Shown here piece by piece: positions 1 through 32,000 of a stretch of DNA of 32,000 bases. A program made the position numbers and the translations under genes. The number at the start of each line of letters is the position of its first letter. Within the stretch, counting starts at the first letter, position 1. Source of the DNA: Candidatus Karelsulcia muelleri. GTDB taxonomy: Bacteria; Bacteroidota; Bacteroidia; Flavobacteriales; Blattabacteriaceae. The stretch spans positions 124,327 through 156,326 of the forward strand of contig NZ_CP094965.1 in assembly GCF_022985615.1 (NCBI RefSeq). Direction: 5' to 3'. The notes beneath the pieces are model-generated. The model was not told where the DNA came from. It saw only the letters and a list, made by a program, of their open reading frames with translations, and did no database searches.

Positions 1-461
1 ACTATTGAAACTGGTTCTGTAAAAGGGATTTTAGAAATATATAATGCAGAAGAAGCTGCGAGACAGGCTAAAACATCTGGTAATATCTTTTTATCATAAG
101 ATAAAAGAGAAATCATAATTTGAATATCTTTATAGAAGTTTTTGGGAAAAATGGGTCGTAATACACGGTCTATAAGTCTCATCGTCATTATTTCTTCTTC
201 TGTACATCTGCCTTCTCTTTTAAGATATCTCCCCGGAATTTTACCTATCGCTGAATATTTTTCTCTATAATCTATTGTAAGTGGTAGAAAATTTACACCT
301 TCTTTTTCTTCTTTTGAAATTACTACTGTAGCCAATAAAATTGTATTTCCCATTCTGATTATAACTGAACCATTAGCTTGCTTGGCTAATTGGCCAGTTT
401 CAATATTTATATATTTTCCATCATTTAAAAATATTTTTTCTTTTATTAATTTTGTAATCAT
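1..461 (-). CDS. pnp: polynucleotide phosphorylase (PNPase), N-terminal part; 3' end runs off the window
   Basis: Own minus-strand translation from the ATG (complement of 459-461): MITKLIKEKIFLNDGKYINIETGQLAKQANGSVIIRMGNTILLATVV...NFLPLTIDYREKYSAIGKIPGRYLKREGRCTEEEIMTMRLIDRVLRPIFP. This matches the conserved first RNase PH domain of PNPase. It is missing from the ORF track because no stop lies inside the window. Confidence 0.9.
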   Translation of the reverse strand, partial: MITKLIKEKIFLNDGKYINIETGQLAKQANGSVIIRMGNTILLATVVISKEEKEGVNFLPLTIDYREKYSAIGKIPGRYLKREGRCTEEEIMTMRLIDRVLRPIFPKNFYKDIQIMISLLSYDKKILPDVLACLAASSALYISKIPFTEPVSI

Positions 462-463
462 AT

Positions 464-640
464 TTATTTTTTTTTTAGCAATGATTTAATCATTTGTTTT
501 TTTTTAGTAACTTGTTTAATTAAAATTCTATAACTATTATAATCGTGTTGATTTTGTTTTAAATGATTAGTAATTCTTTTTATCTTTTTATTTAAGTATA
601 ATAGTTGTGCTAGATTGGAACCAGTATCTAATTTTTTCAT
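464..640 (-). CDS. rpsO: 30S ribosomal protein S15 (shortened, 58 aa)
   Basis: Own translation: MKKLDTGSNLAQLLYLNKKIKRITNHLKQNQHDYNSYRILIKQVTKKKQMIKSLLKKK*. It aligns with the central core of S15 (DTGS..Q.A.L...I..L..H...H..D.HS.RGL...V..R..LL.YL). The canonical rpsO-pnp order is kept, and the stop lies 2 nt before the pnp ATG. It is below the ORF-track length cut-off. Confidence 0.8.
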   Translation of the reverse strand: MKKLDTGSNLAQLLYLNKKIKRITNHLKQNQHDYNSYRILIKQVTKKKQMIKSLLKKK

Positions 641-683
641 TTATAATATTTTCTTGTATAAGAATATAAGAAATAAATAGAAA

Positions 684-941
684 ATGAAAAAAGGAATACA
701 TCCAAAAAATTATAGAATTGTAGTATTTCAAGATATAGCAAGCAAAAAGAAAATATTTTGTAAATCAACAGTAGAAACTAAAAATGTTATAAAAATTAAA
801 AATAAAGTTTATCCTTTATATAAAATGGAAGTTTCTAGCTTCTCGCATCCAACTTATATTGGTAAACTAAAATATATTAATAAAGCCGGTAGAATAGAAA
901 AGTTTAATTCTAGATATAGCTCCTATCTGAAAAAAAGATAA
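684..941 (+). CDS. rpmE: 50S ribosomal protein L31
   Basis: 85-aa ORF. MKKGIHPKNY start, FSHPTYIG and AGRIEKFNSRY are L31 signatures. Confidence 0.93.
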   Translation: MKKGIHPKNYRIVVFQDIASKKKIFCKSTVETKNVIKIKNKVYPLYKMEVSSFSHPTYIGKLKYINKAGRIEKFNSRYSSYLKKR

Positions 942-945
942 TATG

Positions 946-1950
946 CTAAGGTTTGATCGAAAATTTATCGAATAAATTTCGTTCATATTTTAATTTACCA
1001 ACTAGAGCAATCATAGCTGCATTATCACTTGAAAATTCAAGTTGTGGAAAAAAAGTTTTCCAGTTATTTTCTAGAGATTTTTTGCTAAAAAATTTTTTTA
1101 ATCCAAGATTTGATGAAATTCCTCCAGAAAAAACTATATTTTTTATTCCAGTTTTTTTAACAGTTTGATTTAATTTATCAAATAATATCTCAAAAACAGT
1201 TTCTTGAAAAGAAGCACAGATATCATTAATATTTTGGGAAATAAATTTACTATTTTTTTTAATTTTCTTTTTCAAGAAATATAAAAAATTAGTTTGTAAC
1301 CCACTAAAACTAAAATTTAACTTTTTGGCTTTAGGTTTATTAAAAAAAAAGGTTTTCGAATTCCCTAATTGAGCATATTTATCTATAATTCTCCCTCCTG
1401 GATATTTAAATCCAAGTCTTTTAGCCATATTATCAAAGAGATTTCCTAAAGAAATATCGTTAGAACTACCTAAAATTTTAATTTCTAAAAAATCTTTTAC
1501 TTTTATTATATTAGTATGTCCACCACTTATAGATAAAGAAATAAATGGAAAATTAGGGGGAGTAGAATGTACTCCTTTAATAAAATGAGCTAAAATATGA
1601 GCTTGAATATGATTGACAGAAATTAATGGAATTTGCCAGCACATAGCTAATGATTTTGCAAAAGCACTGCCAACTAATAAAGAACCAATTAAACCTGGGA
1701 AATTAGTAAATGCGATAGCATTAATAGCATTATTTTTAATTTTTGCCTTTAAAATAGCATTATTAACTACAGAAACTATATGCTGAAGATGCAAACTGGC
1801 AGCTAGTTCAGGGACCACACCACCAAATTTTTGATGAATTTTTTGAGTTCTTACAATATTTGATAAAACGGTGTTGTTATTTATAATTGCAGCACAAGTA
1901 TCATCACAAGAAGTATCTATACCTAAAATAATTAAATTCTTTTTTTTCAT
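946..1950 (-). CDS. tsaD: tRNA N6-adenosine threonylcarbamoyltransferase (Kae1/Gcp/TsaD family)
   Basis: 334-aa ORF. It has GIDTSCDDTCAAI at the N-terminus, the HIQAHILAH metal-binding histidines, and GGISSN / SSDNAAMIA near the C-terminus. Confidence 0.93.
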   Translation of the reverse strand: MKKKNLIILGIDTSCDDTCAAIINNNTVLSNIVRTQKIHQKFGGVVPELAASLHLQHIVSVVNNAILKAKIKNNAINAIAFTNFPGLIGSLLVGSAFAKSLAMCWQIPLISVNHIQAHILAHFIKGVHSTPPNFPFISLSISGGHTNIIKVKDFLEIKILGSSNDISLGNLFDNMAKRLGFKYPGGRIIDKYAQLGNSKTFFFNKPKAKKLNFSFSGLQTNFLYFLKKKIKKNSKFISQNINDICASFQETVFEILFDKLNQTVKKTGIKNIVFSGGISSNLGLKKFFSKKSLENNWKTFFPQLEFSSDNAAMIALVGKLKYERNLFDKFSIKP

Positions 1951-1961
1951 GGTAAAAAGAT

Positions 1962-1969
1962 TACTTTTG
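1962..1969 (+). promoter_or_regulatory. candidate Bacteroidota-type -7 promoter element (TAnnTTTG) upstream of rpsL
   Basis: TACTTTTG lies 26 nt upstream of the rpsL ATG, in the 44-bp divergent tsaD/rpsL spacer at the head of a ~15-kb co-directional gene run. No clear -33 TTTG partner is seen, and chance matches are likely in AT-rich DNA. Confidence 0.2.
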
Positions 1970-1994
1970 TACTTAAAGACAGTTCAGTTCTATA

Positions 1995-2369
1995 ATGCCT
2001 ACAATTCAACAATTAATAAAAAAAGGTAGAAAAAAAAGAAAAAATACAAGTAAATCTTTAGCCTTAAATCATTGTCCACAACGTAGAGGAGTATGTCTTA
2101 GAGTATATACAACTACACCAAAAAAACCGAATTCTGCTATGAGAAAAGTTGCAAGAGTACGTCTAAGCAATGGAAAAGAAGTAAACGCTTATATACCTGG
2201 TGAAGGCCATAATCTTCAAGAACATTCAATAGTTTTGATAAGGGGAGGCCGAGTAAAGGATTTACCAGGAGTACGTTATCATATAATTAGAGGAGCTTTG
2301 GACACTTTAGGAGTTAAAGATAGAAAGAAATCCCGTTCAAAATATGGAACAAAAAAGAAAAGTAAATAA
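1995..2369 (+). CDS. rpsL: 30S ribosomal protein S12
   Basis: 124 aa. [12 protein letters not shown]..., [59 protein letters not shown] is near-universal S12 sequence. Confidence 0.97.
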
Positions 2370-2839
2370 TGAGAAAATTAAAAAAAAAAAAAATAATATA
2401 CGAACCAGATCCAAAATTTAAAGAACCATTAGTTACAAGATTTGTGAATCATTTAATGAAACATGGTAAAAAAAAATTAGCCTATAGAATATTTTATAAT
2501 TTTATAGATGAATTAGAAAAGATCAATAATAATAAAAAAGGAATAAAAATTTGGAAAAAAGCTTTAAAAAATGTGACTCCACAAGTCTATATAAGAAGTA
2601 AACGGATAGGAGGGACAAAAATAAATATACCAATTATTCTACCAAAAACCTTACAATTAACTAAAGCTATGAAATTACTTATTAATAGTTCGAAAGAAAG
2701 AAAAGAAAAAGCAATGTATAAGAAATTAGCAGGAGAAACCTTAGCAGCTTACAAAAAAGAAGGAAGAGCAATAAAAAAAAAAGAGAATATGCATAAAATA
2801 GCTGAATCCAATAAAGCCTTTTCACATATAAAATTTTAA
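2369..2839 (+). CDS. rpsG: 30S ribosomal protein S7
   Basis: 156 aa. DPKFKEPLVTRFVNHLMKHGKK and the C-terminal ENMHKIAESNKAFSH(I)KF match S7. The ATGA overlap with rpsL and the str-operon order support the call. Confidence 0.93.
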   Translation: MRKLKKKKIIYEPDPKFKEPLVTRFVNHLMKHGKKKLAYRIFYNFIDELEKINNNKKGIKIWKKALKNVTPQVYIRSKRIGGTKINIPIILPKTLQLTKAMKLLINSSKERKEKAMYKKLAGETLAAYKKEGRAIKKKENMHKIAESNKAFSHIKF

Positions 2840-2869
2840 AAAACATCACATATAAAATTTTAAAAAACA
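2822..2869. repeat. 24-bp perfect tandem duplication (x2) spanning the rpsG stop codon
   Basis: TCACATATAAAATTTTAAAAAACA occurs at 2822-2845 and again at 2846-2869, 24/24 identical. Each copy carries ...SHIKF-TAA. Confidence 0.97.
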
Positions 2870-2876
2870 AAATAAA

Positions 2877-4961
2877 ATGGGAACAAAGTTAAAATATACA
2901 AGAAATATTGGCTTTGCTGCTCATATAGATGCTGGTAAAACCACTACGACAGAAAGAATATTATTCTATACTGGAATAAATCACAAACTTGGAGAAGTTC
3001 ATGAAGGGACTGCTACTATGGATTGGATGGCACAAGAACAAGAGAGAGGAATAACAATAACTTCTGCTGCTACACGTTGTGAATGGAAAAATAATGATAA
3101 GATATATAAAATTAACATTATAGATACACCAGGTCATGTAGATTTTACGGTGGAAGTTGAAAGATCGTTAAGAATATTAGATGGCTTGGTGATTTTATTT
3201 AGTGCAGTGGATGGGGTGGAACCCCAATCAGAAAATATTTGGTTACAAGCTGACAAATATAAAGTACCCAGAATTTGTTTTATTAATAAAATGGATCGTC
3301 AAGGTGCAAGTTTTTTTGAAGTTTGTGATCAAATAGAAAAAGTACTAGATACTAATTGTTTGATCTTACAAATTCCTATAGGGAATGAAGAAAATTTTAA
3401 AGGAATTGTAGATATAATTTCTAATAAAGCCTTTATATGGAATGAAATTGACTTTGGCAGAACCTTAAAAGAAATCCCAATTCCTTCGAATTTAATAAAA
3501 TTGACTGAAGAATATCGTAAAAAAATGATAGAAAGGTTAGCTGAGGGTGATAGTAAACTTTTTGATAAATACTTTGATTCAAAAAACCAAATCACTGAAG
3601 AGGAGATAATAACTACTATAAAAAAACAGACCTTAAAACTGGAAATAACTCCTGTTATTTGTGGTTCAGCTTTCAAAAATAAAGGAATACAATATATTTT
3701 GGATGCAATATGCAGATTTCTGCCCTCACCGATAGAATGTAAAAAGATATACGGTTATAGTGTGAAGGAAAAAAAAAAAAAAAAGATTATTCCAAAGATT
3801 AATAACCCTTTTTCAGCTTTAGCATTTAAAATTTCTTCTGATCCTTTTGTTGGAAAATTGACTTTTTTTAGAGTATATTCAGGAAAAATAAAATCTGGAT
3901 CTTATGTTTTAAACAGTAGAACAAATAAGAAAGAAAGGATTTCAAGAATTTATCAAATGCATGCTAATAAACAAAATCCTATTAATTTAATTAAAACTGG
4001 TGATATTGGTGCAGCAGTAGGGATTAAAAATATTAAAACTGGAGATACTCTATGTGATATTAATAATCCAATTTTTTTAGAAAAGATATTTTTCCCAGAT
4101 ACAGTAATTGGCTTAGCTATTGAACCTAAATACAAATCAGATATAGATAAAATGAGTATGGCACTATCAAAATTAATAGTAGAAGATCCCTCATTACAAA
4201 TTCGTAATGAGAAAACCACTGGACAAACAATAATTTCAGGAATGGGAGAGTTACATTTAGAGATTATTCTTGATAGAATGAAAAGAGAATTTAACGTTGA
4301 AGTTAATAAAGGAAAGCCCCAAGTAGAATATAAAGAAATATTAACTAAAAAAGTTCTTCACAGAGAAATATATAAAAAACAAACTGGTGGAAAAGGTAAA
4401 TATGCTGATATTCTATTTCAGATTGAACCAATAAAAAAAGATTTCCAAGGCTTAAAATTTGTAAACAAAGTAAAAGGAGGAAATATTCCGACAGAATTTA
4501 TTCCTTCAATAGAAAAGGGATTTAAAGAATCTTTAAGAAATGGGCCTTTAGCAGGATACGAAATAGAAAAAGCTAAAATTATTTTACTTGATGGATCATA
4601 TCATACAGTAGATTCCGATCAACTATCTTTTGAGTTAGTTAGTAAAATAGGGTTTAAAAATGCAGCTAAAAAAGCTAATCCATATCTTTTAGAACCTTTT
4701 ATGAAGTTGGAAGTTTTTACTCCTCAAAAATATATGGGTATTATTGTTGGTGATCTTAATCGTAGAAGAGGTGTAATTCAAGGAATGGAAGATAAGCGAA
4801 AAAATGTAAAAATTATTAAAGCAGTAGTTCCACTCTCTGAAATGTTTGGATATGTCACTTCTTTAAGGACTTTATCTTCGGGAAGAGCCACCTCAATAAT
4901 GATGTTTTCTCATTATCAGAAAGCCCCTGAAAGGATTTGTAATAAAATAATATATAAATAA
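2877..4961 (+). CDS. fusA: translation elongation factor G
   Basis: 694 aa. GTPase motifs AHIDAGKTTTTERILFYTG, DTPGHVDF and NKMDR are present, with EF-G domains IV/V (GGKGKYADI, HTVDSDQLSFE). Confidence 0.97.
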   Translation: MGTKLKYTRNIGFAAHIDAGKTTTTERILFYTGINHKLGEVHEGTATMDWMAQEQERGITITSAATRCEWKNNDKIYKINIIDTPGHVDFTVEVERSLRILDGLVILFSAVDGVEPQSENIWLQADKYKVPRICFINKMDRQGASFFEVCDQIEKVLDTNCLILQIPIGNEENFKGIVDIISNKAFIWNEIDFGRTLKEIPIPSNLIKLTEEYRKKMIERLAEGDSKLFDKYFDSKNQITEEEIITTIKKQTLKLEITPVICGSAFKNKGIQYILDAICRFLPSPIECKKIYGYSVKEKKKKKIIPKINNPFSALAFKISSDPFVGKLTFFRVYSGKIKSGSYVLNSRTNKKERISRIYQMHANKQNPINLIKTGDIGAAVGIKNIKTGDTLCDINNPIFLEKIFFPDTVIGLAIEPKYKSDIDKMSMALSKLIVEDPSLQIRNEKTTGQTIISGMGELHLEIILDRMKREFNVEVNKGKPQVEYKEILTKKVLHREIYKKQTGGKGKYADILFQIEPIKKDFQGLKFVNKVKGGNIPTEFIPSIEKGFKESLRNGPLAGYEIEKAKIILLDGSYHTVDSDQLSFELVSKIGFKNAAKKANPYLLEPFMKLEVFTPQKYMGIIVGDLNRRRGVIQGMEDKRKNVKIIKAVVPLSEMFGYVTSLRTLSSGRATSIMMFSHYQKAPERICNKIIYK

Positions 4962-4963
4962 AT

Positions 4964-5257
4964 ATGTTAAATTATAAAATTAAAATAAAAGCATTTGACG
5001 GCTATATATTAAACCTATCAGTAATAAAAATTATTAATTACATTTCAAAGCAGAATATAAAAGTTATTGGACCAATTACCTTACCAACTAAAAAAAAAAT
5101 ATATACCATTTTAAGATCTCCTCATGTACATAAAAAATCAAGAGAACAATTTAAATTGTTCATCCATAAAAGATTTTTAGTGGTATATAATGTAAAAAAG
5201 ATTTTAAAACCAATTGATCTCCCTAGTGGAGTAAAATTAGAAATAAAAAAATGTTAG
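4964..5257 (+). CDS. rpsJ: 30S ribosomal protein S10
   Basis: 97 aa. IKIKAFD..., [31 protein letters not shown] is S10-like, and this is the first gene of the S10 block. Confidence 0.93.
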
Positions 5258-5898
5258 GACTAATTGGAAAGAAGATAGGTATGACTAGTTATTTTAATAA
5301 ATTAGGTTACTGTATACCCTGTACAGTAATAAAAGCTGGACCTTGTACAGTATTACAAAAAAAAAGTATAAAAAAAGATGGCTATTATTCTATTCAACTA
5401 GGGTTTGAAGATAAAAAAAAGAAAAAAACTAATAAACCTTTATTAGGCCATTTTAAGAAATTTAACTCCTCTCCGAAAAAAAGAATATTTGAATTTGCAG
5501 GTAATTTTTTAAATTCTCCAGGAGATATAATAAAAGTAGATTTATTTAAAGAAAATGATAAAGTAGACATAGTAGGAAAATCGAAAGGTAAAGGATTTCA
5601 AGGGGTTGTAAAGCGTCACGGTTTTTCAGGAGTGGGTGAAAAAACACATGGTCAACATAATCGTTCTCGTGCACCTGGTTCAATTGGTGCAGGTTCCAAT
5701 CCATCAAGAGTGTTCAAAGGGACCCGAATGGCTGGAAGAATGGGTGGAAAAAGAAGAACGATAAAAAATTTAAAGATTTTAAAAATAGATTTTAAAAGAA
5801 ATTTATTAATAGTAAAAGGTTCAGTACCCGGTCACCAAAATTCTTATTTATTAATAAAAATAAAATTGGATAAAAATGATAATAGAAATTTTAAATAA
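5251..5898 (+). CDS. rplC: 50S ribosomal protein L3
   Basis: 215 aa. [10 protein letters not shown]..., [31 protein letters not shown] and RMAGRMG match L3. Confidence 0.94.
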
Positions 5899-6523
5899 AA
5901 AGGGTTTAAAAACTGGTAGAAAAATAAAATTTAATTATAATTTTCTTTACAATAATATTAATATAAAAACTAAAAAACATCTAATTTATTTAGAAATTAA
6001 AAGATTTTTAGCTGCACAAAGACAAGGTAGTCATCAAACTAAAGGAAGGAGTCAGATTCAAGGAAGTAATAAAAAAATTCAGAAACAAAAAGGAAGTGGT
6101 AATGCTAGAAAAGGTGATAGAAAAAATCCTTTATTTGTTGGTGGGGGGAGAATTTTCGGTCCAGTTAAAAGAAAGTATAATTTAAAATTAAATAAAAAGA
6201 TAAAAAAGCTGGCTATAAAAATTTTATTTTATGAAAAATTTATAAATAAAAAAATTAAAATTATTGCATCTTTTCCATTAAAAGAAATTTCAACAAAGAA
6301 AATAATAAAGCTGTTAAAAGTATTAAATATATTTAAAAAAAAAATATTATTTATTACTAATAAAAGAGAGAAAAAGCTCTATTTTTCTTCTAGAAACTTG
6401 AAAAATGTAAAAATTATAAATATAATAAATGGAATAAACAGTTATGATATAGCAAAAGCTTATTACTTGATAATTAAAGAAAATTCAATAAAATATTTAG
6501 AAAATATGTTAAATAAGAGCTAA
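5876..6523 (+). CDS. rplD: 50S ribosomal protein L4
   Basis: 215 aa. [11 protein letters not shown]...[12 protein letters not shown]...[12 protein letters not shown] is the L4 core, and the position in the operon fits. Confidence 0.9.
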
Positions 6524-6528
6524 AAAAG

Positions 6529-6846
6529 GTGAGTGAAAAGAGAATAAAATTCCTCTTTTATAAAGAGTATATAAATAAAAACTTAAGTAAAAAAATAAAA
6601 CCAATTATAACTGAAAAAGCTATATTTACCAATATATCAAATAATTATTATACTTTTATTTTTCCTATTTATTTTAATAAAAAGGAAATTTCAAAATATC
6701 TACAGAGAGTTTATAGAATTAAGATAACCAAGTTACATACTAATATTTATTATAAAAAAAAGAGTAATAAAAGAATATTGAAAAAAACTTTTTCAGGAAA
6801 AAACATAAAATTTAAAAAGGCTTTTTTTAAAGTAAAAGATTTTTAA
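6529..6846 (+). CDS. rplW: 50S ribosomal protein L23 (GTG start)
   Basis: 105 aa. IKPIITEKAIF...NYYTFIF...NKKEISKYLQRVYRIKI...FKKAFFKV follows the L23 pattern, and the gene sits between rplD and rplB. Confidence 0.85.
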   Translation: MSEKRIKFLFYKEYINKNLSKKIKPIITEKAIFTNISNNYYTFIFPIYFNKKEISKYLQRVYRIKITKLHTNIYYKKKSNKRILKKTFSGKNIKFKKAFFKVKDF

Positions 6847-6847
6847 A

Positions 6848-7675
6848 ATGCCAATTAAGAGAAAAAACCCCATTACGCCAAGTCAAAGGTTTCAGATATT
6901 AAATAAATTTTCTGAAATAACTAAAACAAAACCAGAGAAATCTCTGGTTTTTGGGCTTTCAAAAAAAGGAGGAAGAAATAATACTGGAAAAATTACGATG
7001 AAATATATCGGAGGAGGACATAAAAAAAAATATAGAATAATAGATTTTAAAAGAAAAAAAAGGGGAATTCCTGCTATAGTTAAATCTATAGAATATGACC
7101 CAAATAGATCTTGTTTTATTTCACTTTTACATTATATAGATGGTGAAAAAAAGTATATTTTATCTATTAAAGGACTTACAGTTGGACAAAAAATATTATC
7201 TGATGAAATTACAGAACCAAAAATAGGAAATGCAATGTTATTAAAAAATATCCCTTTAGGAAGTATTATTTGCTGTATTGAATTGTACCCTAATTGTGGT
7301 GCTGCATTAGCTCGTAGTGCTGGAACATCGGTACAATTAATTGCGAAAAAAGAAAAATATTGTACTTTGAAATTACCATCAGGTGAAACCCGAATGGTAT
7401 TATCTAATTGTCTGGCAACTATTGGTTCAGTATCAAATCAAGATCATAAATTAGTAATTTCAGGAAAAGCTGGAAGAAACCGTAGGTTAGGAAGAAGACC
7501 TCGAACAAGAGGAGTAGCTATGAATCCAGTTGATCACCCAATGGGTGGTGGTGAAGGAAAAGCCTCAGGAGGCCATCCAAGAAATCGAAATGGAATTCCT
7601 TCACATGGTTTTAAAACACGTAAGAAAAACAAAAAATCCAATAAATATATTATAATAAAAAAAAAAAATAAGTAG
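6848..7675 (+). CDS. rplB: 50S ribosomal protein L2
   Basis: 275 aa. [44 protein letters not shown] and [16 protein letters not shown] match L2. Confidence 0.96.
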
Positions 7676-7683
7676 TAATAATT

Positions 7684-7974
7684 ATGCCACGTTCATTGAA
7701 AAAAGGGCCATTTATTAATTACAAATTGATTAAAAAAATAGTAATTAATAATAGATTAAAAACAAAGAAAATAATAAAAACTTGGTCAAGAGCTTCAACA
7801 ATAACTCCAGAATTTATAGGAAATTCAATTGCAGTTCATAATGGGAAAAAATTCATGACAATTTATATTTCAGAAAATATGGTAGGACATAAATTAGGAG
7901 AATTTTCTCCTACTCGAAATTTTCGTAGTCATTCTGGAGCTAAAAAAATAAAGCCTACTCGAAATAAAAAGTAA
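7684..7974 (+). CDS. rpsS: 30S ribosomal protein S19
   Basis: 96 aa. [11 protein letters not shown]..., [25 protein letters not shown] and [16 protein letters not shown] match S19. Confidence 0.95.
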
Positions 7975-8309
7975 TGTTTAAAAACAAAAAATTAGATTTC
8001 TATTATAAATCTAATAATATTAATTATTCAAAAATTAAGCTGATAAAATTAATTAATATTATTAAGTCGAAAAATATTGAAGATATAATGAATTTATTGA
8101 TAAATTTTAAAACAAAAGGAGCAATACTTTTAAAAGAGATAATTTTGAATGCTTATAAGAATTTTAGGAGACAATCCCCCAAAAAAAATGTATATATAAA
8201 AAACATTATAATTAACAAAAGCCGAATTTTTAAAAAAATTAGGCCAACTTCACAGGGTAGAGCTAAGAAAATAAAAAAACAATTTTTTAAAATGATTTTG
8301 ATTTTTTAA
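7974..8309 (+). CDS. rplV: 50S ribosomal protein L22 (divergent)
   Basis: 111 aa. The position between rpsS and rpsC fits, and KKIRPTSQGRAKKIKK corresponds to the L22 R(A)MGRA..I.KR motif. The C-terminus and stop lie inside a 19-bp tandem duplication. Confidence 0.85.
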   Translation: MFKNKKLDFYYKSNNINYSKIKLIKLINIIKSKNIEDIMNLLINFKTKGAILLKEIILNAYKNFRRQSPKKNVYIKNIIINKSRIFKKIRPTSQGRAKKIKKQFFKMILIF

Positions 8310-8320
8310 AATGATTTTGA
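8283..8320. repeat. 19-bp perfect tandem duplication (x2) spanning the rplV stop codon
   Basis: TTTTTTAAAATGATTTTGA occurs at 8283-8301 and 8302-8320, 19/19 identical. Confidence 0.97.
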
Positions 8321-8345
8321 TACTTTACCAGGAAAAAAAGAAAAA

Positions 8346-9044
8346 ATGGGACAAAAGGTAAATCCGATAGCCAATCGGCTAGGAATCTCAACTTGCTGGA
8401 AATCAATATGGTATAGTGAAAAGTTTAATCAGCTGAAAGAAGATTTAGAAATACGAAAATATCTAAATATTAGATTAGCAAAATCTTATTTATCATACAT
8501 ATATATAGAACGAAAAAAGTATAAAATTTTTATTACAATTTACTCTTCAAGACCTGTAATAATTATTGGAAAAGGCGGTAATGAAATAGAAAAATTAAAA
8601 AAAGAAATTAATAAAATTACTAAGAAAAAAATAAATATTAATATACTAGAAGTAAAGATCCCAGAAATAGAAGCTCTCTTGATTGCAAGAAACCTTGCAA
8701 ATCAAATTGAAAATCGTCTACCATATAAAAAAGCTATAAAATTCGCAATAAATTCTGCATTACGTAAAAAGGTAGAAGGGATCAAAATTAAAATTTCTGG
8801 TCGTTTAAATGGAACTGAAATGGCACGTACGGAATTTTATAAAGAAGGAAGAATTCCTTTTTCGACTTTTAGAGCTAACATAGATTATTCAACTTATGAA
8901 GCTCATACTACTTATGGGAAAATAGGGATAAAAGTATGGCTTATGAAAGGAGTAGTATATAATAAAAAAGAATTATATCTCTATCTCTTAAGACCTAAAA
9001 AGAAAAAAAAAACAAGTACTTATGCTAAAGCCAAAAATAAATAA
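8346..9044 (+). CDS. rpsC: 30S ribosomal protein S3
   Basis: 232 aa. [18 protein letters not shown], the KH domain ([17 protein letters not shown]) and [22 protein letters not shown] match S3. Confidence 0.95.
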
Positions 9045-9429
9045 ATTTGATAAACTCCATAAAGGCCGAATAAAAGGATATGCTAAAAAAGGTACAAAAC
9101 TTCACTTTGGGATATTTGGACTAAAAACTTTAGATACAGCTTGGCTTTCAGATAGACAAATAGAAGCAGCACGTATAGCAGCTACACGACATATGAAAAG
9201 ACAAGGAAAATTATGGATCAATATTTTTCCTAATAAGCCTATTACAAAAAAACCTCAAGAAGTTAGAATGGGTAAAGGAAAAGGGGCTATAGACCATTGG
9301 GTGGCTGTGGTAAAACCTGGGAGAATATTAATAGAAATCGATGGAGTAAATTTGGAAATAGGAAAAGAAGCTTTAAGATTAGCTGCTAATAAATTGCCAA
9401 TAAGAACAAAATTAATTTTAAAAGGATGA
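9022..9429 (+). CDS. rplP: 50S ribosomal protein L16
   Basis: 135 aa. [67 protein letters not shown] matches L16. Confidence 0.95.
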
Positions 9430-9665
9430 GGAAAAAAAAAAGAATTGGTATAATATTAAGTGATAAAATGAATAAAACAAGAGTAGTAGGTGAAGTAGTA
9501 AAAAGAAAACATAAGATTTATAAAAAGAATATTTATTATACCAGAAAATATTTTGTTCACGATGAAAAAAATAAATCCAATAAAGGGAATACAGTAGAAA
9601 TAATTTTTACACGACCATTAAGTAAGAAGAAACGTTGGAATTTATTTAAAATAATAAAATGTTAA
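9426..9665 (+). CDS. rpsQ: 30S ribosomal protein S17
   Basis: 79 aa. [15 protein letters not shown].....H.IYKK.I....KY.VHDE.N....G..V.I...RPLSK.KRW is the S17 pattern. It overlaps the rplP stop through ATGA. Confidence 0.88.
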
Positions 9666-9680
9666 TGTTAAGAATCAAAT

Positions 9681-10049
9681 ATGTTACAACAAGAATCATT
9701 TCTTAATGTTGCTGATAACACGGGTGCAAAAAAAGTTTTATTAATCCGTGTATTAGGAGGTACTAAAAAAAACTATGCTTCTCTTGGCGATACTATTATA
9801 GTAACAGTTAAAAATTCAATTGCTGGATCTACCATCAAAAAAGGACAAGTCACAAAAGCAGTAGTAGTTCGAACAAAATATAAAGTTAAACGCAAGGATG
9901 GATCATATATAAGTTTCGATGATAATGCCTGTGTTTTATTATCAAAAAGTGGCGAAATTAGAGGTACTAGAATCTTTGGGCCAGTGGCAAGAGAATTAAG
10001 AGAAAAAGAATATATGAAAATAATTTCATTAGCTGTAGAAGTATTATAA
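9681..10049 (+). CDS. rplN: 50S ribosomal protein L14
   Basis: 122 aa. [25 protein letters not shown]..., FDDNACVLL and [22 protein letters not shown] match L14. Confidence 0.96.
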
Positions 10050-10056
10050 TATTAAA

Positions 10057-10389
10057 ATGAAAATTAAAACTAAAGATACTATATTAATTAATAGTGGGAA
10101 TTCTAAAGGCAAGAAAGGGCAAGTTATAAAGATTATAAAAAAGAAAAAGAGAGCTTTAGTAAAACTTTTCAATCAGCAATTAATTGAAATTGATTTATCG
10201 AATATACTTTTAATATATAGACCCTCTTATAATTATAAGAGTTTTGACAAAGTCCAAAAACTTTTAATTAAAGTGAGAAAAATAAATAAAAAATTAAATT
10301 CTTTCTTTTCGATAGAAGAATTAAAGAATTTATTAAAGATTAGAGATTTAGAAAATATTAAACTTAGAAAGAATGAATTATTTACCTAG
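10057..10389 (+). CDS. rplX: 50S ribosomal protein L24 (KOW N-terminus, divergent C-terminal half)
   Basis: 110 aa. The N-terminus MKIKTKDTILINSGNSKGKKGQVIKI has the KOW motif, and the gene lies between rplN and rplE. The C-terminal ~55 aa show no L24 similarity that I can recognise. Confidence 0.7.
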   Translation: MKIKTKDTILINSGNSKGKKGQVIKIIKKKKRALVKLFNQQLIEIDLSNILLIYRPSYNYKSFDKVQKLLIKVRKINKKLNSFFSIEELKNLLKIRDLENIKLRKNELFT

Positions 10390-10918
10390 ATTGAAAAAAA
10401 AATACAATGAAGAGATTAAATTAAAATTAAAAAAAAAGTTTCTATATGAAGGTATAATGCAAATTCCCAAATTAACTAAAATAGTAATAAATCAAGGTAT
10501 TAACAGATCTATATATGATAAAAATACATTAAATAATGCAATTGAAAATATTTCTTTAATATCTGGACAGAAAGCAATTTTTTGCCAATCAAAACGTGAT
10601 GAATCAGGATTTCAACTAAGAAAAGGAACACCTATCAGTGTAAAAGTCACACTACGCAGAAATAGAATGTATGAATTTTTAGATAGATTAATAAATATTG
10701 TTTTACCTAGAGTTCGTGATTTCAATGGAGTAAATAAAAAGAGTTTTGATGGAAAAGGAAATTATAATTTAGGAATTCGTGAACAAATTATCTTTCCAGA
10801 AATAAAAAAAGATTTTAAAAAAAATATAGGAATGAATATTACTTTTGTGACTACTGCTAAAAAAGATAAAGAAGCTAAATATTTATTATATTTATTTGGT
10901 CTTCCTTTTAAAAAATAA
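10373..10918 (+). CDS. rplE: 50S ribosomal protein L5
   Basis: 181 aa. [15 protein letters not shown]..., QKAIF..SK.....F.LRKG.PI..KVTLR...MYEFLDRLI...[23 protein letters not shown] matches L5. Confidence 0.94.
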
Positions 10919-10922
10919 AATT

Positions 10923-11192
10923 ATGTCTAAAGAATCTATAAAAGCTAGACAAAAAAAACGTAGAATTTTAGTTGAGAAATATGCTAAAAAAAGAGCTTAT
11001 TATAAGAAAATAGGAGATAATATAAATTTACAAAAATTGCCTAAAAATGCTTCTCCAGTTCGTTTACATAATATTTGTAAGCTCACTGGGAGAACTAAAG
11101 GTTATATTCGCAAATTTGGGGTCTCACGATTAGAATTTAGACGATTAGCCTCTCAAGGTTTAATTCCAGGAGTAAGAAAAGCTAGTTGGTAA
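10923..11192 (+). CDS. rpsN: 30S ribosomal protein S14
   Basis: I chose the internal Met ([13 protein letters not shown]...) over the track start at 10896, because it gives the canonical S14 N-terminus and avoids overlapping rplE. The C-terminus [21 protein letters not shown] is the S14 signature. Confidence 0.9.
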
Positions 11193-11204
11193 AAAAATAA
11201 AAGA

Positions 11205-11594
11205 ATGATTACAGATCCAATTGCCGATTGTTTAACAAGAATTAGAAATGGGTGCCTATCTAAGAAAGATATTATTTATATACAATATTCGAAAGTTATA
11301 AAAAATATTCTTAAAATTTTCCTTGAACAAGGGTTTATAGGAAATTATAAATTAAAAACAAATAAAATAATAAAGGTATATTTAAAATATATTTATCCTA
11401 AAAAAAACTCGGTAATTAAATATATTAAAAGAATAAGTAAACCAAGTTTAAGAAAATATTCAAGTAGTAAAAATTTACCTAGAGTTCTTAATGGGTTAGG
11501 AATAGCTATTATATCAACCTCAAAAGGAATAATTACTGATAAATTAGCTAGAAAAAAAAAACTAGGTGGTGAAATAATTTGTTATGTATATTAA
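11205..11594 (+). CDS. rpsH: 30S ribosomal protein S8
   Basis: 129 aa. [16 protein letters not shown]..., [10 protein letters not shown] and [29 protein letters not shown] match S8. Confidence 0.94.
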
Positions 11595-11610
11595 ATAATA
11601 TAAAAGCTTC

Positions 11611-12177
11611 ATGTCTAGAATTGGAAAAAGAAATATTATTATACCCAAGAATATTTTAATTAAAATTAAAAATAAGGTAATTTCTGTAACTGGTCCTCTT
11701 GGAAAACTTTCTCTTCAAATAAGAGGGAACCTAAAAATAGAAAGGGCAGAAAATAAAATAACAATAAAAAGAAGAGAGAATAATAAATATAATAAATATA
11801 ATAAATCTCTACATGGATTATACAGAATGCTAATTAATAATATGATTATTGGTGTATTATATGGTTTTAAAAAAGAATTAGAATTGAAAGGAGTAGGTTA
11901 TAAAGTTGCTTTAGATAATGAAAAAAAAGTATTAGAATTTAACTTAGGCTACTCTCATAATATAGTAATGAATTTCCCCAAAGACTTAAAAGTAGAAATA
12001 AAAAATGAAATGAACAAAAATCCTCGTATTATTTTAATGTCATATGATAAACAATTATTGGGGATATTTGCGGCTAAAATAAGATCTTTAAGAAAACCTG
12101 ATCCTTATAAAGGCAAAGGAATTCGTTATATTAATGAATATATTATTAAAAAAGCAGGTAAATCGACTGTTAAATAA
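11611..12177 (+). CDS. rplF: 50S ribosomal protein L6
   Basis: 188 aa. MSRIGK..I.IP..., GPLG.LS, HGLYR.LI.NMI.GV..GF.K.LEL.GVGYK and PDPYKGKGIRY match L6. It contains an in-frame 9-bp tandem repeat (NKYNKYNK). Confidence 0.92.
   Translation: MSRIGKRNIIIPKNILIKIKNKVISVTGPLGKLSLQIRGNLKIERAENKITIKRRENNKYNKYNKSLHGLYRMLINNMIIGVLYGFKKELELKGVGYKVALDNEKKVLEFNLGYSHNIVMNFPKDLKVEIKNEMNKNPRIILMSYDKQLLGIFAAKIRSLRKPDPYKGKGIRYINEYIIKKAGKSTVK
11782..11806. repeat. 9-bp in-frame tandem repeat (x2.8) inside rplF
   Basis: AATAAATAT x2 plus AATAAAT, encoding NKYNKYNK. Confidence 0.9.
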
Positions 12178-12190
12178 ATGAATTGCTTAT

Positions 12191-12478
12191 ATGAAAAAAA
12201 AAAGACCTAGAATTTCAGTCTTTAGAAGTAATAAGCAGATTTATGTTCAAATAATAGATGATGTTAATCATCAGACTTTACTATCATATTCTTCGAAAAA
12301 AAAATCTAATTTAAAAATTACTAAAACTAAAATGGCAAGGAAAATAGGGATGATTTTAGGAGAAAAAGCCAAAAAAAGAGGTATTTATAAGTTAGTTTTT
12401 GATAGAAATGGATATTTATATCATGGTAGAGTTAAAGCTTTGGCAGAGGGTTTAAGAAAAACTGGTTTAAAATTTTAA
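12191..12478 (+). CDS. rplR: 50S ribosomal protein L18 (short)
   Basis: 95 aa. RISVFRSNKQIYVQIIDD..., VFDRNGYLYHGRVKALAEGLRK.GLKF matches L18. Confidence 0.9.
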   Translation: MKKKRPRISVFRSNKQIYVQIIDDVNHQTLLSYSSKKKSNLKITKTKMARKIGMILGEKAKKRGIYKLVFDRNGYLYHGRVKALAEGLRKTGLKF

Positions 12479-12481
12479 AAT

Positions 12482-12976
12482 ATGAAAGTACAAGGAAACA
12501 AATTAAAAGAGAAATTAGTAACTTTAAAAAGAGTATGTAAAGTCACAAAAGGAAGAAGATATTTCAGTTTTACAGCTTTAGTAGTTAAAGGAAATAAAAA
12601 GGGGTTAGTAGGTTTTGGGGTTGGCAAAGCTAAAGAACCACAAAACGCTATAAAAAAGGCTGGAGATAAAGCAGAAAAAAGATTGGTTAAAATATCATTA
12701 AAAAGGGGAACTATTCCTCATGAACAAAAAGCTAAACATGGCAGTACTTATATATTTCTTTATCCAGCTTCTGAAGGTACTGGAATAATTGCAGGTGGTG
12801 TGGTTAGAATAGTTTTAGAATTAGTAGGTGTAAAAAATATTTTCTCTAAATTGAATGGTTCATCTAATCCTAATAATTGCATTAGGGCAGTAATATTAGC
12901 TTTAACAAAAATTAGAAATGCATATACTATTTCCAAAGAAAGAGGGATATCTATTAAAAAGATTTTTGAAGTTTAA
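12482..12976 (+). CDS. rpsE: 30S ribosomal protein S5
   Basis: 164 aa. RVCKVTKGRRYFSFTALVVKGNKKGLVGFGVGKAKE...AI.KA, PASEGTGIIAGG.VR.VLEL.GVKNI.SK..GS.NP.N match S5. Confidence 0.95.
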   Translation: MKVQGNKLKEKLVTLKRVCKVTKGRRYFSFTALVVKGNKKGLVGFGVGKAKEPQNAIKKAGDKAEKRLVKISLKRGTIPHEQKAKHGSTYIFLYPASEGTGIIAGGVVRIVLELVGVKNIFSKLNGSSNPNNCIRAVILALTKIRNAYTISKERGISIKKIFEV

Positions 12977-12988
12977 ATTTATTATACC

Positions 12989-13441
12989 ATGATTCTGAAT
13001 CATTTAACTCCTCTTCAAGGCTCAAATAAGAAAGGCAAACGATTAGGAAGAGGAAAAGGTTCTGGAAAAGGAAAAACGGCTACTAGAGGTAATAAAGGGG
13101 CTAAATCTCGTTCTGGGAATTCTGTGAAATTAGGATTTGAAGGTGGACAAATGCCTTTCCATAAACGGATTCCCAAATTTGGATTTAAAAATAGAAATAA
13201 AAAAAAATATAAAATATTTAATTTAGAAACGCTAGAAGATCTAATAAATATTGGAAAAGTAAAAAGAAATTTAATAAATAATAATGTATTGATAAAAATT
13301 GGTTTATTAAAAAAAAAAGAGGTTTTTAAAATCTTAGGAAAAGGGGAATTAACTCATAAAATAAAACTTTTTGCTCATAAGTTTAGTAAAAAAGCCTCTC
13401 TAAAGATTAAAAAGCTTGGAGGAAAGCCTATAATTAAATAA
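12989..13441 (+). CDS. rplO: 50S ribosomal protein L15
   Basis: 150 aa. L.PL.GSNK..KRLGRGKGSGKGKTATRG.KGAKSRSG....GFEGGQMP...R.PK.GF matches L15. Confidence 0.91.
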   Translation: MILNHLTPLQGSNKKGKRLGRGKGSGKGKTATRGNKGAKSRSGNSVKLGFEGGQMPFHKRIPKFGFKNRNKKKYKIFNLETLEDLINIGKVKRNLINNNVLIKIGLLKKKEVFKILGKGELTHKIKLFAHKFSKKASLKIKKLGGKPIIK

Positions 13442-13445
13442 ATAA

Positions 13446-13662
13446 ATGACGAAAGCAAAATATATTAAATCCAAGGTATGGATAGTCAAACAGGCTTTAC
13501 CAAATGTTACCAAGTACAAAAGGATAGTAACTGGATAAAGGTAAAAATGTAAAAAAAGGGAAAATGAGAAGGAATTATATTAAAATTTTACCAGGCGATA
13601 AAGTTAAATTGCAGATTTACTATTATGATTTAACTAAAGCAAGAATAATATATAGATACTAA
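13446..13662 (+). pseudogene. infA: translation initiation factor IF-1, reading frame broken at two points
   Basis: Own three-frame reading gives three pieces. Frame A, 13446-13508: MTKAKYIKSKVWIVKQALPNV. Frame B, 13508-13549: [14 protein letters not shown], then TAA. Frame C, 13549-13662: [37 protein letters not shown]. Joined, they align colinearly with the ~72-aa IF-1 (..ALPNxxFRVxLxNGHxxxAHISGKMRxNYIRILPGDKVxVExxPYDLxKGRIxxR). No single frame is intact. Confidence 0.6.
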
Positions 13663-13690
13663 AAGTTATAAAGTTATAATCTAAAGTTAT
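13663..13690. repeat. 8-bp tandem duplication plus a third copy in the infA-rpmJ spacer
   Basis: AAGTTATA occurs at 13663-13670 and 13671-13678. AAAGTTAT at 13683-13690 runs into the rpmJ ATG (13689). Confidence 0.8.
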
Positions 13691-13805
13691 GAAAAAAGTT
13701 ACCTCTTTAAAAAGAAGAAGTCAAAATTGCAAAATTGTTAAAAGAAAAGGAAAATTAATAATTATAAATAAAGTTAAACCGAAATATAAACAAAAACAAA
13801 GATAA
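13689..13805 (+). CDS. rpmJ: 50S ribosomal protein L36
   Basis: Own translation (38 aa, below the track cut-off): MKKVTSLKRRSQNCKIVKRKGKLIIINKVKPKYKQKQR*. This is the L36 pattern (MKVR.S.K....C.IV.R.G...VI.K.NP..KQRQG), located between infA and rpsM. Confidence 0.88.
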   Translation: MKKVTSLKRRSQNCKIVKRKGKLIIINKVKPKYKQKQR

Positions 13806-13808
13806 TAT

Positions 13809-14192
13809 ATGGCTCTGATATCTGGAATAAATATACCAGAAAATAAAAGAGGAATTATAGCTCTAACTTATATTTTTGGGATTGGAAAAAATATTTCTAA
13901 AACAATATTTGAAATTCTAAAAATGAATCCAAATACAAAAGTAAAGAATTGGTCAGATTTAGAATTAAATAATATTAGAAAATTTATAAATAAGAATATA
14001 AAAATTGAAGGGGAGTTGAAAACTGAGATTAAATTAGATATTAAGAGATTACTTGATATAAAATGTTATAGAGGAATCAGACATAAAATTGGTCTTCCAG
14101 TTAGAGGTCAGAAGACTAAAAATAATTGTAGGACCAGAAAAGGGAAAAGAAAAACAATAGCTAATAAAAAAAAAATTATTAAAAAGTCATAA
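13809..14192 (+). CDS. rpsM: 30S ribosomal protein S13
   Basis: 127 aa. MALISGINIPENKRGIIALTYIFGIGKN..., YRGIRHK.GLPVRGQKTKNN.RTRKG matches S13. Confidence 0.95.
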   Translation: MALISGINIPENKRGIIALTYIFGIGKNISKTIFEILKMNPNTKVKNWSDLELNNIRKFINKNIKIEGELKTEIKLDIKRLLDIKCYRGIRHKIGLPVRGQKTKNNCRTRKGKRKTIANKKKIIKKS

Positions 14193-14195
14193 TAA

Positions 14196-14549
14196 ATGAA
14201 AAATCAAGATATATCTTGTTGCAATGTTCACATAAAGTCTACATTTAACAATATTATTATAACTTTGTCTAATTTTAAAGGTGATGTGCTGGCCTGGGCT
14301 TCAGCTGGACAAAAAGGTTTTAAAGGTGCAAAAAAAAATACCCCTTATGCTGCTTGTAAAACAGCTCAAGATATAGTAGAAAAAGGGAAAAAAATGGGTA
14401 TTAAAAAAATTAATATTATTGTTAAAGGTCCAGGAGGTGGACGAGAAGCAGCAATTAGAACTTTAAGTAATCTAAATGTTATGAAAATAAAAGATATTAC
14501 TCCTATTCCCCATAATGGTTGTAGACCCCCAAAAAAAAGAAGAATATAG
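14196..14549 (+). CDS. rpsK: 30S ribosomal protein S11 (short N-terminus)
   Basis: 117 aa. [67 protein letters not shown] matches S11. Confidence 0.95.
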
Positions 14550-14576
14550 TATATTATATATAAAATATATAAAAAA

Positions 14577-15173
14577 ATGGCTAAATATATTGGTCCTAAA
14601 AATAAAATCTCTAGAAAATTTGGTTGTCTTATTTATGGAATTAAAAAAAAAAGTTTTGAAAAAAAAAACTATCCACCTGGTCAACATGGACCAAAAAAAA
14701 AAACAATAAATTTTAATAAATCAAATTATTATATTCAATTATTAGAAAAACAAAAGATAAAATATCTTTATGGAATTCTAGAAAAACAATTTAGAAAAAT
14801 CTTTGAAAAAGCTTCAAAAAAAAAGGGGATCACTGGAGAAATACTTTTACAACTTTGTGAATCCAGGTTAGATAATGTCGTCTATAGATTAAATTTTGCT
14901 CCTACTAGACCAAGTGCCAGACAGTTAGTTACTCATCGACATATATTAGTAAATGGAAAAATTGTTAATATTCCATCTTTTACATTAAAACCTGGGGATA
15001 TAATTTCGGTTAAAGAAAATTTAAAAATCTCTGCAAATTATAAATTACTAAAAAAAATTTCCAATTGGTTGATGTTAAAAAAAAGGAAAGGAATTTTTAA
15101 ATATATTCCTAGGAGAGAACAAATTCCCGAAAATATTAATGAACGTTTACTAGTAGAATTGTATTCTAAATAA
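14577..15173 (+). CDS. rpsD: 30S ribosomal protein S4
   Basis: 198 aa. [60 protein letters not shown] matches S4, including the S4 domain. Confidence 0.95.
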
Positions 15174-15193
15174 TTTAATTTAATAATAGTATT

Positions 15194-16234
15194 ATGATTT
15201 CACCAGCCCAGATAAAAATCTTAACAAATTCTAAAAATAGAGGGAAATTTTTAATAAAACCTTTAAGTACTGGATTTGGAATTACTCTAGGAAATTCATT
15301 AAGGAGAGTTTTAATATCATATTTAGAAGGATATGCCATATATTATATAATGATTAATGGTGTCAAACATGAATTCTCTTATATAGATGGAGTAATAGAA
15401 AATCTAACTGAAATAATTTTAAATTTAAAACAAATACGTTTTAAATTAAAAAGTAAAATTTATAAAAAAATCCCAGAACAGTTTACAATATTTTTAACAA
15501 AAAAAAAGTCTAAAATTACTGCTGGAGATTTATGTGGATCTATTACTTGTTTTGAAGTATTGAATCCAAATTTATTAATTTTGAATAAAGAGTTAGATAC
15601 TAATTTAAAAATTACTCTCGGTATAAAAAAAGGAGTTGGATATATTCCAGTAGAAAAAAAAAAGAATAAAATAGGAAAAATACCAATTGATACTATTTTT
15701 AGTCCCATAATAAACGTAAGCTTAAAAGTAGAAACTTGTGAAGTGAATAATTGCTATGAATACGATAGTTTGATTATAGATATTCGTACTGATGGTTCAA
15801 TTACTCCAAAAAAGGCTTTAAAAAAAGCTTCTAGTATCCTAATACAACATTTTACTTTATTTTTTAATGGTAAAAAAACAGAATTAAAGCTCCCAATAAA
15901 ATATACTGATTATAAAGAAAGAATAAAATATTTATATATGCAAAAACTTTTAAATTGTTTAAAATTTGCTAAAATTAAAACTTGGGCTGACTTAGTAAAA
16001 GTTAAAAACTTAGGATTAGCTTATGATTCTGAGTCTGAGTATAATTTTGGAAATTTTGGAGGAGGAGATTATGGTCTTGATTTATCAAAATATCAAATAT
16101 CAAAATATCAAATTAAAATTTCTAATAAAAAAAAAAGAATAAAAAATTTTCGTGAAAAAATGAGAAAAATAGTAAAGCTAAGAAATGTTATTAAAAGAAG
16201 AAAAATGACCAAAAAAAATGAGACACCAAAATAA
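15194..16234 (+). CDS. rpoA: DNA-directed RNA polymerase alpha subunit, with a degenerate, repeat-bearing C-terminal tail
   Basis: 346 aa. The NTD is conserved (GKFLIKPLSTGFGITLGNSLRRVLIS.LEG.AI, IDIRTDGSITP..AL..AS.IL). Only a remnant of the alpha-CTD helix-hairpin-helix is visible (LNCLKFAKIKTWADLV), followed by a Lys-rich tail carrying four short tandem duplications. Confidence 0.9.
   Translation: MISPAQIKILTNSKNRGKFLIKPLSTGFGITLGNSLRRVLISYLEGYAIYYIMINGVKHEFSYIDGVIENLTEIILNLKQIRFKLKSKIYKKIPEQFTIFLTKKKSKITAGDLCGSITCFEVLNPNLLILNKELDTNLKITLGIKKGVGYIPVEKKKNKIGKIPIDTIFSPIINVSLKVETCEVNNCYEYDSLIIDIRTDGSITPKKALKKASSILIQHFTLFFNGKKTELKLPIKYTDYKERIKYLYMQKLLNCLKFAKIKTWADLVKVKNLGLAYDSESEYNFGNFGGGDYGLDLSKYQISKYQIKISNKKKRIKNFREKMRKIVKLRNVIKRRKMTKKNETPK
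16028..16113. repeat. cluster of four in-frame micro-duplications in the rpoA C-terminal tail
   Basis: TCTGAG x2 (16028-16039), AATTTTGGA x2 (16043-16060), GGA x3 (16058-16066) and ATCAAAATATCAAAT x2 (16084-16113). All periods are divisible by 3. Confidence 0.93.
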
Positions 16235-16568
16235 AAATAATAATTTAGGACGAAATAAGTCTCATAGAAAATCCCTATTAACTAATCTGGCTATTTCCCT
16301 AATAAAACATAAAAGAATTAAAACAACTTTAGCTAAAGCAAAATCTTTAAAAAAATTCATTGAACCAATAATAACTAGAGGTAAAAAAAAAGATACTCAT
16401 TCTATGCGAATAGTATTTAAAAAATTAAATGATAAAACTGCTGTTTTGGAACTTTTAAAAAATATATCAAAAAATAATTTAAAACGTAATGGAGGATATA
16501 CAAGAATTATTAAACTTGGCAAGAGGTTAGGAGATTTTTCAGAAATGGCAATAATGGAGCTAGTTTAA
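16218..16568 (+). CDS. rplQ: 50S ribosomal protein L17
   Basis: 116 aa. MRHQNK...LGR..SHRK.LL.NLA.SLI.H.RI.TTLAKAK.LKKF.EP.IT..K, GGYTRI.KLG.R.GD....AI.ELV matches L17. Confidence 0.93.
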   Translation: MRHQNKNNNLGRNKSHRKSLLTNLAISLIKHKRIKTTLAKAKSLKKFIEPIITRGKKKDTHSMRIVFKKLNDKTAVLELLKNISKNNLKRNGGYTRIIKLGKRLGDFSEMAIMELV

Positions 16569-17470
16569 TGAAATATTTTCATATACCAGTTTTATTATCG
16601 GAAGTTCTAGAAAACCTTATTAAGGATATTAATGGTATCTATATAGATACTACTTTTGGTAGTGGTGGACATTCTTTTGGGATATTAAAGAAAATAAGTA
16701 ATCAAGGTAAATTATTTGCTTTTGATCAAGATCAATTTGCAATTATTAAAAATAAAATTTGTGATAAAAGAATAAGATTTTTTAACGAGAACTTTCGAAA
16801 TATACAAAAAATATTAAAAGCTTATAAAAACAACATTCTAAAGAATGTATCAGGAATAATAGCCGATTTAGGAGTTTCCTCGTATCAAATAGATACACCA
16901 CAACGAGGGTTTTCAATAAGATTTAATAAAATTTTGGATATGAGAATGGATTTATCAAAACAAAAGTCGGCTTTAAATATAATAAAAAATTATTCTTTTG
17001 AAAAATTAAATAAGATTTTTAATAAATATGGGGAGTTTAAAAATCCGCAAAGAATATCTAGAAAAATTGTTTTAAACAGTAAATTTATTAACACTACTTT
17101 GGATTTAGTAAATCTATTCAAAAGAAATAATAACAGGAAATTTTTATCTAGATTATTCCAAGCTTTAAGAATAGAGGTAAATGATGAAATAAATGCGTTA
17201 AAGAAATTACTTAAACAATCAATAAATATTTTAAAACCGGGAGGTAGATTAGCTATTATTTCCTATCATTCATTAGAAGATAGGTTAGTTAAAAACTTCT
17301 TTAAAAGTGGAAATATACAGGGGATTATTAAATATGATAAGAAAGGTAAGAATTTATCTCCATTTAATAAAAAATATACTAAAAGAATTTTTCCAACAAA
17401 AGAAGAAATCACTAAAAATAATAGAGCTAGAAGTGCTATATTAAGAATTACACAAAAAAAAGTATGTTGA
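16568..17470 (+). CDS. rsmH: 16S rRNA (cytosine1402-N4)-methyltransferase
   Basis: 300 aa. HIPVLL.EV...L, DTTFGSGGHS, DLGVSSYQID...RGFS, LDMRM, ISYHSLEDRLVKNFF and RARSA.LR are MraW/RsmH motifs. The last 11 nt (including the TGA stop) lie inside copy 1 of the duplicated rnpB 5' segment. Confidence 0.92.
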   Translation: MKYFHIPVLLSEVLENLIKDINGIYIDTTFGSGGHSFGILKKISNQGKLFAFDQDQFAIIKNKICDKRIRFFNENFRNIQKILKAYKNNILKNVSGIIADLGVSSYQIDTPQRGFSIRFNKILDMRMDLSKQKSALNIIKNYSFEKLNKIFNKYGEFKNPQRISRKIVLNSKFINTTLDLVNLFKRNNNRKFLSRLFQALRIEVNDEINALKKLLKQSINILKPGGRLAIISYHSLEDRLVKNFFKSGNIQGIIKYDKKGKNLSPFNKKYTKRIFPTKEEITKNNRARSAILRITQKKVC

Positions 17471-17577
17471 TTTATCGCATTGTTTGTTTTTAAACAAACA
17501 ATGAGGAAAGTAAAGTATGTTAAGTATAAGTATAAGTATAAGTATAAGTATAAGTATGTTGATTTATCGCATTGTTT
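17460..17577. repeat. duplicated rnpB 5' domain (52-bp copy, 9-bp and 26-bp partial copies) with an (AAGTAT)n hexanucleotide microsatellite
   Basis: 17460-17511 is 52/52 identical to 17578-17629 (the rnpB 5' end through GAGGAAAGT). AAGTATGTT is at 17513-17521, AAGTAT x5 at 17522-17551, and a partial copy AAGTATGTTGATTTATCGCATTGTTT at 17552-17577. Confidence 0.95.
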
Positions 17578-17899
17578 AAGTATGTTGATTTATCGCATTG
17601 TTTGTTTTTAAACAAACAATGAGGAAAGTCTGGAATCACTAGGGATAACGCAACGGGTAACTCCCGTACATCGTGAGATGAGGAATAGTGCAACAGAAAG
17701 TATGTACAGTTGAGCTGTAGTGAAATCATGTAAACTCTGTGTTGTGAAATGCCAAATATACCAGAAGTATAGTAGTATAGTTCATCCCTAACTAAATATC
17801 TGCTAACTAAATATCTGGGGGGTAGGCAGATCGAGATAAAGGGTAACTTTTATCCTAGATAAATGATAAATTAAACTGAATCCGGCTTATAACATACTT
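17578..17899 (+). ncRNA. rnpB: RNase P RNA (bacterial type A, reduced)
   Basis: The 5' AAGTATGTT pairs with the 3' AACATACTT (P1). A perfect P3-like hairpin is present (CATTGTTTGTT-TTTAA-AACAAACAATG). Universal elements are present: GAGGAAAGTCTGG (P4 5' strand), AGTGCAACAGAAAGTATGTACAG, GGGGTAGGCAGATCGAG, and CCTAGATAAATGA...ACTGAATCCGGCTTAT (P4 3' strand). The 5' boundary is ambiguous because that segment is duplicated upstream. Confidence 0.85.
17766..17817. repeat. two perfect tandem duplications inside rnpB (8 bp x2 and 15 bp x2)
   Basis: AGTATAGT x2 at 17766-17781; CTAACTAAATATCTG x2 at 17788-17817. Confidence 0.95.
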
Positions 17900-17903
17900 T
17901 TTT

Positions 17904-19580
17904 TTAAAAATATTTCTCTATATTATTTATATCTAATAAGAATAAGATTTTTTGTTTGAATTTTAATAAATTATCAATTTTTAATATTTGTTTTATTAGC
18001 TTCCTTATTGTTAAGGAAGCAATCTTTTGTTTTGTTTCTAATTTATAAAAATTATATATATTTTTATATATTAATTTTTCAATGATTTTATCATCTTGGT
18101 AAATATAAAGATCATATAATAACCTATATACATATATTTTTTTTAAAAACTTAGGAGAATAAGTAATTGAAATAGAATTTTCAAAACATTTTATTTTAAA
18201 ACCAAAATTAATTAAAATTTCTATAATTTTGGTTTTAGTTTTTTTAGTAAAAAATTTATTCAATTTAATATTTATCGGTGGGTATAATTTATAGATTTTG
18301 TGTTTTTTTATTTCTTTTTTAAACTTATCCTCTAAAATTATTTTATAGACTCTATCTTTATGAATAATTAAAACACCAAAATCTAAAAGACATAATATAT
18401 ATTTTTTATAGATCTTAAATTGGGTAAAATCCAGATCTATTTTCTTAAGATCTATTTTCTTAAGAAATATTTTATTAAGAAATATTTTCTTAAGAAATAT
18501 TTTATTAAGAAATTCTTGACAATTATTATTTAGGTTGCGGTTTTTTTCTTCTTTATCTTTTTTTTTAGAGTAAAACTTAAAAATATTCTGTAGGCCTAAA
18601 TATTCTTTAATTATTATATTTATATTTTTACAAATTTCTGACTCTGATTTAATGAGTATTTTGTTTTTGGATTGACAAATATTAATTTCAATTTGTTTGG
18701 TTGGAATAGTAAGAAATAAAAAATAATTTGGTTTATTAGTTTTGTTTATTAGACCGTTATAGGCTTTAATAATAGACTTGTGAATTCTTTTGTTTACTAC
18801 GTATCTATTATTAACAAACAAATAATAATTCTTAAATTGAGTATTAAAAAAACTTGTAGAAGTGATATATCCTTTTATAAGAAATAATTTATCTTTTTTA
18901 AAAACTTTGATTAAGACATTTTTATAATATTCGCCAAAAATTTTAATTATTCTATATTTTAGATTTGATTTTTTTAAACTGGTAATTATCTTATTATTAT
19001 GCATCATAACAAAATTAATATCAGGGTGTGAAAGAACTATCTTATTAAATTCTGATATGATATATCTTAATTCAATATGGGCAGATTTTAAAAAGTTTTT
19101 TCTATTGGGGAAATTGTAAAATAAGTTTTTCACATATATACTAGTACCATTTAATAAATTATTTAATAATACAGGGGGATATTTAAGCTTTTGATTTTCT
19201 AATGTTAAGAAGACTCCAAATTCTGATTTGGTTTTTTTAGTGTATATTTCTACCTGGCTAACTAAAGAAATATAGTATAAAGCTTCACCTCGAAAGCCTT
19301 TAGTATTTAGTGATTTGATATCTTTAAGAGAATATAATTTGGAAGTATAAAATCTCCTAATACTATTTTTCGCTTCTAAATGATTCATTCCATCACCATC
19401 ATCTATAACATTAATTAAATCTTTCCCACCATTCAATAATATCAATTTAATATTTTTTGAATGTGCATCAATTGAGTTTTCTAATAATTCTTTTACTACA
19501 GAAGCTGGTCTTTTAATTACATATCCTGCTGAAATTTTATTTGAATCTTGTGTGGGTAGAATTTTTATGGTATTTTTCAT
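17904..19580 (-). CDS. mutL: DNA mismatch repair protein MutL (ATPase domain conserved, C-terminal domain highly divergent)
   Basis: 558 aa. The N-terminal GHKL ATPase motifs are ISAGYVIKRPASVVKELLENSIDA, VIDDGDGM and GFRGEALYYISLVS. An in-frame 15-bp repeat lies in the linker. The CTD aligns only loosely. Confidence 0.88.
   Translation of the reverse strand: MKNTIKILPTQDSNKISAGYVIKRPASVVKELLENSIDAHSKNIKLILLNGGKDLINVIDDGDGMNHLEAKNSIRRFYTSKLYSLKDIKSLNTKGFRGEALYYISLVSQVEIYTKKTKSEFGVFLTLENQKLKYPPVLLNNLLNGTSIYVKNLFYNFPNRKNFLKSAHIELRYIISEFNKIVLSHPDINFVMMHNNKIITSLKKSNLKYRIIKIFGEYYKNVLIKVFKKDKLFLIKGYITSTSFFNTQFKNYYLFVNNRYVVNKRIHKSIIKAYNGLINKTNKPNYFLFLTIPTKQIEINICQSKNKILIKSESEICKNINIIIKEYLGLQNIFKFYSKKKDKEEKNRNLNNNCQEFLNKIFLKKIFLNKIFLKKIDLKKIDLDFTQFKIYKKYILCLLDFGVLIIHKDRVYKIILEDKFKKEIKKHKIYKLYPPINIKLNKFFTKKTKTKIIEILINFGFKIKCFENSISITYSPKFLKKIYVYRLLYDLYIYQDDKIIEKLIYKNIYNFYKLETKQKIASLTIRKLIKQILKIDNLLKFKQKILFLLDINNIEKYF
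18433..18510. repeat. 15-bp in-frame tandem repeat (~5 copies) in the mutL linker
   Basis: AGATCTATTTTCTTA x2, then AGAAATATTTTATTA / AGAAATATTTTCTTA / AGAAATATTTTATTA. On the minus strand this encodes FLNKI-FLKKI-FLNKI-FLKKI-DLKKI-DL. Confidence 0.95.
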
Positions 19581-19606
19581 AAGAACTCTATAAAAACAAA
19601 ACCAAA

Positions 19607-21088
19607 TTAAGATTTTAAACGCATTTGTGGAAAAAATAAGACCTCCTGAATATTTCTTTGATTAGTAAATAACATGATTAAACGATCAATCCCAAAGCCT
19701 ATACCACTACAAGGAGGCATACCATATTCTAATGAAAGAATAAAGTCTTTATCTATTAACATATTTTCAGATTCAACTTTATTATATAATTTAATTTGTC
19801 TTTTAAATCTCTTGAATTGATCAATTGGATCATTTAATTCTGAATAAGAATTCGCTATTTCAACACCATTAATTATTAATTCATATCTTTCAGATAAACC
19901 ATTTTTAAAGCGATGTTTTTTAGCTAATGGACTCATTTCAAGGGGAAAATCAATTATAAAAGTTGGTTGAATAATTTTTTTTTCACATTTTTGACTGAAT
20001 ATTTGATCGAGAAGTTGTCCTTTTTTCATCTTATTATCAATCTTCACATTTATTTCCTTACATATTTTTCTAATTTCAGTTTCAATAAGATTACTTAGGT
20101 CAAATCCAGTATAAATTTTAATAGCTTCAAAAAAAGTAATTTTTTTAAAGGGTGAAATCAAATGAAGAGATTGTTTGCCTACTTTGGCAAATTTTAAACA
20201 AATTTTTTGTAAAAACTTTTCAGTAAATTTCATCATCCAATAATAATCTTTATAGGCTACATATAATTCTAGAATTGTAAATTCTGGATTATGATTTTTA
20301 TCTATCCCCTCGTTTCTAAAATTTCTAGAAAATTCATAAACTTTTTCTAAACCTCCAACTAGTAATTTTTTTAAATATAATTCATTGGAAATTCTTAAAT
20401 AGAATGTACTTTTTAAGGTATTATGATATGTAATAAATGGTCTGGCAATAGCACCACCCGGAATGGCTTGTAAAATAGGAGTTTCAACTTCTAAATAATT
20501 TCTTTTATTTAAATAATTTCTTATAAAACTTATAATTTTAATACGTGTAAAAAATACAGTTTTAATTTCGTCATTAACGATCAAATCAACATATTTCATT
20601 CTATGTCGTTTTTCATTATTAGAAAAAGAATCAAAAGTATTTCCCGATTTATCTTTTTTTACGTTTGGTAAAGTATGTAGACATTTAGATAATAAATTTA
20701 TTTTTTTTGCATATACAGAAATTTGGTTATTTTTAGTTTTGAATAAATAACCTTTCAACCATATTATATCTCCGATATCTAAAAGTTTTTTTAAAAACAA
20801 ATTGTATATATTTTTGCCAGTATAAAAATTATTTATGGATATATAAATTTGTATCAAACCTTCTTTATCTTTTATTTCAATAAAAGAAGCCTTTCCCATT
20901 ATTCTAATTCTAATAATTCTACCAGCAACAATAACCTTTTTATTTTTTTTGTAATTATTAATTATTTTTTTTGAATTAGAATTTATTGGATATTCTTCAG
21001 AAGGATAAGGATTAATATTTATTTTGTTTAATTTTTTAAGCTTTTTTATTCTAATCAAATTTTGGTCATAAATACGCAAATTTCTCAT
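19607..21088 (-). CDS. lysS: lysyl-tRNA synthetase, class II
   Basis: 493 aa. It has an OB anticodon-binding domain (GRIIRIRIMGKASFIEIKD..G.IQIY), class II motifs (LEVETPILQ..PGGA.ARPF.T.HN; FRNEGID..HNPEFT.LE.Y; GIGFGIDRLIMLFT) and the LysS-typical RHRMKYVDLI. Confidence 0.95.
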   Translation of the reverse strand: MRNLRIYDQNLIRIKKLKKLNKININPYPSEEYPINSNSKKIINNYKKNKKVIVAGRIIRIRIMGKASFIEIKDKEGLIQIYISINNFYTGKNIYNLFLKKLLDIGDIIWLKGYLFKTKNNQISVYAKKINLLSKCLHTLPNVKKDKSGNTFDSFSNNEKRHRMKYVDLIVNDEIKTVFFTRIKIISFIRNYLNKRNYLEVETPILQAIPGGAIARPFITYHNTLKSTFYLRISNELYLKKLLVGGLEKVYEFSRNFRNEGIDKNHNPEFTILELYVAYKDYYWMMKFTEKFLQKICLKFAKVGKQSLHLISPFKKITFFEAIKIYTGFDLSNLIETEIRKICKEINVKIDNKMKKGQLLDQIFSQKCEKKIIQPTFIIDFPLEMSPLAKKHRFKNGLSERYELIINGVEIANSYSELNDPIDQFKRFKRQIKLYNKVESENMLIDKDFILSLEYGMPPCSGIGFGIDRLIMLFTNQRNIQEVLFFPQMRLKS

Positions 21089-21095
21089 TAAAAGA

Positions 21096-21127
21096 ATATT
21101 AAGACCTTGAAATATTAAGACCTTGAA
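21096..21127. repeat. 16-bp perfect tandem duplication (x2) copying the 3' acceptor end of tRNA-Arg plus its trailer
   Basis: ATATTAAGACCTTGAA occurs at 21096-21111 and 21112-21127. The second copy overlaps tRNA positions 21118-21127. Confidence 0.96.
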
Positions 21128-21191
21128 GGGAGTTGAACCCTTACTCTTCTGATCCGTAGTCAGATGCTTTATCCAATTAAGCTACAAGGCC
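21118..21191 (-). tRNA. tRNA-Arg (anticodon ACG)
   Basis: Hand-folded minus-strand sequence: GGCCTTG-TA-GCTT-AATTGGATA-AAGC-A-TCTGA-CTACGGA-TCAGA-AGAGT-AAGGG-TTCAACT-CCCTT-CAAGGTC-T. All four stems pair (one G-U in the acceptor), the T-loop is TTCAACT, the anticodon loop is CT-ACG-GA, and no CCA is encoded. Confidence 0.9.
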
Positions 21192-21314
21192 AAGGAGAGC
21201 TAGGGAAAAGGTTTCTAAATATAGACTTTCATAAAAAATAAAAAGTTAAAATACTACTTAGTAGTTAATTAGAAGTCTAGATTTAGATATTAAGAAAGAA
21301 AGAAAGAAAAAAAA

Positions 21315-22304
21315 ATGAAACCAATTACCAATGAAATATATTTGAAATGGTATAAAGATATGTCGTTTTGGAGAAAATTTGAAGAAAAATGCCGATCATT
21401 ATATTTAAAACAAAAAATAAGTGGCTTTCTCCATTTATATAGTGGTCAAGAGGCTATACCTGCCGGTATTACTTATGTGATGAATCTAAAAAAAGATAAT
21501 ATGATTACAGGGTATAGATGTCATATACTTGCTTTATCTATGGGAATAGACCCAAAAAAGGTTATGGCAGAATTATTTGGAAAAAAAACTGGAACTTCTT
21601 GTGGTTTAGGTGGATCGATGCATATATTTAGTAAAAAATATCGATTTTATGGTGGATATGGAATTGTAGGGGGACAAATACCATTAGGAGCAGGTATCGC
21701 CTTTGCTGATAAATACTTTAATAGAGAAGCAGTGACGGTGACGATTATGGGAGATGGTGCTATTTGGCAAGGGGCTTTACATGAAACCTTCAATATGTCC
21801 GTAATTTTAAAATTACCAGTAGTTTATATCTGCGAAAACAATAAATACGCAATGGGAACTTCAGTTAAAAAAAGTTCTTGTATTAAAAATATTTTCCAAC
21901 TTGGATTATCATACAATATGCCCTCTAAATCAGTAGACGGCAGTAGCCCATTTAAAATTGCTAAAGCAGTTGACAAAGCTATTCAAAGAGCTAAAACTGG
22001 AAAAGGACCTACTTTTTTAGAAATATTAACTTACAGATTCAGAGGCCATTCAATGTCTGATCCTGAAAGTTATAGAACAAGAGCTGAAGTAATAGAACAG
22101 AAAAAAAATGATCCAATTTTAAAAATTAAAAACAAAATATTAGAAAGAAAAATTATGACTAAAAAGTTATTAAAAGCCTTGGATTTAGAATTAATAAAAA
22201 AAATAGATGAATGTGTTGTATTTGCAGAAAATTCTGATTATCCACCCCAAAAAACTAGGTTTAATGTGGTTTATTCTCAAAAAAAATATCCTTTTTTAAA
22301 ATAA
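21315..22304 (+). CDS. pdhA: pyruvate (2-oxoacid) dehydrogenase E1 component, alpha subunit
   Basis: 329 aa. FLHLYSGQEA.P.G, the ThDP-binding block GDGA..QGA.HE..N...L..LP.V.ICENN.YAMGT, and YRFRGHSMSDP are E1-alpha signatures. Confidence 0.92.
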   Translation: MKPITNEIYLKWYKDMSFWRKFEEKCRSLYLKQKISGFLHLYSGQEAIPAGITYVMNLKKDNMITGYRCHILALSMGIDPKKVMAELFGKKTGTSCGLGGSMHIFSKKYRFYGGYGIVGGQIPLGAGIAFADKYFNREAVTVTIMGDGAIWQGALHETFNMSVILKLPVVYICENNKYAMGTSVKKSSCIKNIFQLGLSYNMPSKSVDGSSPFKIAKAVDKAIQRAKTGKGPTFLEILTYRFRGHSMSDPESYRTRAEVIEQKKNDPILKIKNKILERKIMTKKLLKALDLELIKKIDECVVFAENSDYPPQKTRFNVVYSQKKYPFLK

Positions 22305-22321
22305 AAGTCCAAGTAACAAAA

Positions 22322-23416
22322 ATGGCAGAGATAATTTACATGCCACGTTTAAGTGATACTATGAAAGAAGGTACAATAGTAAAATGGTATAAAAAAGTAG
22401 GAGAAAAAGTATTAAATGGAGAAATTTTAGCAGAAATAGAAACAGATAAAGCTATTCAAGAATTTGAATCCGAATATAAGGCTACTCTTCTCTATATAGG
22501 AGTTAAAGAAGGAGAAAAAGCAAAAGTAAATGATATTTTGGCTATTATGGGTGAAAGAAATGAAAATATAGATTATTTAATAAAGAAGAATAAGAATAAA
22601 AAAATTTTAGTATCCCCATTAGCAAAAAAAATAGCTTTAGAAAAAGGTATCAAATTAAAAACCTTAAAAGGAAGTGGACCAAAAAACAGAATTGTTAAAA
22701 AAGACATAATAAAAAGTATCAAAACAAAAAATAATAAAAAATATAAAATTAAAAATATTTCTAATATAAGGAAAATCATTAGTGAACGCTTATTAAAATC
22801 AAAAAAGATTTCTCCACATTATTATTTATTTATCGAAATTCCTGCAGATAATTTAATAAGATTTAAAAAATATATTAATAAAAAATATACTAGTAAAATT
22901 TCTTTTAATGATTTAATAGTGAAAGCTACTGCTTTATCACTTAAAAAAAATCAAAAAATAAATTCTTCATTGAAGAAAGAAAGGATTATATATCACAAAG
23001 ATATTAATATAGGTATTGCTGTTTCCTTACCGGAAGGACTAATTGTACCGGTAATAAATACCGTGGAAAAAAAATCTTTAATAAAAATTTCCAAAGAAAT
23101 AAAAGAAAAAATAAAAAGATATAGAAATAAAAAAATTTCTAACAATGAATTAGAAGGAAGTACTTTTACAATTTCTAATTTAGGTATGTTTGGGATAGAT
23201 TGTTTTACTTCTATAATAAATCAACCTAATTCGAGTATTTTATCAGTAGGAAGTATTCAAAGAAAACCTATAGTTGATAAAAACAAAATAAAAATAGGAA
23301 ATACTATTAAATTTACTTTAGCTTGTGATCATAGAATTATAGATGGTGTAATAGGTAGTACCTTTTTACTTACTTTAAAAGAATACTTATTAGAACCAAT
23401 TACTATGTTAATTTAA
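22322..23416 (+). CDS. pdhC: dihydrolipoamide acyltransferase (E2) of the 2-oxoacid dehydrogenase complex
   Basis: 364 aa. It has a lipoyl domain (MPRLSDTMKEGTIVKWYKKVGEKV..GEILAEIETDKA), a peripheral-subunit-binding domain (VSPLAKKIALEKGI.L..LKGSGP..RIVKKDI) and a catalytic domain (GSTFTISNLGMFG, LACDHRIIDG). Confidence 0.9.
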   Translation: MAEIIYMPRLSDTMKEGTIVKWYKKVGEKVLNGEILAEIETDKAIQEFESEYKATLLYIGVKEGEKAKVNDILAIMGERNENIDYLIKKNKNKKILVSPLAKKIALEKGIKLKTLKGSGPKNRIVKKDIIKSIKTKNNKKYKIKNISNIRKIISERLLKSKKISPHYYLFIEIPADNLIRFKKYINKKYTSKISFNDLIVKATALSLKKNQKINSSLKKERIIYHKDINIGIAVSLPEGLIVPVINTVEKKSLIKISKEIKEKIKRYRNKKISNNELEGSTFTISNLGMFGIDCFTSIINQPNSSILSVGSIQRKPIVDKNKIKIGNTIKFTLACDHRIIDGVIGSTFLLTLKEYLLEPITMLI

Positions 23417-23929
23417 TTTAGTAAGTAATCTTTTTTTGTTTTTAGGAATCTTTTTTAAGAACTCTATTCCATTATTTTTAAATTCGAAAATAATGTTTTT
23501 AATACCATTTGTAAGAACGAGATATTGGCTTTTGAATCTCAAATAATATTTCATTATTTGATCAAAAGATTTAGATGAAATCTTTACTTCAGGAGATTTA
23601 CATTCAACCATTATAAATGGTCTTTTTTTTTTAAGAACTAGAATATCTATCCGATTTTTAATATTATAAAAAGTTGAATGGAATTCGACATATATTTCAT
23701 GAACATTATAGCCTCTATTTTTTATTAGATAATAAATTATCTTTTGTCTCACTAATTCTTCTTTAGTTAAAAGATAATATTTTTTTCTAATTAAGCAAAA
23801 AACGTACATTTTACCGTTAAATGTTTTTATCTTATTTTTTATATTACATTTATTCAATAGCTTGTAATTTCTTTTTTTTATATGATTATGATTAATCTTA
23901 CAAATATTAAAATTAAAGAAATTAAACAA
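23408..23929 (-). CDS. HsdR_N-like / PD-(D/E)xK nuclease-fold domain protein (conserved hypothetical of Bacteroidota)
   Basis: 173 aa. LIRKKYYLLTKEELVRQ..I.YLI...GY, then RIDILV....RPFIMVECK (a D...ExK nuclease-fold motif), F.Q...Y......QYLVLTNG. From memory, this matches the small 'type I restriction enzyme HsdR N-terminal domain' family that sits divergent from holA in flavobacteria. The start codon is uncertain. Confidence 0.6.
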   Translation of the reverse strand: MFNFFNFNICKINHNHIKKRNYKLLNKCNIKNKIKTFNGKMYVFCLIRKKYYLLTKEELVRQKIIYYLIKNRGYNVHEIYVEFHSTFYNIKNRIDILVLKKKRPFIMVECKSPEVKISSKSFDQIMKYYLRFKSQYLVLTNGIKNIIFEFKNNGIEFLKKIPKNKKRLLTKLN

Positions 23930-24736
23930 ATTTCTCTTTTTATAGGTGAAGAAGAATATCTTATAAAAGAATATATAGAAGAGATAGAGAATCTTTTAAA
24001 GAACAGGATTCTAAATATATTATAGAAGTAAAAGAAGAAGATAGAATAACCAATATTTTACACTCTTACTCTATTTAAAGAATATAAGTTAATTATTCTT
24101 AAAAATTCGTAAGATCTAAATCTAAGCTTAGATAACTTAGAAAAATTACTAAAAAAGACCTCGAAAAGAAATATTTTCATTTTTTGTATTAATTTCGTAA
24201 TTCACTCACGAAATTTATAATTTTATAATTTTATTAAAAAAAACACAAATAACAACATAGAAATTATAAATAATAAAAAATTAACTTTTGGTGAAATTTT
24301 GTATTTAGTAAAAAGAAAAATAAAAAAAATAGGCTTAAAGATAAATGAAATAACAGTAAAAAAAATGATACAATCTGTTGATTCCAATTTATTTATGCTT
24401 GAAAATGAGTTAAAAAAAATAAGATTTAATAATATTAATAATATAGCTGACAATTATAATTATAAACTTCTTCATAATGAATTTAAAATAATTTTAAAGA
24501 TGCTTGAAGTCCACCCCCTAACTTTAATCTTAAATAAGATATATAAACTATACTTAGAAAAAGTTATGACTTATAATAATAATGAAGAAAAATTTAATAA
24601 AATAGCTAATTTAGTTTTTCTGCTAAAAGAAGCAGAGAAAAAAAATAAGAGCTATTTTTTAAAAAAGGAAGAAATAATGAAAGAACTAATTTATAAAATA
24701 TGTCAAATAGAGAAAGAGAAATCTTTGATTGTATAA
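23882..24736 (+). pseudogene. holA: DNA polymerase III delta subunit, single frame interrupted by five in-frame stops in its first ~113 codons; the C-terminal 172 codons are open
   Basis: One frame reads MIMINLTNIKIKEIKQISLFIGEEEYLIKEYIEEIENLLKNRILNIL*K*KKKIE*PIFYTLTLFKEYKLIILKNS*DLNLSLDNLEKLLKKTSKRNIFIFCINFVIHSRNL*FYNFIKK...LTFGEILYLVKRKIKKIGLKINEITVKKMIQSVDSNLFMLENELKKI.... It follows the HolA pattern (Y...GEE.yLi, slF.e.kLiil.n, l..l....s....+if, i......G..i...a...l......l..l.nEl.Kl). Stops are at 24023 (TAG) and at 24029, 24047, 24110 and 24218 (all TAA). No frameshift is needed. Confidence 0.55.
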
Positions 24737-25641
24737 TTATAGGAGGTGGTCCAGCAGGATATACGGCAGCCATTTATTTAGCTCGTGCAGAAATAAAACA
24801 CCTTCTTTTTACAGGCTTTAAACCAGGTGGACAATTGATATCAACTAATAAAATAGAAAATTATCCTGGTTTTCCTGATGGGATATCTGGTTACAAATTA
24901 ATGGAATCTTTTAAAGCCCAAAGCGAAAACTTCGGGACTAAGGTAAAAGATAATAGTGTAGTAAAAATTAATTTTAATATAATAAAAAATTGGCATGAAA
25001 TTATCTTAGATAATTCTTTAAAAATAAAAACCAAAACACTAATTATAGCGACTGGAGCTTCTCCTAGATATTTAAATATTGAGAATGAAAAAAAATTAAT
25101 TGGAAAGGGTATTTATACATGTGCAAATTGTGATGGCTTTTTTTTTAAAGGGAAAAAAGTAGCAGTAATTGGTGGAGGGGATAAAGCAGCAGAAGAATCT
25201 ATTTATTTAGCTAATATTTGTAAAAAAGTATATCTAATAATAAGAGATAAAAAAATGAAAGCTTCAAAAATTATGCAAAAAAAAGTTTTAAACATTAAAA
25301 ATGTTGAAATATTTTATTATCATAAAGTTATAAAAATAATTGGAGAAAAAAAAATAAAAGCGATTTTTTGTAAAAACAGAAAAAATAATAATAATTACTT
25401 ATTTAAGGTGGCAGCTCTTTTTTTAGCTATTGGGCAAATTCCAAATAGTCTTATTTGTAAACCAAATCTAAAATTAGATAAATCTGGATATATAATTACA
25501 AAATATACAATTACTAATATTCCTGGAATATTTGCAGCAGGAGATGTGCAAGACACAAGATATCGACAAGCAATCACCTCAGCTGGATCTGGTTGTATGT
25601 CTGCAATAGAGGTAGAAAAATACCTTATTAAAGTTCAATAA
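24700..25641 (+). CDS. trxB: thioredoxin-disulfide reductase
   Basis: 313 aa. It has the FAD motif IIIGGGPAGYTAAIYLAR, the redox-active CANCDG (CxxC), the NADPH motif VIGGGD.A.EE and the C-terminal GIFAAGDVQD..YRQAITSAGSGCM.A. Confidence 0.94.
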   Translation: MSNREREIFDCIIIGGGPAGYTAAIYLARAEIKHLLFTGFKPGGQLISTNKIENYPGFPDGISGYKLMESFKAQSENFGTKVKDNSVVKINFNIIKNWHEIILDNSLKIKTKTLIIATGASPRYLNIENEKKLIGKGIYTCANCDGFFFKGKKVAVIGGGDKAAEESIYLANICKKVYLIIRDKKMKASKIMQKKVLNIKNVEIFYYHKVIKIIGEKKIKAIFCKNRKNNNNYLFKVAALFLAIGQIPNSLICKPNLKLDKSGYIITKYTITNIPGIFAAGDVQDTRYRQAITSAGSGCMSAIEVEKYLIKVQ

Positions 25642-25664
25642 CCAACCTTATTAAAGTTCAATAA
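25622..25664. repeat. 23-bp-period tandem duplication spanning the trxB stop codon
   Basis: ACCTTATTAAAGTTCAATAA occurs at 25622-25641 (ending with the trxB TAA) and again at 25645-25664, 20/20 identical. Confidence 0.95.
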
Positions 25665-25669
25665 AGAAT

Positions 25670-25722
25670 ATAAAAGAAAAAATAAAAGAAAAAATAAATA
25701 TTAGATACTTTATTAGATACTT
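25670..25722. repeat. two adjacent 12-bp tandem duplications
   Basis: ATAAAAGAAAAA x2 at 25670-25693; TATTAGATACTT x2 at 25699-25722. Confidence 0.9.
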
Positions 25723-25750
25723 AGAAGTTTTCTTTTCTTATCATGGATTA

Positions 25751-25849
25751 AGTACAAACAAACAAACATAACAAAGTACAAATAAACAAACAAACATAAC
25801 ATAACATAACATAAGTAAGTAAGTACAAACAAGTAAGTAAAGTACAAAC
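25751..25849. repeat. compound microsatellite block
   Basis: AGTACAAAC-type words recur 4 times. (ACAA)n runs are present, with CATAA x4 at 25795-25814 and GTAA x2.75 at 25815-25825. Confidence 0.85.
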
Positions 25850-25921
25850 ATTATTTACATTTTTAATTCTTTTATTATTTACATTTTTAATTCTTTTATT
25901 ATTTACATTTTTAATTCTTTT
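25850..25921. repeat. 24-bp perfect tandem repeat x3
   Basis: ATTATTTACATTTTTAATTCTTTT occurs at 25850-25873, 25874-25897 and 25898-25921, all identical. Confidence 0.96.
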
Positions 25922-25934
25922 TTCTTTTACAAAT

Positions 25935-26145
25935 AGCAGTTAGCTGCTAATCAGCAGTTAGCTGCTTATCAGCAGTTAGCAGCAGTTAGTTAGCAGCAGT
26001 TAGCTGCTAATCAGCAGTTAGCAGCAGTTAGTTAGCAGCAGTTAGCTGCTAATCAGCAGTTAGTTAGCAATCGTTAGCTAATGCTAATCAATCAATCAGC
26101 AAGCAGTTTGCTAATCAATCAATCAGTTAGTTAGCTAATGCTAAG
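25935..26145. repeat. GC-enriched modular palindromic repeat array (higher-order 42-bp unit)
   Basis: The modules are A=AGCAGTTAGCTGCTAATC (18), B=AGCAGTTAGC (10) and C=AGCAGTTAGTTAGC (14). They occur in the order A-A'-B-C-A-B-C-A-C (25935-26068). A degenerate tail (26069-26145) has GCTAATCAATCAATCAG x2 and TTAGCTAATGCTAA x2. The modules are built from the inverted words TTAGC/GCTAA and AGCAG/CTGCT. Confidence 0.93.
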
Positions 26146-26262
26146 TTTTAATAAGTATTTCTTAAAAAAGATATTTATTATTTTATTATTTATTACTTTT
26201 ATATTAAAAAAAGTTTTTTAGCGATTATTAATAAATTGTTGTAAACTAGGATCTTTATTAGG

Positions 26263-26322
26263 ACTTACTTACTTGTGTTTACAGTAACTTGTTTTTACAG
26301 TAACTTACTTGTGTTTACAGTA
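26263..26322. repeat. 16-bp tandem repeat x3 with ACTT micro-expansions
   Basis: ACTTGTGTTTACAGTA (26271-26286), ACTTGTTTTTACAGTA (26287-26302) and ACTTGTGTTTACAGTA (26307-26322), flanked by extra ACTT units. Confidence 0.9.
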
Positions 26323-26582
26323 AATTGCCTTCATTTTATTCCAAAGTATTTTTTTTAAAAGCTATTATTTTAAATAAATTCTTAAAAAGATCTCTTTTTT
26401 AAATTATTATTTTTTAATTATTAATTATTAGAAAGTTTATTTCTATTTCTTATATAAGAAGAGAAAATATATAGAAATAATTCTGATAATAAGATAAAAT
26501 ATCAATAAACAATTGTAAATAACATTTTTTGTTTTCTTTATAATATTTTTTTCTTTTTCTTTATCTTTTCGTTTCATTTATC

Positions 26583-27617
26583 TTATGGTCTTAATTTTCG
26601 TATTAATTCTCCAACTTTCCATAATTCACTATTTTTTAATTCCTTTAATTCTTTCTTTAAAATCTCTCTATAATTACTTTTACTATTTAATGAAATAGTT
26701 CGTTCTGCCTCTTTTCCAGAAGACACGTCTTTATAAAGTTCTCTAAATAAAGAAATATTAGTGTCTCTAAATTTTTTCCACCAATCTAAAGCACCTCTTT
26801 GAGCAGTAGTAGAGCAATTTTCATACATCCAATCCATTCCTTTTTCTGCTATTAAAGGCATAAGACTTTGAGTAAGCTCTTCTACTGTTTCATTAAAGGC
26901 TTCAGAAGGTGAGTGACCATTCTCTCTTAAAACTTGGTATTGTGCTGAAAATAACCCTTGAATAGCTCCCATTAATGTTCCTCTTTCACCTGTTAAATCT
27001 GAAAACACTTCTTTTTTAAAAGTTGTTTTAAATAAAAAAGCAGAACCTATACCTATACCAATTGCTAAAGCTCTTTTTTTAGCTTTCCCAGTATAATTTT
27101 GATATATTGCATAACTAGAATTTAGTCCTTTTCCTTCTTTAAATAATCTTCTCAAAGATGTTCCTGAACCTTTAGGTGCAACAAGAAAAATATCAATTTC
27201 CTTTGGTGGTAATATTTTCGTTTTTTTATTGAATGTTAATCCAAAACCATGAGAAAAATATAAAGCTTTTCCTGGGCAAAGAAATTTTTTAATTTTTGGC
27301 CAAACCTCAATCTGACCAGCATCAGATAATAAAAACATAATGATACTTCCTTTATCTGCTGCTTCTTCTATTTCGAATAGAGTTTCATTAGCTATCCATC
27401 CATCTTTTAAAGCTTTTTGCCACGATTTTGAATTTTTTCTTTGGCCTACTATTACATTGAACCCATTATCTCTTAAATTTAATGCTTGACCAGGTCCTTG
27501 TACACCATATCCTATCACTGATATTATTTCATTTGATAATATTTTTCTGGCTTTACTTAAACTAAAGTCCTTTTTAGTTATAATTTCTTCTTCTATTTCT
27601 CCAATTTTCAACTTCAT
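26583..27617 (-). CDS. ilvC: ketol-acid reductoisomerase
   Basis: 344 aa. GYGVQGPGQALNLRDNG, the class I KARI core (SHGF, LVAPKG.G...R), ERG.L.G and CSTTA..GA match KARI. Confidence 0.95.
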   Translation of the reverse strand: MKLKIGEIEEEIITKKDFSLSKARKILSNEIISVIGYGVQGPGQALNLRDNGFNVIVGQRKNSKSWQKALKDGWIANETLFEIEEAADKGSIIMFLLSDAGQIEVWPKIKKFLCPGKALYFSHGFGLTFNKKTKILPPKEIDIFLVAPKGSGTSLRRLFKEGKGLNSSYAIYQNYTGKAKKRALAIGIGIGSAFLFKTTFKKEVFSDLTGERGTLMGAIQGLFSAQYQVLRENGHSPSEAFNETVEELTQSLMPLIAEKGMDWMYENCSTTAQRGALDWWKKFRDTNISLFRELYKDVSSGKEAERTISLNSKSNYREILKKELKELKNSELWKVGELIRKLRP

Positions 27618-27806
27618 TTATTTAATGCTTTATTTATATTATATAGAATATAATAATAGAATATATAATATAATATAATATAATTAATTATCTAATTAAT
27701 TAGATATTATATATAATATTAAGAGAATATAATATAATATTATCTTATCTAAGATTCTAGAATATAGAATAAAATAATCTAATTACTTTGATAGATACTA
27801 TAATGC

Positions 27807-28267
27807 ATAGCATTATTGACAATAATAAATAAATAATAGCATTTATTATTTATTATTATGAGGATTGATTATTTATGATATGATAATAAATAATAAATAA
27901 TAGCATTTATTATTTATTAGGATGAGGATTGATTATATGATAATAACTAATAAATAATAGCATTTATTATTTATTAGGATGAGGATGAGAATAAATAATA
28001 GCATTTATTACAAGAATAAATAGCATTTATTATTTATTAGGATGATATGATAATAAATAATAGCATTTATTACAAGAAATAATAAATAGCATTTATTTAT
28101 TATAATTAATTATGAATTTAATATTATTATTATGATTAATTATATTATTATTATTATTATTAATTATTAATTATGATATTTATGATATGATTTACAATAC
28201 AATACAATAATAAATAAATAGCATTAATTATGATATTTAGGATTTACAATAATAAATAGCATTTATT
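27807..28267. repeat. array of ~10 copies of an AATAAATA(AT)AGCATTTATT-type unit running from the ilvC upstream region into the 3' end of ilvN
   Basis: The core ATAGCATT starts at about 27807, 27836, 27900, 27957, 27998, 28020, 28060, 28086, 28218 and 28256. The first three long units (~57-64 bp) also share TTAGGATGAGGATTGATTAT. The last copy encodes the INAIYY C-terminus of ilvN. Confidence 0.9.
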
Positions 28268-28473
28268 CCTATAATTTTAAATAATCGTATAATTATTTTT
28301 AAGATGTTTTCTACTACACATTCAATCTCTAGTATACAGAAAACTTTATCGTCTTTTTTAAAAGATATATTTTTTTTTATTTCTAAATTAATTTTATTAA
28401 AAATCATAACTATTCTCTGATTAAAATCAGAAGTATTTTCTGAAAAAATATATAAACTTATTTTTTTTTTCAT
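28237..28473 (-). CDS. ilvN: acetolactate synthase small (regulatory) subunit, reduced to a single ACT-like domain
   Basis: 78 aa. The position immediately downstream of ilvB (6-nt gap) fits. ISLYIFSENTSDFNQRIVMIFNKINLEI resembles the ACT-domain start (L.+.VEN..GVL.R+.GLF.RR.+NI.S+). It is far shorter than typical IlvH. Its last codons lie in a repeat copy. Confidence 0.55.
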   Translation of the reverse strand: MKKKISLYIFSENTSDFNQRIVMIFNKINLEIKKNISFKKDDKVFCILEIECVVENILKIIIRLFKIIGINAIYYCKS

Positions 28474-28479
28474 TTTTTC

Positions 28480-30159
28480 TTAAAAACATATTTTTGATAC
28501 TGATTTTTCAGTCGGTATCATTGGTAGGGTATTATACTCTTTTTCGACTAAAATTTCTATTAAAAAAACCTCTTTAGATTTTAACATTTTCTTTATATTT
28601 TCTTTTAATTTTTCTTTAACAAATACTTTTTTACTTTTTATGTTATATGCTTTTGAAAGGTTAGTAAAATTTGGATTATATATTTTAGTATTAGAAAATC
28701 TTCTATTAAAGAATAAATCTTGCCATTGTTTTACCATTCCTAAAAAATTATTATTAAGAATTATAATTTTGATAGGTATTTCATATTGCATTATTGTCCC
28801 AAGTTCTTGAATAGTCATTTGAAACCCCCCATCTCCTACTATACATATTACTTGACGTCTTTTAGCACCTATCTTGGCACCAATAGCAGCTGGTAAAGCA
28901 AATCCCATTGTACCTAAACCTCCTGATGTTATTTGACTTTTCAGAGTAGTAAAATTAAAATATCTTGAGGCAGACATTTGATGTTGACCTACATCAGTTA
29001 CTAATATACAATTAGTTTTTTTATATAAATTTATATAATTTATTACTTCTGGCATAGTAATCCCTATTTTGTTTTTTATAAATTCTTTTTCTTTTACATA
29101 TTTCCTTTCTACTTTCTTTAATAAGTTAAAGGTTTTTACCCATTTTTCTGTGCTATTGGTTTTAAAGTTTTTAATTAAATAATTTAAATTATGTTTTAAA
29201 TTTCCTAGTAAATAAATAGTAGGTTTTAGTCTTTTGTTAATTTCGTAATTATCTATATCTATATGTATGATTAGAGTTTTTGGGGAAATTGTTTTTATAT
29301 TTCCTATAAGTCTATCATCAAAACGTAAACCTATTGCAATTATTAAATCAGATTTTAAAATTAAAATATTATTTTGGTAATTTCCATGCATTCCTAACAT
29401 ACCATAGTTCAAATTATGGTTGGTCTTTAAAATTCCCATACCTAATAAAGTACTAGCTACTGGTATGTTGGTCTTTTCTGCAAATTGTTTTAATTGATTT
29501 TCTGCATTTGCTAGTTTTACTCCTTGTCCAATTATTATTATTGGTTTACGGGCTTTTTTAATTGTTTTAATTACCTTTTGTAATTCTTTTTTATTAATTT
29601 TATTTTGTGTTTTTAGATTTGTTTTGGTTTTGGGTGGAAATATTATTACTTGGTTTAGTTGTTGAACCTGGGTATTTTTTGTTATATCTATTAATATAGG
29701 ACCTGGTCTACCATTTGTGGCTAGGTTTAAACCTTTAGATATTACTTCGAATATTTGATCTGGTTTAGTTATTTGAAAATTCCATTTTGTCACTGGTATT
29801 GATATGTCTATTATATCTATTTCTTGAAAGGCATCTGTTCCTAATAAATTTGAAGAAACTTGACCAGTTATACATAATAATGGAGTACTATCAATTAGAG
29901 CATCGGCTAAACCAGTAATTAGATTACTGGATCCGGGACCTGATGTAGATAAACAAATACCTGGTTTTCCAGTTACTCTAGCATACCCTTGGGCTGCATG
30001 AATTGATCCTTGTTCATGACGAGTTAATATGTGTTTTATTTGTTTTTTGTAAGTGAACAAGGAATCATATATTGGCATTACTGCACCACCTGGATAACCA
30101 AAAATAAATTTTACCTTATTATAAATTAAAGTTTTAACTATAATTTCAGCCCCTGTCAT
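28480..30159 (-). CDS. ilvB: acetolactate synthase, large (catalytic) subunit
   Basis: 559 aa. GAEIIVKTL......FGYPGGAVMPIYD, TRHEQGSIHAAQGYARVTGKPG.CL.TSGPG..NL.TG.ADA..DS.PL, and the ThDP motif GDGGFQM..QEL.T......P.KI..LNN..LGMV.QWQ match ALS. Confidence 0.95.
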   Translation of the reverse strand: MTGAEIIVKTLIYNKVKFIFGYPGGAVMPIYDSLFTYKKQIKHILTRHEQGSIHAAQGYARVTGKPGICLSTSGPGSSNLITGLADALIDSTPLLCITGQVSSNLLGTDAFQEIDIIDISIPVTKWNFQITKPDQIFEVISKGLNLATNGRPGPILIDITKNTQVQQLNQVIIFPPKTKTNLKTQNKINKKELQKVIKTIKKARKPIIIIGQGVKLANAENQLKQFAEKTNIPVASTLLGMGILKTNHNLNYGMLGMHGNYQNNILILKSDLIIAIGLRFDDRLIGNIKTISPKTLIIHIDIDNYEINKRLKPTIYLLGNLKHNLNYLIKNFKTNSTEKWVKTFNLLKKVERKYVKEKEFIKNKIGITMPEVINYINLYKKTNCILVTDVGQHQMSASRYFNFTTLKSQITSGGLGTMGFALPAAIGAKIGAKRRQVICIVGDGGFQMTIQELGTIMQYEIPIKIIILNNNFLGMVKQWQDLFFNRRFSNTKIYNPNFTNLSKAYNIKSKKVFVKEKLKENIKKMLKSKEVFLIEILVEKEYNTLPMIPTEKSVSKICF

Positions 30160-31999
30160 TTATATTCTCTGTAATACACCCTTCAGAAGCTGAGTCATTT
30201 ATATTCTCTGTAATACACCCTTCAGAAGCTGAGTCATTTATATTCTCTGTAATACACCCTTCAGAAGCTGAGTCATTTATATTCTCTGTAATACACCCTT
30301 CAGAAGCTGAGTCATTTATATTCTCTGTAATACACCCTTCAGAAGCTGAAGATACTAATTTGGAATATTTAGATAAATAGCCTGAATTTGAATTATTCTT
30401 TGGTCTTTTATATTCTTTTTTTCTATTTAGTAAATCTTTTTTGGAGATTTTTAATGTTATTCGATTTTTTATAGCATCTATCTTTATTATATCTTTTTCT
30501 TGTATTAGTGCAATTACTCCACCAATTTGTGCTTCGGGTGTTATATGACCAACTACAAAACCATGAGTTCCACCTGAGAATCTGCCATCGGTTATTAAAG
30601 CAACTTTATTTCCTAATCCGGCTCCCATAATATATGAAGTAGGTTTTAACATTTCAGGCATTCCTGGACTTCCTTTGGGTCCAACATATCTGATTACTAT
30701 AACATCTCCAGATTTAATCTTATTATTTAATATTGCCTTATTGGCTTCTATTTCGGAATCAAATACTTTAGCTCTTCCAGAAAAGCAATGTCCTTCTTTT
30801 CCTGAAATTTTAGCTACGGCTCCTTTAGGTGCAATATTACCGTATAATATACGAATATGTCCTTTATTTTGTATTGGTTTGTATAATGTTGAAATTACTT
30901 TTTGATTCGAAAAAGATATATTGGGTATACCTTCTAAATTTTCTTTTATTTTTTTTCCTGTCACAGTTAAGCACTCACCATTTAGTAAGCCTTCATTTAG
31001 CAAGTATTTCATTATAATAGGAGTCCCTCCAATTGTTTCTATATCTTCCATTAAATACTTACCACTCGGTTTAAGATTCCCTATTATTGGAACATTTTCA
31101 GTAAGCTCTTTTATATTATCAATATTAAATTTGATTTTGGCTGTTTTACATATTGCTAATATATGTAATACTAAGTTAGTTGAACCGCCTAAAGCAATAG
31201 CAACTGTAATTGCATTTTTTATGGAATTTTTAGTAATTATTTTTTTAGTATTTATATTTTTTTTTAATAATTCTTTCATATAATAACCTATTTTCTTACA
31301 TTCATATTTTTTATTTATATTATTAGCTAAACAAGAAGAAGAAAAAGGTAATGTCATTCCTAAGGCTTCTAAGCTTGTGGCAACTGTGTTAGCTGTATAC
31401 ATTCCACCACAAGCTCCAGGACCTGGACAAGCATTTTTTATTATGTTTTGGTATTCTGAATTTGAGATTTGGCCTATATTTTTTTGGCCTAATGCCTCAA
31501 ATGCTGAGACAATATTTAATTTTTTTCCTTGGTATTTTCCTGATTCTATGCTACCACCATAAATTATTATTGCTGGTCTTTCTGTTCTTATTATACCCAT
31601 CAACACTCCTGGTATATTCTTATCGCAGCCTGGTATTCCAATTATACCATCATAATGTTGAGCTTTTACTACACTTTCTATACTATCTGCTATTATCTCT
31701 CTAGATGGCAAAGAATATTTCATACCTTCTGTACCCATTGTCATTCCATCACTTACTCCAATTGTATTAAACTGAAATCCAATCATATTATTTTTATTTA
31801 TTGATTTTTTTGCTTCTTTAGATAAAAGATTAAGATGCATATTACATGGGTTCCCCTCATACCAATTGCTTACTACTCCTATTTGTGGTTTATATAAATC
31901 TTTTGCTTTGATTCCTGTGGCATATAACATAGCCCTGTAAGCTGGTAATTCATCACTCTTGATTAAATGAGAACTATAGGTAGTATTTATTATAGCCAC
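30146..31999 (-). CDS. ilvD: dihydroxy-acid dehydratase with a 5x tandem 13-aa C-terminal repeat; the start lies at or beyond the window edge
   Basis: 617-aa ORF. GNPCNMHL, VSDGMTMGTEGMKYSLPSREIIADSIE, GIPGCDKN.PG, CPGPGACGGMYTANT, LITDGRFSGGTHGFVVGHI.PEA and SSASEGCIT are IlvD/Edd signatures. The GTG at 31997-31999 may or may not be the true start. The C-terminus carries SASEGCITENIND x5. Confidence 0.95.
   Translation of the reverse strand: MAIINTTYSSHLIKSDELPAYRAMLYATGIKAKDLYKPQIGVVSNWYEGNPCNMHLNLLSKEAKKSINKNNMIGFQFNTIGVSDGMTMGTEGMKYSLPSREIIADSIESVVKAQHYDGIIGIPGCDKNIPGVLMGIIRTERPAIIIYGGSIESGKYQGKKLNIVSAFEALGQKNIGQISNSEYQNIIKNACPGPGACGGMYTANTVATSLEALGMTLPFSSSCLANNINKKYECKKIGYYMKELLKKNINTKKIITKNSIKNAITVAIALGGSTNLVLHILAICKTAKIKFNIDNIKELTENVPIIGNLKPSGKYLMEDIETIGGTPIIMKYLLNEGLLNGECLTVTGKKIKENLEGIPNISFSNQKVISTLYKPIQNKGHIRILYGNIAPKGAVAKISGKEGHCFSGRAKVFDSEIEANKAILNNKIKSGDVIVIRYVGPKGSPGMPEMLKPTSYIMGAGLGNKVALITDGRFSGGTHGFVVGHITPEAQIGGVIALIQEKDIIKIDAIKNRITLKISKKDLLNRKKEYKRPKNNSNSGYLSKYSKLVSSASEGCITENINDSASEGCITENINDSASEGCITENINDSASEGCITENINDSASEGCITENINDRG
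30156..30350. repeat. 39-bp tandem repeat x5 across the ilvD 3' end / ilvB start overlap
   Basis: TCATTTATATTCTCTGTAATACACCCTTCAGAAGCTGAG occurs at 30156, 30195, 30234, 30273 and 30312. Four copies are identical, and the fifth differs only at its last base (30350). Confidence 0.97.
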
Positions 32000-32000
32000 A

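Follow-up and report, generated by a model that had tools for sequence, protein, structure and literature searches.

Recent tandem duplications, polymorphic among strains and enriched at gene ends, in Karelsulcia muelleri of Pyrops planthoppers

Main

We found that a 32-kb stretch of the genome of Candidatus Karelsulcia (Sulcia) muelleri carries a large excess of short tandem duplications that are real, derived, polymorphic among strains, specific to one clade and biased towards insertion, and whose positions and lengths fit a filter of selection. The best explanation, to which we assign a probability of roughly 80%, is slippage-type duplication acting together with such a filter, spare copies seeding further duplication. 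The process is of a known kind; what is new is its occurrence in the Pyrops lineage, where it had not been noted. The window (the whole 32,000-bp stretch analysed here) is the terminal part of the 156,326-bp genome of a strain whose host is a Pyrops planthopper, or lantern bug (Deng et al. 2023, PMC10333215).

Excess of tandem loci in the window

We called tandem loci with Tandem Repeats Finder and with a separate exact-repeat scan of the window, defining a perfect locus by a period of 4–70 bp and at least two copies, with overlaps merged. Counts were compared with those in sequences simulated from first-, third- and fifth-order Markov models of the window. We detected 37 perfect loci of at least 16 bp against 6.0–7.4 expected, 26 of at least 18 bp (1.9–2.7 expected), 13 of at least 24 bp (about 0.1 expected) and 10 of at least 30 bp (0 expected). 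An initial annotation of this DNA had counted about 20 independent tandem loci, which is roughly correct: both scans recovered them, in excess of the Markov nulls. At every listed locus the copies stand in exact head-to-tail register with no spacer between them, by both methods. The accompanying view that most copies are 100% identical does not extend to the older arrays, which have diverged; Tandem Repeats Finder gave 83% identity for a 64-bp unit present 3.7 times and 91% for a 15-bp unit present five times in mutL. No dispersed or mobile (REP/MITE-like) repeat family was found in the window, where repeat families of at least 22 bp are all local and distant 'copies' of repeat units are AT-rich matches of 75–85% identity.

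The gene calls on which the positions depend (rpsG, rplV, rplF, rpoA, rsmH, mutL, lysS, trxB, ilvC, ilvB and ilvD, together with rnpB at 17577–17904 and tRNA-Arg at 21118–21191) were all upheld. The description of the genome as maximally compact fails in the window, which contains spacers of 941 and 619 bp and a holA pseudogene.

Duplications at gene ends

Twenty-two of the 37 loci lie between genes or extend across a gene end, compared with 4.7 ± 2.0 expected under random placement, and 0 of 5,000 permutations reached 22; the clustering at gene ends that had been proposed is thus borne out. Several of these loci could be reconstructed by comparison with relatives, among them the sister genomes CP094963 and CP094964, which were located through cluster members and identical IlvC and RpsL proteins. 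A perfect 24-bp duplication identified by the exact scan (two copies, 2822–2869, forward strand) crosses the rpsG stop codon at 2837–2839, leaving rpsG intact and shifting the fusA start 24 bp downstream. It is strain-specific: CP094963, CP094964, CM132443 and the Logan relatives each have one copy. An array of (TAATT) × 2.8 begins at the rpsD stop codon (15171–15184, forward strand) and has one unit less in CP094963 and a Logan relative. Between tRNA-Arg and the lysS start, 16 bp comprising the last ~9 nt of the tRNA and its trailer are present twice (21095–21127, reverse strand); this duplication is common to the window and CP094964, and CP094963 and OPOL2 have a single copy.

The locus at the rsmH stop and the 5′ end of rnpB (17460–17629, forward strand) is composite. 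Fifty-two base pairs of the rnpB 5′ end, including the rsmH stop, are present twice, at 17460–17511 and 17578–17629, and the junction later gained (TAAGTA) × 6 and a two-copy 26-bp duplication. The duplicated rnpB segment is absent from a Logan relative, DICMUL and OPOL2; the region is 44 bp shorter in the sister strains, and the copy number of TAAGTA differs between close relatives (3 versus 6).

Repeat density peaks in unconstrained DNA, above all in the two large spacers that flank ilvC. The trxB stop and the 941-bp trxB–ilvC spacer (25630–26582, the spacer itself occupying 25642–26582) hold nested arrays by Tandem Repeats Finder: a 23-bp repeat over the trxB stop, 12-bp units present 2.4 and 2 times, (ACAA)n, (AACAT)n, a 24-bp unit × 3, a 42-bp unit × 2.7 and 16–20-bp units × 3. 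Among three Pyrops strains this spacer shows about 15 length differences, and it measures only 342 bp in CM132419; the copy number of a 24-bp array differs between close relatives (1 versus 3). A tblastn search of the 941-bp spacer returned no ilvA remnant. The 619-bp ilvC–ilvN spacer (27618–28236) consists of (TATAA)n, units of 57–64 bp and (TTA)n. A motif within the 57–64-bp units, ATAGCATTTATT, recurs as the coding 3′ end of ilvN (28256–28267); of its eight exact copies, seven lie in the spacer and one in ilvN. Judged by this motif, the spacer appears to have been built out of copies of the ilvN 3′ end. Its length is 109 bp in CM132419 and less than 30 bp (including a 4-bp overlap) in Sulcia of spittlebugs, leafhoppers and sharpshooters. 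Logan short-read contigs containing ilvC stop where the AT-rich array begins, near 27620–27640, which fits repeats or length variation.

The boundary enrichment can be understood through survival, because a duplication across a stop codon, a start codon or an RNA end leaves one copy of the gene intact. Alternatively, duplication itself might be targeted to gene ends, for example by polymerase stalling or template switching at sites of transcription termination or initiation, or by replication–transcription conflicts, so that the clustering would be mutational rather than selective. This would accord with the enrichment that persists when the two large spacers are left out (10 of 25 loci non-coding or end-spanning, against 2.0 expected), with the arrays of different units that the ilvD/ilvB junction carries in two strains, with a boundary array of its own in CP094963 at pdhA/pdhC (16-bp unit, 64 bp extra) and with intergenic (CTATTA) × 40 and (AATGTT) × 19 in CM132443. 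However, the highest repeat density occurs in the two large unconstrained spacers, distant from termini, and seven of the 13 derived loci outside these spacers fall within genes. One of these seven occupies a variable loop of rnpB; the other six, of which five are in intact protein genes and one is in the holA pseudogene, all have periods that are multiples of three. Dense spacers and in-frame loci inside genes are what a pure survivorship model predicts, and we consider targeting unlikely. The enrichment contained in the phrase 'nucleated at gene boundaries' stands; survivorship accounts for it, and nucleation proper is unlikely.

Reading frame inside genes

Derived duplications in intact coding sequences have lengths of 6, 9, 9, 9, 15, 15, 15n and 39/30 bp, whereas no rule of three is seen among spacer indels in the strain comparison. 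In rpsC, alignment with relatives revealed an in-frame duplication of 6 bp (two copies, 8976–8987, forward strand) that is also present in CP094964 and is single copy in four other genomes. The exact scan found a 9-bp in-frame array in rplF (11780–11806, forward strand) with three copies throughout the Pyrops clade and two in DICMUL. The degenerate C-terminal part of rpoA (16043–16113, forward strand) contains two in-frame duplications, of 9 bp (16043–16060) and 15 bp (16083–16113), each in two copies. Protein alignment showed that RpoA of many planthopper Sulcia contains further in-frame repeats that are lineage-specific, and a profile search of genome contigs with the RpoA alignment returned two Sulcia loci only. 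The mutL linker beyond the N-terminal domain holds a 15-bp variable-number tandem repeat (18433–18513, reverse strand) that encodes five-residue units, FL[NK]KI or DLKKI; the array is 81 bp long in the window, 66 bp in CP094963, 96 bp in CP094964, 36 bp in a Logan relative and 24 bp in DICMUL. Within rnpB, alignment to the Rfam model placed a two-copy 15-bp duplication (17788–17817, forward strand) in an insertion in the variable P15–P17 region, and both sister strains have a single copy.

One event breaks the in-frame rule. Sequence comparison identified a 19-bp duplication (2.1 copies, 8282–8321, forward strand) within the ancestral reading frame at the 3′ end of rplV; it shifts the frame, shortens RplV from 122 to 111 residues and abolishes the overlap with rpsC. 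The window and CP094964 have it in common, and CP094963, CM132443 and the Logan relatives have a single copy; it is a fixed 3′-end truncation in two strains and shows that the frame filter is leaky. The 8-bp 'repeats' in rpsO, rpsG, rpmJ and ilvB do not exceed chance expectation; the one in rpsO is conserved in every relative compared, and an 8-bp repeat in the holA pseudogene arose through point substitution. The statement in the initial annotation that periods inside coding sequences are always divisible by three therefore applies to derived duplications in intact genes and not beyond them.

The ilvD/ilvB array

The longest perfect array in the assembled sequence comprises five 39-bp units over the 3′ end of ilvD and the start of ilvB (30155–30349, reverse strand). 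It appends 4 × 13 residues (SASEGCITENIND) to IlvD and sets four 12-codon mini-ORFs upstream of ilvB. In CP094964 the array has one 39-bp unit and four 30-bp units, and a single copy is found in CP094963 and in all other Sulcia IlvD sequences. Some arrays might be kept for a function, either as an adaptive extension of a protein linker or, at this junction, by adjusting the translation of ilvB through a succession of short upstream ORFs with a high content of Leu, Val and Ile (MTQLLKGVLQRI). Every unit indeed bears a TAA-ATG stop–start in the ilvB frame, and there are five units in both the window and CP094964 despite the difference in unit length (39 versus 39 + 4 × 30 bp). Against this, CP094963 and all other Sulcia get by with one copy, units at separate loci are unrelated and copy numbers vary among strains only 0.2% apart. 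We know of no regulatory machinery in such tiny symbiont genomes. Retention for function is thus very unlikely in general, and a leader-peptide-like uORF ladder for ilvB is far less likely than regrowth of the genome.

Comparison with related genomes

We compared the number per 10 kb of perfect loci reaching 24 bp or more, from samples of 10–40 kb per genome. Values were high in the window (4.1), CP094963 (3.2–3.8), CP094964 (4.75), CM132443 (4.4) and the Logan relatives (1.9–3.1), compared with 0 in DICMUL, 0.85 in CM132419, 0.95 in OPOL2, 0 in CARI, 0.9 in the sharpshooter and 1.85 in the leafhopper symbiont; GC content was alike in all genomes compared (0.21–0.26). The Pyrops clade, whose members are at least 98% identical, thus has three to five times the density of Sulcia at 94%, 93% or 86% identity or from a spittlebug. 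Relatives as repeat-dense as the window would have spoken against the initial claim of an unexpected density; theirs are several-fold lower, and the claim stands. The several-fold raised density in the Pyrops clade appears to be unreported, and the Pyrops Sulcia genome paper makes no mention of repeat density (PMC10333215).

The duplications are recent. They are missing or have another copy number in sister strains that are 0.2–1% diverged and fully syntenic across the window, and the orthologous loci of sister strains and outgroups, the check proposed with the initial annotation, identify the single copy as the ancestral state. The window and CP094964 differ by 84 substitutions and 26 indel blocks in 32 kb, with no indel shorter than 3 bp. 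Polarisable indels in 15.6 kb comprised 10 insertions, all of them tandem duplications, and 0 deletions, alongside 90 substitutions (binomial P = 0.002). The excess of indels on the youngest branches could partly reflect slightly deleterious variants awaiting purging.

Sharing of duplications is nested and matches the substitution tree ((window, CP094964), CP094963), a pattern that assembly error would not yield. This bears on whether the repeats are artefacts of assembling or polishing a Nanopore-based assembly. The longest perfect array, at 195 bp, does exceed the 150-bp Illumina read length. However, independently assembled genomes share identical duplications in the pattern of the substitution tree, Illumina-only Logan assemblies of relatives show copy-number states of their own, and events inside genes preserve the reading frame. 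Nanopore errors chiefly affect homopolymer length and do not take the form of perfect 15–39-bp duplications. The Pyrops Sulcia genomes were assembled from Nanopore and Illumina data and checked through read mapping (PMC10333215), and we regard artefact as highly improbable. Random low-complexity matches in a genome of 25% GC are a negligible explanation, already refuted for loci of at least 18 bp: loci of 16–17 bp exceed the null only about fivefold and several are not duplications (including those noted above in rpsO and the holA pseudogene), but loci of at least 24 bp far outnumber the expectation and relatives of equal AT-richness sit at or near chance level.

Proposed process and candidate triggers

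We propose that a slippage-type process in the Pyrops clade would generate head-to-tail duplications of 5–60 bp at a high rate relative to point substitutions, and that arrays, once formed, would expand and contract. Selection would eliminate most duplications inside genes. The survivors would be duplications in non-coding DNA; terminus-spanning duplications, in which a full gene copy is retained while the incomplete extra copy turns into fresh spacer; in-frame events in unconstrained segments, such as the mutL linker, the rpoA C terminus and the IlvD tail; and rare tolerated truncations, such as that of RplV. Fresh spacer would be duplicated again, with insertion rather than deletion as the net outcome. 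Since such spacer is unconstrained and re-duplicated, boundaries would grow into nested, repeat-rich spacers, and the duplicated rnpB 5′ end with the rsmH stop, as well as the ilvN 3′-end motif repeated in the 619-bp spacer, are examples of seeding from gene ends. The initial annotation had likewise invoked high-rate duplication or slippage filtered by selection. Recent and ongoing duplication, single-copy ancestry and the dominance of in-frame events agree with that account; its frame filter is leaky, and its nucleation at boundaries is unlikely.

The molecular mechanism is probably polymerase or strand slippage, with retained mismatch repair presumably removing loops of 1–2 nt and leaving only larger events visible. 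Flanking microhomology at perfect arrays extends just 0–2 bp beyond whole units, no more than by chance, a pattern unusual for classical direct-repeat slippage; the founding step may differ from later array expansion.

Several candidate triggers were examined. The holA gene is a pseudogene in the window and CP094964 and intact in CP094963, and its decay was rejected as the primary trigger because CP094963 has a similar repeat density; insertions per substitution on the contrasted branches were 9/55 and 1/35, a difference that is no more than suggestive (Fisher P = 0.09). A difference in MutL was also rejected, as the N-terminal domain is conserved and the C-terminal region looks equally divergent in high- and low-density clades. 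The canonical endonuclease motif was not seen in the MutL C-terminal region of either the high- or the low-density clades compared. No loss of a repair gene that tracks the repeat burst was found within the 32-kb window. A turn in GC skew near 26 kb was rejected as a replication landmark because both skews follow gene orientation.

Comparison with known systems

Among known systems, the nearest parallels to the Pyrops repeats are those of Portiera in Bemisia tabaci and the microsatellites of leafhopper Sulcia. Portiera too lives as an obligate symbiont inside insects and has a very small, AT-rich genome, in which repeats proliferated in one lineage while the sister lineage stayed compact and repeat-poor; its repeats are mainly non-coding, its indels lack the usual deletion bias and its larger genome holds the same number of genes or fewer. 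The Pyrops repeats resemble this type in being lineage-specific and mostly non-coding, with no deletion bias and with enlarged spacers. In Portiera, however, 7-bp units dominate, as much as ~30% of the genome is intergenic, the rate of substitution is elevated and repair genes including dnaQ have disappeared, whereas Pyrops Sulcia has units of 5–64 bp, many arrays derived from gene termini, very low strain divergence and a retained mutL.

Microsatellites of leafhopper Sulcia-MSEV are hypervariable and differ in length within a host (Waneka et al. 2020, PMC7952229), a study of Karelsulcia and Nasuia described 6-bp repeat alleles in atpB (MBE 2026, PMC13345377), and indels in leafhopper Sulcia are mostly microsatellite expansions (PMC7952229, PMC13345377). 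Beyond the genus, the two systems share indels that are mainly expansions or contractions of multi-bp tandem repeats, rare 1-bp indels, insertions at least as frequent as deletions and in-frame repeat alleles within genes. Only about four hypervariable regions were reported in a 190-kb leafhopper Sulcia genome, however, whereas the Pyrops window averages about four perfect loci of 24 bp or longer per 10 kb, together with many duplications that arose de novo as two copies of non-repetitive sequence, and spacer growth at the kilobase scale. Sulcia-type genomes, described in the initial annotation as repeat-poor, are therefore not uniformly so, given the leafhopper microsatellites, but density in the Pyrops clade is several-fold above that of its relatives.

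The 72/79-bp variable-number tandem repeat of Nasuia is also a long AT-rich array in a tiny symbiont, with a 7-bp duplication nested within the unit, but it is one locus with 7–53 copies and documented within-host variation (PMC7952229). Differences of whole units among close relatives (mutL, TAAGTA, the 24-bp array and ilvD/ilvB, 1 versus 5) are those of slippage or VNTR loci. Phase-variation contingency loci similarly have slippage-prone repeats near gene starts or ends with strain-variable copy number, but they switch genes on and off through frame or promoter spacing and are selectively maintained. In the Pyrops strains frame is preserved in genes, derived in-gene units being multiples of three except for the 19-bp unit in rplV; units are mutually unrelated and there is no sign of switching.

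Implications

Sulcia is a textbook case of a static genome, and the shrinkage of bacterial genomes is usually ascribed to a built-in deletion bias. Strains 0.2–1% apart here run in the opposite direction, with tandem insertions that rival point substitutions, gains at all polarisable sites and gene ends turned into growing spacers. We tentatively suggest, at odds somewhat short of even, that in Sulcia of Pyrops (Fulgoridae) the indel bias has flipped to insertion and that serial duplication of gene ends creates intergenic DNA and re-enlarges the genome. Pyrops Sulcia genomes measure 155.8–156.7 kb compared with 142–148 kb in Dictyopharidae Sulcia, with nearly the same gene set. If the suggestion is true, repeat growth could explain much of this 8–14-kb excess, and a lineage-specific change in the replication machinery, symbiont-encoded or host-supplied, would be implied. 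At least three published complete genomes with reads make this a natural system in which to measure the spectrum of large slippage events that evade mismatch repair, to test the reversibility of indel bias in an ancient symbiont and to account for differences in genome size beyond gene content. At a practical level, short-read assemblies are interrupted at the arrays, and the lengths of annotated proteins change with them: IlvD has 617 versus 574 residues, MutL 543–563 and RplV 111 versus 122.

Tandem repeats exceed chance and are concentrated in one clade

We scanned the window (GC content 25%) exactly for merged perfect tandem loci, with sequences generated from its own Markov models of order 1, 3 and 5 as the null. 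We found 37 loci with a total length of at least 16 bp (6–7 expected), 26 of at least 18 bp (about 2.4 expected), 13 of at least 24 bp (about 0.1 expected) and 10 of at least 30 bp (0 expected). The burst of tandem duplication proposed in the initial annotation is therefore real, and the gene names given there all held in annotation checks of the window. Tandem Repeats Finder detected further older, diverged arrays beyond these loci. Loci of 16–17 bp showed only a modest excess over chance, and several are not duplications: the doubled TCTTTTTA in rpsO is conserved in all relatives compared, and in the holA pseudogene a G-to-T substitution gave rise to the 8-bp repeat at 24214. An older diverged repeat (432–505, minus strand; 32 bp × 2.4, 79% identity) lies across the junction of the rpsO stop and the pnp start and forms a further boundary array.

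RpoA, MutL and IlvD of the window are identical to GenBank proteins UOQ38226, UOQ38229 and UOQ38238 of the 156,326-bp Candidatus Karelsulcia (Sulcia) muelleri chromosome, which we compared with partial sequence of two sister genomes from other Pyrops strains, CP094963.1 (156,700 bp) and CP094964.1 (155,888 bp). Real Sulcia DNA of similar composition is a better null than shuffling. The density of perfect loci 24 bp or longer, counted per 10 kb in samples of 10–40 kb per genome rather than whole replicons, was 4.1 in the window, 3.2–3.8 in CP094963 (about 99% DNA identity to the window), 4.75 in CP094964 (about 99.7%), 4.4 in the Sulcia genome CM132443 (98.6%) and 1.9–3.1 in Logan short-read contigs of a relative (about 98%). 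It was 0.85 in CM132419 (94%), 0 in DICMUL from Dictyopharidae (93%), 0.95 in OPOL2 from Cixiidae (86%), 0 in CARI from a spittlebug, 0.9 in sharpshooter-type Sulcia and 1.85 in leafhopper Sulcia. Related genomes are thus not equally repeat-dense (0–1.85 per 10 kb outside the clade versus 4.1), and because the more distant samples have lower densities we conclude that, in these 10–40-kb samples, the burst is restricted to the clade whose members share at least 98% identity with the window.

Duplications are recent, derived and biased towards insertion

Over 32 kb, the window and CP094964 are separated by 84 substitutions plus 26 indel blocks, which all measure 3 bp or more; over 26 kb, the window and CP094963 differ by 201 substitutions and 24 indel blocks, one of which is 1 bp. 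Duplication states nest exactly according to the substitution tree ((window, CP094964), CP094963). Duplications at 2822 (24 bp), 17533 (44 bp) and 17788 (15 bp) are specific to the window, those at 8282 (19 bp), 8976 (6 bp), 15171 (5 bp), 16083 (15 bp) and 21095 (16 bp) are common to the window and CP094964 only, and that at 16043 (9 bp) is present in all three Pyrops strains and missing from the Logan relative. When CM132443 or the Logan relative served as the outgroup, polarisable indels in 5210–20850 comprised 10 insertions, all tandem, and no deletions (binomial P = 0.002), alongside 90 substitutions. Sister strains also have private arrays. In CP094963 these are an array at the junction of pdhA and pdhC, where a 16-bp unit accounts for 64 additional bp, and an in-frame 15-bp duplication in rplW. 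CM132443 has very long hexanucleotide microsatellites at gene junctions, (CTATTA) × 40 between tsaD and rpsL (segment L020, 9727–9965) and (AATGTT) × 19 between rpsQ and rplN (L020, 17624–17739), and the window has no array at either place. The events are local, head-to-tail, unit-wise variable and insertion-biased.

For the Pyrops Sulcia genomes, published in 2023, Nanopore assemblies were polished with Illumina data and verified by mapping reads back to them; the paper describing them does not mention tandem repeats (PMC10333215). That the repeats are assembly artefacts is very unlikely, because their sharing across strains agrees with the substitution tree and the assemblies of Illumina-only relatives are independent. 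Logan contigs with identical IlvC (L015–L019, 1.5–1.7 kb) stop at window position ~27620–27640, the start of an AT-rich array; these ends are independent evidence that the arrays are present in relatives and break short-read assemblies. In Logan contigs of the ~98% relative (L023–L025, SRR318646xx), tsaD is called as two ORFs (160 and 155 aa) versus a single 334-aa gene, and L024 has several split ribosomal protein genes, which could reflect gene decay or short-read assembly error.

Duplications cluster at gene ends and mostly respect reading frame

Non-coding sequence makes up 7.2% of the window, yet 22 of the 37 loci fall between genes or cross a gene end (4.7 expected), in line with the clustering described in the initial annotation. 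The corresponding figures were 10 of 25 (2.0 expected) without the two large spacers and 6 of 13 (1.3 expected; P = 0.0002) among demonstrably derived loci. How the boundary cases are built agrees with a simple rule, in which a terminus-spanning duplication retains one intact copy per gene. At the rpsG stop, the last five codons, the stop and 6 nt are present twice; the last ~9 nt of tRNA-Arg and its trailer are present twice ahead of lysS; and the first 52 nt of rnpB, including the rsmH stop, are present twice. The duplicated rnpB segment is missing from the Logan relative, DICMUL and OPOL2, and its inter-copy junction later gained (TAAGTA) × 6 and a 26-bp duplication.

Derived events in intact protein genes are all multiples of 3 and lie in unconstrained segments. 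They measure 6 bp in rpsC and 9 bp in rplF; 9, 9 and 15 bp in rpoA, where the C-terminal part that holds them is degenerate; 15 bp in rplW of CP094963; 15 bp per unit in mutL, in the linker that follows the N-terminal domain; and 39 or 30 bp per unit in the tail of IlvD. Spacer indels had no such preference, and a 15-bp duplication in rnpB falls within an insertion in the variable P15–P17 region. A 19-bp duplication inside the ancestral rplV frame replaced a stretch of 16 residues, leaving a C-terminal end that reads ...MILIF. The proposal that in-gene periods are divisible by 3 therefore holds for derived events in intact genes but the filter is not absolute; the wider interpretation, a high-rate duplication or slippage process filtered by selection for reading frame, is largely right. 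Among 16 planthopper Sulcia, RpoA (window 15194–16234) ranges from 324 to 402 aa; its C-terminal domain (PF03118) is undetected in most, and the region is packed with in-frame repeats that are specific to single lineages (SKSKSK, a poly-Y run, LGLGLG, KTELKTELK and KTWAELVKV × 2).

Serial duplication enlarges spacers

The ilvN–ilvC gap is less than 30 bp or a 4-bp overlap in spittlebug, leafhopper and sharpshooter Sulcia, 109 bp in CM132419, 619 bp in the window and 640 bp in CP094964. Every 57–64-bp unit of this spacer carries ATAGCATTTATT, which has eight exact copies in the window, seven in the spacer and one in the 3′ coding end of ilvN. This last copy encodes a conserved tail, ...GINAIYYC; the spacer thus consists of serial copies of the ilvN terminus. 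The trxB–ilvC spacer, where ilvA was lost, measures 941 bp versus 342 bp in CM132419 and comprises stacked nested arrays with about 15 differing places among the three Pyrops strains; no ilvA remnant was detected in it. The ilvD-to-lysS block spans 12.4 kb versus 11.1 kb in CM132419. Pyrops Sulcia genomes are 8–14 kb bigger than those of Dictyopharidae Sulcia, with a nearly equal gene set (PMC10333215).

The 39-bp unit at ilvD/ilvB, a further boundary case that fits the rule, contains both the start codon of ilvB and the conserved C-terminus of IlvD; it is single-copy in CP094963 and all other Sulcia IlvD sequences. The window has five copies, whereas in CP094964 a single 39-bp unit precedes four 30-bp units without GAAGGGTGT. 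At 0.2% divergence this difference requires either a deletion within one unit with later contraction and re-expansion or independent expansions, so by either route the array turns over rapidly; that both strains have five units may be coincidence. Each unit places TAA-ATG in the ilvB frame, creating four mini-ORFs (MTQLLKGVLQRI), which are unlikely to have a function.

Mechanism and comparison with known systems

Indels of 1–2 bp are almost absent, even across 1.5 kb of neutral spacer. Strand or polymerase slippage at replication would generate the duplications. Mismatch repair is generally held to correct loops of 1–4 nt; it is probably retained here, since mutL (17904–19580) is present and its N-terminal ATPase domain is strongly conserved in a planthopper Sulcia alignment, so only larger loops would be fixed. 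Similar mismatch-repair filtering was proposed for leafhopper Sulcia by Waneka et al. (PMC7952229). Founding duplications have microhomology of only 0–2 bp, and the first step may therefore differ from classical slippage between direct repeats. The canonical MutL C-terminal endonuclease motif was not seen in any of the planthopper Sulcia examined, and the sequence at the place where it would be expected is IIHKDRVYKIILE; mismatch repair may thus work in another way here, or may not work at all.

Neither holA nor MutL emerged as the trigger of the clade-specific burst. MutL is alike in high- and low-density clades. The gene for DNA polymerase III delta, holA (23882–24736), is a pseudogene with a nonsense codon common to CP094964, a second, window-specific stop and deletions of 10 and 11 bp located 48 bp apart. 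It is also a pseudogene in CP094964, and the genome paper likewise reports a holA pseudogene (PMC10333215). It is intact in CP094963 (290 aa), which is equally repeat-rich, and 288 aa in CM132419; the corresponding contrast in insertions to substitutions (9/55 versus 1/35) was non-significant (P = 0.09).

The description of Sulcia as repeat-poor was too strong, as leafhopper strains are documented to have hypervariable microsatellites and indels dominated by expansions (PMC7952229, PMC13345377). Portiera of Bemisia tabaci is the nearest parallel: microsatellites have proliferated in one lineage, intergenic DNA is enlarged and there is no bias towards deletion, but Portiera differs in having lost dnaQ, in its 7-bp units and in its elevated substitution rate (PMC3673631). 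The Pyrops-clade burst is a further case of an already known kind of process; what seems unreported is that its density is several times higher, that ordinary sequence has given rise to many two-copy duplications de novo, and that spacers are seeded from gene ends.

From rplO to rpmJ (13442–13805), secY is absent and infA is only a 43-codon ORF whose sister-genome counterpart matches the eIF-1a family, suggesting that infA is truncated or decaying. GC and AT skews are positive over plus-strand genes and negative from ~26 kb, because coding strands are purine-rich; they track gene orientation, and we rejected the turn as a replication landmark. Long coding poly-A tracts are slippage-prone in AT-rich endosymbionts, and fusA contains a run of 16 A (3769–3784) read as in-frame lysine codons.

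What the first reader, a model, noticed from the sequence alone, without database searches (positions are those of the whole stretch)
17460..17629. The 5' domain of RNase P RNA is duplicated and the upstream copy supplies the rsmH stop codon
A 52-bp segment is present twice with 52/52 identity, at 17460-17511 and 17578-17629. It carries the P1 5' strand, a perfect P3-like hairpin and the universally conserved GAGGAAAGT of P4. Between the two copies lie a 9-nt start of the unit, a pure (AAGTAT)x5 microsatellite derived from the first 6 nt of the unit, and a 26-bp partial copy. The final rsmH codons (..AAA GTA TGT TGA) lie within copy 1. The ancestral state was therefore probably an rsmH/rnpB overlap that was later duplicated. 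Three alternative 5' strands can now pair with the single P1 3' strand (AACATACTT, 17891-17899). That raises the question of which 5' end is used, and whether decoy leaders are removed from the precursor or interfere with folding.
Basis: partly seen in the sequence, partly recalled or inferred. Interest (0 to 1): 0.7.

Follow-up and report, generated by a model that had tools for sequence, protein, structure and literature searches.

The report
Duplicated RNase P RNA start in Sulcia
In a tiny insect-symbiont genome, replication slippage has copied the first 52 bases of the RNase P RNA gene, so one copy now ends the neighbouring rsmH gene and the other starts the working RNA; this is a real but fairly ordinary product of a genome-wide habit of duplicating tight gene junctions.

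Summary
A 52-nt unit occurs twice at 100% identity (17460-17511 and 17578-17629). Between the copies lie one A, a 9-nt unit start, (AAGTAT)x5 and a 26-nt partial copy.

- **Source.** The window is Ca. Karelsulcia (Sulcia) muelleri from a Pyrops planthopper.
- **Working gene.** Rfam places a full-length class-A rnpB at 17577-17904, using the downstream copy U2. rsmH ends GTA TGT TGA inside the upstream copy U1.
- **History.** Single-copy relatives show the same rsmH/rnpB overlap, so the overlap came first.
- **Not an artefact.** Two other Pyrops Sulcia genomes carry the duplication with only two AAGTAT units and no 26-nt piece.
- **Not special.** Over 21 kb the three genomes differ by 0.2-0.7% substitutions but by 32 indel blocks, nearly all tandem copy-number changes. 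The rplV/rpsC, tRNA-Arg/lysS and ilvD/ilvB junctions are duplicated in the same way.

Best reading: nested slippage duplications that are tolerated because each gene keeps one intact end.

- There are four AAGTATGTT copies, not three.
- U1 carries only half of the P4 strand.

One new point: only U1 can rebuild the ancestral 16-bp P1, while U2 gives 10 bp. Which 5' end is used therefore remains open.

The parts
16568..17470 (+). rsmH (16S rRNA m4C1402 methyltransferase), 300 aa. Its last 11 nt, including the TGA stop at 17468-17470, lie inside repeat copy U1.
   Evidence: ORF. TIGR00006 match at 286 bits covering profile positions 5-310 of 310. Translation. Identical to P0001, annotated RsmH of Ca. 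Karelsulcia muelleri.
17454..17459 (+). A-run made of rsmH Lys codons. With the first two A of U1 it forms A8, which pairs with the U8 run after the P1 3' strand. This extension of P1 is available only to U1.
   Evidence: Inverted repeat I6: 17454-17468 against 17891-17905, 15 nt, 100% complementary. A 16-bp contiguous helix. Compensatory changes in relatives support the first few pairs of the extension, out to -5.
17460..17511 (+). U1, the upstream copy of the rnpB 5' unit. It holds the P1 5' strand, the P2 5' strand, a P3-like hairpin, J3/4 and the first half of the P4 5' strand. It supplies the rsmH stop. It is probably leader or spacer, or possibly a P1 donor.
   Evidence: No Rfam match on its own. 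Its P4-like duplex is only -3.3 kcal/mol.
17512..17521 (+). Junction A plus a 9-nt copy of the unit start (AAGTATGTT). The A fits a 53-nt tandem duplication of A+U.
   Evidence: The same junction is present in L081 and L082.
17522..17551 (+). (AAGTAT)x5 microsatellite. It has only 2 units in the two sister genomes.
   Evidence: TRF period 6 at 100%. Part of a 44-nt block found only in the window, against L096 and L097.
17552..17577 (+). 26-nt partial copy holding the P1 5' strand, the P2 5' strand and the start of P3, in tandem with the start of U2. It is specific to this genome.
   Evidence: TRF period 26 x 2.0 at 100%. Absent from L081 and L082.
17578..17629 (+). U2, the downstream copy. It is continuous with the rest of rnpB and is followed by CUGG (17630-17633), which completes the P4 5' strand.
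   Evidence: cmscan alignment. P4 duplex -8.5 kcal/mol.
17577..17904 (+). rnpB, bacterial class-A RNase P RNA, as placed by the covariance model.
   Evidence: RF00010, 165.1 bits against a gathering score of 100, E 9.6e-52, model positions 1-367 of 367, not truncated.
17788..17817 (+). A second tandem duplication specific to this strain, 15 nt x 2 (CTAACTAAATATCTG), inside the mature RNA in the variable P15-P17 region.
   Evidence: Single copy in L096 and L097. Falls in an insertion relative to the Rfam model.
17865..17872 (+). P2 3' strand (GAUAAAUU). Its partner GAUUUAUC occurs three times, in U1, the 26-nt partial and U2.
17882..17888 (+). P4 3' strand (CCGGCUU). It pairs with AAG[U]CUGG at 17626-17633.
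   Evidence: Sequence. Duplex calculation. The P4 architecture is taken from established knowledge of E. coli M1 RNA.
17890..17905 (+). The single P1 3' strand (UAACAUACUU) plus the U-run. It abuts the mutL stop codon at 17904-17906 on the - strand.
17904..19580 (-). mutL, converging on rnpB with no spacer.
   Evidence: ORF. TIGR00585 match at 323 bits.

Best explanation
The array is a set of nested tandem duplications made by replication slippage at a junction where rsmH and rnpB originally overlapped.

**History**
- In the ancestor, as in today's single-copy relatives, the last codons of rsmH (..AAA GTA TGT TGA) were also the P1/P2 5' strand of the RNase P RNA.
- In the common ancestor of the three Pyrops-planthopper Sulcia genomes, a 53-nt segment (A plus the 52-nt unit) was duplicated head to tail.
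- Later slippage added a 9-nt copy and AAGTAT units.
- In this strain alone, three more AAGTAT units and a 26-nt copy were added.

**Why it survives**
The duplication is tolerated because it spans a boundary shared by two genes. The upstream copy keeps rsmH's last codons and stop. The downstream copy is continuous with the rest of the gene and gives a complete class-A RNase P RNA. The overlap is thereby turned into two separate gene ends.

**What each copy does**
The catalytic core must use the downstream copy, because only U2 is followed by the CUGG half of the P4 strand. The rest of U1 and the 66 nt between the copies are most likely non-functional leader or spacer.

**Shown and inferred**
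- Shown: the repeat anatomy, the covariance-model placement, the ancestral overlap, the presence of the duplication and its length differences in sister genomes, the genome-wide excess of tandem indels, and the parallel junction duplications.
- Inferred: slippage as the mechanism, near-neutrality, co-transcription of rnpB with rsmH, and removal or harmlessness of the leader.
For: 1. Rfam RF00010 aligns full length from 17577 at 165 bits. It also picks the proximal copy in the sister genomes L081 and L082 at 165-168 bits, within the 161-182 bit range of single-copy relatives.
2. Single-copy relatives have rsmH ending inside or directly against the rnpB 5' end: L001, L095, L083, L093, L092.
3. 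L081 (CP094963) and L082 (CP094964) carry U1 + A + AAGTATGTT + (AAGTAT)x2 + U2. In L081, U2 differs from U1 by one G>T. These assemblies were built from short and long reads (PMC10333215).
4. The carriers form one clade with 99.5% bootstrap support. They are 1-2% diverged from L083 (single copy) and L091, so 52/52 identity is expected from recency alone.
5. Over about 20.7 kb the three genomes differ by 0.19-0.72% substitutions but by 32 indel blocks, nearly all tandem copy-number changes of 5-64-nt units. TRF lists many perfect arrays in the window.
6. The same process acts at other tight junctions:
   - rplV/rpsC, 19 nt x 2. The genes overlap by 16 nt in L096, which lacks the duplication, and are 36 nt apart where it is present.
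   - tRNA-Arg 3' end/lysS, 16 nt x 2.
   - ilvD/ilvB, 39 nt x 5. Each unit carries the ilvB ATG.
7. P4 duplex is -8.5 kcal/mol with U2 and -3.3 with U1.
8. No promoter-like or terminator-like signal above chance, and no Bacteroidota TAnnTTTG motif in 17250-17640.
Against: - No RNA data are available, so the mature 5' end is unknown.
- In a nested-structure model the canonical U2 is the weakest P1 partner: -8.4 kcal/mol, against -14.1 for U1 with the A-run. On a read-through transcript the P1 3' strand pairs with U1 with probability 0.98.
- The proximal copy leaves a 10-bp P1. That is shorter than the 11-16 bp found in the five single-copy relatives where P1 could be measured cleanly (L083, L001, L095, L093, L002). 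The canonical fold may therefore be handicapped, and the leader may not be harmless.
- The 44-nt block specific to the window rests on one assembly only.
- Slippage is inferred from the head-to-tail pattern. It has not been observed.
Confidence: 0.75

Rival explanations
1. The upstream copy is part of the functional RNA. The mature RNase P RNA begins in the A-run at about 17454 and closes P1 with U1 as the ancestral 16-bp helix. P2, P3 and P4 come from U2. The roughly 118 nt in between are kept as a peripheral insertion between P1 and P2, or between P2 and P3.
For: - Only U1 can form the 16-bp P1.
- The first pairs of the P1 extension beyond the 9-bp core are supported by compensatory changes in relatives: C-G at -2 in L001 and L095, and U-A at -4 in L093 and L002.
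- Duplex energy is -14.1 against -8.4 kcal/mol. P1 pairs with U1 with probability 0.98. Forced folds give -112.8 (P1 from U1, P2 from U2) and -114.8 (both from U1), against -102.5 for the canonical U2 fold.
- The 3' U8 run is retained in all three carriers. It is lost in L091, where neither copy can use it.
Against: - The covariance model gives a complete, normal-scoring alignment with U2 alone.
- The folding model has no pseudoknots, no tertiary contacts and no co-transcriptional kinetics, and it favours the outermost copy for generic reasons.
- The insertion varies in length between sister strains, 74 nt extra against 118 nt. That fits a sequence carried along without function.
- The carriers diverged too recently for retention of U8 to mean anything.
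- The pairing of the A-run with the U-run beyond position -5 has no covariation support.
Confidence: 0.13
2. The duplication is adaptive. It was selected because it uncouples two functions that conflicted in the overlap. If rnpB is cut out of an rsmH read-through transcript, cleavage at the rnpB 5' end leaves an rsmH mRNA without a stop codon. After the duplication, one transcript can give both a complete rsmH mRNA and an RNase P RNA, and the two sequences can evolve independently.
For: - The overlap is resolved: the stop is in U1 and the RNA start is in U2.
- No promoter signal was found for rnpB, which fits co-transcription.
- The junction has been altered repeatedly in planthopper Sulcia: the mini-duplication in L091, a 60-nt spacer in L002 and an extended rsmH in L094.
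- The rplV/rpsC duplication also turns an overlap into a gap.
Against: - Most planthopper Sulcia keep the overlap, apparently without harm.
- Tandem duplications are just as common in non-coding DNA and inside genes of these genomes, so the mutational supply alone explains the pattern.
- The later additions of microsatellite units and the 26-nt copy add nothing to uncoupling.
- There is no expression data.
Confidence: 0.08
3. The repeat is an assembly or polishing artefact, and the real genome has one copy.
For: - Perfect 52/52 identity.
- Tandem structure that short reads resolve poorly.
- The window-specific 44-nt block is seen in one assembly only.
Against: - The U1/U2 duplication is present in three separately assembled genomes from three host species, built from short and long reads.
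- One of them has a point difference between the copies (L081), and microsatellite length differs between strains.
- Eight independent Logan assemblies of a related lineage agree with one another on a single copy, so the method does not create the repeat in general.
Confidence: 0.03

Closest known systems
Bacterial class-A RNase P RNA (Rfam RF00010, rnpB)
   Same: The downstream copy plus 17630-17904 is an ordinary, if AT-rich and reduced, class-A RNase P RNA. It has P1-P4, GAGGAAAGUC and a P4 with a bulged U.
   Different: A 118-nt segment in front of the gene repeats its first 52 nt, along with shorter pieces of the same unit. It provides three extra P1 5' strands, two extra P2 5' strands and a second P3 hairpin. 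The proximal P1 is cut to 10 bp.
[quoted passage not shown]
   Same: Short tandem repeats of variable length associated with an RNase P RNA gene and tolerated by the ribozyme. The 15-nt x 2 repeat at 17788-17817, inside the mature RNA, is the closer analogue.
   Different: The STRR are heptamers from a genome-wide repeat family, inserted in a peripheral helix of the mature RNA. Here the repeated unit is the gene's own 5' domain, lies upstream of the working copy, and overlaps a protein gene's stop codon.
Tandem-repeat-driven genome instability in the whitefly endosymbiont Portiera (Sloan & Moran 2013, PMC3673631, found)
   Same: An obligate insect endosymbiont with a tiny genome in which tandem repeats and indels, not substitutions, dominate recent change. 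Here there are 32 indel blocks against 39-149 substitutions in 21 kb.
   Different: A different phylum and host. The cause proposed for Portiera is loss of dnaQ (as cited in PMC10333215); this was not examined here. The duplications here cluster at gene boundaries in a genome that is still compact.
Resolution of overlapping genes by tandem duplication (a general evolutionary concept; my own knowledge, no specific family)
   Same: A duplication that spans a shared segment gives each gene its own copy. Here this applies to rsmH/rnpB and, in the same window, to rplV/rpsC.
   Different: One partner is a structured RNA whose 5' strand must pair with a single 3' strand. The spare copies therefore remain potential competitors.

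Membership tests
Bacterial class-A RNase P RNA (RF00010) | Full-length covariance-model match above the curated gathering score | tested here: met
   165.1 bits against 100, model positions 1-367 of 367, window 17577-17904 on the + strand.
Bacterial class-A RNase P RNA (RF00010) | P4 long-range helix with conserved GAGGAAAGUC and a bulged U, pairing with CCGGCUU near the 3' end | tested here: met
   AAG[U]CUGG at 17626-17633 pairs with CCGGCUU at 17882-17888, duplex -8.5 kcal/mol. Met for U2 only; U1 gives -3.3.
Bacterial class-A RNase P RNA (RF00010) | Terminal P1 helix that closes the 5' and 3' ends | tested here: met
   10 bp with U2 and 16 bp with U1. Covarying pairs in relatives.
Bacterial class-A RNase P RNA (RF00010) | Catalytic processing of pre-tRNA 5' leaders | not testable with these tools
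   Needs biochemistry.
RsmH (TIGR00006) | End-to-end match to the equivalog model above its cut-off | tested here: met
   286.1 bits against 154.3. Residues 3-298 of 300 cover profile positions 5-310 of 310.
Slippage-type tandem duplication / microsatellite | Head-to-tail copies with no spacer, and copy number that differs between close strains | tested here: met
   TRF at 100% identity for periods 6 and 26. (AAGTAT) has 5 units here and 2 in L081 and L082; the 26-nt unit is doubled here only.
Slippage-type tandem duplication / microsatellite | Length heterogeneity within a population or in reads | not testable with these tools
   No read data are available.
Cyanobacterial STRR-in-rnpB | Heptanucleotide STRR family repeats inserted in a peripheral helix of the mature RNA | tested here: not met
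   The repeat is a hexamer taken from the gene's own first 6 nt and lies upstream of the covariance-model start. This is an analogy only.

The most novel reading that the evidence does not exclude
In Pyrops Sulcia the RNase P RNA is made as a longer molecule. The ancestral 16-bp P1 is closed by the upstream copy, and the duplicated 5' domain stays inside the RNA as a natural insertion of about 118 nt. Alternatively, the four competing P1 5' strands set up alternative folds that limit how much active ribozyme is made. Either way, this would be a natural experiment on how much disruption of its 5' domain a minimal-genome ribozyme can tolerate.
Probability: 0.13. Interest if true: 0.6.

Novelty: new variant of a known kind. 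Interest (0 to 1): 0.4.

Why it matters
RNase P RNA is essential and present in one copy, and this genome has only about 156 kb. A recent partial duplication that differs in length between strains places decoy strands in front of such a gene. That offers a natural test of how ribozyme folding copes with competing 5' strands, and of how overlapping genes come apart. The wider finding may matter more. In these Sulcia genomes, tandem duplications rival point substitutions in number between the closest pair of genomes, and they sit repeatedly on tight gene junctions (rsmH/rnpB, rplV/rpsC, tRNA-Arg/lysS, ilvD/ilvB). The genome papers I searched do not mention tandem repeats. This bears on how genomes described as stable and shrinking still generate new sequence.

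Tried and rejected
- **OPOL2 spacer as a decayed older copy.** I tested whether the 60-nt rsmH-rnpB spacer of OPOL2 (L002) is a decayed copy of the rnpB 5' end. The local alignment score was 17, against a shuffle mean of 19.3 and a genomic control mean of 17.4. Rejected.
- **TGA as a sense codon.** If TGA were read as an amino acid (codes 4 or 25), RsmH would run through the array as ...VC-x-FIALFVFKQTMRKVKYVKYKYKYKYKYKYV.... Rejected: all long genes are intact under table 11, and TGA ends 3 of 37 ORFs.
- **U1 as an independent RNA element.** No Rfam family matched 17380-17577 with an E-value below 2.
- **A new promoter or terminator created by the repeats.** Sigma-70-like hits are at chance level (7 found against 6.8 expected). 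There are no terminator-like sites and no Bacteroidota TAnnTTTG motif in 17250-17640.
- **Independent assemblies of this exact strain.** The exact RsmH sequence (= P0001) has no contig on record, so independent assemblies of this strain could not be examined.
- **Origin of the L091 mini-duplication.** I could not settle whether it is a deletion remnant of the 53-nt duplication or a separate event. It shares the AAAGT-AAAGTATGTT junction. However, the tree is an unresolved trichotomy (52% against 47% bootstrap). Also, the longer P3 shared by both copies in the Pyrops clade fits duplication after the split.
- **Literature.** The two planthopper-symbiont genome papers I searched mention neither rnpB nor tandem repeats.
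Full report
**1. The observation.**
- A 52-nt unit, AAGTATGTTGATTTATCGCATTGTTTGTTTTTAAACAAACAATGAGGAAAGT, lies at 17460-17511 (U1) and at 17578-17629 (U2). The two copies are 100% identical.
- Between them lie one A (17512), AAGTATGTT (17513-17521), five pure AAGTAT units (17522-17551) and a 26-nt partial copy (17552-17577).
- Tandem Repeats Finder reports period 6 x 6.2 copies and period 26 x 2.0 copies, both at 100%.
- AAGTATGTT occurs four times on the + strand, against 0.44 matches expected by chance. Its reverse complement occurs once, at 17891-17899.

**2. What the surrounding genes are.**
- Rfam finds one class-A RNase P RNA at 17577-17904 on the + strand. It scores 165.1 bits and covers the whole model, so the alignment starts with U2.
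- The ORF 16568-17470 is RsmH, matching TIGR00006 end to end. Its last codons AAA GTA TGT TGA are the first 11 nt of U1.
- mutL converges from the other strand, and its stop codon touches the rnpB 3' end.
- TGA is a real stop in this genome.

**3. Whose genome this is.**
- RsmH relatives identify Candidatus Karelsulcia (Sulcia) muelleri of planthoppers.
- The window's RsmH is identical to P0001, from a 156,326-bp genome.
- With CP094963 (156,700 bp) and CP094964 (155,888 bp), the sizes match the three Pyrops Sulcia genomes of Deng et al. 2023. Those were assembled from short and long reads (PMC10333215).
- That paper mentions neither rnpB nor tandem repeats. The 2026 survey of planthopper symbionts does not mention them either.

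**4. History of the junction.**
- Single-copy relatives have rsmH ending inside or directly against the rnpB 5' end. DICMUL and L095 end ...CAG TAT GTT GA. L083 ends ...AAG TAT GTT GA, and eight independent Logan assemblies agree on this. L093 and L092 use a TAA or TAG in the first bases of P1.
- The two sister genomes L081 and L082 carry U1 + A + AAGTATGTT + (AAGTAT)x2 + U2, without the 26-nt piece. In L081, U2 has one G>T change.
- A neighbour-joining tree on 2.3 kb of rpoA-rplQ-rsmH groups the three carriers with 99.5% bootstrap support. They are 0.1-0.4% apart and 1-2% from L083 and L091.
- The core duplication is therefore real, shared and recent, and 52/52 identity needs no special explanation.
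- The A at 17512 fits a head-to-tail duplication of a 53-nt segment, A+U.
- The window then gained three AAGTAT units and the 26-nt copy, seen as one 44-nt block.
- L091 has a related mini-duplication, AAGTATGTTGATT-AAAAGTA-AAGTATGTTGATTTATCGC. Whether it is a remnant of the 53-nt duplication or a separate event is unresolved.

**5. The locus is not special.**
- I aligned about 20.7 kb of the window with the two sister genomes. Substitutions run at 0.19-0.72%, but there are 32 indel blocks, nearly all tandem copy-number changes of 5-64-nt units. Many are in frame inside genes. The window holds dozens of perfect or near-perfect arrays.
- Three other tight junctions are duplicated in the same way:
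  - **rplV/rpsC.** A 19-nt x 2 repeat at 8282-8321. In L096, which lacks it, L22 and S3 overlap by 16 nt. Where it is present, they are 36 nt apart.
  - **tRNA-Arg/lysS.** A 16-nt x 2 repeat at 21095-21127 copies the last 9 nt of tRNA-Arg just before lysS.
  - **ilvD/ilvB.** A 39-nt x 5 array at 30155-30349 sits on the overlap. Every unit carries the ilvB ATG. The array puts five tandem copies of SASEGCITENIND at the IlvD C-terminus, beyond the end of the family profile match.
- rnpB itself carries a second tandem duplication specific to this strain, 15 nt x 2 at 17788-17817.
- The best reading is a mutational one. Slippage is frequent in this lineage, and duplications across a shared boundary persist because each gene keeps one intact end.

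**6. Which copy works.**
- Only U2 is followed by CUGG, the second half of the P4 5' strand. The P4 duplex with CCGGCUU (17882-17888) is -8.5 kcal/mol for U2 and -3.3 for U1. The catalytic core must therefore use U2. The covariance model agrees in all three carriers, with normal scores.
- P1 is another matter. In single-copy relatives the helix runs well beyond the 9-bp core:

| Genome | Contiguous P1 |
|---|---|
| L083 | 16 bp |
| DICMUL (L001) and L095 | 14 bp |
| L093 | 12 bp |
| OPOL2 (L002) | 11 bp |
| Carriers, using U2 | 10 bp |
| Carriers, using U1 with its A-run | 16 bp |

- Paired changes on both strands support the first pairs of the extension. There is C-G at -2 in DICMUL and L095, and U-A at -4 in L093 and OPOL2. 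L092 and L094 have internal mismatches and could not be measured as one contiguous helix.
- In the carriers, U2 has U at -3, which is why it reaches only 10 bp. U1 keeps the A-run of the rsmH Lys codons and can make the full 16 bp.
- Duplex energies with the P1 3' strand:

| 5' strand | Energy (kcal/mol) |
|---|---|
| U1 with A-run | -14.1 |
| 9-nt copy | -11.1 |
| 26-nt partial copy | -8.8 |
| U2 | -8.4 |

- On a read-through transcript the P1 3' strand pairs with U1 with probability 0.98.
- Forced folds of 17454-17906 give -114.8 (P1 and P2 from U1), -112.8 (P1 from U1, P2 from U2) and -102.5 (both from U2).
- These models ignore pseudoknots, tertiary contacts and folding kinetics, so they show only that competition is plausible.
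- I found no promoter-like or terminator-like signal and no Bacteroidota -7 motif near the junction. rnpB is therefore probably co-transcribed with rsmH, which is an inference.

**7. Comparison with what is known.**
- The gene is an ordinary class-A rnpB.
- The nearest precedent for repeats in rnpB is the cyanobacterial STRR case (Vioque 1997, cited in PMC7593598). That case involves a genome-wide heptamer family inside a peripheral helix, not a copy of the gene's own 5' domain.
- The nearest precedent for the genome-wide process is Portiera (PMC3673631).

**8. Verdict.**
- The feature is a new variant of known kinds. It is a recent partial duplication of the rnpB 5' domain whose length differs between strains, and it splits an rsmH/rnpB overlap. 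It is one of several junction duplications produced by rampant slippage.
- Interest is moderate (0.4). The open and testable point is which 5' strand closes P1.

Noticed in passing
window 6577-27479 compared with L096 (CP094963) and L097 (CP094964): The three sister genomes differ by only 0.19-0.72% substitutions but by 32 indel blocks. Nearly all are tandem copy-number changes of 5-64-nt units, and many are in frame inside genes (rpoA near 16083, mutL near 18432). Between the window and L097 there are 39 substitutions against roughly 20 indel events. The genome papers I searched do not mention this.
   Followed up: partly
window 30155-30349 (- strand genes ilvD 30146-31999 and ilvB 28480-30159): A 39-nt unit is repeated 5.0 times at 100% identity on the ilvD/ilvB overlap. 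Each unit carries the ilvB ATG. The array puts five tandem copies of SASEGCITENIND at the IlvD C-terminus, beyond the end of the family profile match.
   Followed up: partly
window 21095-21127 (tRNA-Arg 21118-21191 on the - strand; lysS start at 21088): A 16-nt x 2 perfect tandem duplication copies the last 9 nt of tRNA-Arg (the acceptor 3' strand, UCAAGGUCU) into the gap before lysS. It is present in the window and L097 and absent from L096. This closely parallels the rnpB case.
   Followed up: partly
window 8282-8321 (rplV end / rpsC start): A 19-nt x 2 tandem duplication. In L096, which lacks it, L22 is 122 aa and overlaps S3 by 16 nt. In the window and L097, which have it, L22 is 111 aa and a 36-nt gap separates the genes. 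The duplication has resolved an overlap.
   Followed up: partly
L003 3910-4248 and L004 3362-3678, compared with window 17577-17904: In cicadomorphan Sulcia (SMEUTCHI, EHBR), rnpB lies next to rsmH on the opposite strand. The neighbours are the same (rpoA-rplQ-(dapF)-rsmH-rnpB-(P5C dehydrogenase)-mutL). rnpB alone is therefore inverted between cicadomorphan and planthopper Sulcia. A flip by recombination between the gene's own P1 strands, which form a 9-16-bp terminal inverted repeat, is one possible mechanism. This was not tested.
   Followed up: partly
window 17788-17817: A 15-nt x 2 perfect tandem duplication (CTAACTAAATATCTG) lies inside the mature rnpB, in the variable P15-P17 region. It is specific to this strain. 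L083 instead has a CTAA doubling at the same spot.
   Followed up: partly
window 17479-17504 and 17597-17622, compared with L083 2410-2431: P3 is longer in the Pyrops clade (CATTGTTTGTTT..AAACAAACAATG, -8.1 kcal/mol) than in L083 and L091 (CATTGTTT..AAACAATG, -5.7). The difference is an AAAC insertion on the 3' strand plus a matching T>G on the 5' strand. In L081, U2 has T at that position.
   Followed up: partly
L091 2403-2425 and 2700-2715: The 97% relative (CM132443) has a mini-duplication of the P1 strand. It has also lost the six-T run after the P1 3' strand (AACATACTT|AAAAATA), which leaves a 10-bp P1 for either copy.
   Followed up: partly
L094 2400-2450; L092-L095 downstream of rnpB: In L094, rsmH is extended to 311 aa and ends in a GACAT x3 repeat before a short spacer. 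In L092-L095, no mutL gene was called downstream of rnpB, unlike in the window clade.
   Followed up: no
window 25640-26320 and 27630-28270: Two non-coding stretches consist almost entirely of tandem arrays with periods of 4, 10, 12, 14, 18, 24, 42 and 62-64 nt. They hold the densest cluster of indel differences between the sister genomes. Their origin and any function are unknown.
   Followed up: no

What the first reader, a model, noticed from the sequence alone, without database searches (positions are those of the whole stretch)
30146..30350. 39-bp x5 repeat across the ilvD/ilvB overlap: a 52-aa IlvD tail extension and four decoy ilvB start sites forming back-to-back mini-ORFs
The unit contains the end of ilvD and the ATG plus upstream context of ilvB. 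The two genes overlap by 14 nt: ilvD stops at 30146 and the ilvB ATG is the complement of 30157-30159. Five copies are present, four identical and one differing at a single terminal base. There are two consequences. First, IlvD ends with SASEGCITENIND repeated five times instead of once. Second, on the same mRNA there are four extra ATGs (complement of 30196-98, 30235-37, 30274-76, 30313-15). Each has at least 33 nt of upstream context and the first five nucleotides (ATGAC) identical to the genuine ilvB start. Each opens a 12-codon ORF, MTQLLKGVLQRI, ending in a TAA that directly abuts the next ATG (TAAATG). Ribosomes would therefore face a chain of termination-reinitiation steps before reaching ilvB. 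The 39-bp period preserves the ilvD frame. This looks like a natural experiment on translational coupling between two enzymes of the same pathway.
Basis: partly seen in the sequence, partly recalled or inferred. Interest (0 to 1): 0.75.

Follow-up and report, generated by a model that had tools for sequence, protein, structure and literature searches.

The report
Tandem repeat spanning ilvD–ilvB gene junction
In the tiny genome of a lanternfly's nutritional symbiont (Sulcia), a 39-base stretch holding the end of one amino-acid-synthesis gene and the start of the next is copied five times in a row; the repeat is real, recent and fast-changing, lengthens one enzyme's tail and puts four mini-genes in front of the next enzyme, and is probably tolerated rather than useful.

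Summary
Window 30155-30349 is a perfect 39-bp x 5.0 array on the minus-strand ilvD/ilvB junction. IlvD ends (SASEGCITENIND)x5-RG. Four 12-codon ORFs (MTQLLKGVLQRI), in the ilvB frame, each end in a TAA that abuts the next ATG.

The genome is Candidatus Karelsulcia (Sulcia) muelleri from a Pyrops lanternfly. Relatives give an allelic series:
- Outgroups have one copy and an ATGA overlap.
- A closer strain, found in four independent short-read assemblies, has the exact single-copy precursor with the 14-nt overlap.
- The sister genome CP094964 has 1x39 + 4x30 bp.
- CP094963 has different 17-, 12- and 5-nt duplications of the same start region.

The same lineage also carries many other near-perfect tandem duplications in spacers and at gene edges, and these differ in copy number between sister genomes.

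Best reading: a young, unstable minisatellite made by slippage or unequal exchange. It is tolerated because the first unit keeps IlvD's conserved C-terminus, the last unit keeps the real ilvB start, and the ilvD stop geometry is unchanged.

ilvD ribosomes read straight through, and the mini-ORFs can only add ribosomes to ilvB. Function is untested. Interest is moderate.

The parts
30155..30349 (-). 39-bp x 5 perfect tandem array. Units are 30311-30349, 30272-30310, 30233-30271, 30194-30232 and 30155-30193.
   Evidence: TRF score 390 with 100% matches. Five exact matches against 0.00 expected.
30311..30349 (-). Unit 1. It encodes the native, conserved IlvD C-terminal motif SASEGCITENIND. A552, G555, C556 and T558 are invariant in 42 homologues.
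   Evidence: Solved dihydroxy-acid dehydratases (DHADs) align up to ...GC(V/I)T(D/E) and end 1-3 residues later.
30155..30193 (-). Unit 5. It holds the genuine ilvB start context and ATG (30157-30159).
   Evidence: TIGR00118 aligns from residue 1.
30146..31999 (-). ilvD (dihydroxy-acid dehydratase), 617 aa as listed. This equals GenBank UOQ38238.1. The true ATG is probably just beyond the window and contig end. The stop TGA is at 30146-30148.
   Evidence: Relatives begin MVAI..., one codon earlier.
28480..30159 (-). ilvB (acetolactate synthase large subunit), 559 aa. It overlaps ilvD by 14 nt.
   Evidence: P0139 is 100% identical, contig 156,326 bp.
30277..30315 (-). Mini-ORF 1, MTQLLKGVLQRI*. 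Its TAA abuts the next ATG.
30238..30276 (-). Mini-ORF 2, identical to mini-ORF 1.
30199..30237 (-). Mini-ORF 3, identical to mini-ORF 1.
30160..30198 (-). Mini-ORF 4, identical to mini-ORF 1. Its TAA (30160-62) abuts the genuine ilvB ATG at 0-nt spacing.
28237..28473 (-). 78-aa ORF downstream of ilvB in the same gene string. It is possibly a remnant of the small subunit. It was used as the exact-match probe that retrieved L013 and L014.
   Evidence: no family hit.
26583..27617 (-). ilvC, the last gene of the ilvD-ilvB-ORF78-ilvC string. It is flanked by repeat-filled spacers.

Best explanation
This is a young, lineage-specific minisatellite (a variable-number tandem repeat). A 39-bp piece of the ilvD-stop/ilvB-start overlap of a Pyrops-lanternfly Sulcia was duplicated in tandem and expanded to five units by replication slippage or unequal exchange. 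The genome accumulates such duplications wherever they are tolerated.

Consequences read directly from the sequence:
1. IlvD keeps its complete conserved C-terminus in unit 1 and then carries four more copies, probably as a disordered tail.
2. The ilvD reading frame still stops at the same TGA, 11 nt past the genuine ilvB ATG. The -14-nt coupling geometry is therefore the same as in the single-copy ancestor.
3. Four 12-codon ORFs in the ilvB frame are created. Each ends in a TAA that touches the next ATG.

Inferred working:
- Ribosomes finishing ilvD reinitiate at the nearest start, which is the true one.
- Ribosomes that load de novo on an extra ATG can hop by termination-reinitiation at 0-nt spacing down to ilvB. 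The array therefore adds ribosome entry points rather than diverting ribosomes.
- The net effect on IlvD and IlvB output is small, and the array persists as a near-neutral, rapidly mutating tract.
For: The array is real and exact.

The unit derives from the junction, and the order of events is recoverable:
- Outgroups have one copy with an ATGA overlap: L014, L001 (DICMUL) and L002 (OPOL2).
- The next-closest strain has the exact single-copy precursor ...TCAGCTTCGGAAGGGTGTATTACAGAGAATATAAATGAC|AGGGGC with the 14-nt overlap. It is assembled straight through in four independent SRA runs.
- Differences over about 3.2 kb are WIN-L003 3, WIN-L013 11, WIN-L015 30 and WIN-L014 36.

The array is unstable:
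- The sister genome CP094964 has 39 + 4x30 bp at the same site.
- CP094963 has different nested 17-, 12- and 5-nt duplications.

The trait is genome-wide:
- The window holds 14 tandem duplications of period >=9 with at least 95% matches (11 of them perfect), mostly in spacers or at gene edges.
- Bases in tandem repeats (period >=9, score >=50) over the orthologous ilvD-to-ilvC segment fall from 853 (window), 736 and 485 in the Pyrops clade to 327, 184 and 48 in outgroups.
- Several arrays differ by whole units between the window and CP094964.
- The two unusually long spacers in the ribosomal-protein operon (37 and 36 nt) are exactly those that contain duplications.

Assembly: the published genomes were built from Nanopore reads and polished with Illumina reads, and the authors note that Sulcia fragmented in short-read assemblies.

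Tolerance of the IlvD tail:
- In branched-chain DHADs the C-terminus is short, does not point at the neighbouring active site, and its last residue is not conserved (PMC11316719).
- The AF2 model gives pLDDT 22-28 for the added copies.
- Long-term dN/dS for ilvD, ilvB and ilvC is 0.12-0.30, so the genes are functional.

Coupling logic comes from the review PMC12548453:
- After termination the nearest start is used (phage fr).
- Spacings of -4 to +3 nt are the most efficient.
- Short ORFs can deliver ribosomes to a downstream gene.
- MIRU elements insert at start codons with little effect on expression.

Nothing suggests a regulatory element: the RNA fold has z = +0.82 and there is no promoter-like or terminator-like site in the array.
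Against: - Two independent duplication histories hit the same roughly 20-nt ilvB start region in sister lineages, and only after the ATGA overlap was lost. This could mean selection rather than a permissive site.
- Both unit lengths in the window/L003 pair (39 and 30) keep the frame, and both genomes have five units.
- ilvB shows 9 nonsynonymous against 1 synonymous difference between the window and L013. The counts are small, but something may have changed for ilvB in this clade.
- No expression data exist.
- The nearest-start rule and the spacing rules come from E. coli and its phages, not from a Shine-Dalgarno-poor Bacteroidota symbiont.
- Reads could not be inspected, so within-host heterogeneity and the exact unit structure are unverified.
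Confidence: 0.65

Rival explanations
1. Compensatory or adaptive start-site amplification. A 4-nt deletion changed the ilvD/ilvB spacing from the optimal -4 (ATGA) to -14 and weakened coupling. Lineages then repaired ilvB translation in different ways. L013 regained an ATGA overlap through a +34-nt duplication. The window and L003 lineage multiplied the ilvB start into a ladder of mini-ORFs, coupled at 0-nt spacing, that feeds extra ribosomes to ilvB. Copy number would act as a tunable gain.
For: - The order of events fits: -4 in L014, L001 and L002; -14 with one copy in L015-L018; then independent duplications that all include the ATG context.
- Larger overlaps reduce coupling more than equivalent gaps do. 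Spacings of -4 to +3 nt are best, and short ORFs can deliver ribosomes (PMC12548453).
- The units stay in frame (39 and 30 nt), and there are five units in both sister genomes.
Against: - The genome is full of other, evidently neutral tandem duplications.
- Gene junctions are among the few permissive sites, so recurrence there is not very improbable.
- The uncompensated -14 single-copy allele persists in another strain.
- Regaining ATGA has a 1 in 3 chance for any insertion.
- The extra ATGs need de novo initiation, whose efficiency is unknown.
- No expression data exist.
Confidence: 0.18
2. Assembly or polishing artefact. The copy number, or the 39-versus-30 unit structure, is wrong in one or both deposited genomes, or the sequence represents one of several coexisting variants.
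For: - The array (195 bp) is longer than the 150-nt Illumina reads used for Pilon polishing.
- The odd 39 + 4x30 structure in CP094964 could be a polishing effect.
- Reads could not be examined here.
Against: - The assemblies are Canu Nanopore assemblies checked by read mapping.
- Assemblers tend to collapse repeats rather than expand them.
- Two independently assembled sister genomes both show five units sharing the GAC|TCAGC junction.
- Sulcia fragmented in short-read assemblies, as real repeats would cause.
- The single-copy allele assembles through cleanly in short-read data.
Confidence: 0.08
3. The repeated IlvD tail is itself functional, for example as a flexible Cys-containing linker, an interaction tail or a stability tail, and the mini-ORFs are a by-product.
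For: - The frame is preserved in both sister arrays.
- Each unit carries the invariant G-C-x-T motif.
Against: - No other IlvD among the 120 best hits of 8,000 scored, or among the 17 members seen of the 35-member cluster of close relatives, has a repeated tail.
- The tail is predicted to be disordered.
- The DHAD C-terminus is not part of the active site.
- L003 drops EGC from four of its units.
Confidence: 0.04
4. Leader-peptide-type attenuator. Mini-ORFs rich in Leu, Val and Ile sense branched-chain amino-acid supply and regulate ilvB.
For: - 5 of the 12 codons are Leu, Val or Ile.
- E. coli ilvB and ilvG are controlled by such leader peptides (general knowledge).
Against: - Leu+Val+Ile content is not above the genome background of 25.5% (P = 0.17).
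- There is no terminator or alternative hairpin, and the fold has z = +0.82.
- The ORFs lie inside ilvD coding sequence, not in a 5' leader.
- They arise trivially from the out-of-frame reading of a duplicated tail.
Confidence: 0.01

Closest known systems
MIRU-VNTR loci of mycobacteria (Supply et al. 1997, as summarised in PMC12548453 and PMC3184786)
   Same: - Units of 40-100 bp sit in tandem between co-transcribed genes.
- Each unit carries a small ORF in the same direction, whose ends overlap or abut the neighbouring start and stop codons, so translation can be passed on.
- Copy number varies between strains.
- They are thought to have minimal effect on the downstream gene.
   Different: - MIRUs are a dispersed, probably mobile family of about 40-50 loci with -4-nt coupling.
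- Here the unit is a local duplication of the junction itself and is found nowhere else in the window.
- Spacing is 0 nt (TAA|ATG).
- The array also lies inside the upstream coding frame and lengthens that protein.
Translational coupling at overlapping stop/start codons (trpE-trpD; phage fr and MS2 coat-lysis; review PMC12548453)
   Same: - The genes are co-oriented and overlap: ATGA in relatives and 14 nt here.
- There are several candidate starts upstream of a stop, as in the fr constructs, where the start nearest the stop was used exclusively.
   Different: - Coupling is untested in this organism, an unculturable Bacteroidota symbiont that probably uses Shine-Dalgarno sequences little.
- The multiple starts arose naturally by duplication and are themselves linked by mini-ORFs.
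[quoted passage not shown]
   Same: An ancient, tiny, normally static obligate-symbiont genome gains lineage-specific repetitive DNA and enlarged spacers.
   Different: - The Portiera case is linked to dnaQ loss and causes rearrangements.
- Here gene order in the region is collinear with the sister genomes, the arrays are short, and mutL is present (itself carrying a repeat).
- holA is a pseudogene in two of the three Pyrops genomes, but the holA-intact one also has arrays.
ilv leader peptides (ivbL, ilvL) and transcription attenuation in enterobacteria
   Same: Short ORFs containing Leu, Val and Ile codons lie upstream of an acetolactate synthase gene.
   Different: There is no terminator or antiterminator, no enrichment of regulatory codons, and the location is inside a coding gene. 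This is a resemblance only.
In-frame coding VNTRs and contingency loci of bacterial pathogens
   Same: A perfect tandem repeat in a coding sequence, with copy number and structure that differ between close relatives.
   Different: The period is a multiple of 3, so there is no on/off frame switching. The protein is a housekeeping enzyme, not a surface protein. The host is a clonal intracellular symbiont.

Membership tests
Tandem repeat / minisatellite (VNTR) formed by slippage or unequal exchange | Head-to-tail copies of one unit with high identity | tested here: met
   5.0 copies at 100% identity.
Tandem repeat / minisatellite (VNTR) formed by slippage or unequal exchange | Derived from local single-copy sequence that is present once in relatives | tested here: met
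   One copy in L015-L018, L014, L012, L001 and L002, and in the 14 further members seen of the 35-member IlvD cluster.
Tandem repeat / minisatellite (VNTR) formed by slippage or unequal exchange | Copy number or unit structure varies between close relatives | tested here: met
   5x39 in the window against 39 + 4x30 in CP094964, with only 3 substitutions in 3.2 kb of flanking genes.
Tandem repeat / minisatellite (VNTR) formed by slippage or unequal exchange | Variation within a host or population | not testable with these tools
Translationally coupled gene pair (termination-reinitiation) | Co-oriented neighbours with overlapping or abutting stop and start codons | tested here: met
   14-nt overlap between ilvD and ilvB, 0-nt spacing between mini-ORFs and onto ilvB, and ATGA in outgroups.
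Translationally coupled gene pair (termination-reinitiation) | Downstream translation depends on upstream translation | not testable with these tools
   Needs reporter assays or Ribo-seq.
MIRU-like intercistronic repeat | Tandem units between operon genes, each with a small ORF whose ends meet the neighbouring start and stop codons | tested here: met
MIRU-like intercistronic repeat | Member of a dispersed family present at many loci | tested here: not met
   The unit occurs only at this site in the window, even allowing 3 mismatches. It is a local duplication.
Leader-peptide transcription attenuator | Alternative hairpins with an intrinsic terminator downstream of the leader ORF | tested here: not met
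   No terminator-like site in the array, and the fold z-score is +0.82.
Leader-peptide transcription attenuator | Enrichment of codons for the regulating amino acids | tested here: not met
   5 of 12 codons are Ile, Leu or Val against a background of 25.5% (P = 0.17).
Phase-variable contingency locus | A change in repeat number shifts the frame or promoter spacing | tested here: not met
   Periods of 39 and 30 nt are multiples of 3, and there is no promoter-like site.
IlvD/Edd dehydratase (for the upstream gene) | Full-length match above the curated cut-off | tested here: met
   PRK00911 at 762 bits (cut-off 644). The best PDB match is 9ix7, E = 8e-188.
Biosynthetic acetolactate synthase large subunit (for the downstream gene) | Full-length match above the curated cut-off, starting at the proposed ATG | tested here: met
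   TIGR00118 at 647 bits (cut-off 538), residues 1-557.

The most novel reading that the evidence does not exclude
After a 4-nt deletion destroyed the optimal ATGA (-4) coupling between ilvD and ilvB, sister Sulcia lineages independently repaired ilvB translation by duplicating its start region. One lineage regained ATGA. The window's lineage built a copy-number-tunable 'ribosome feeder ladder' of in-frame mini-ORFs coupled at 0-nt spacing. This would be a natural, evolvable translational gain control in a genome that has no regulators.
Probability: 0.15. Interest if true: 0.7.

Novelty: new variant of a known kind. Interest (0 to 1): 0.5.

Why it matters
Sulcia is the textbook example of a frozen, gene-dense symbiont genome. 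This work shows that a Pyrops-associated lineage carries fast-evolving minisatellites, and that one of them sits on an overlapping gene junction of the branched-chain amino-acid pathway that the host depends on. The genome paper does not mention any of this.

Public data already hold a natural allelic series at this junction: an ATGA overlap; a single-copy 14-nt overlap; 5x39; 39 + 4x30; and a 17-nt variant that regained ATGA. Cloned into reporters, the series would test two things in a Shine-Dalgarno-poor bacterial context. The first is how stop/start spacing affects translational coupling. The second is how upstream mini-ORFs affect it.

The arrays have practical uses too. They are ready-made strain markers, and they warn that short-read assemblies and automatic annotation (IlvD called at 617 or 605 aa) can be misled by them.

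Tried and rejected
- Exact-protein look-ups for the window's IlvB and IlvD, and for P0001 and P0133, found no gene positions. The neighbouring genomes were reached instead through IlvC, the 78-aa ORF and the Logan protein P0140.
- A literature search for the accession numbers found nothing. The two Sulcia/Vidania papers do not mention these repeats.
- The attenuator idea was rejected: no terminator, no significant RNA structure and no Ile/Leu/Val enrichment.
- The internal-promoter idea was rejected: no sigma-70-like site in the array, and by eye no Bacteroidota TTTG / TAnnTTTG motif in the unit.
- Microhomology at the duplication borders was looked for by eye. None was found: the array is exactly 5.0 units with no partial copy.
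- The AF2 model was only moderate (mean pLDDT 70), so it was used only to say that the tail is not confidently structured. No fold search was run.
- The dN/dS values inside the Pyrops clade rest on ten or fewer substitutions and are treated as a hint only.


Full report
**1.
Tandem Repeats Finder reports one array at 30155-30349: period 39, 5.0 copies, 100% matches, score 390. This is the top score in the window. The minus-strand unit TCAGCTTCTGAAGGGTGTATTACAGAGAATATAAATGAC matches five times exactly and head to tail, with 0.00 matches expected from shuffles.

- The minus-strand ORF 30146-31999 is dihydroxy-acid dehydratase (PRK00911, 762 bits, cut-off 644).
- The ORF 28480-30159 is the biosynthetic acetolactate synthase large subunit (TIGR00118, 647 bits, cut-off 538, aligned from residue 1).
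- They overlap by 14 nt.

Direct translation gives ...KLVS(SASEGCITENIND)x5RG* for IlvD. In the ilvB frame it gives MTQLLKGVLQRI* four times and then MTGAEIIVK.... There are two small corrections. All five units are identical. The mini-ORFs share the ilvB frame, separated by single TAA codons.

**2. Where the window comes from.**
IlvD relatives identify Candidatus Karelsulcia (Sulcia) muelleri of planthoppers. The 617-aa IlvD is GenBank UOQ38238.1, on a 156,326-bp chromosome.

The two nearest genomes are CP094964 (155,888 bp, L003) and CP094963 (156,700 bp, L013). Their sizes match the three Pyrops lanternfly symbiont genomes of Deng et al. 2023 (PMC10333215), and so does the holA pattern: intact only in L013, a remnant in the window and L003.

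Those genomes were assembled with Canu from Nanopore reads, then polished with medaka and Pilon using 2x150 Illumina reads. [quoted passage not shown] That paper and a later survey do not mention these repeats.

**3. An allelic series at the junction.**

| Allele | Source | Junction |
|---|---|---|
| a | Outgroups: DICMUL (L001), OPOL2 (L002), CM132443 (L014) | One copy, ATGA overlap (...ENRNK*, ATGACAGGGGCTGAA) |
| – | CM132438 (L012) | One copy, a different tail, +4-nt gap |
| b | Contigs from runs SRR31864639, -48, -50 and -27 (L015-L018) | Exact single-copy precursor ...GTATCT\|TCAGCTTCGGAAGGGTGTATTACAGAGAATATAAATGAC\|AGGGGCTGAA. It is 4 nt shorter than (a), so IlvD reads on to ...ENINDRG* with the 14-nt overlap |
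| c | The window | 5x39 |
| d | L003 | 1x39 + 4x30. Units 2-5 lack GAAGGGTGT. The tail is SASEGCITENIND(SASITENIND)x4RG and the mini-ORFs are MTQLLLQRI*, still TAA\|ATG |
| e | L013 | No 39-bp repeat. Nested 17-, 12- and 5-nt duplications of the start context: ATTA[C AGAGAATATAAA AGAGAATATAAATGAC][C AGAGA AGAGAATATAAATGAC]AGGGGC. Net +34 nt, tail ...ENIKENINDQRREYK*, one extra ATG, and an ATGA overlap regained |

Substitution counts over about 3.2 kb of ilvD and ilvB are WIN-L003 3, WIN-L013 11, WIN-L015 30 and WIN-L014 36. This gives the tree ((WIN,L003),L013),L015,L014.

The inferred order of events is therefore:
1. An ATGA overlap.
2. A 4-nt deletion, leaving a single copy with a 14-nt overlap.
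3. Two independent duplication histories. One is shared by the window and L003 (they share the GAC|TCAGC joint). The other is in L013.

The array changes much faster than point substitutions accumulate.

**4. The array is one of many.**
The window holds 14 tandem duplications of period >=9 with at least 95% matches, 11 of them perfect.
- Most lie in spacers or at gene edges: the rpsG stop, the rplV 3' end, the rnpB 5' end, the tRNA-Arg 3' end, and the two long spacers that flank ilvC.
- Those fully inside genes have periods 9, 15 and 39. A less perfect 15-bp x 5 array lies in mutL. All of these periods are multiples of 3.

Over the orthologous ilvD-to-ilvC segment, bases in tandem repeats (period >=9, score >=50) number 853 in the window, 736 in L003 and 485 in L013. 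The outgroups have 327, 184 and 48. Several arrays differ by whole units between the window and L003. This is the pattern of a lineage-wide tendency to make, or failure to remove, tandem duplications, filtered by purifying selection.

**5. What the array does to the two proteins.**

*IlvD.*
- Unit 1 encodes the native C-terminus. A552, G555, C556 and T558 are invariant in 42 homologues, and solved DHADs align to ...GC(V/I)T(D/E) and end 1-3 residues later.
- In branched-chain DHADs, unlike sugar-acid dehydratases, the C-terminus is short, does not point into the partner's active site, and its last residue is not conserved (PMC11316719).
- AF2 gives pLDDT 22-28 for the added copies.
- A floppy 52-residue extension is therefore plausibly tolerated. 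This is an inference.

*ilvB.*
- The ilvD frame runs through the array and stops at the same TGA, 11 nt past the genuine ATG, as in the single-copy allele. The geometry seen by terminating ribosomes is unchanged.
- In the phage fr experiments summarised in PMC12548453, ribosomes reinitiate exclusively at the start nearest the stop. Here that is the true ATG, and the next one is 39 nt further away.
- The extra ATGs matter only for de novo initiation. Each has the same 34-nt upstream context and is linked to the next start at 0-nt spacing. This lies inside the -4 to +3 nt range where coupling is most efficient.
- Because they lie upstream, they can add ribosomes to ilvB. Diversion is not expected unless there is steric queuing.
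- All of this is inference from E. coli and phage rules.

There is no sign of a regulatory RNA: the fold has z = +0.82, there is no terminator-like or promoter-like site in the array, and Ile+Leu+Val content is not enriched (P = 0.17). Long-term dN/dS of 0.12-0.30 shows that the genes are functional.

**6. Verdict on mechanism.**
The most likely reading (about 0.65) is a near-neutral, unstable minisatellite that happens to sit on a permissive junction.

The main rival (about 0.18) is compensation.
- The 4-nt deletion moved spacing from -4 to -14, which should weaken coupling.
- Both descendant lineages then altered exactly the start region. One regained ATGA and the other built a feeder ladder.
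- Points in its favour are the recurrence, the in-frame unit lengths of 39 and 30, five units in both sister genomes, and 9 nonsynonymous against 1 synonymous change in ilvB within the clade (small numbers).
- Points against are the many evidently neutral arrays, the survival of the uncompensated allele, and the 1 in 3 chance of regaining ATGA.

An assembly or polishing artefact (about 0.08) cannot be excluded without reads, especially for the 39 + 4x30 structure. It is nevertheless unlikely given long-read assemblies and two concordant five-unit arrays.

**7. Comparison with known systems.**
The array works most like a MIRU-VNTR locus of mycobacteria: tandem intercistronic units, each with a small ORF that meets the neighbouring start and stop codons, and variable in number. 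It fails membership because it is a local duplication rather than a dispersed family. It also lengthens the upstream protein, which MIRUs are not described as doing.

It also illustrates coupling at overlapping genes. It parallels the repeat expansion known in Portiera, but without rearrangement.

I rate it a new variant of a known kind, of moderate interest. Its value lies in the ready-made allelic series and in showing repeat instability in a genome famous for stasis.

Noticed in passing
window 17904-19580 (-), repeat at 18438-18513: mutL carries an in-frame 15-bp x 5.1 repeat (91% matches) in the linker after its N-terminal domain. Its C-terminal dimerisation domain scores only 16.5 bits against Pfam MutL_C (cut-off 25). 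A repair gene is thus itself hit by the repeat process.
   Followed up: partly
window 17521-17603 and 17788-17817: The first 26 nt of RNase P RNA (Rfam hit 17577-17904) are duplicated perfectly just upstream: 17551-17576 equals 17577-17602. This is preceded by (TAAGTA)x6. A perfect 15-bp x 2 duplication also lies inside rnpB.
   Followed up: no
window 21095-21127: A perfect 16-bp x 2.1 duplication overlaps the 3' end of tRNA-Arg(ACG) (21118-21191, minus strand) next to the lysS start. No difference from CP094964 was found at this site.
   Followed up: no
window 2822-2869 and 8282-8321: Perfect duplications (24 bp x 2 and 19 bp x 2.1) span the rpsG stop and the rplV 3' end. These are the only two junctions in the ribosomal-protein operon with spacers of about 36 nt. 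The 19-bp period alters the last codons of L22.
   Followed up: no
window 25642-26582 and 27618-28236: Two unusually long spacers (940 and 619 bp) are filled with arrays of period 12-64 bp that differ in copy number from CP094964. The first lies between the convergent genes trxB and ilvC, where GC skew changes sign, so it is possibly the replication terminus.
   Followed up: partly
window 28237-28473 (-): A 78-aa ORF directly downstream of ilvB is conserved in relatives (78-91 aa). It has no Pfam or NCBIfam hit. It is probably a remnant of the acetolactate synthase small subunit.
   Followed up: partly
window 24299-24736 (+); L013 7444-8316: This is a holA remnant of 145 aa in the window and 147 aa in L003. 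The gene is intact (290 aa, DNA_pol3_delta) in L013, the P. clavatus Sulcia, matching the paper's statement. The loss does not track repeat accumulation cleanly, because L013 also has arrays.
   Followed up: partly
ilvB, window 28480-30159 versus L013: Within the Pyrops clade ilvB shows 9 nonsynonymous against 1 synonymous difference. ilvD shows 1:0 and ilvC 1.5:2.5, and the long-term dN/dS is about 0.28. This may indicate relaxed or altered constraint on ilvB, but the counts are small. IlvB position 146 (L/I) is also homoplasious.
   Followed up: partly
window 31999-32000 (window end = contig end): The deposited chromosomes are linearised inside the ilvD start. Relatives begin MVAI..., so the ATG lies across the circular junction, and ilvD is annotated from the GTG one codon later (617 and 605 aa). 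RefSeq has no WP entry for either long form.
   Followed up: no
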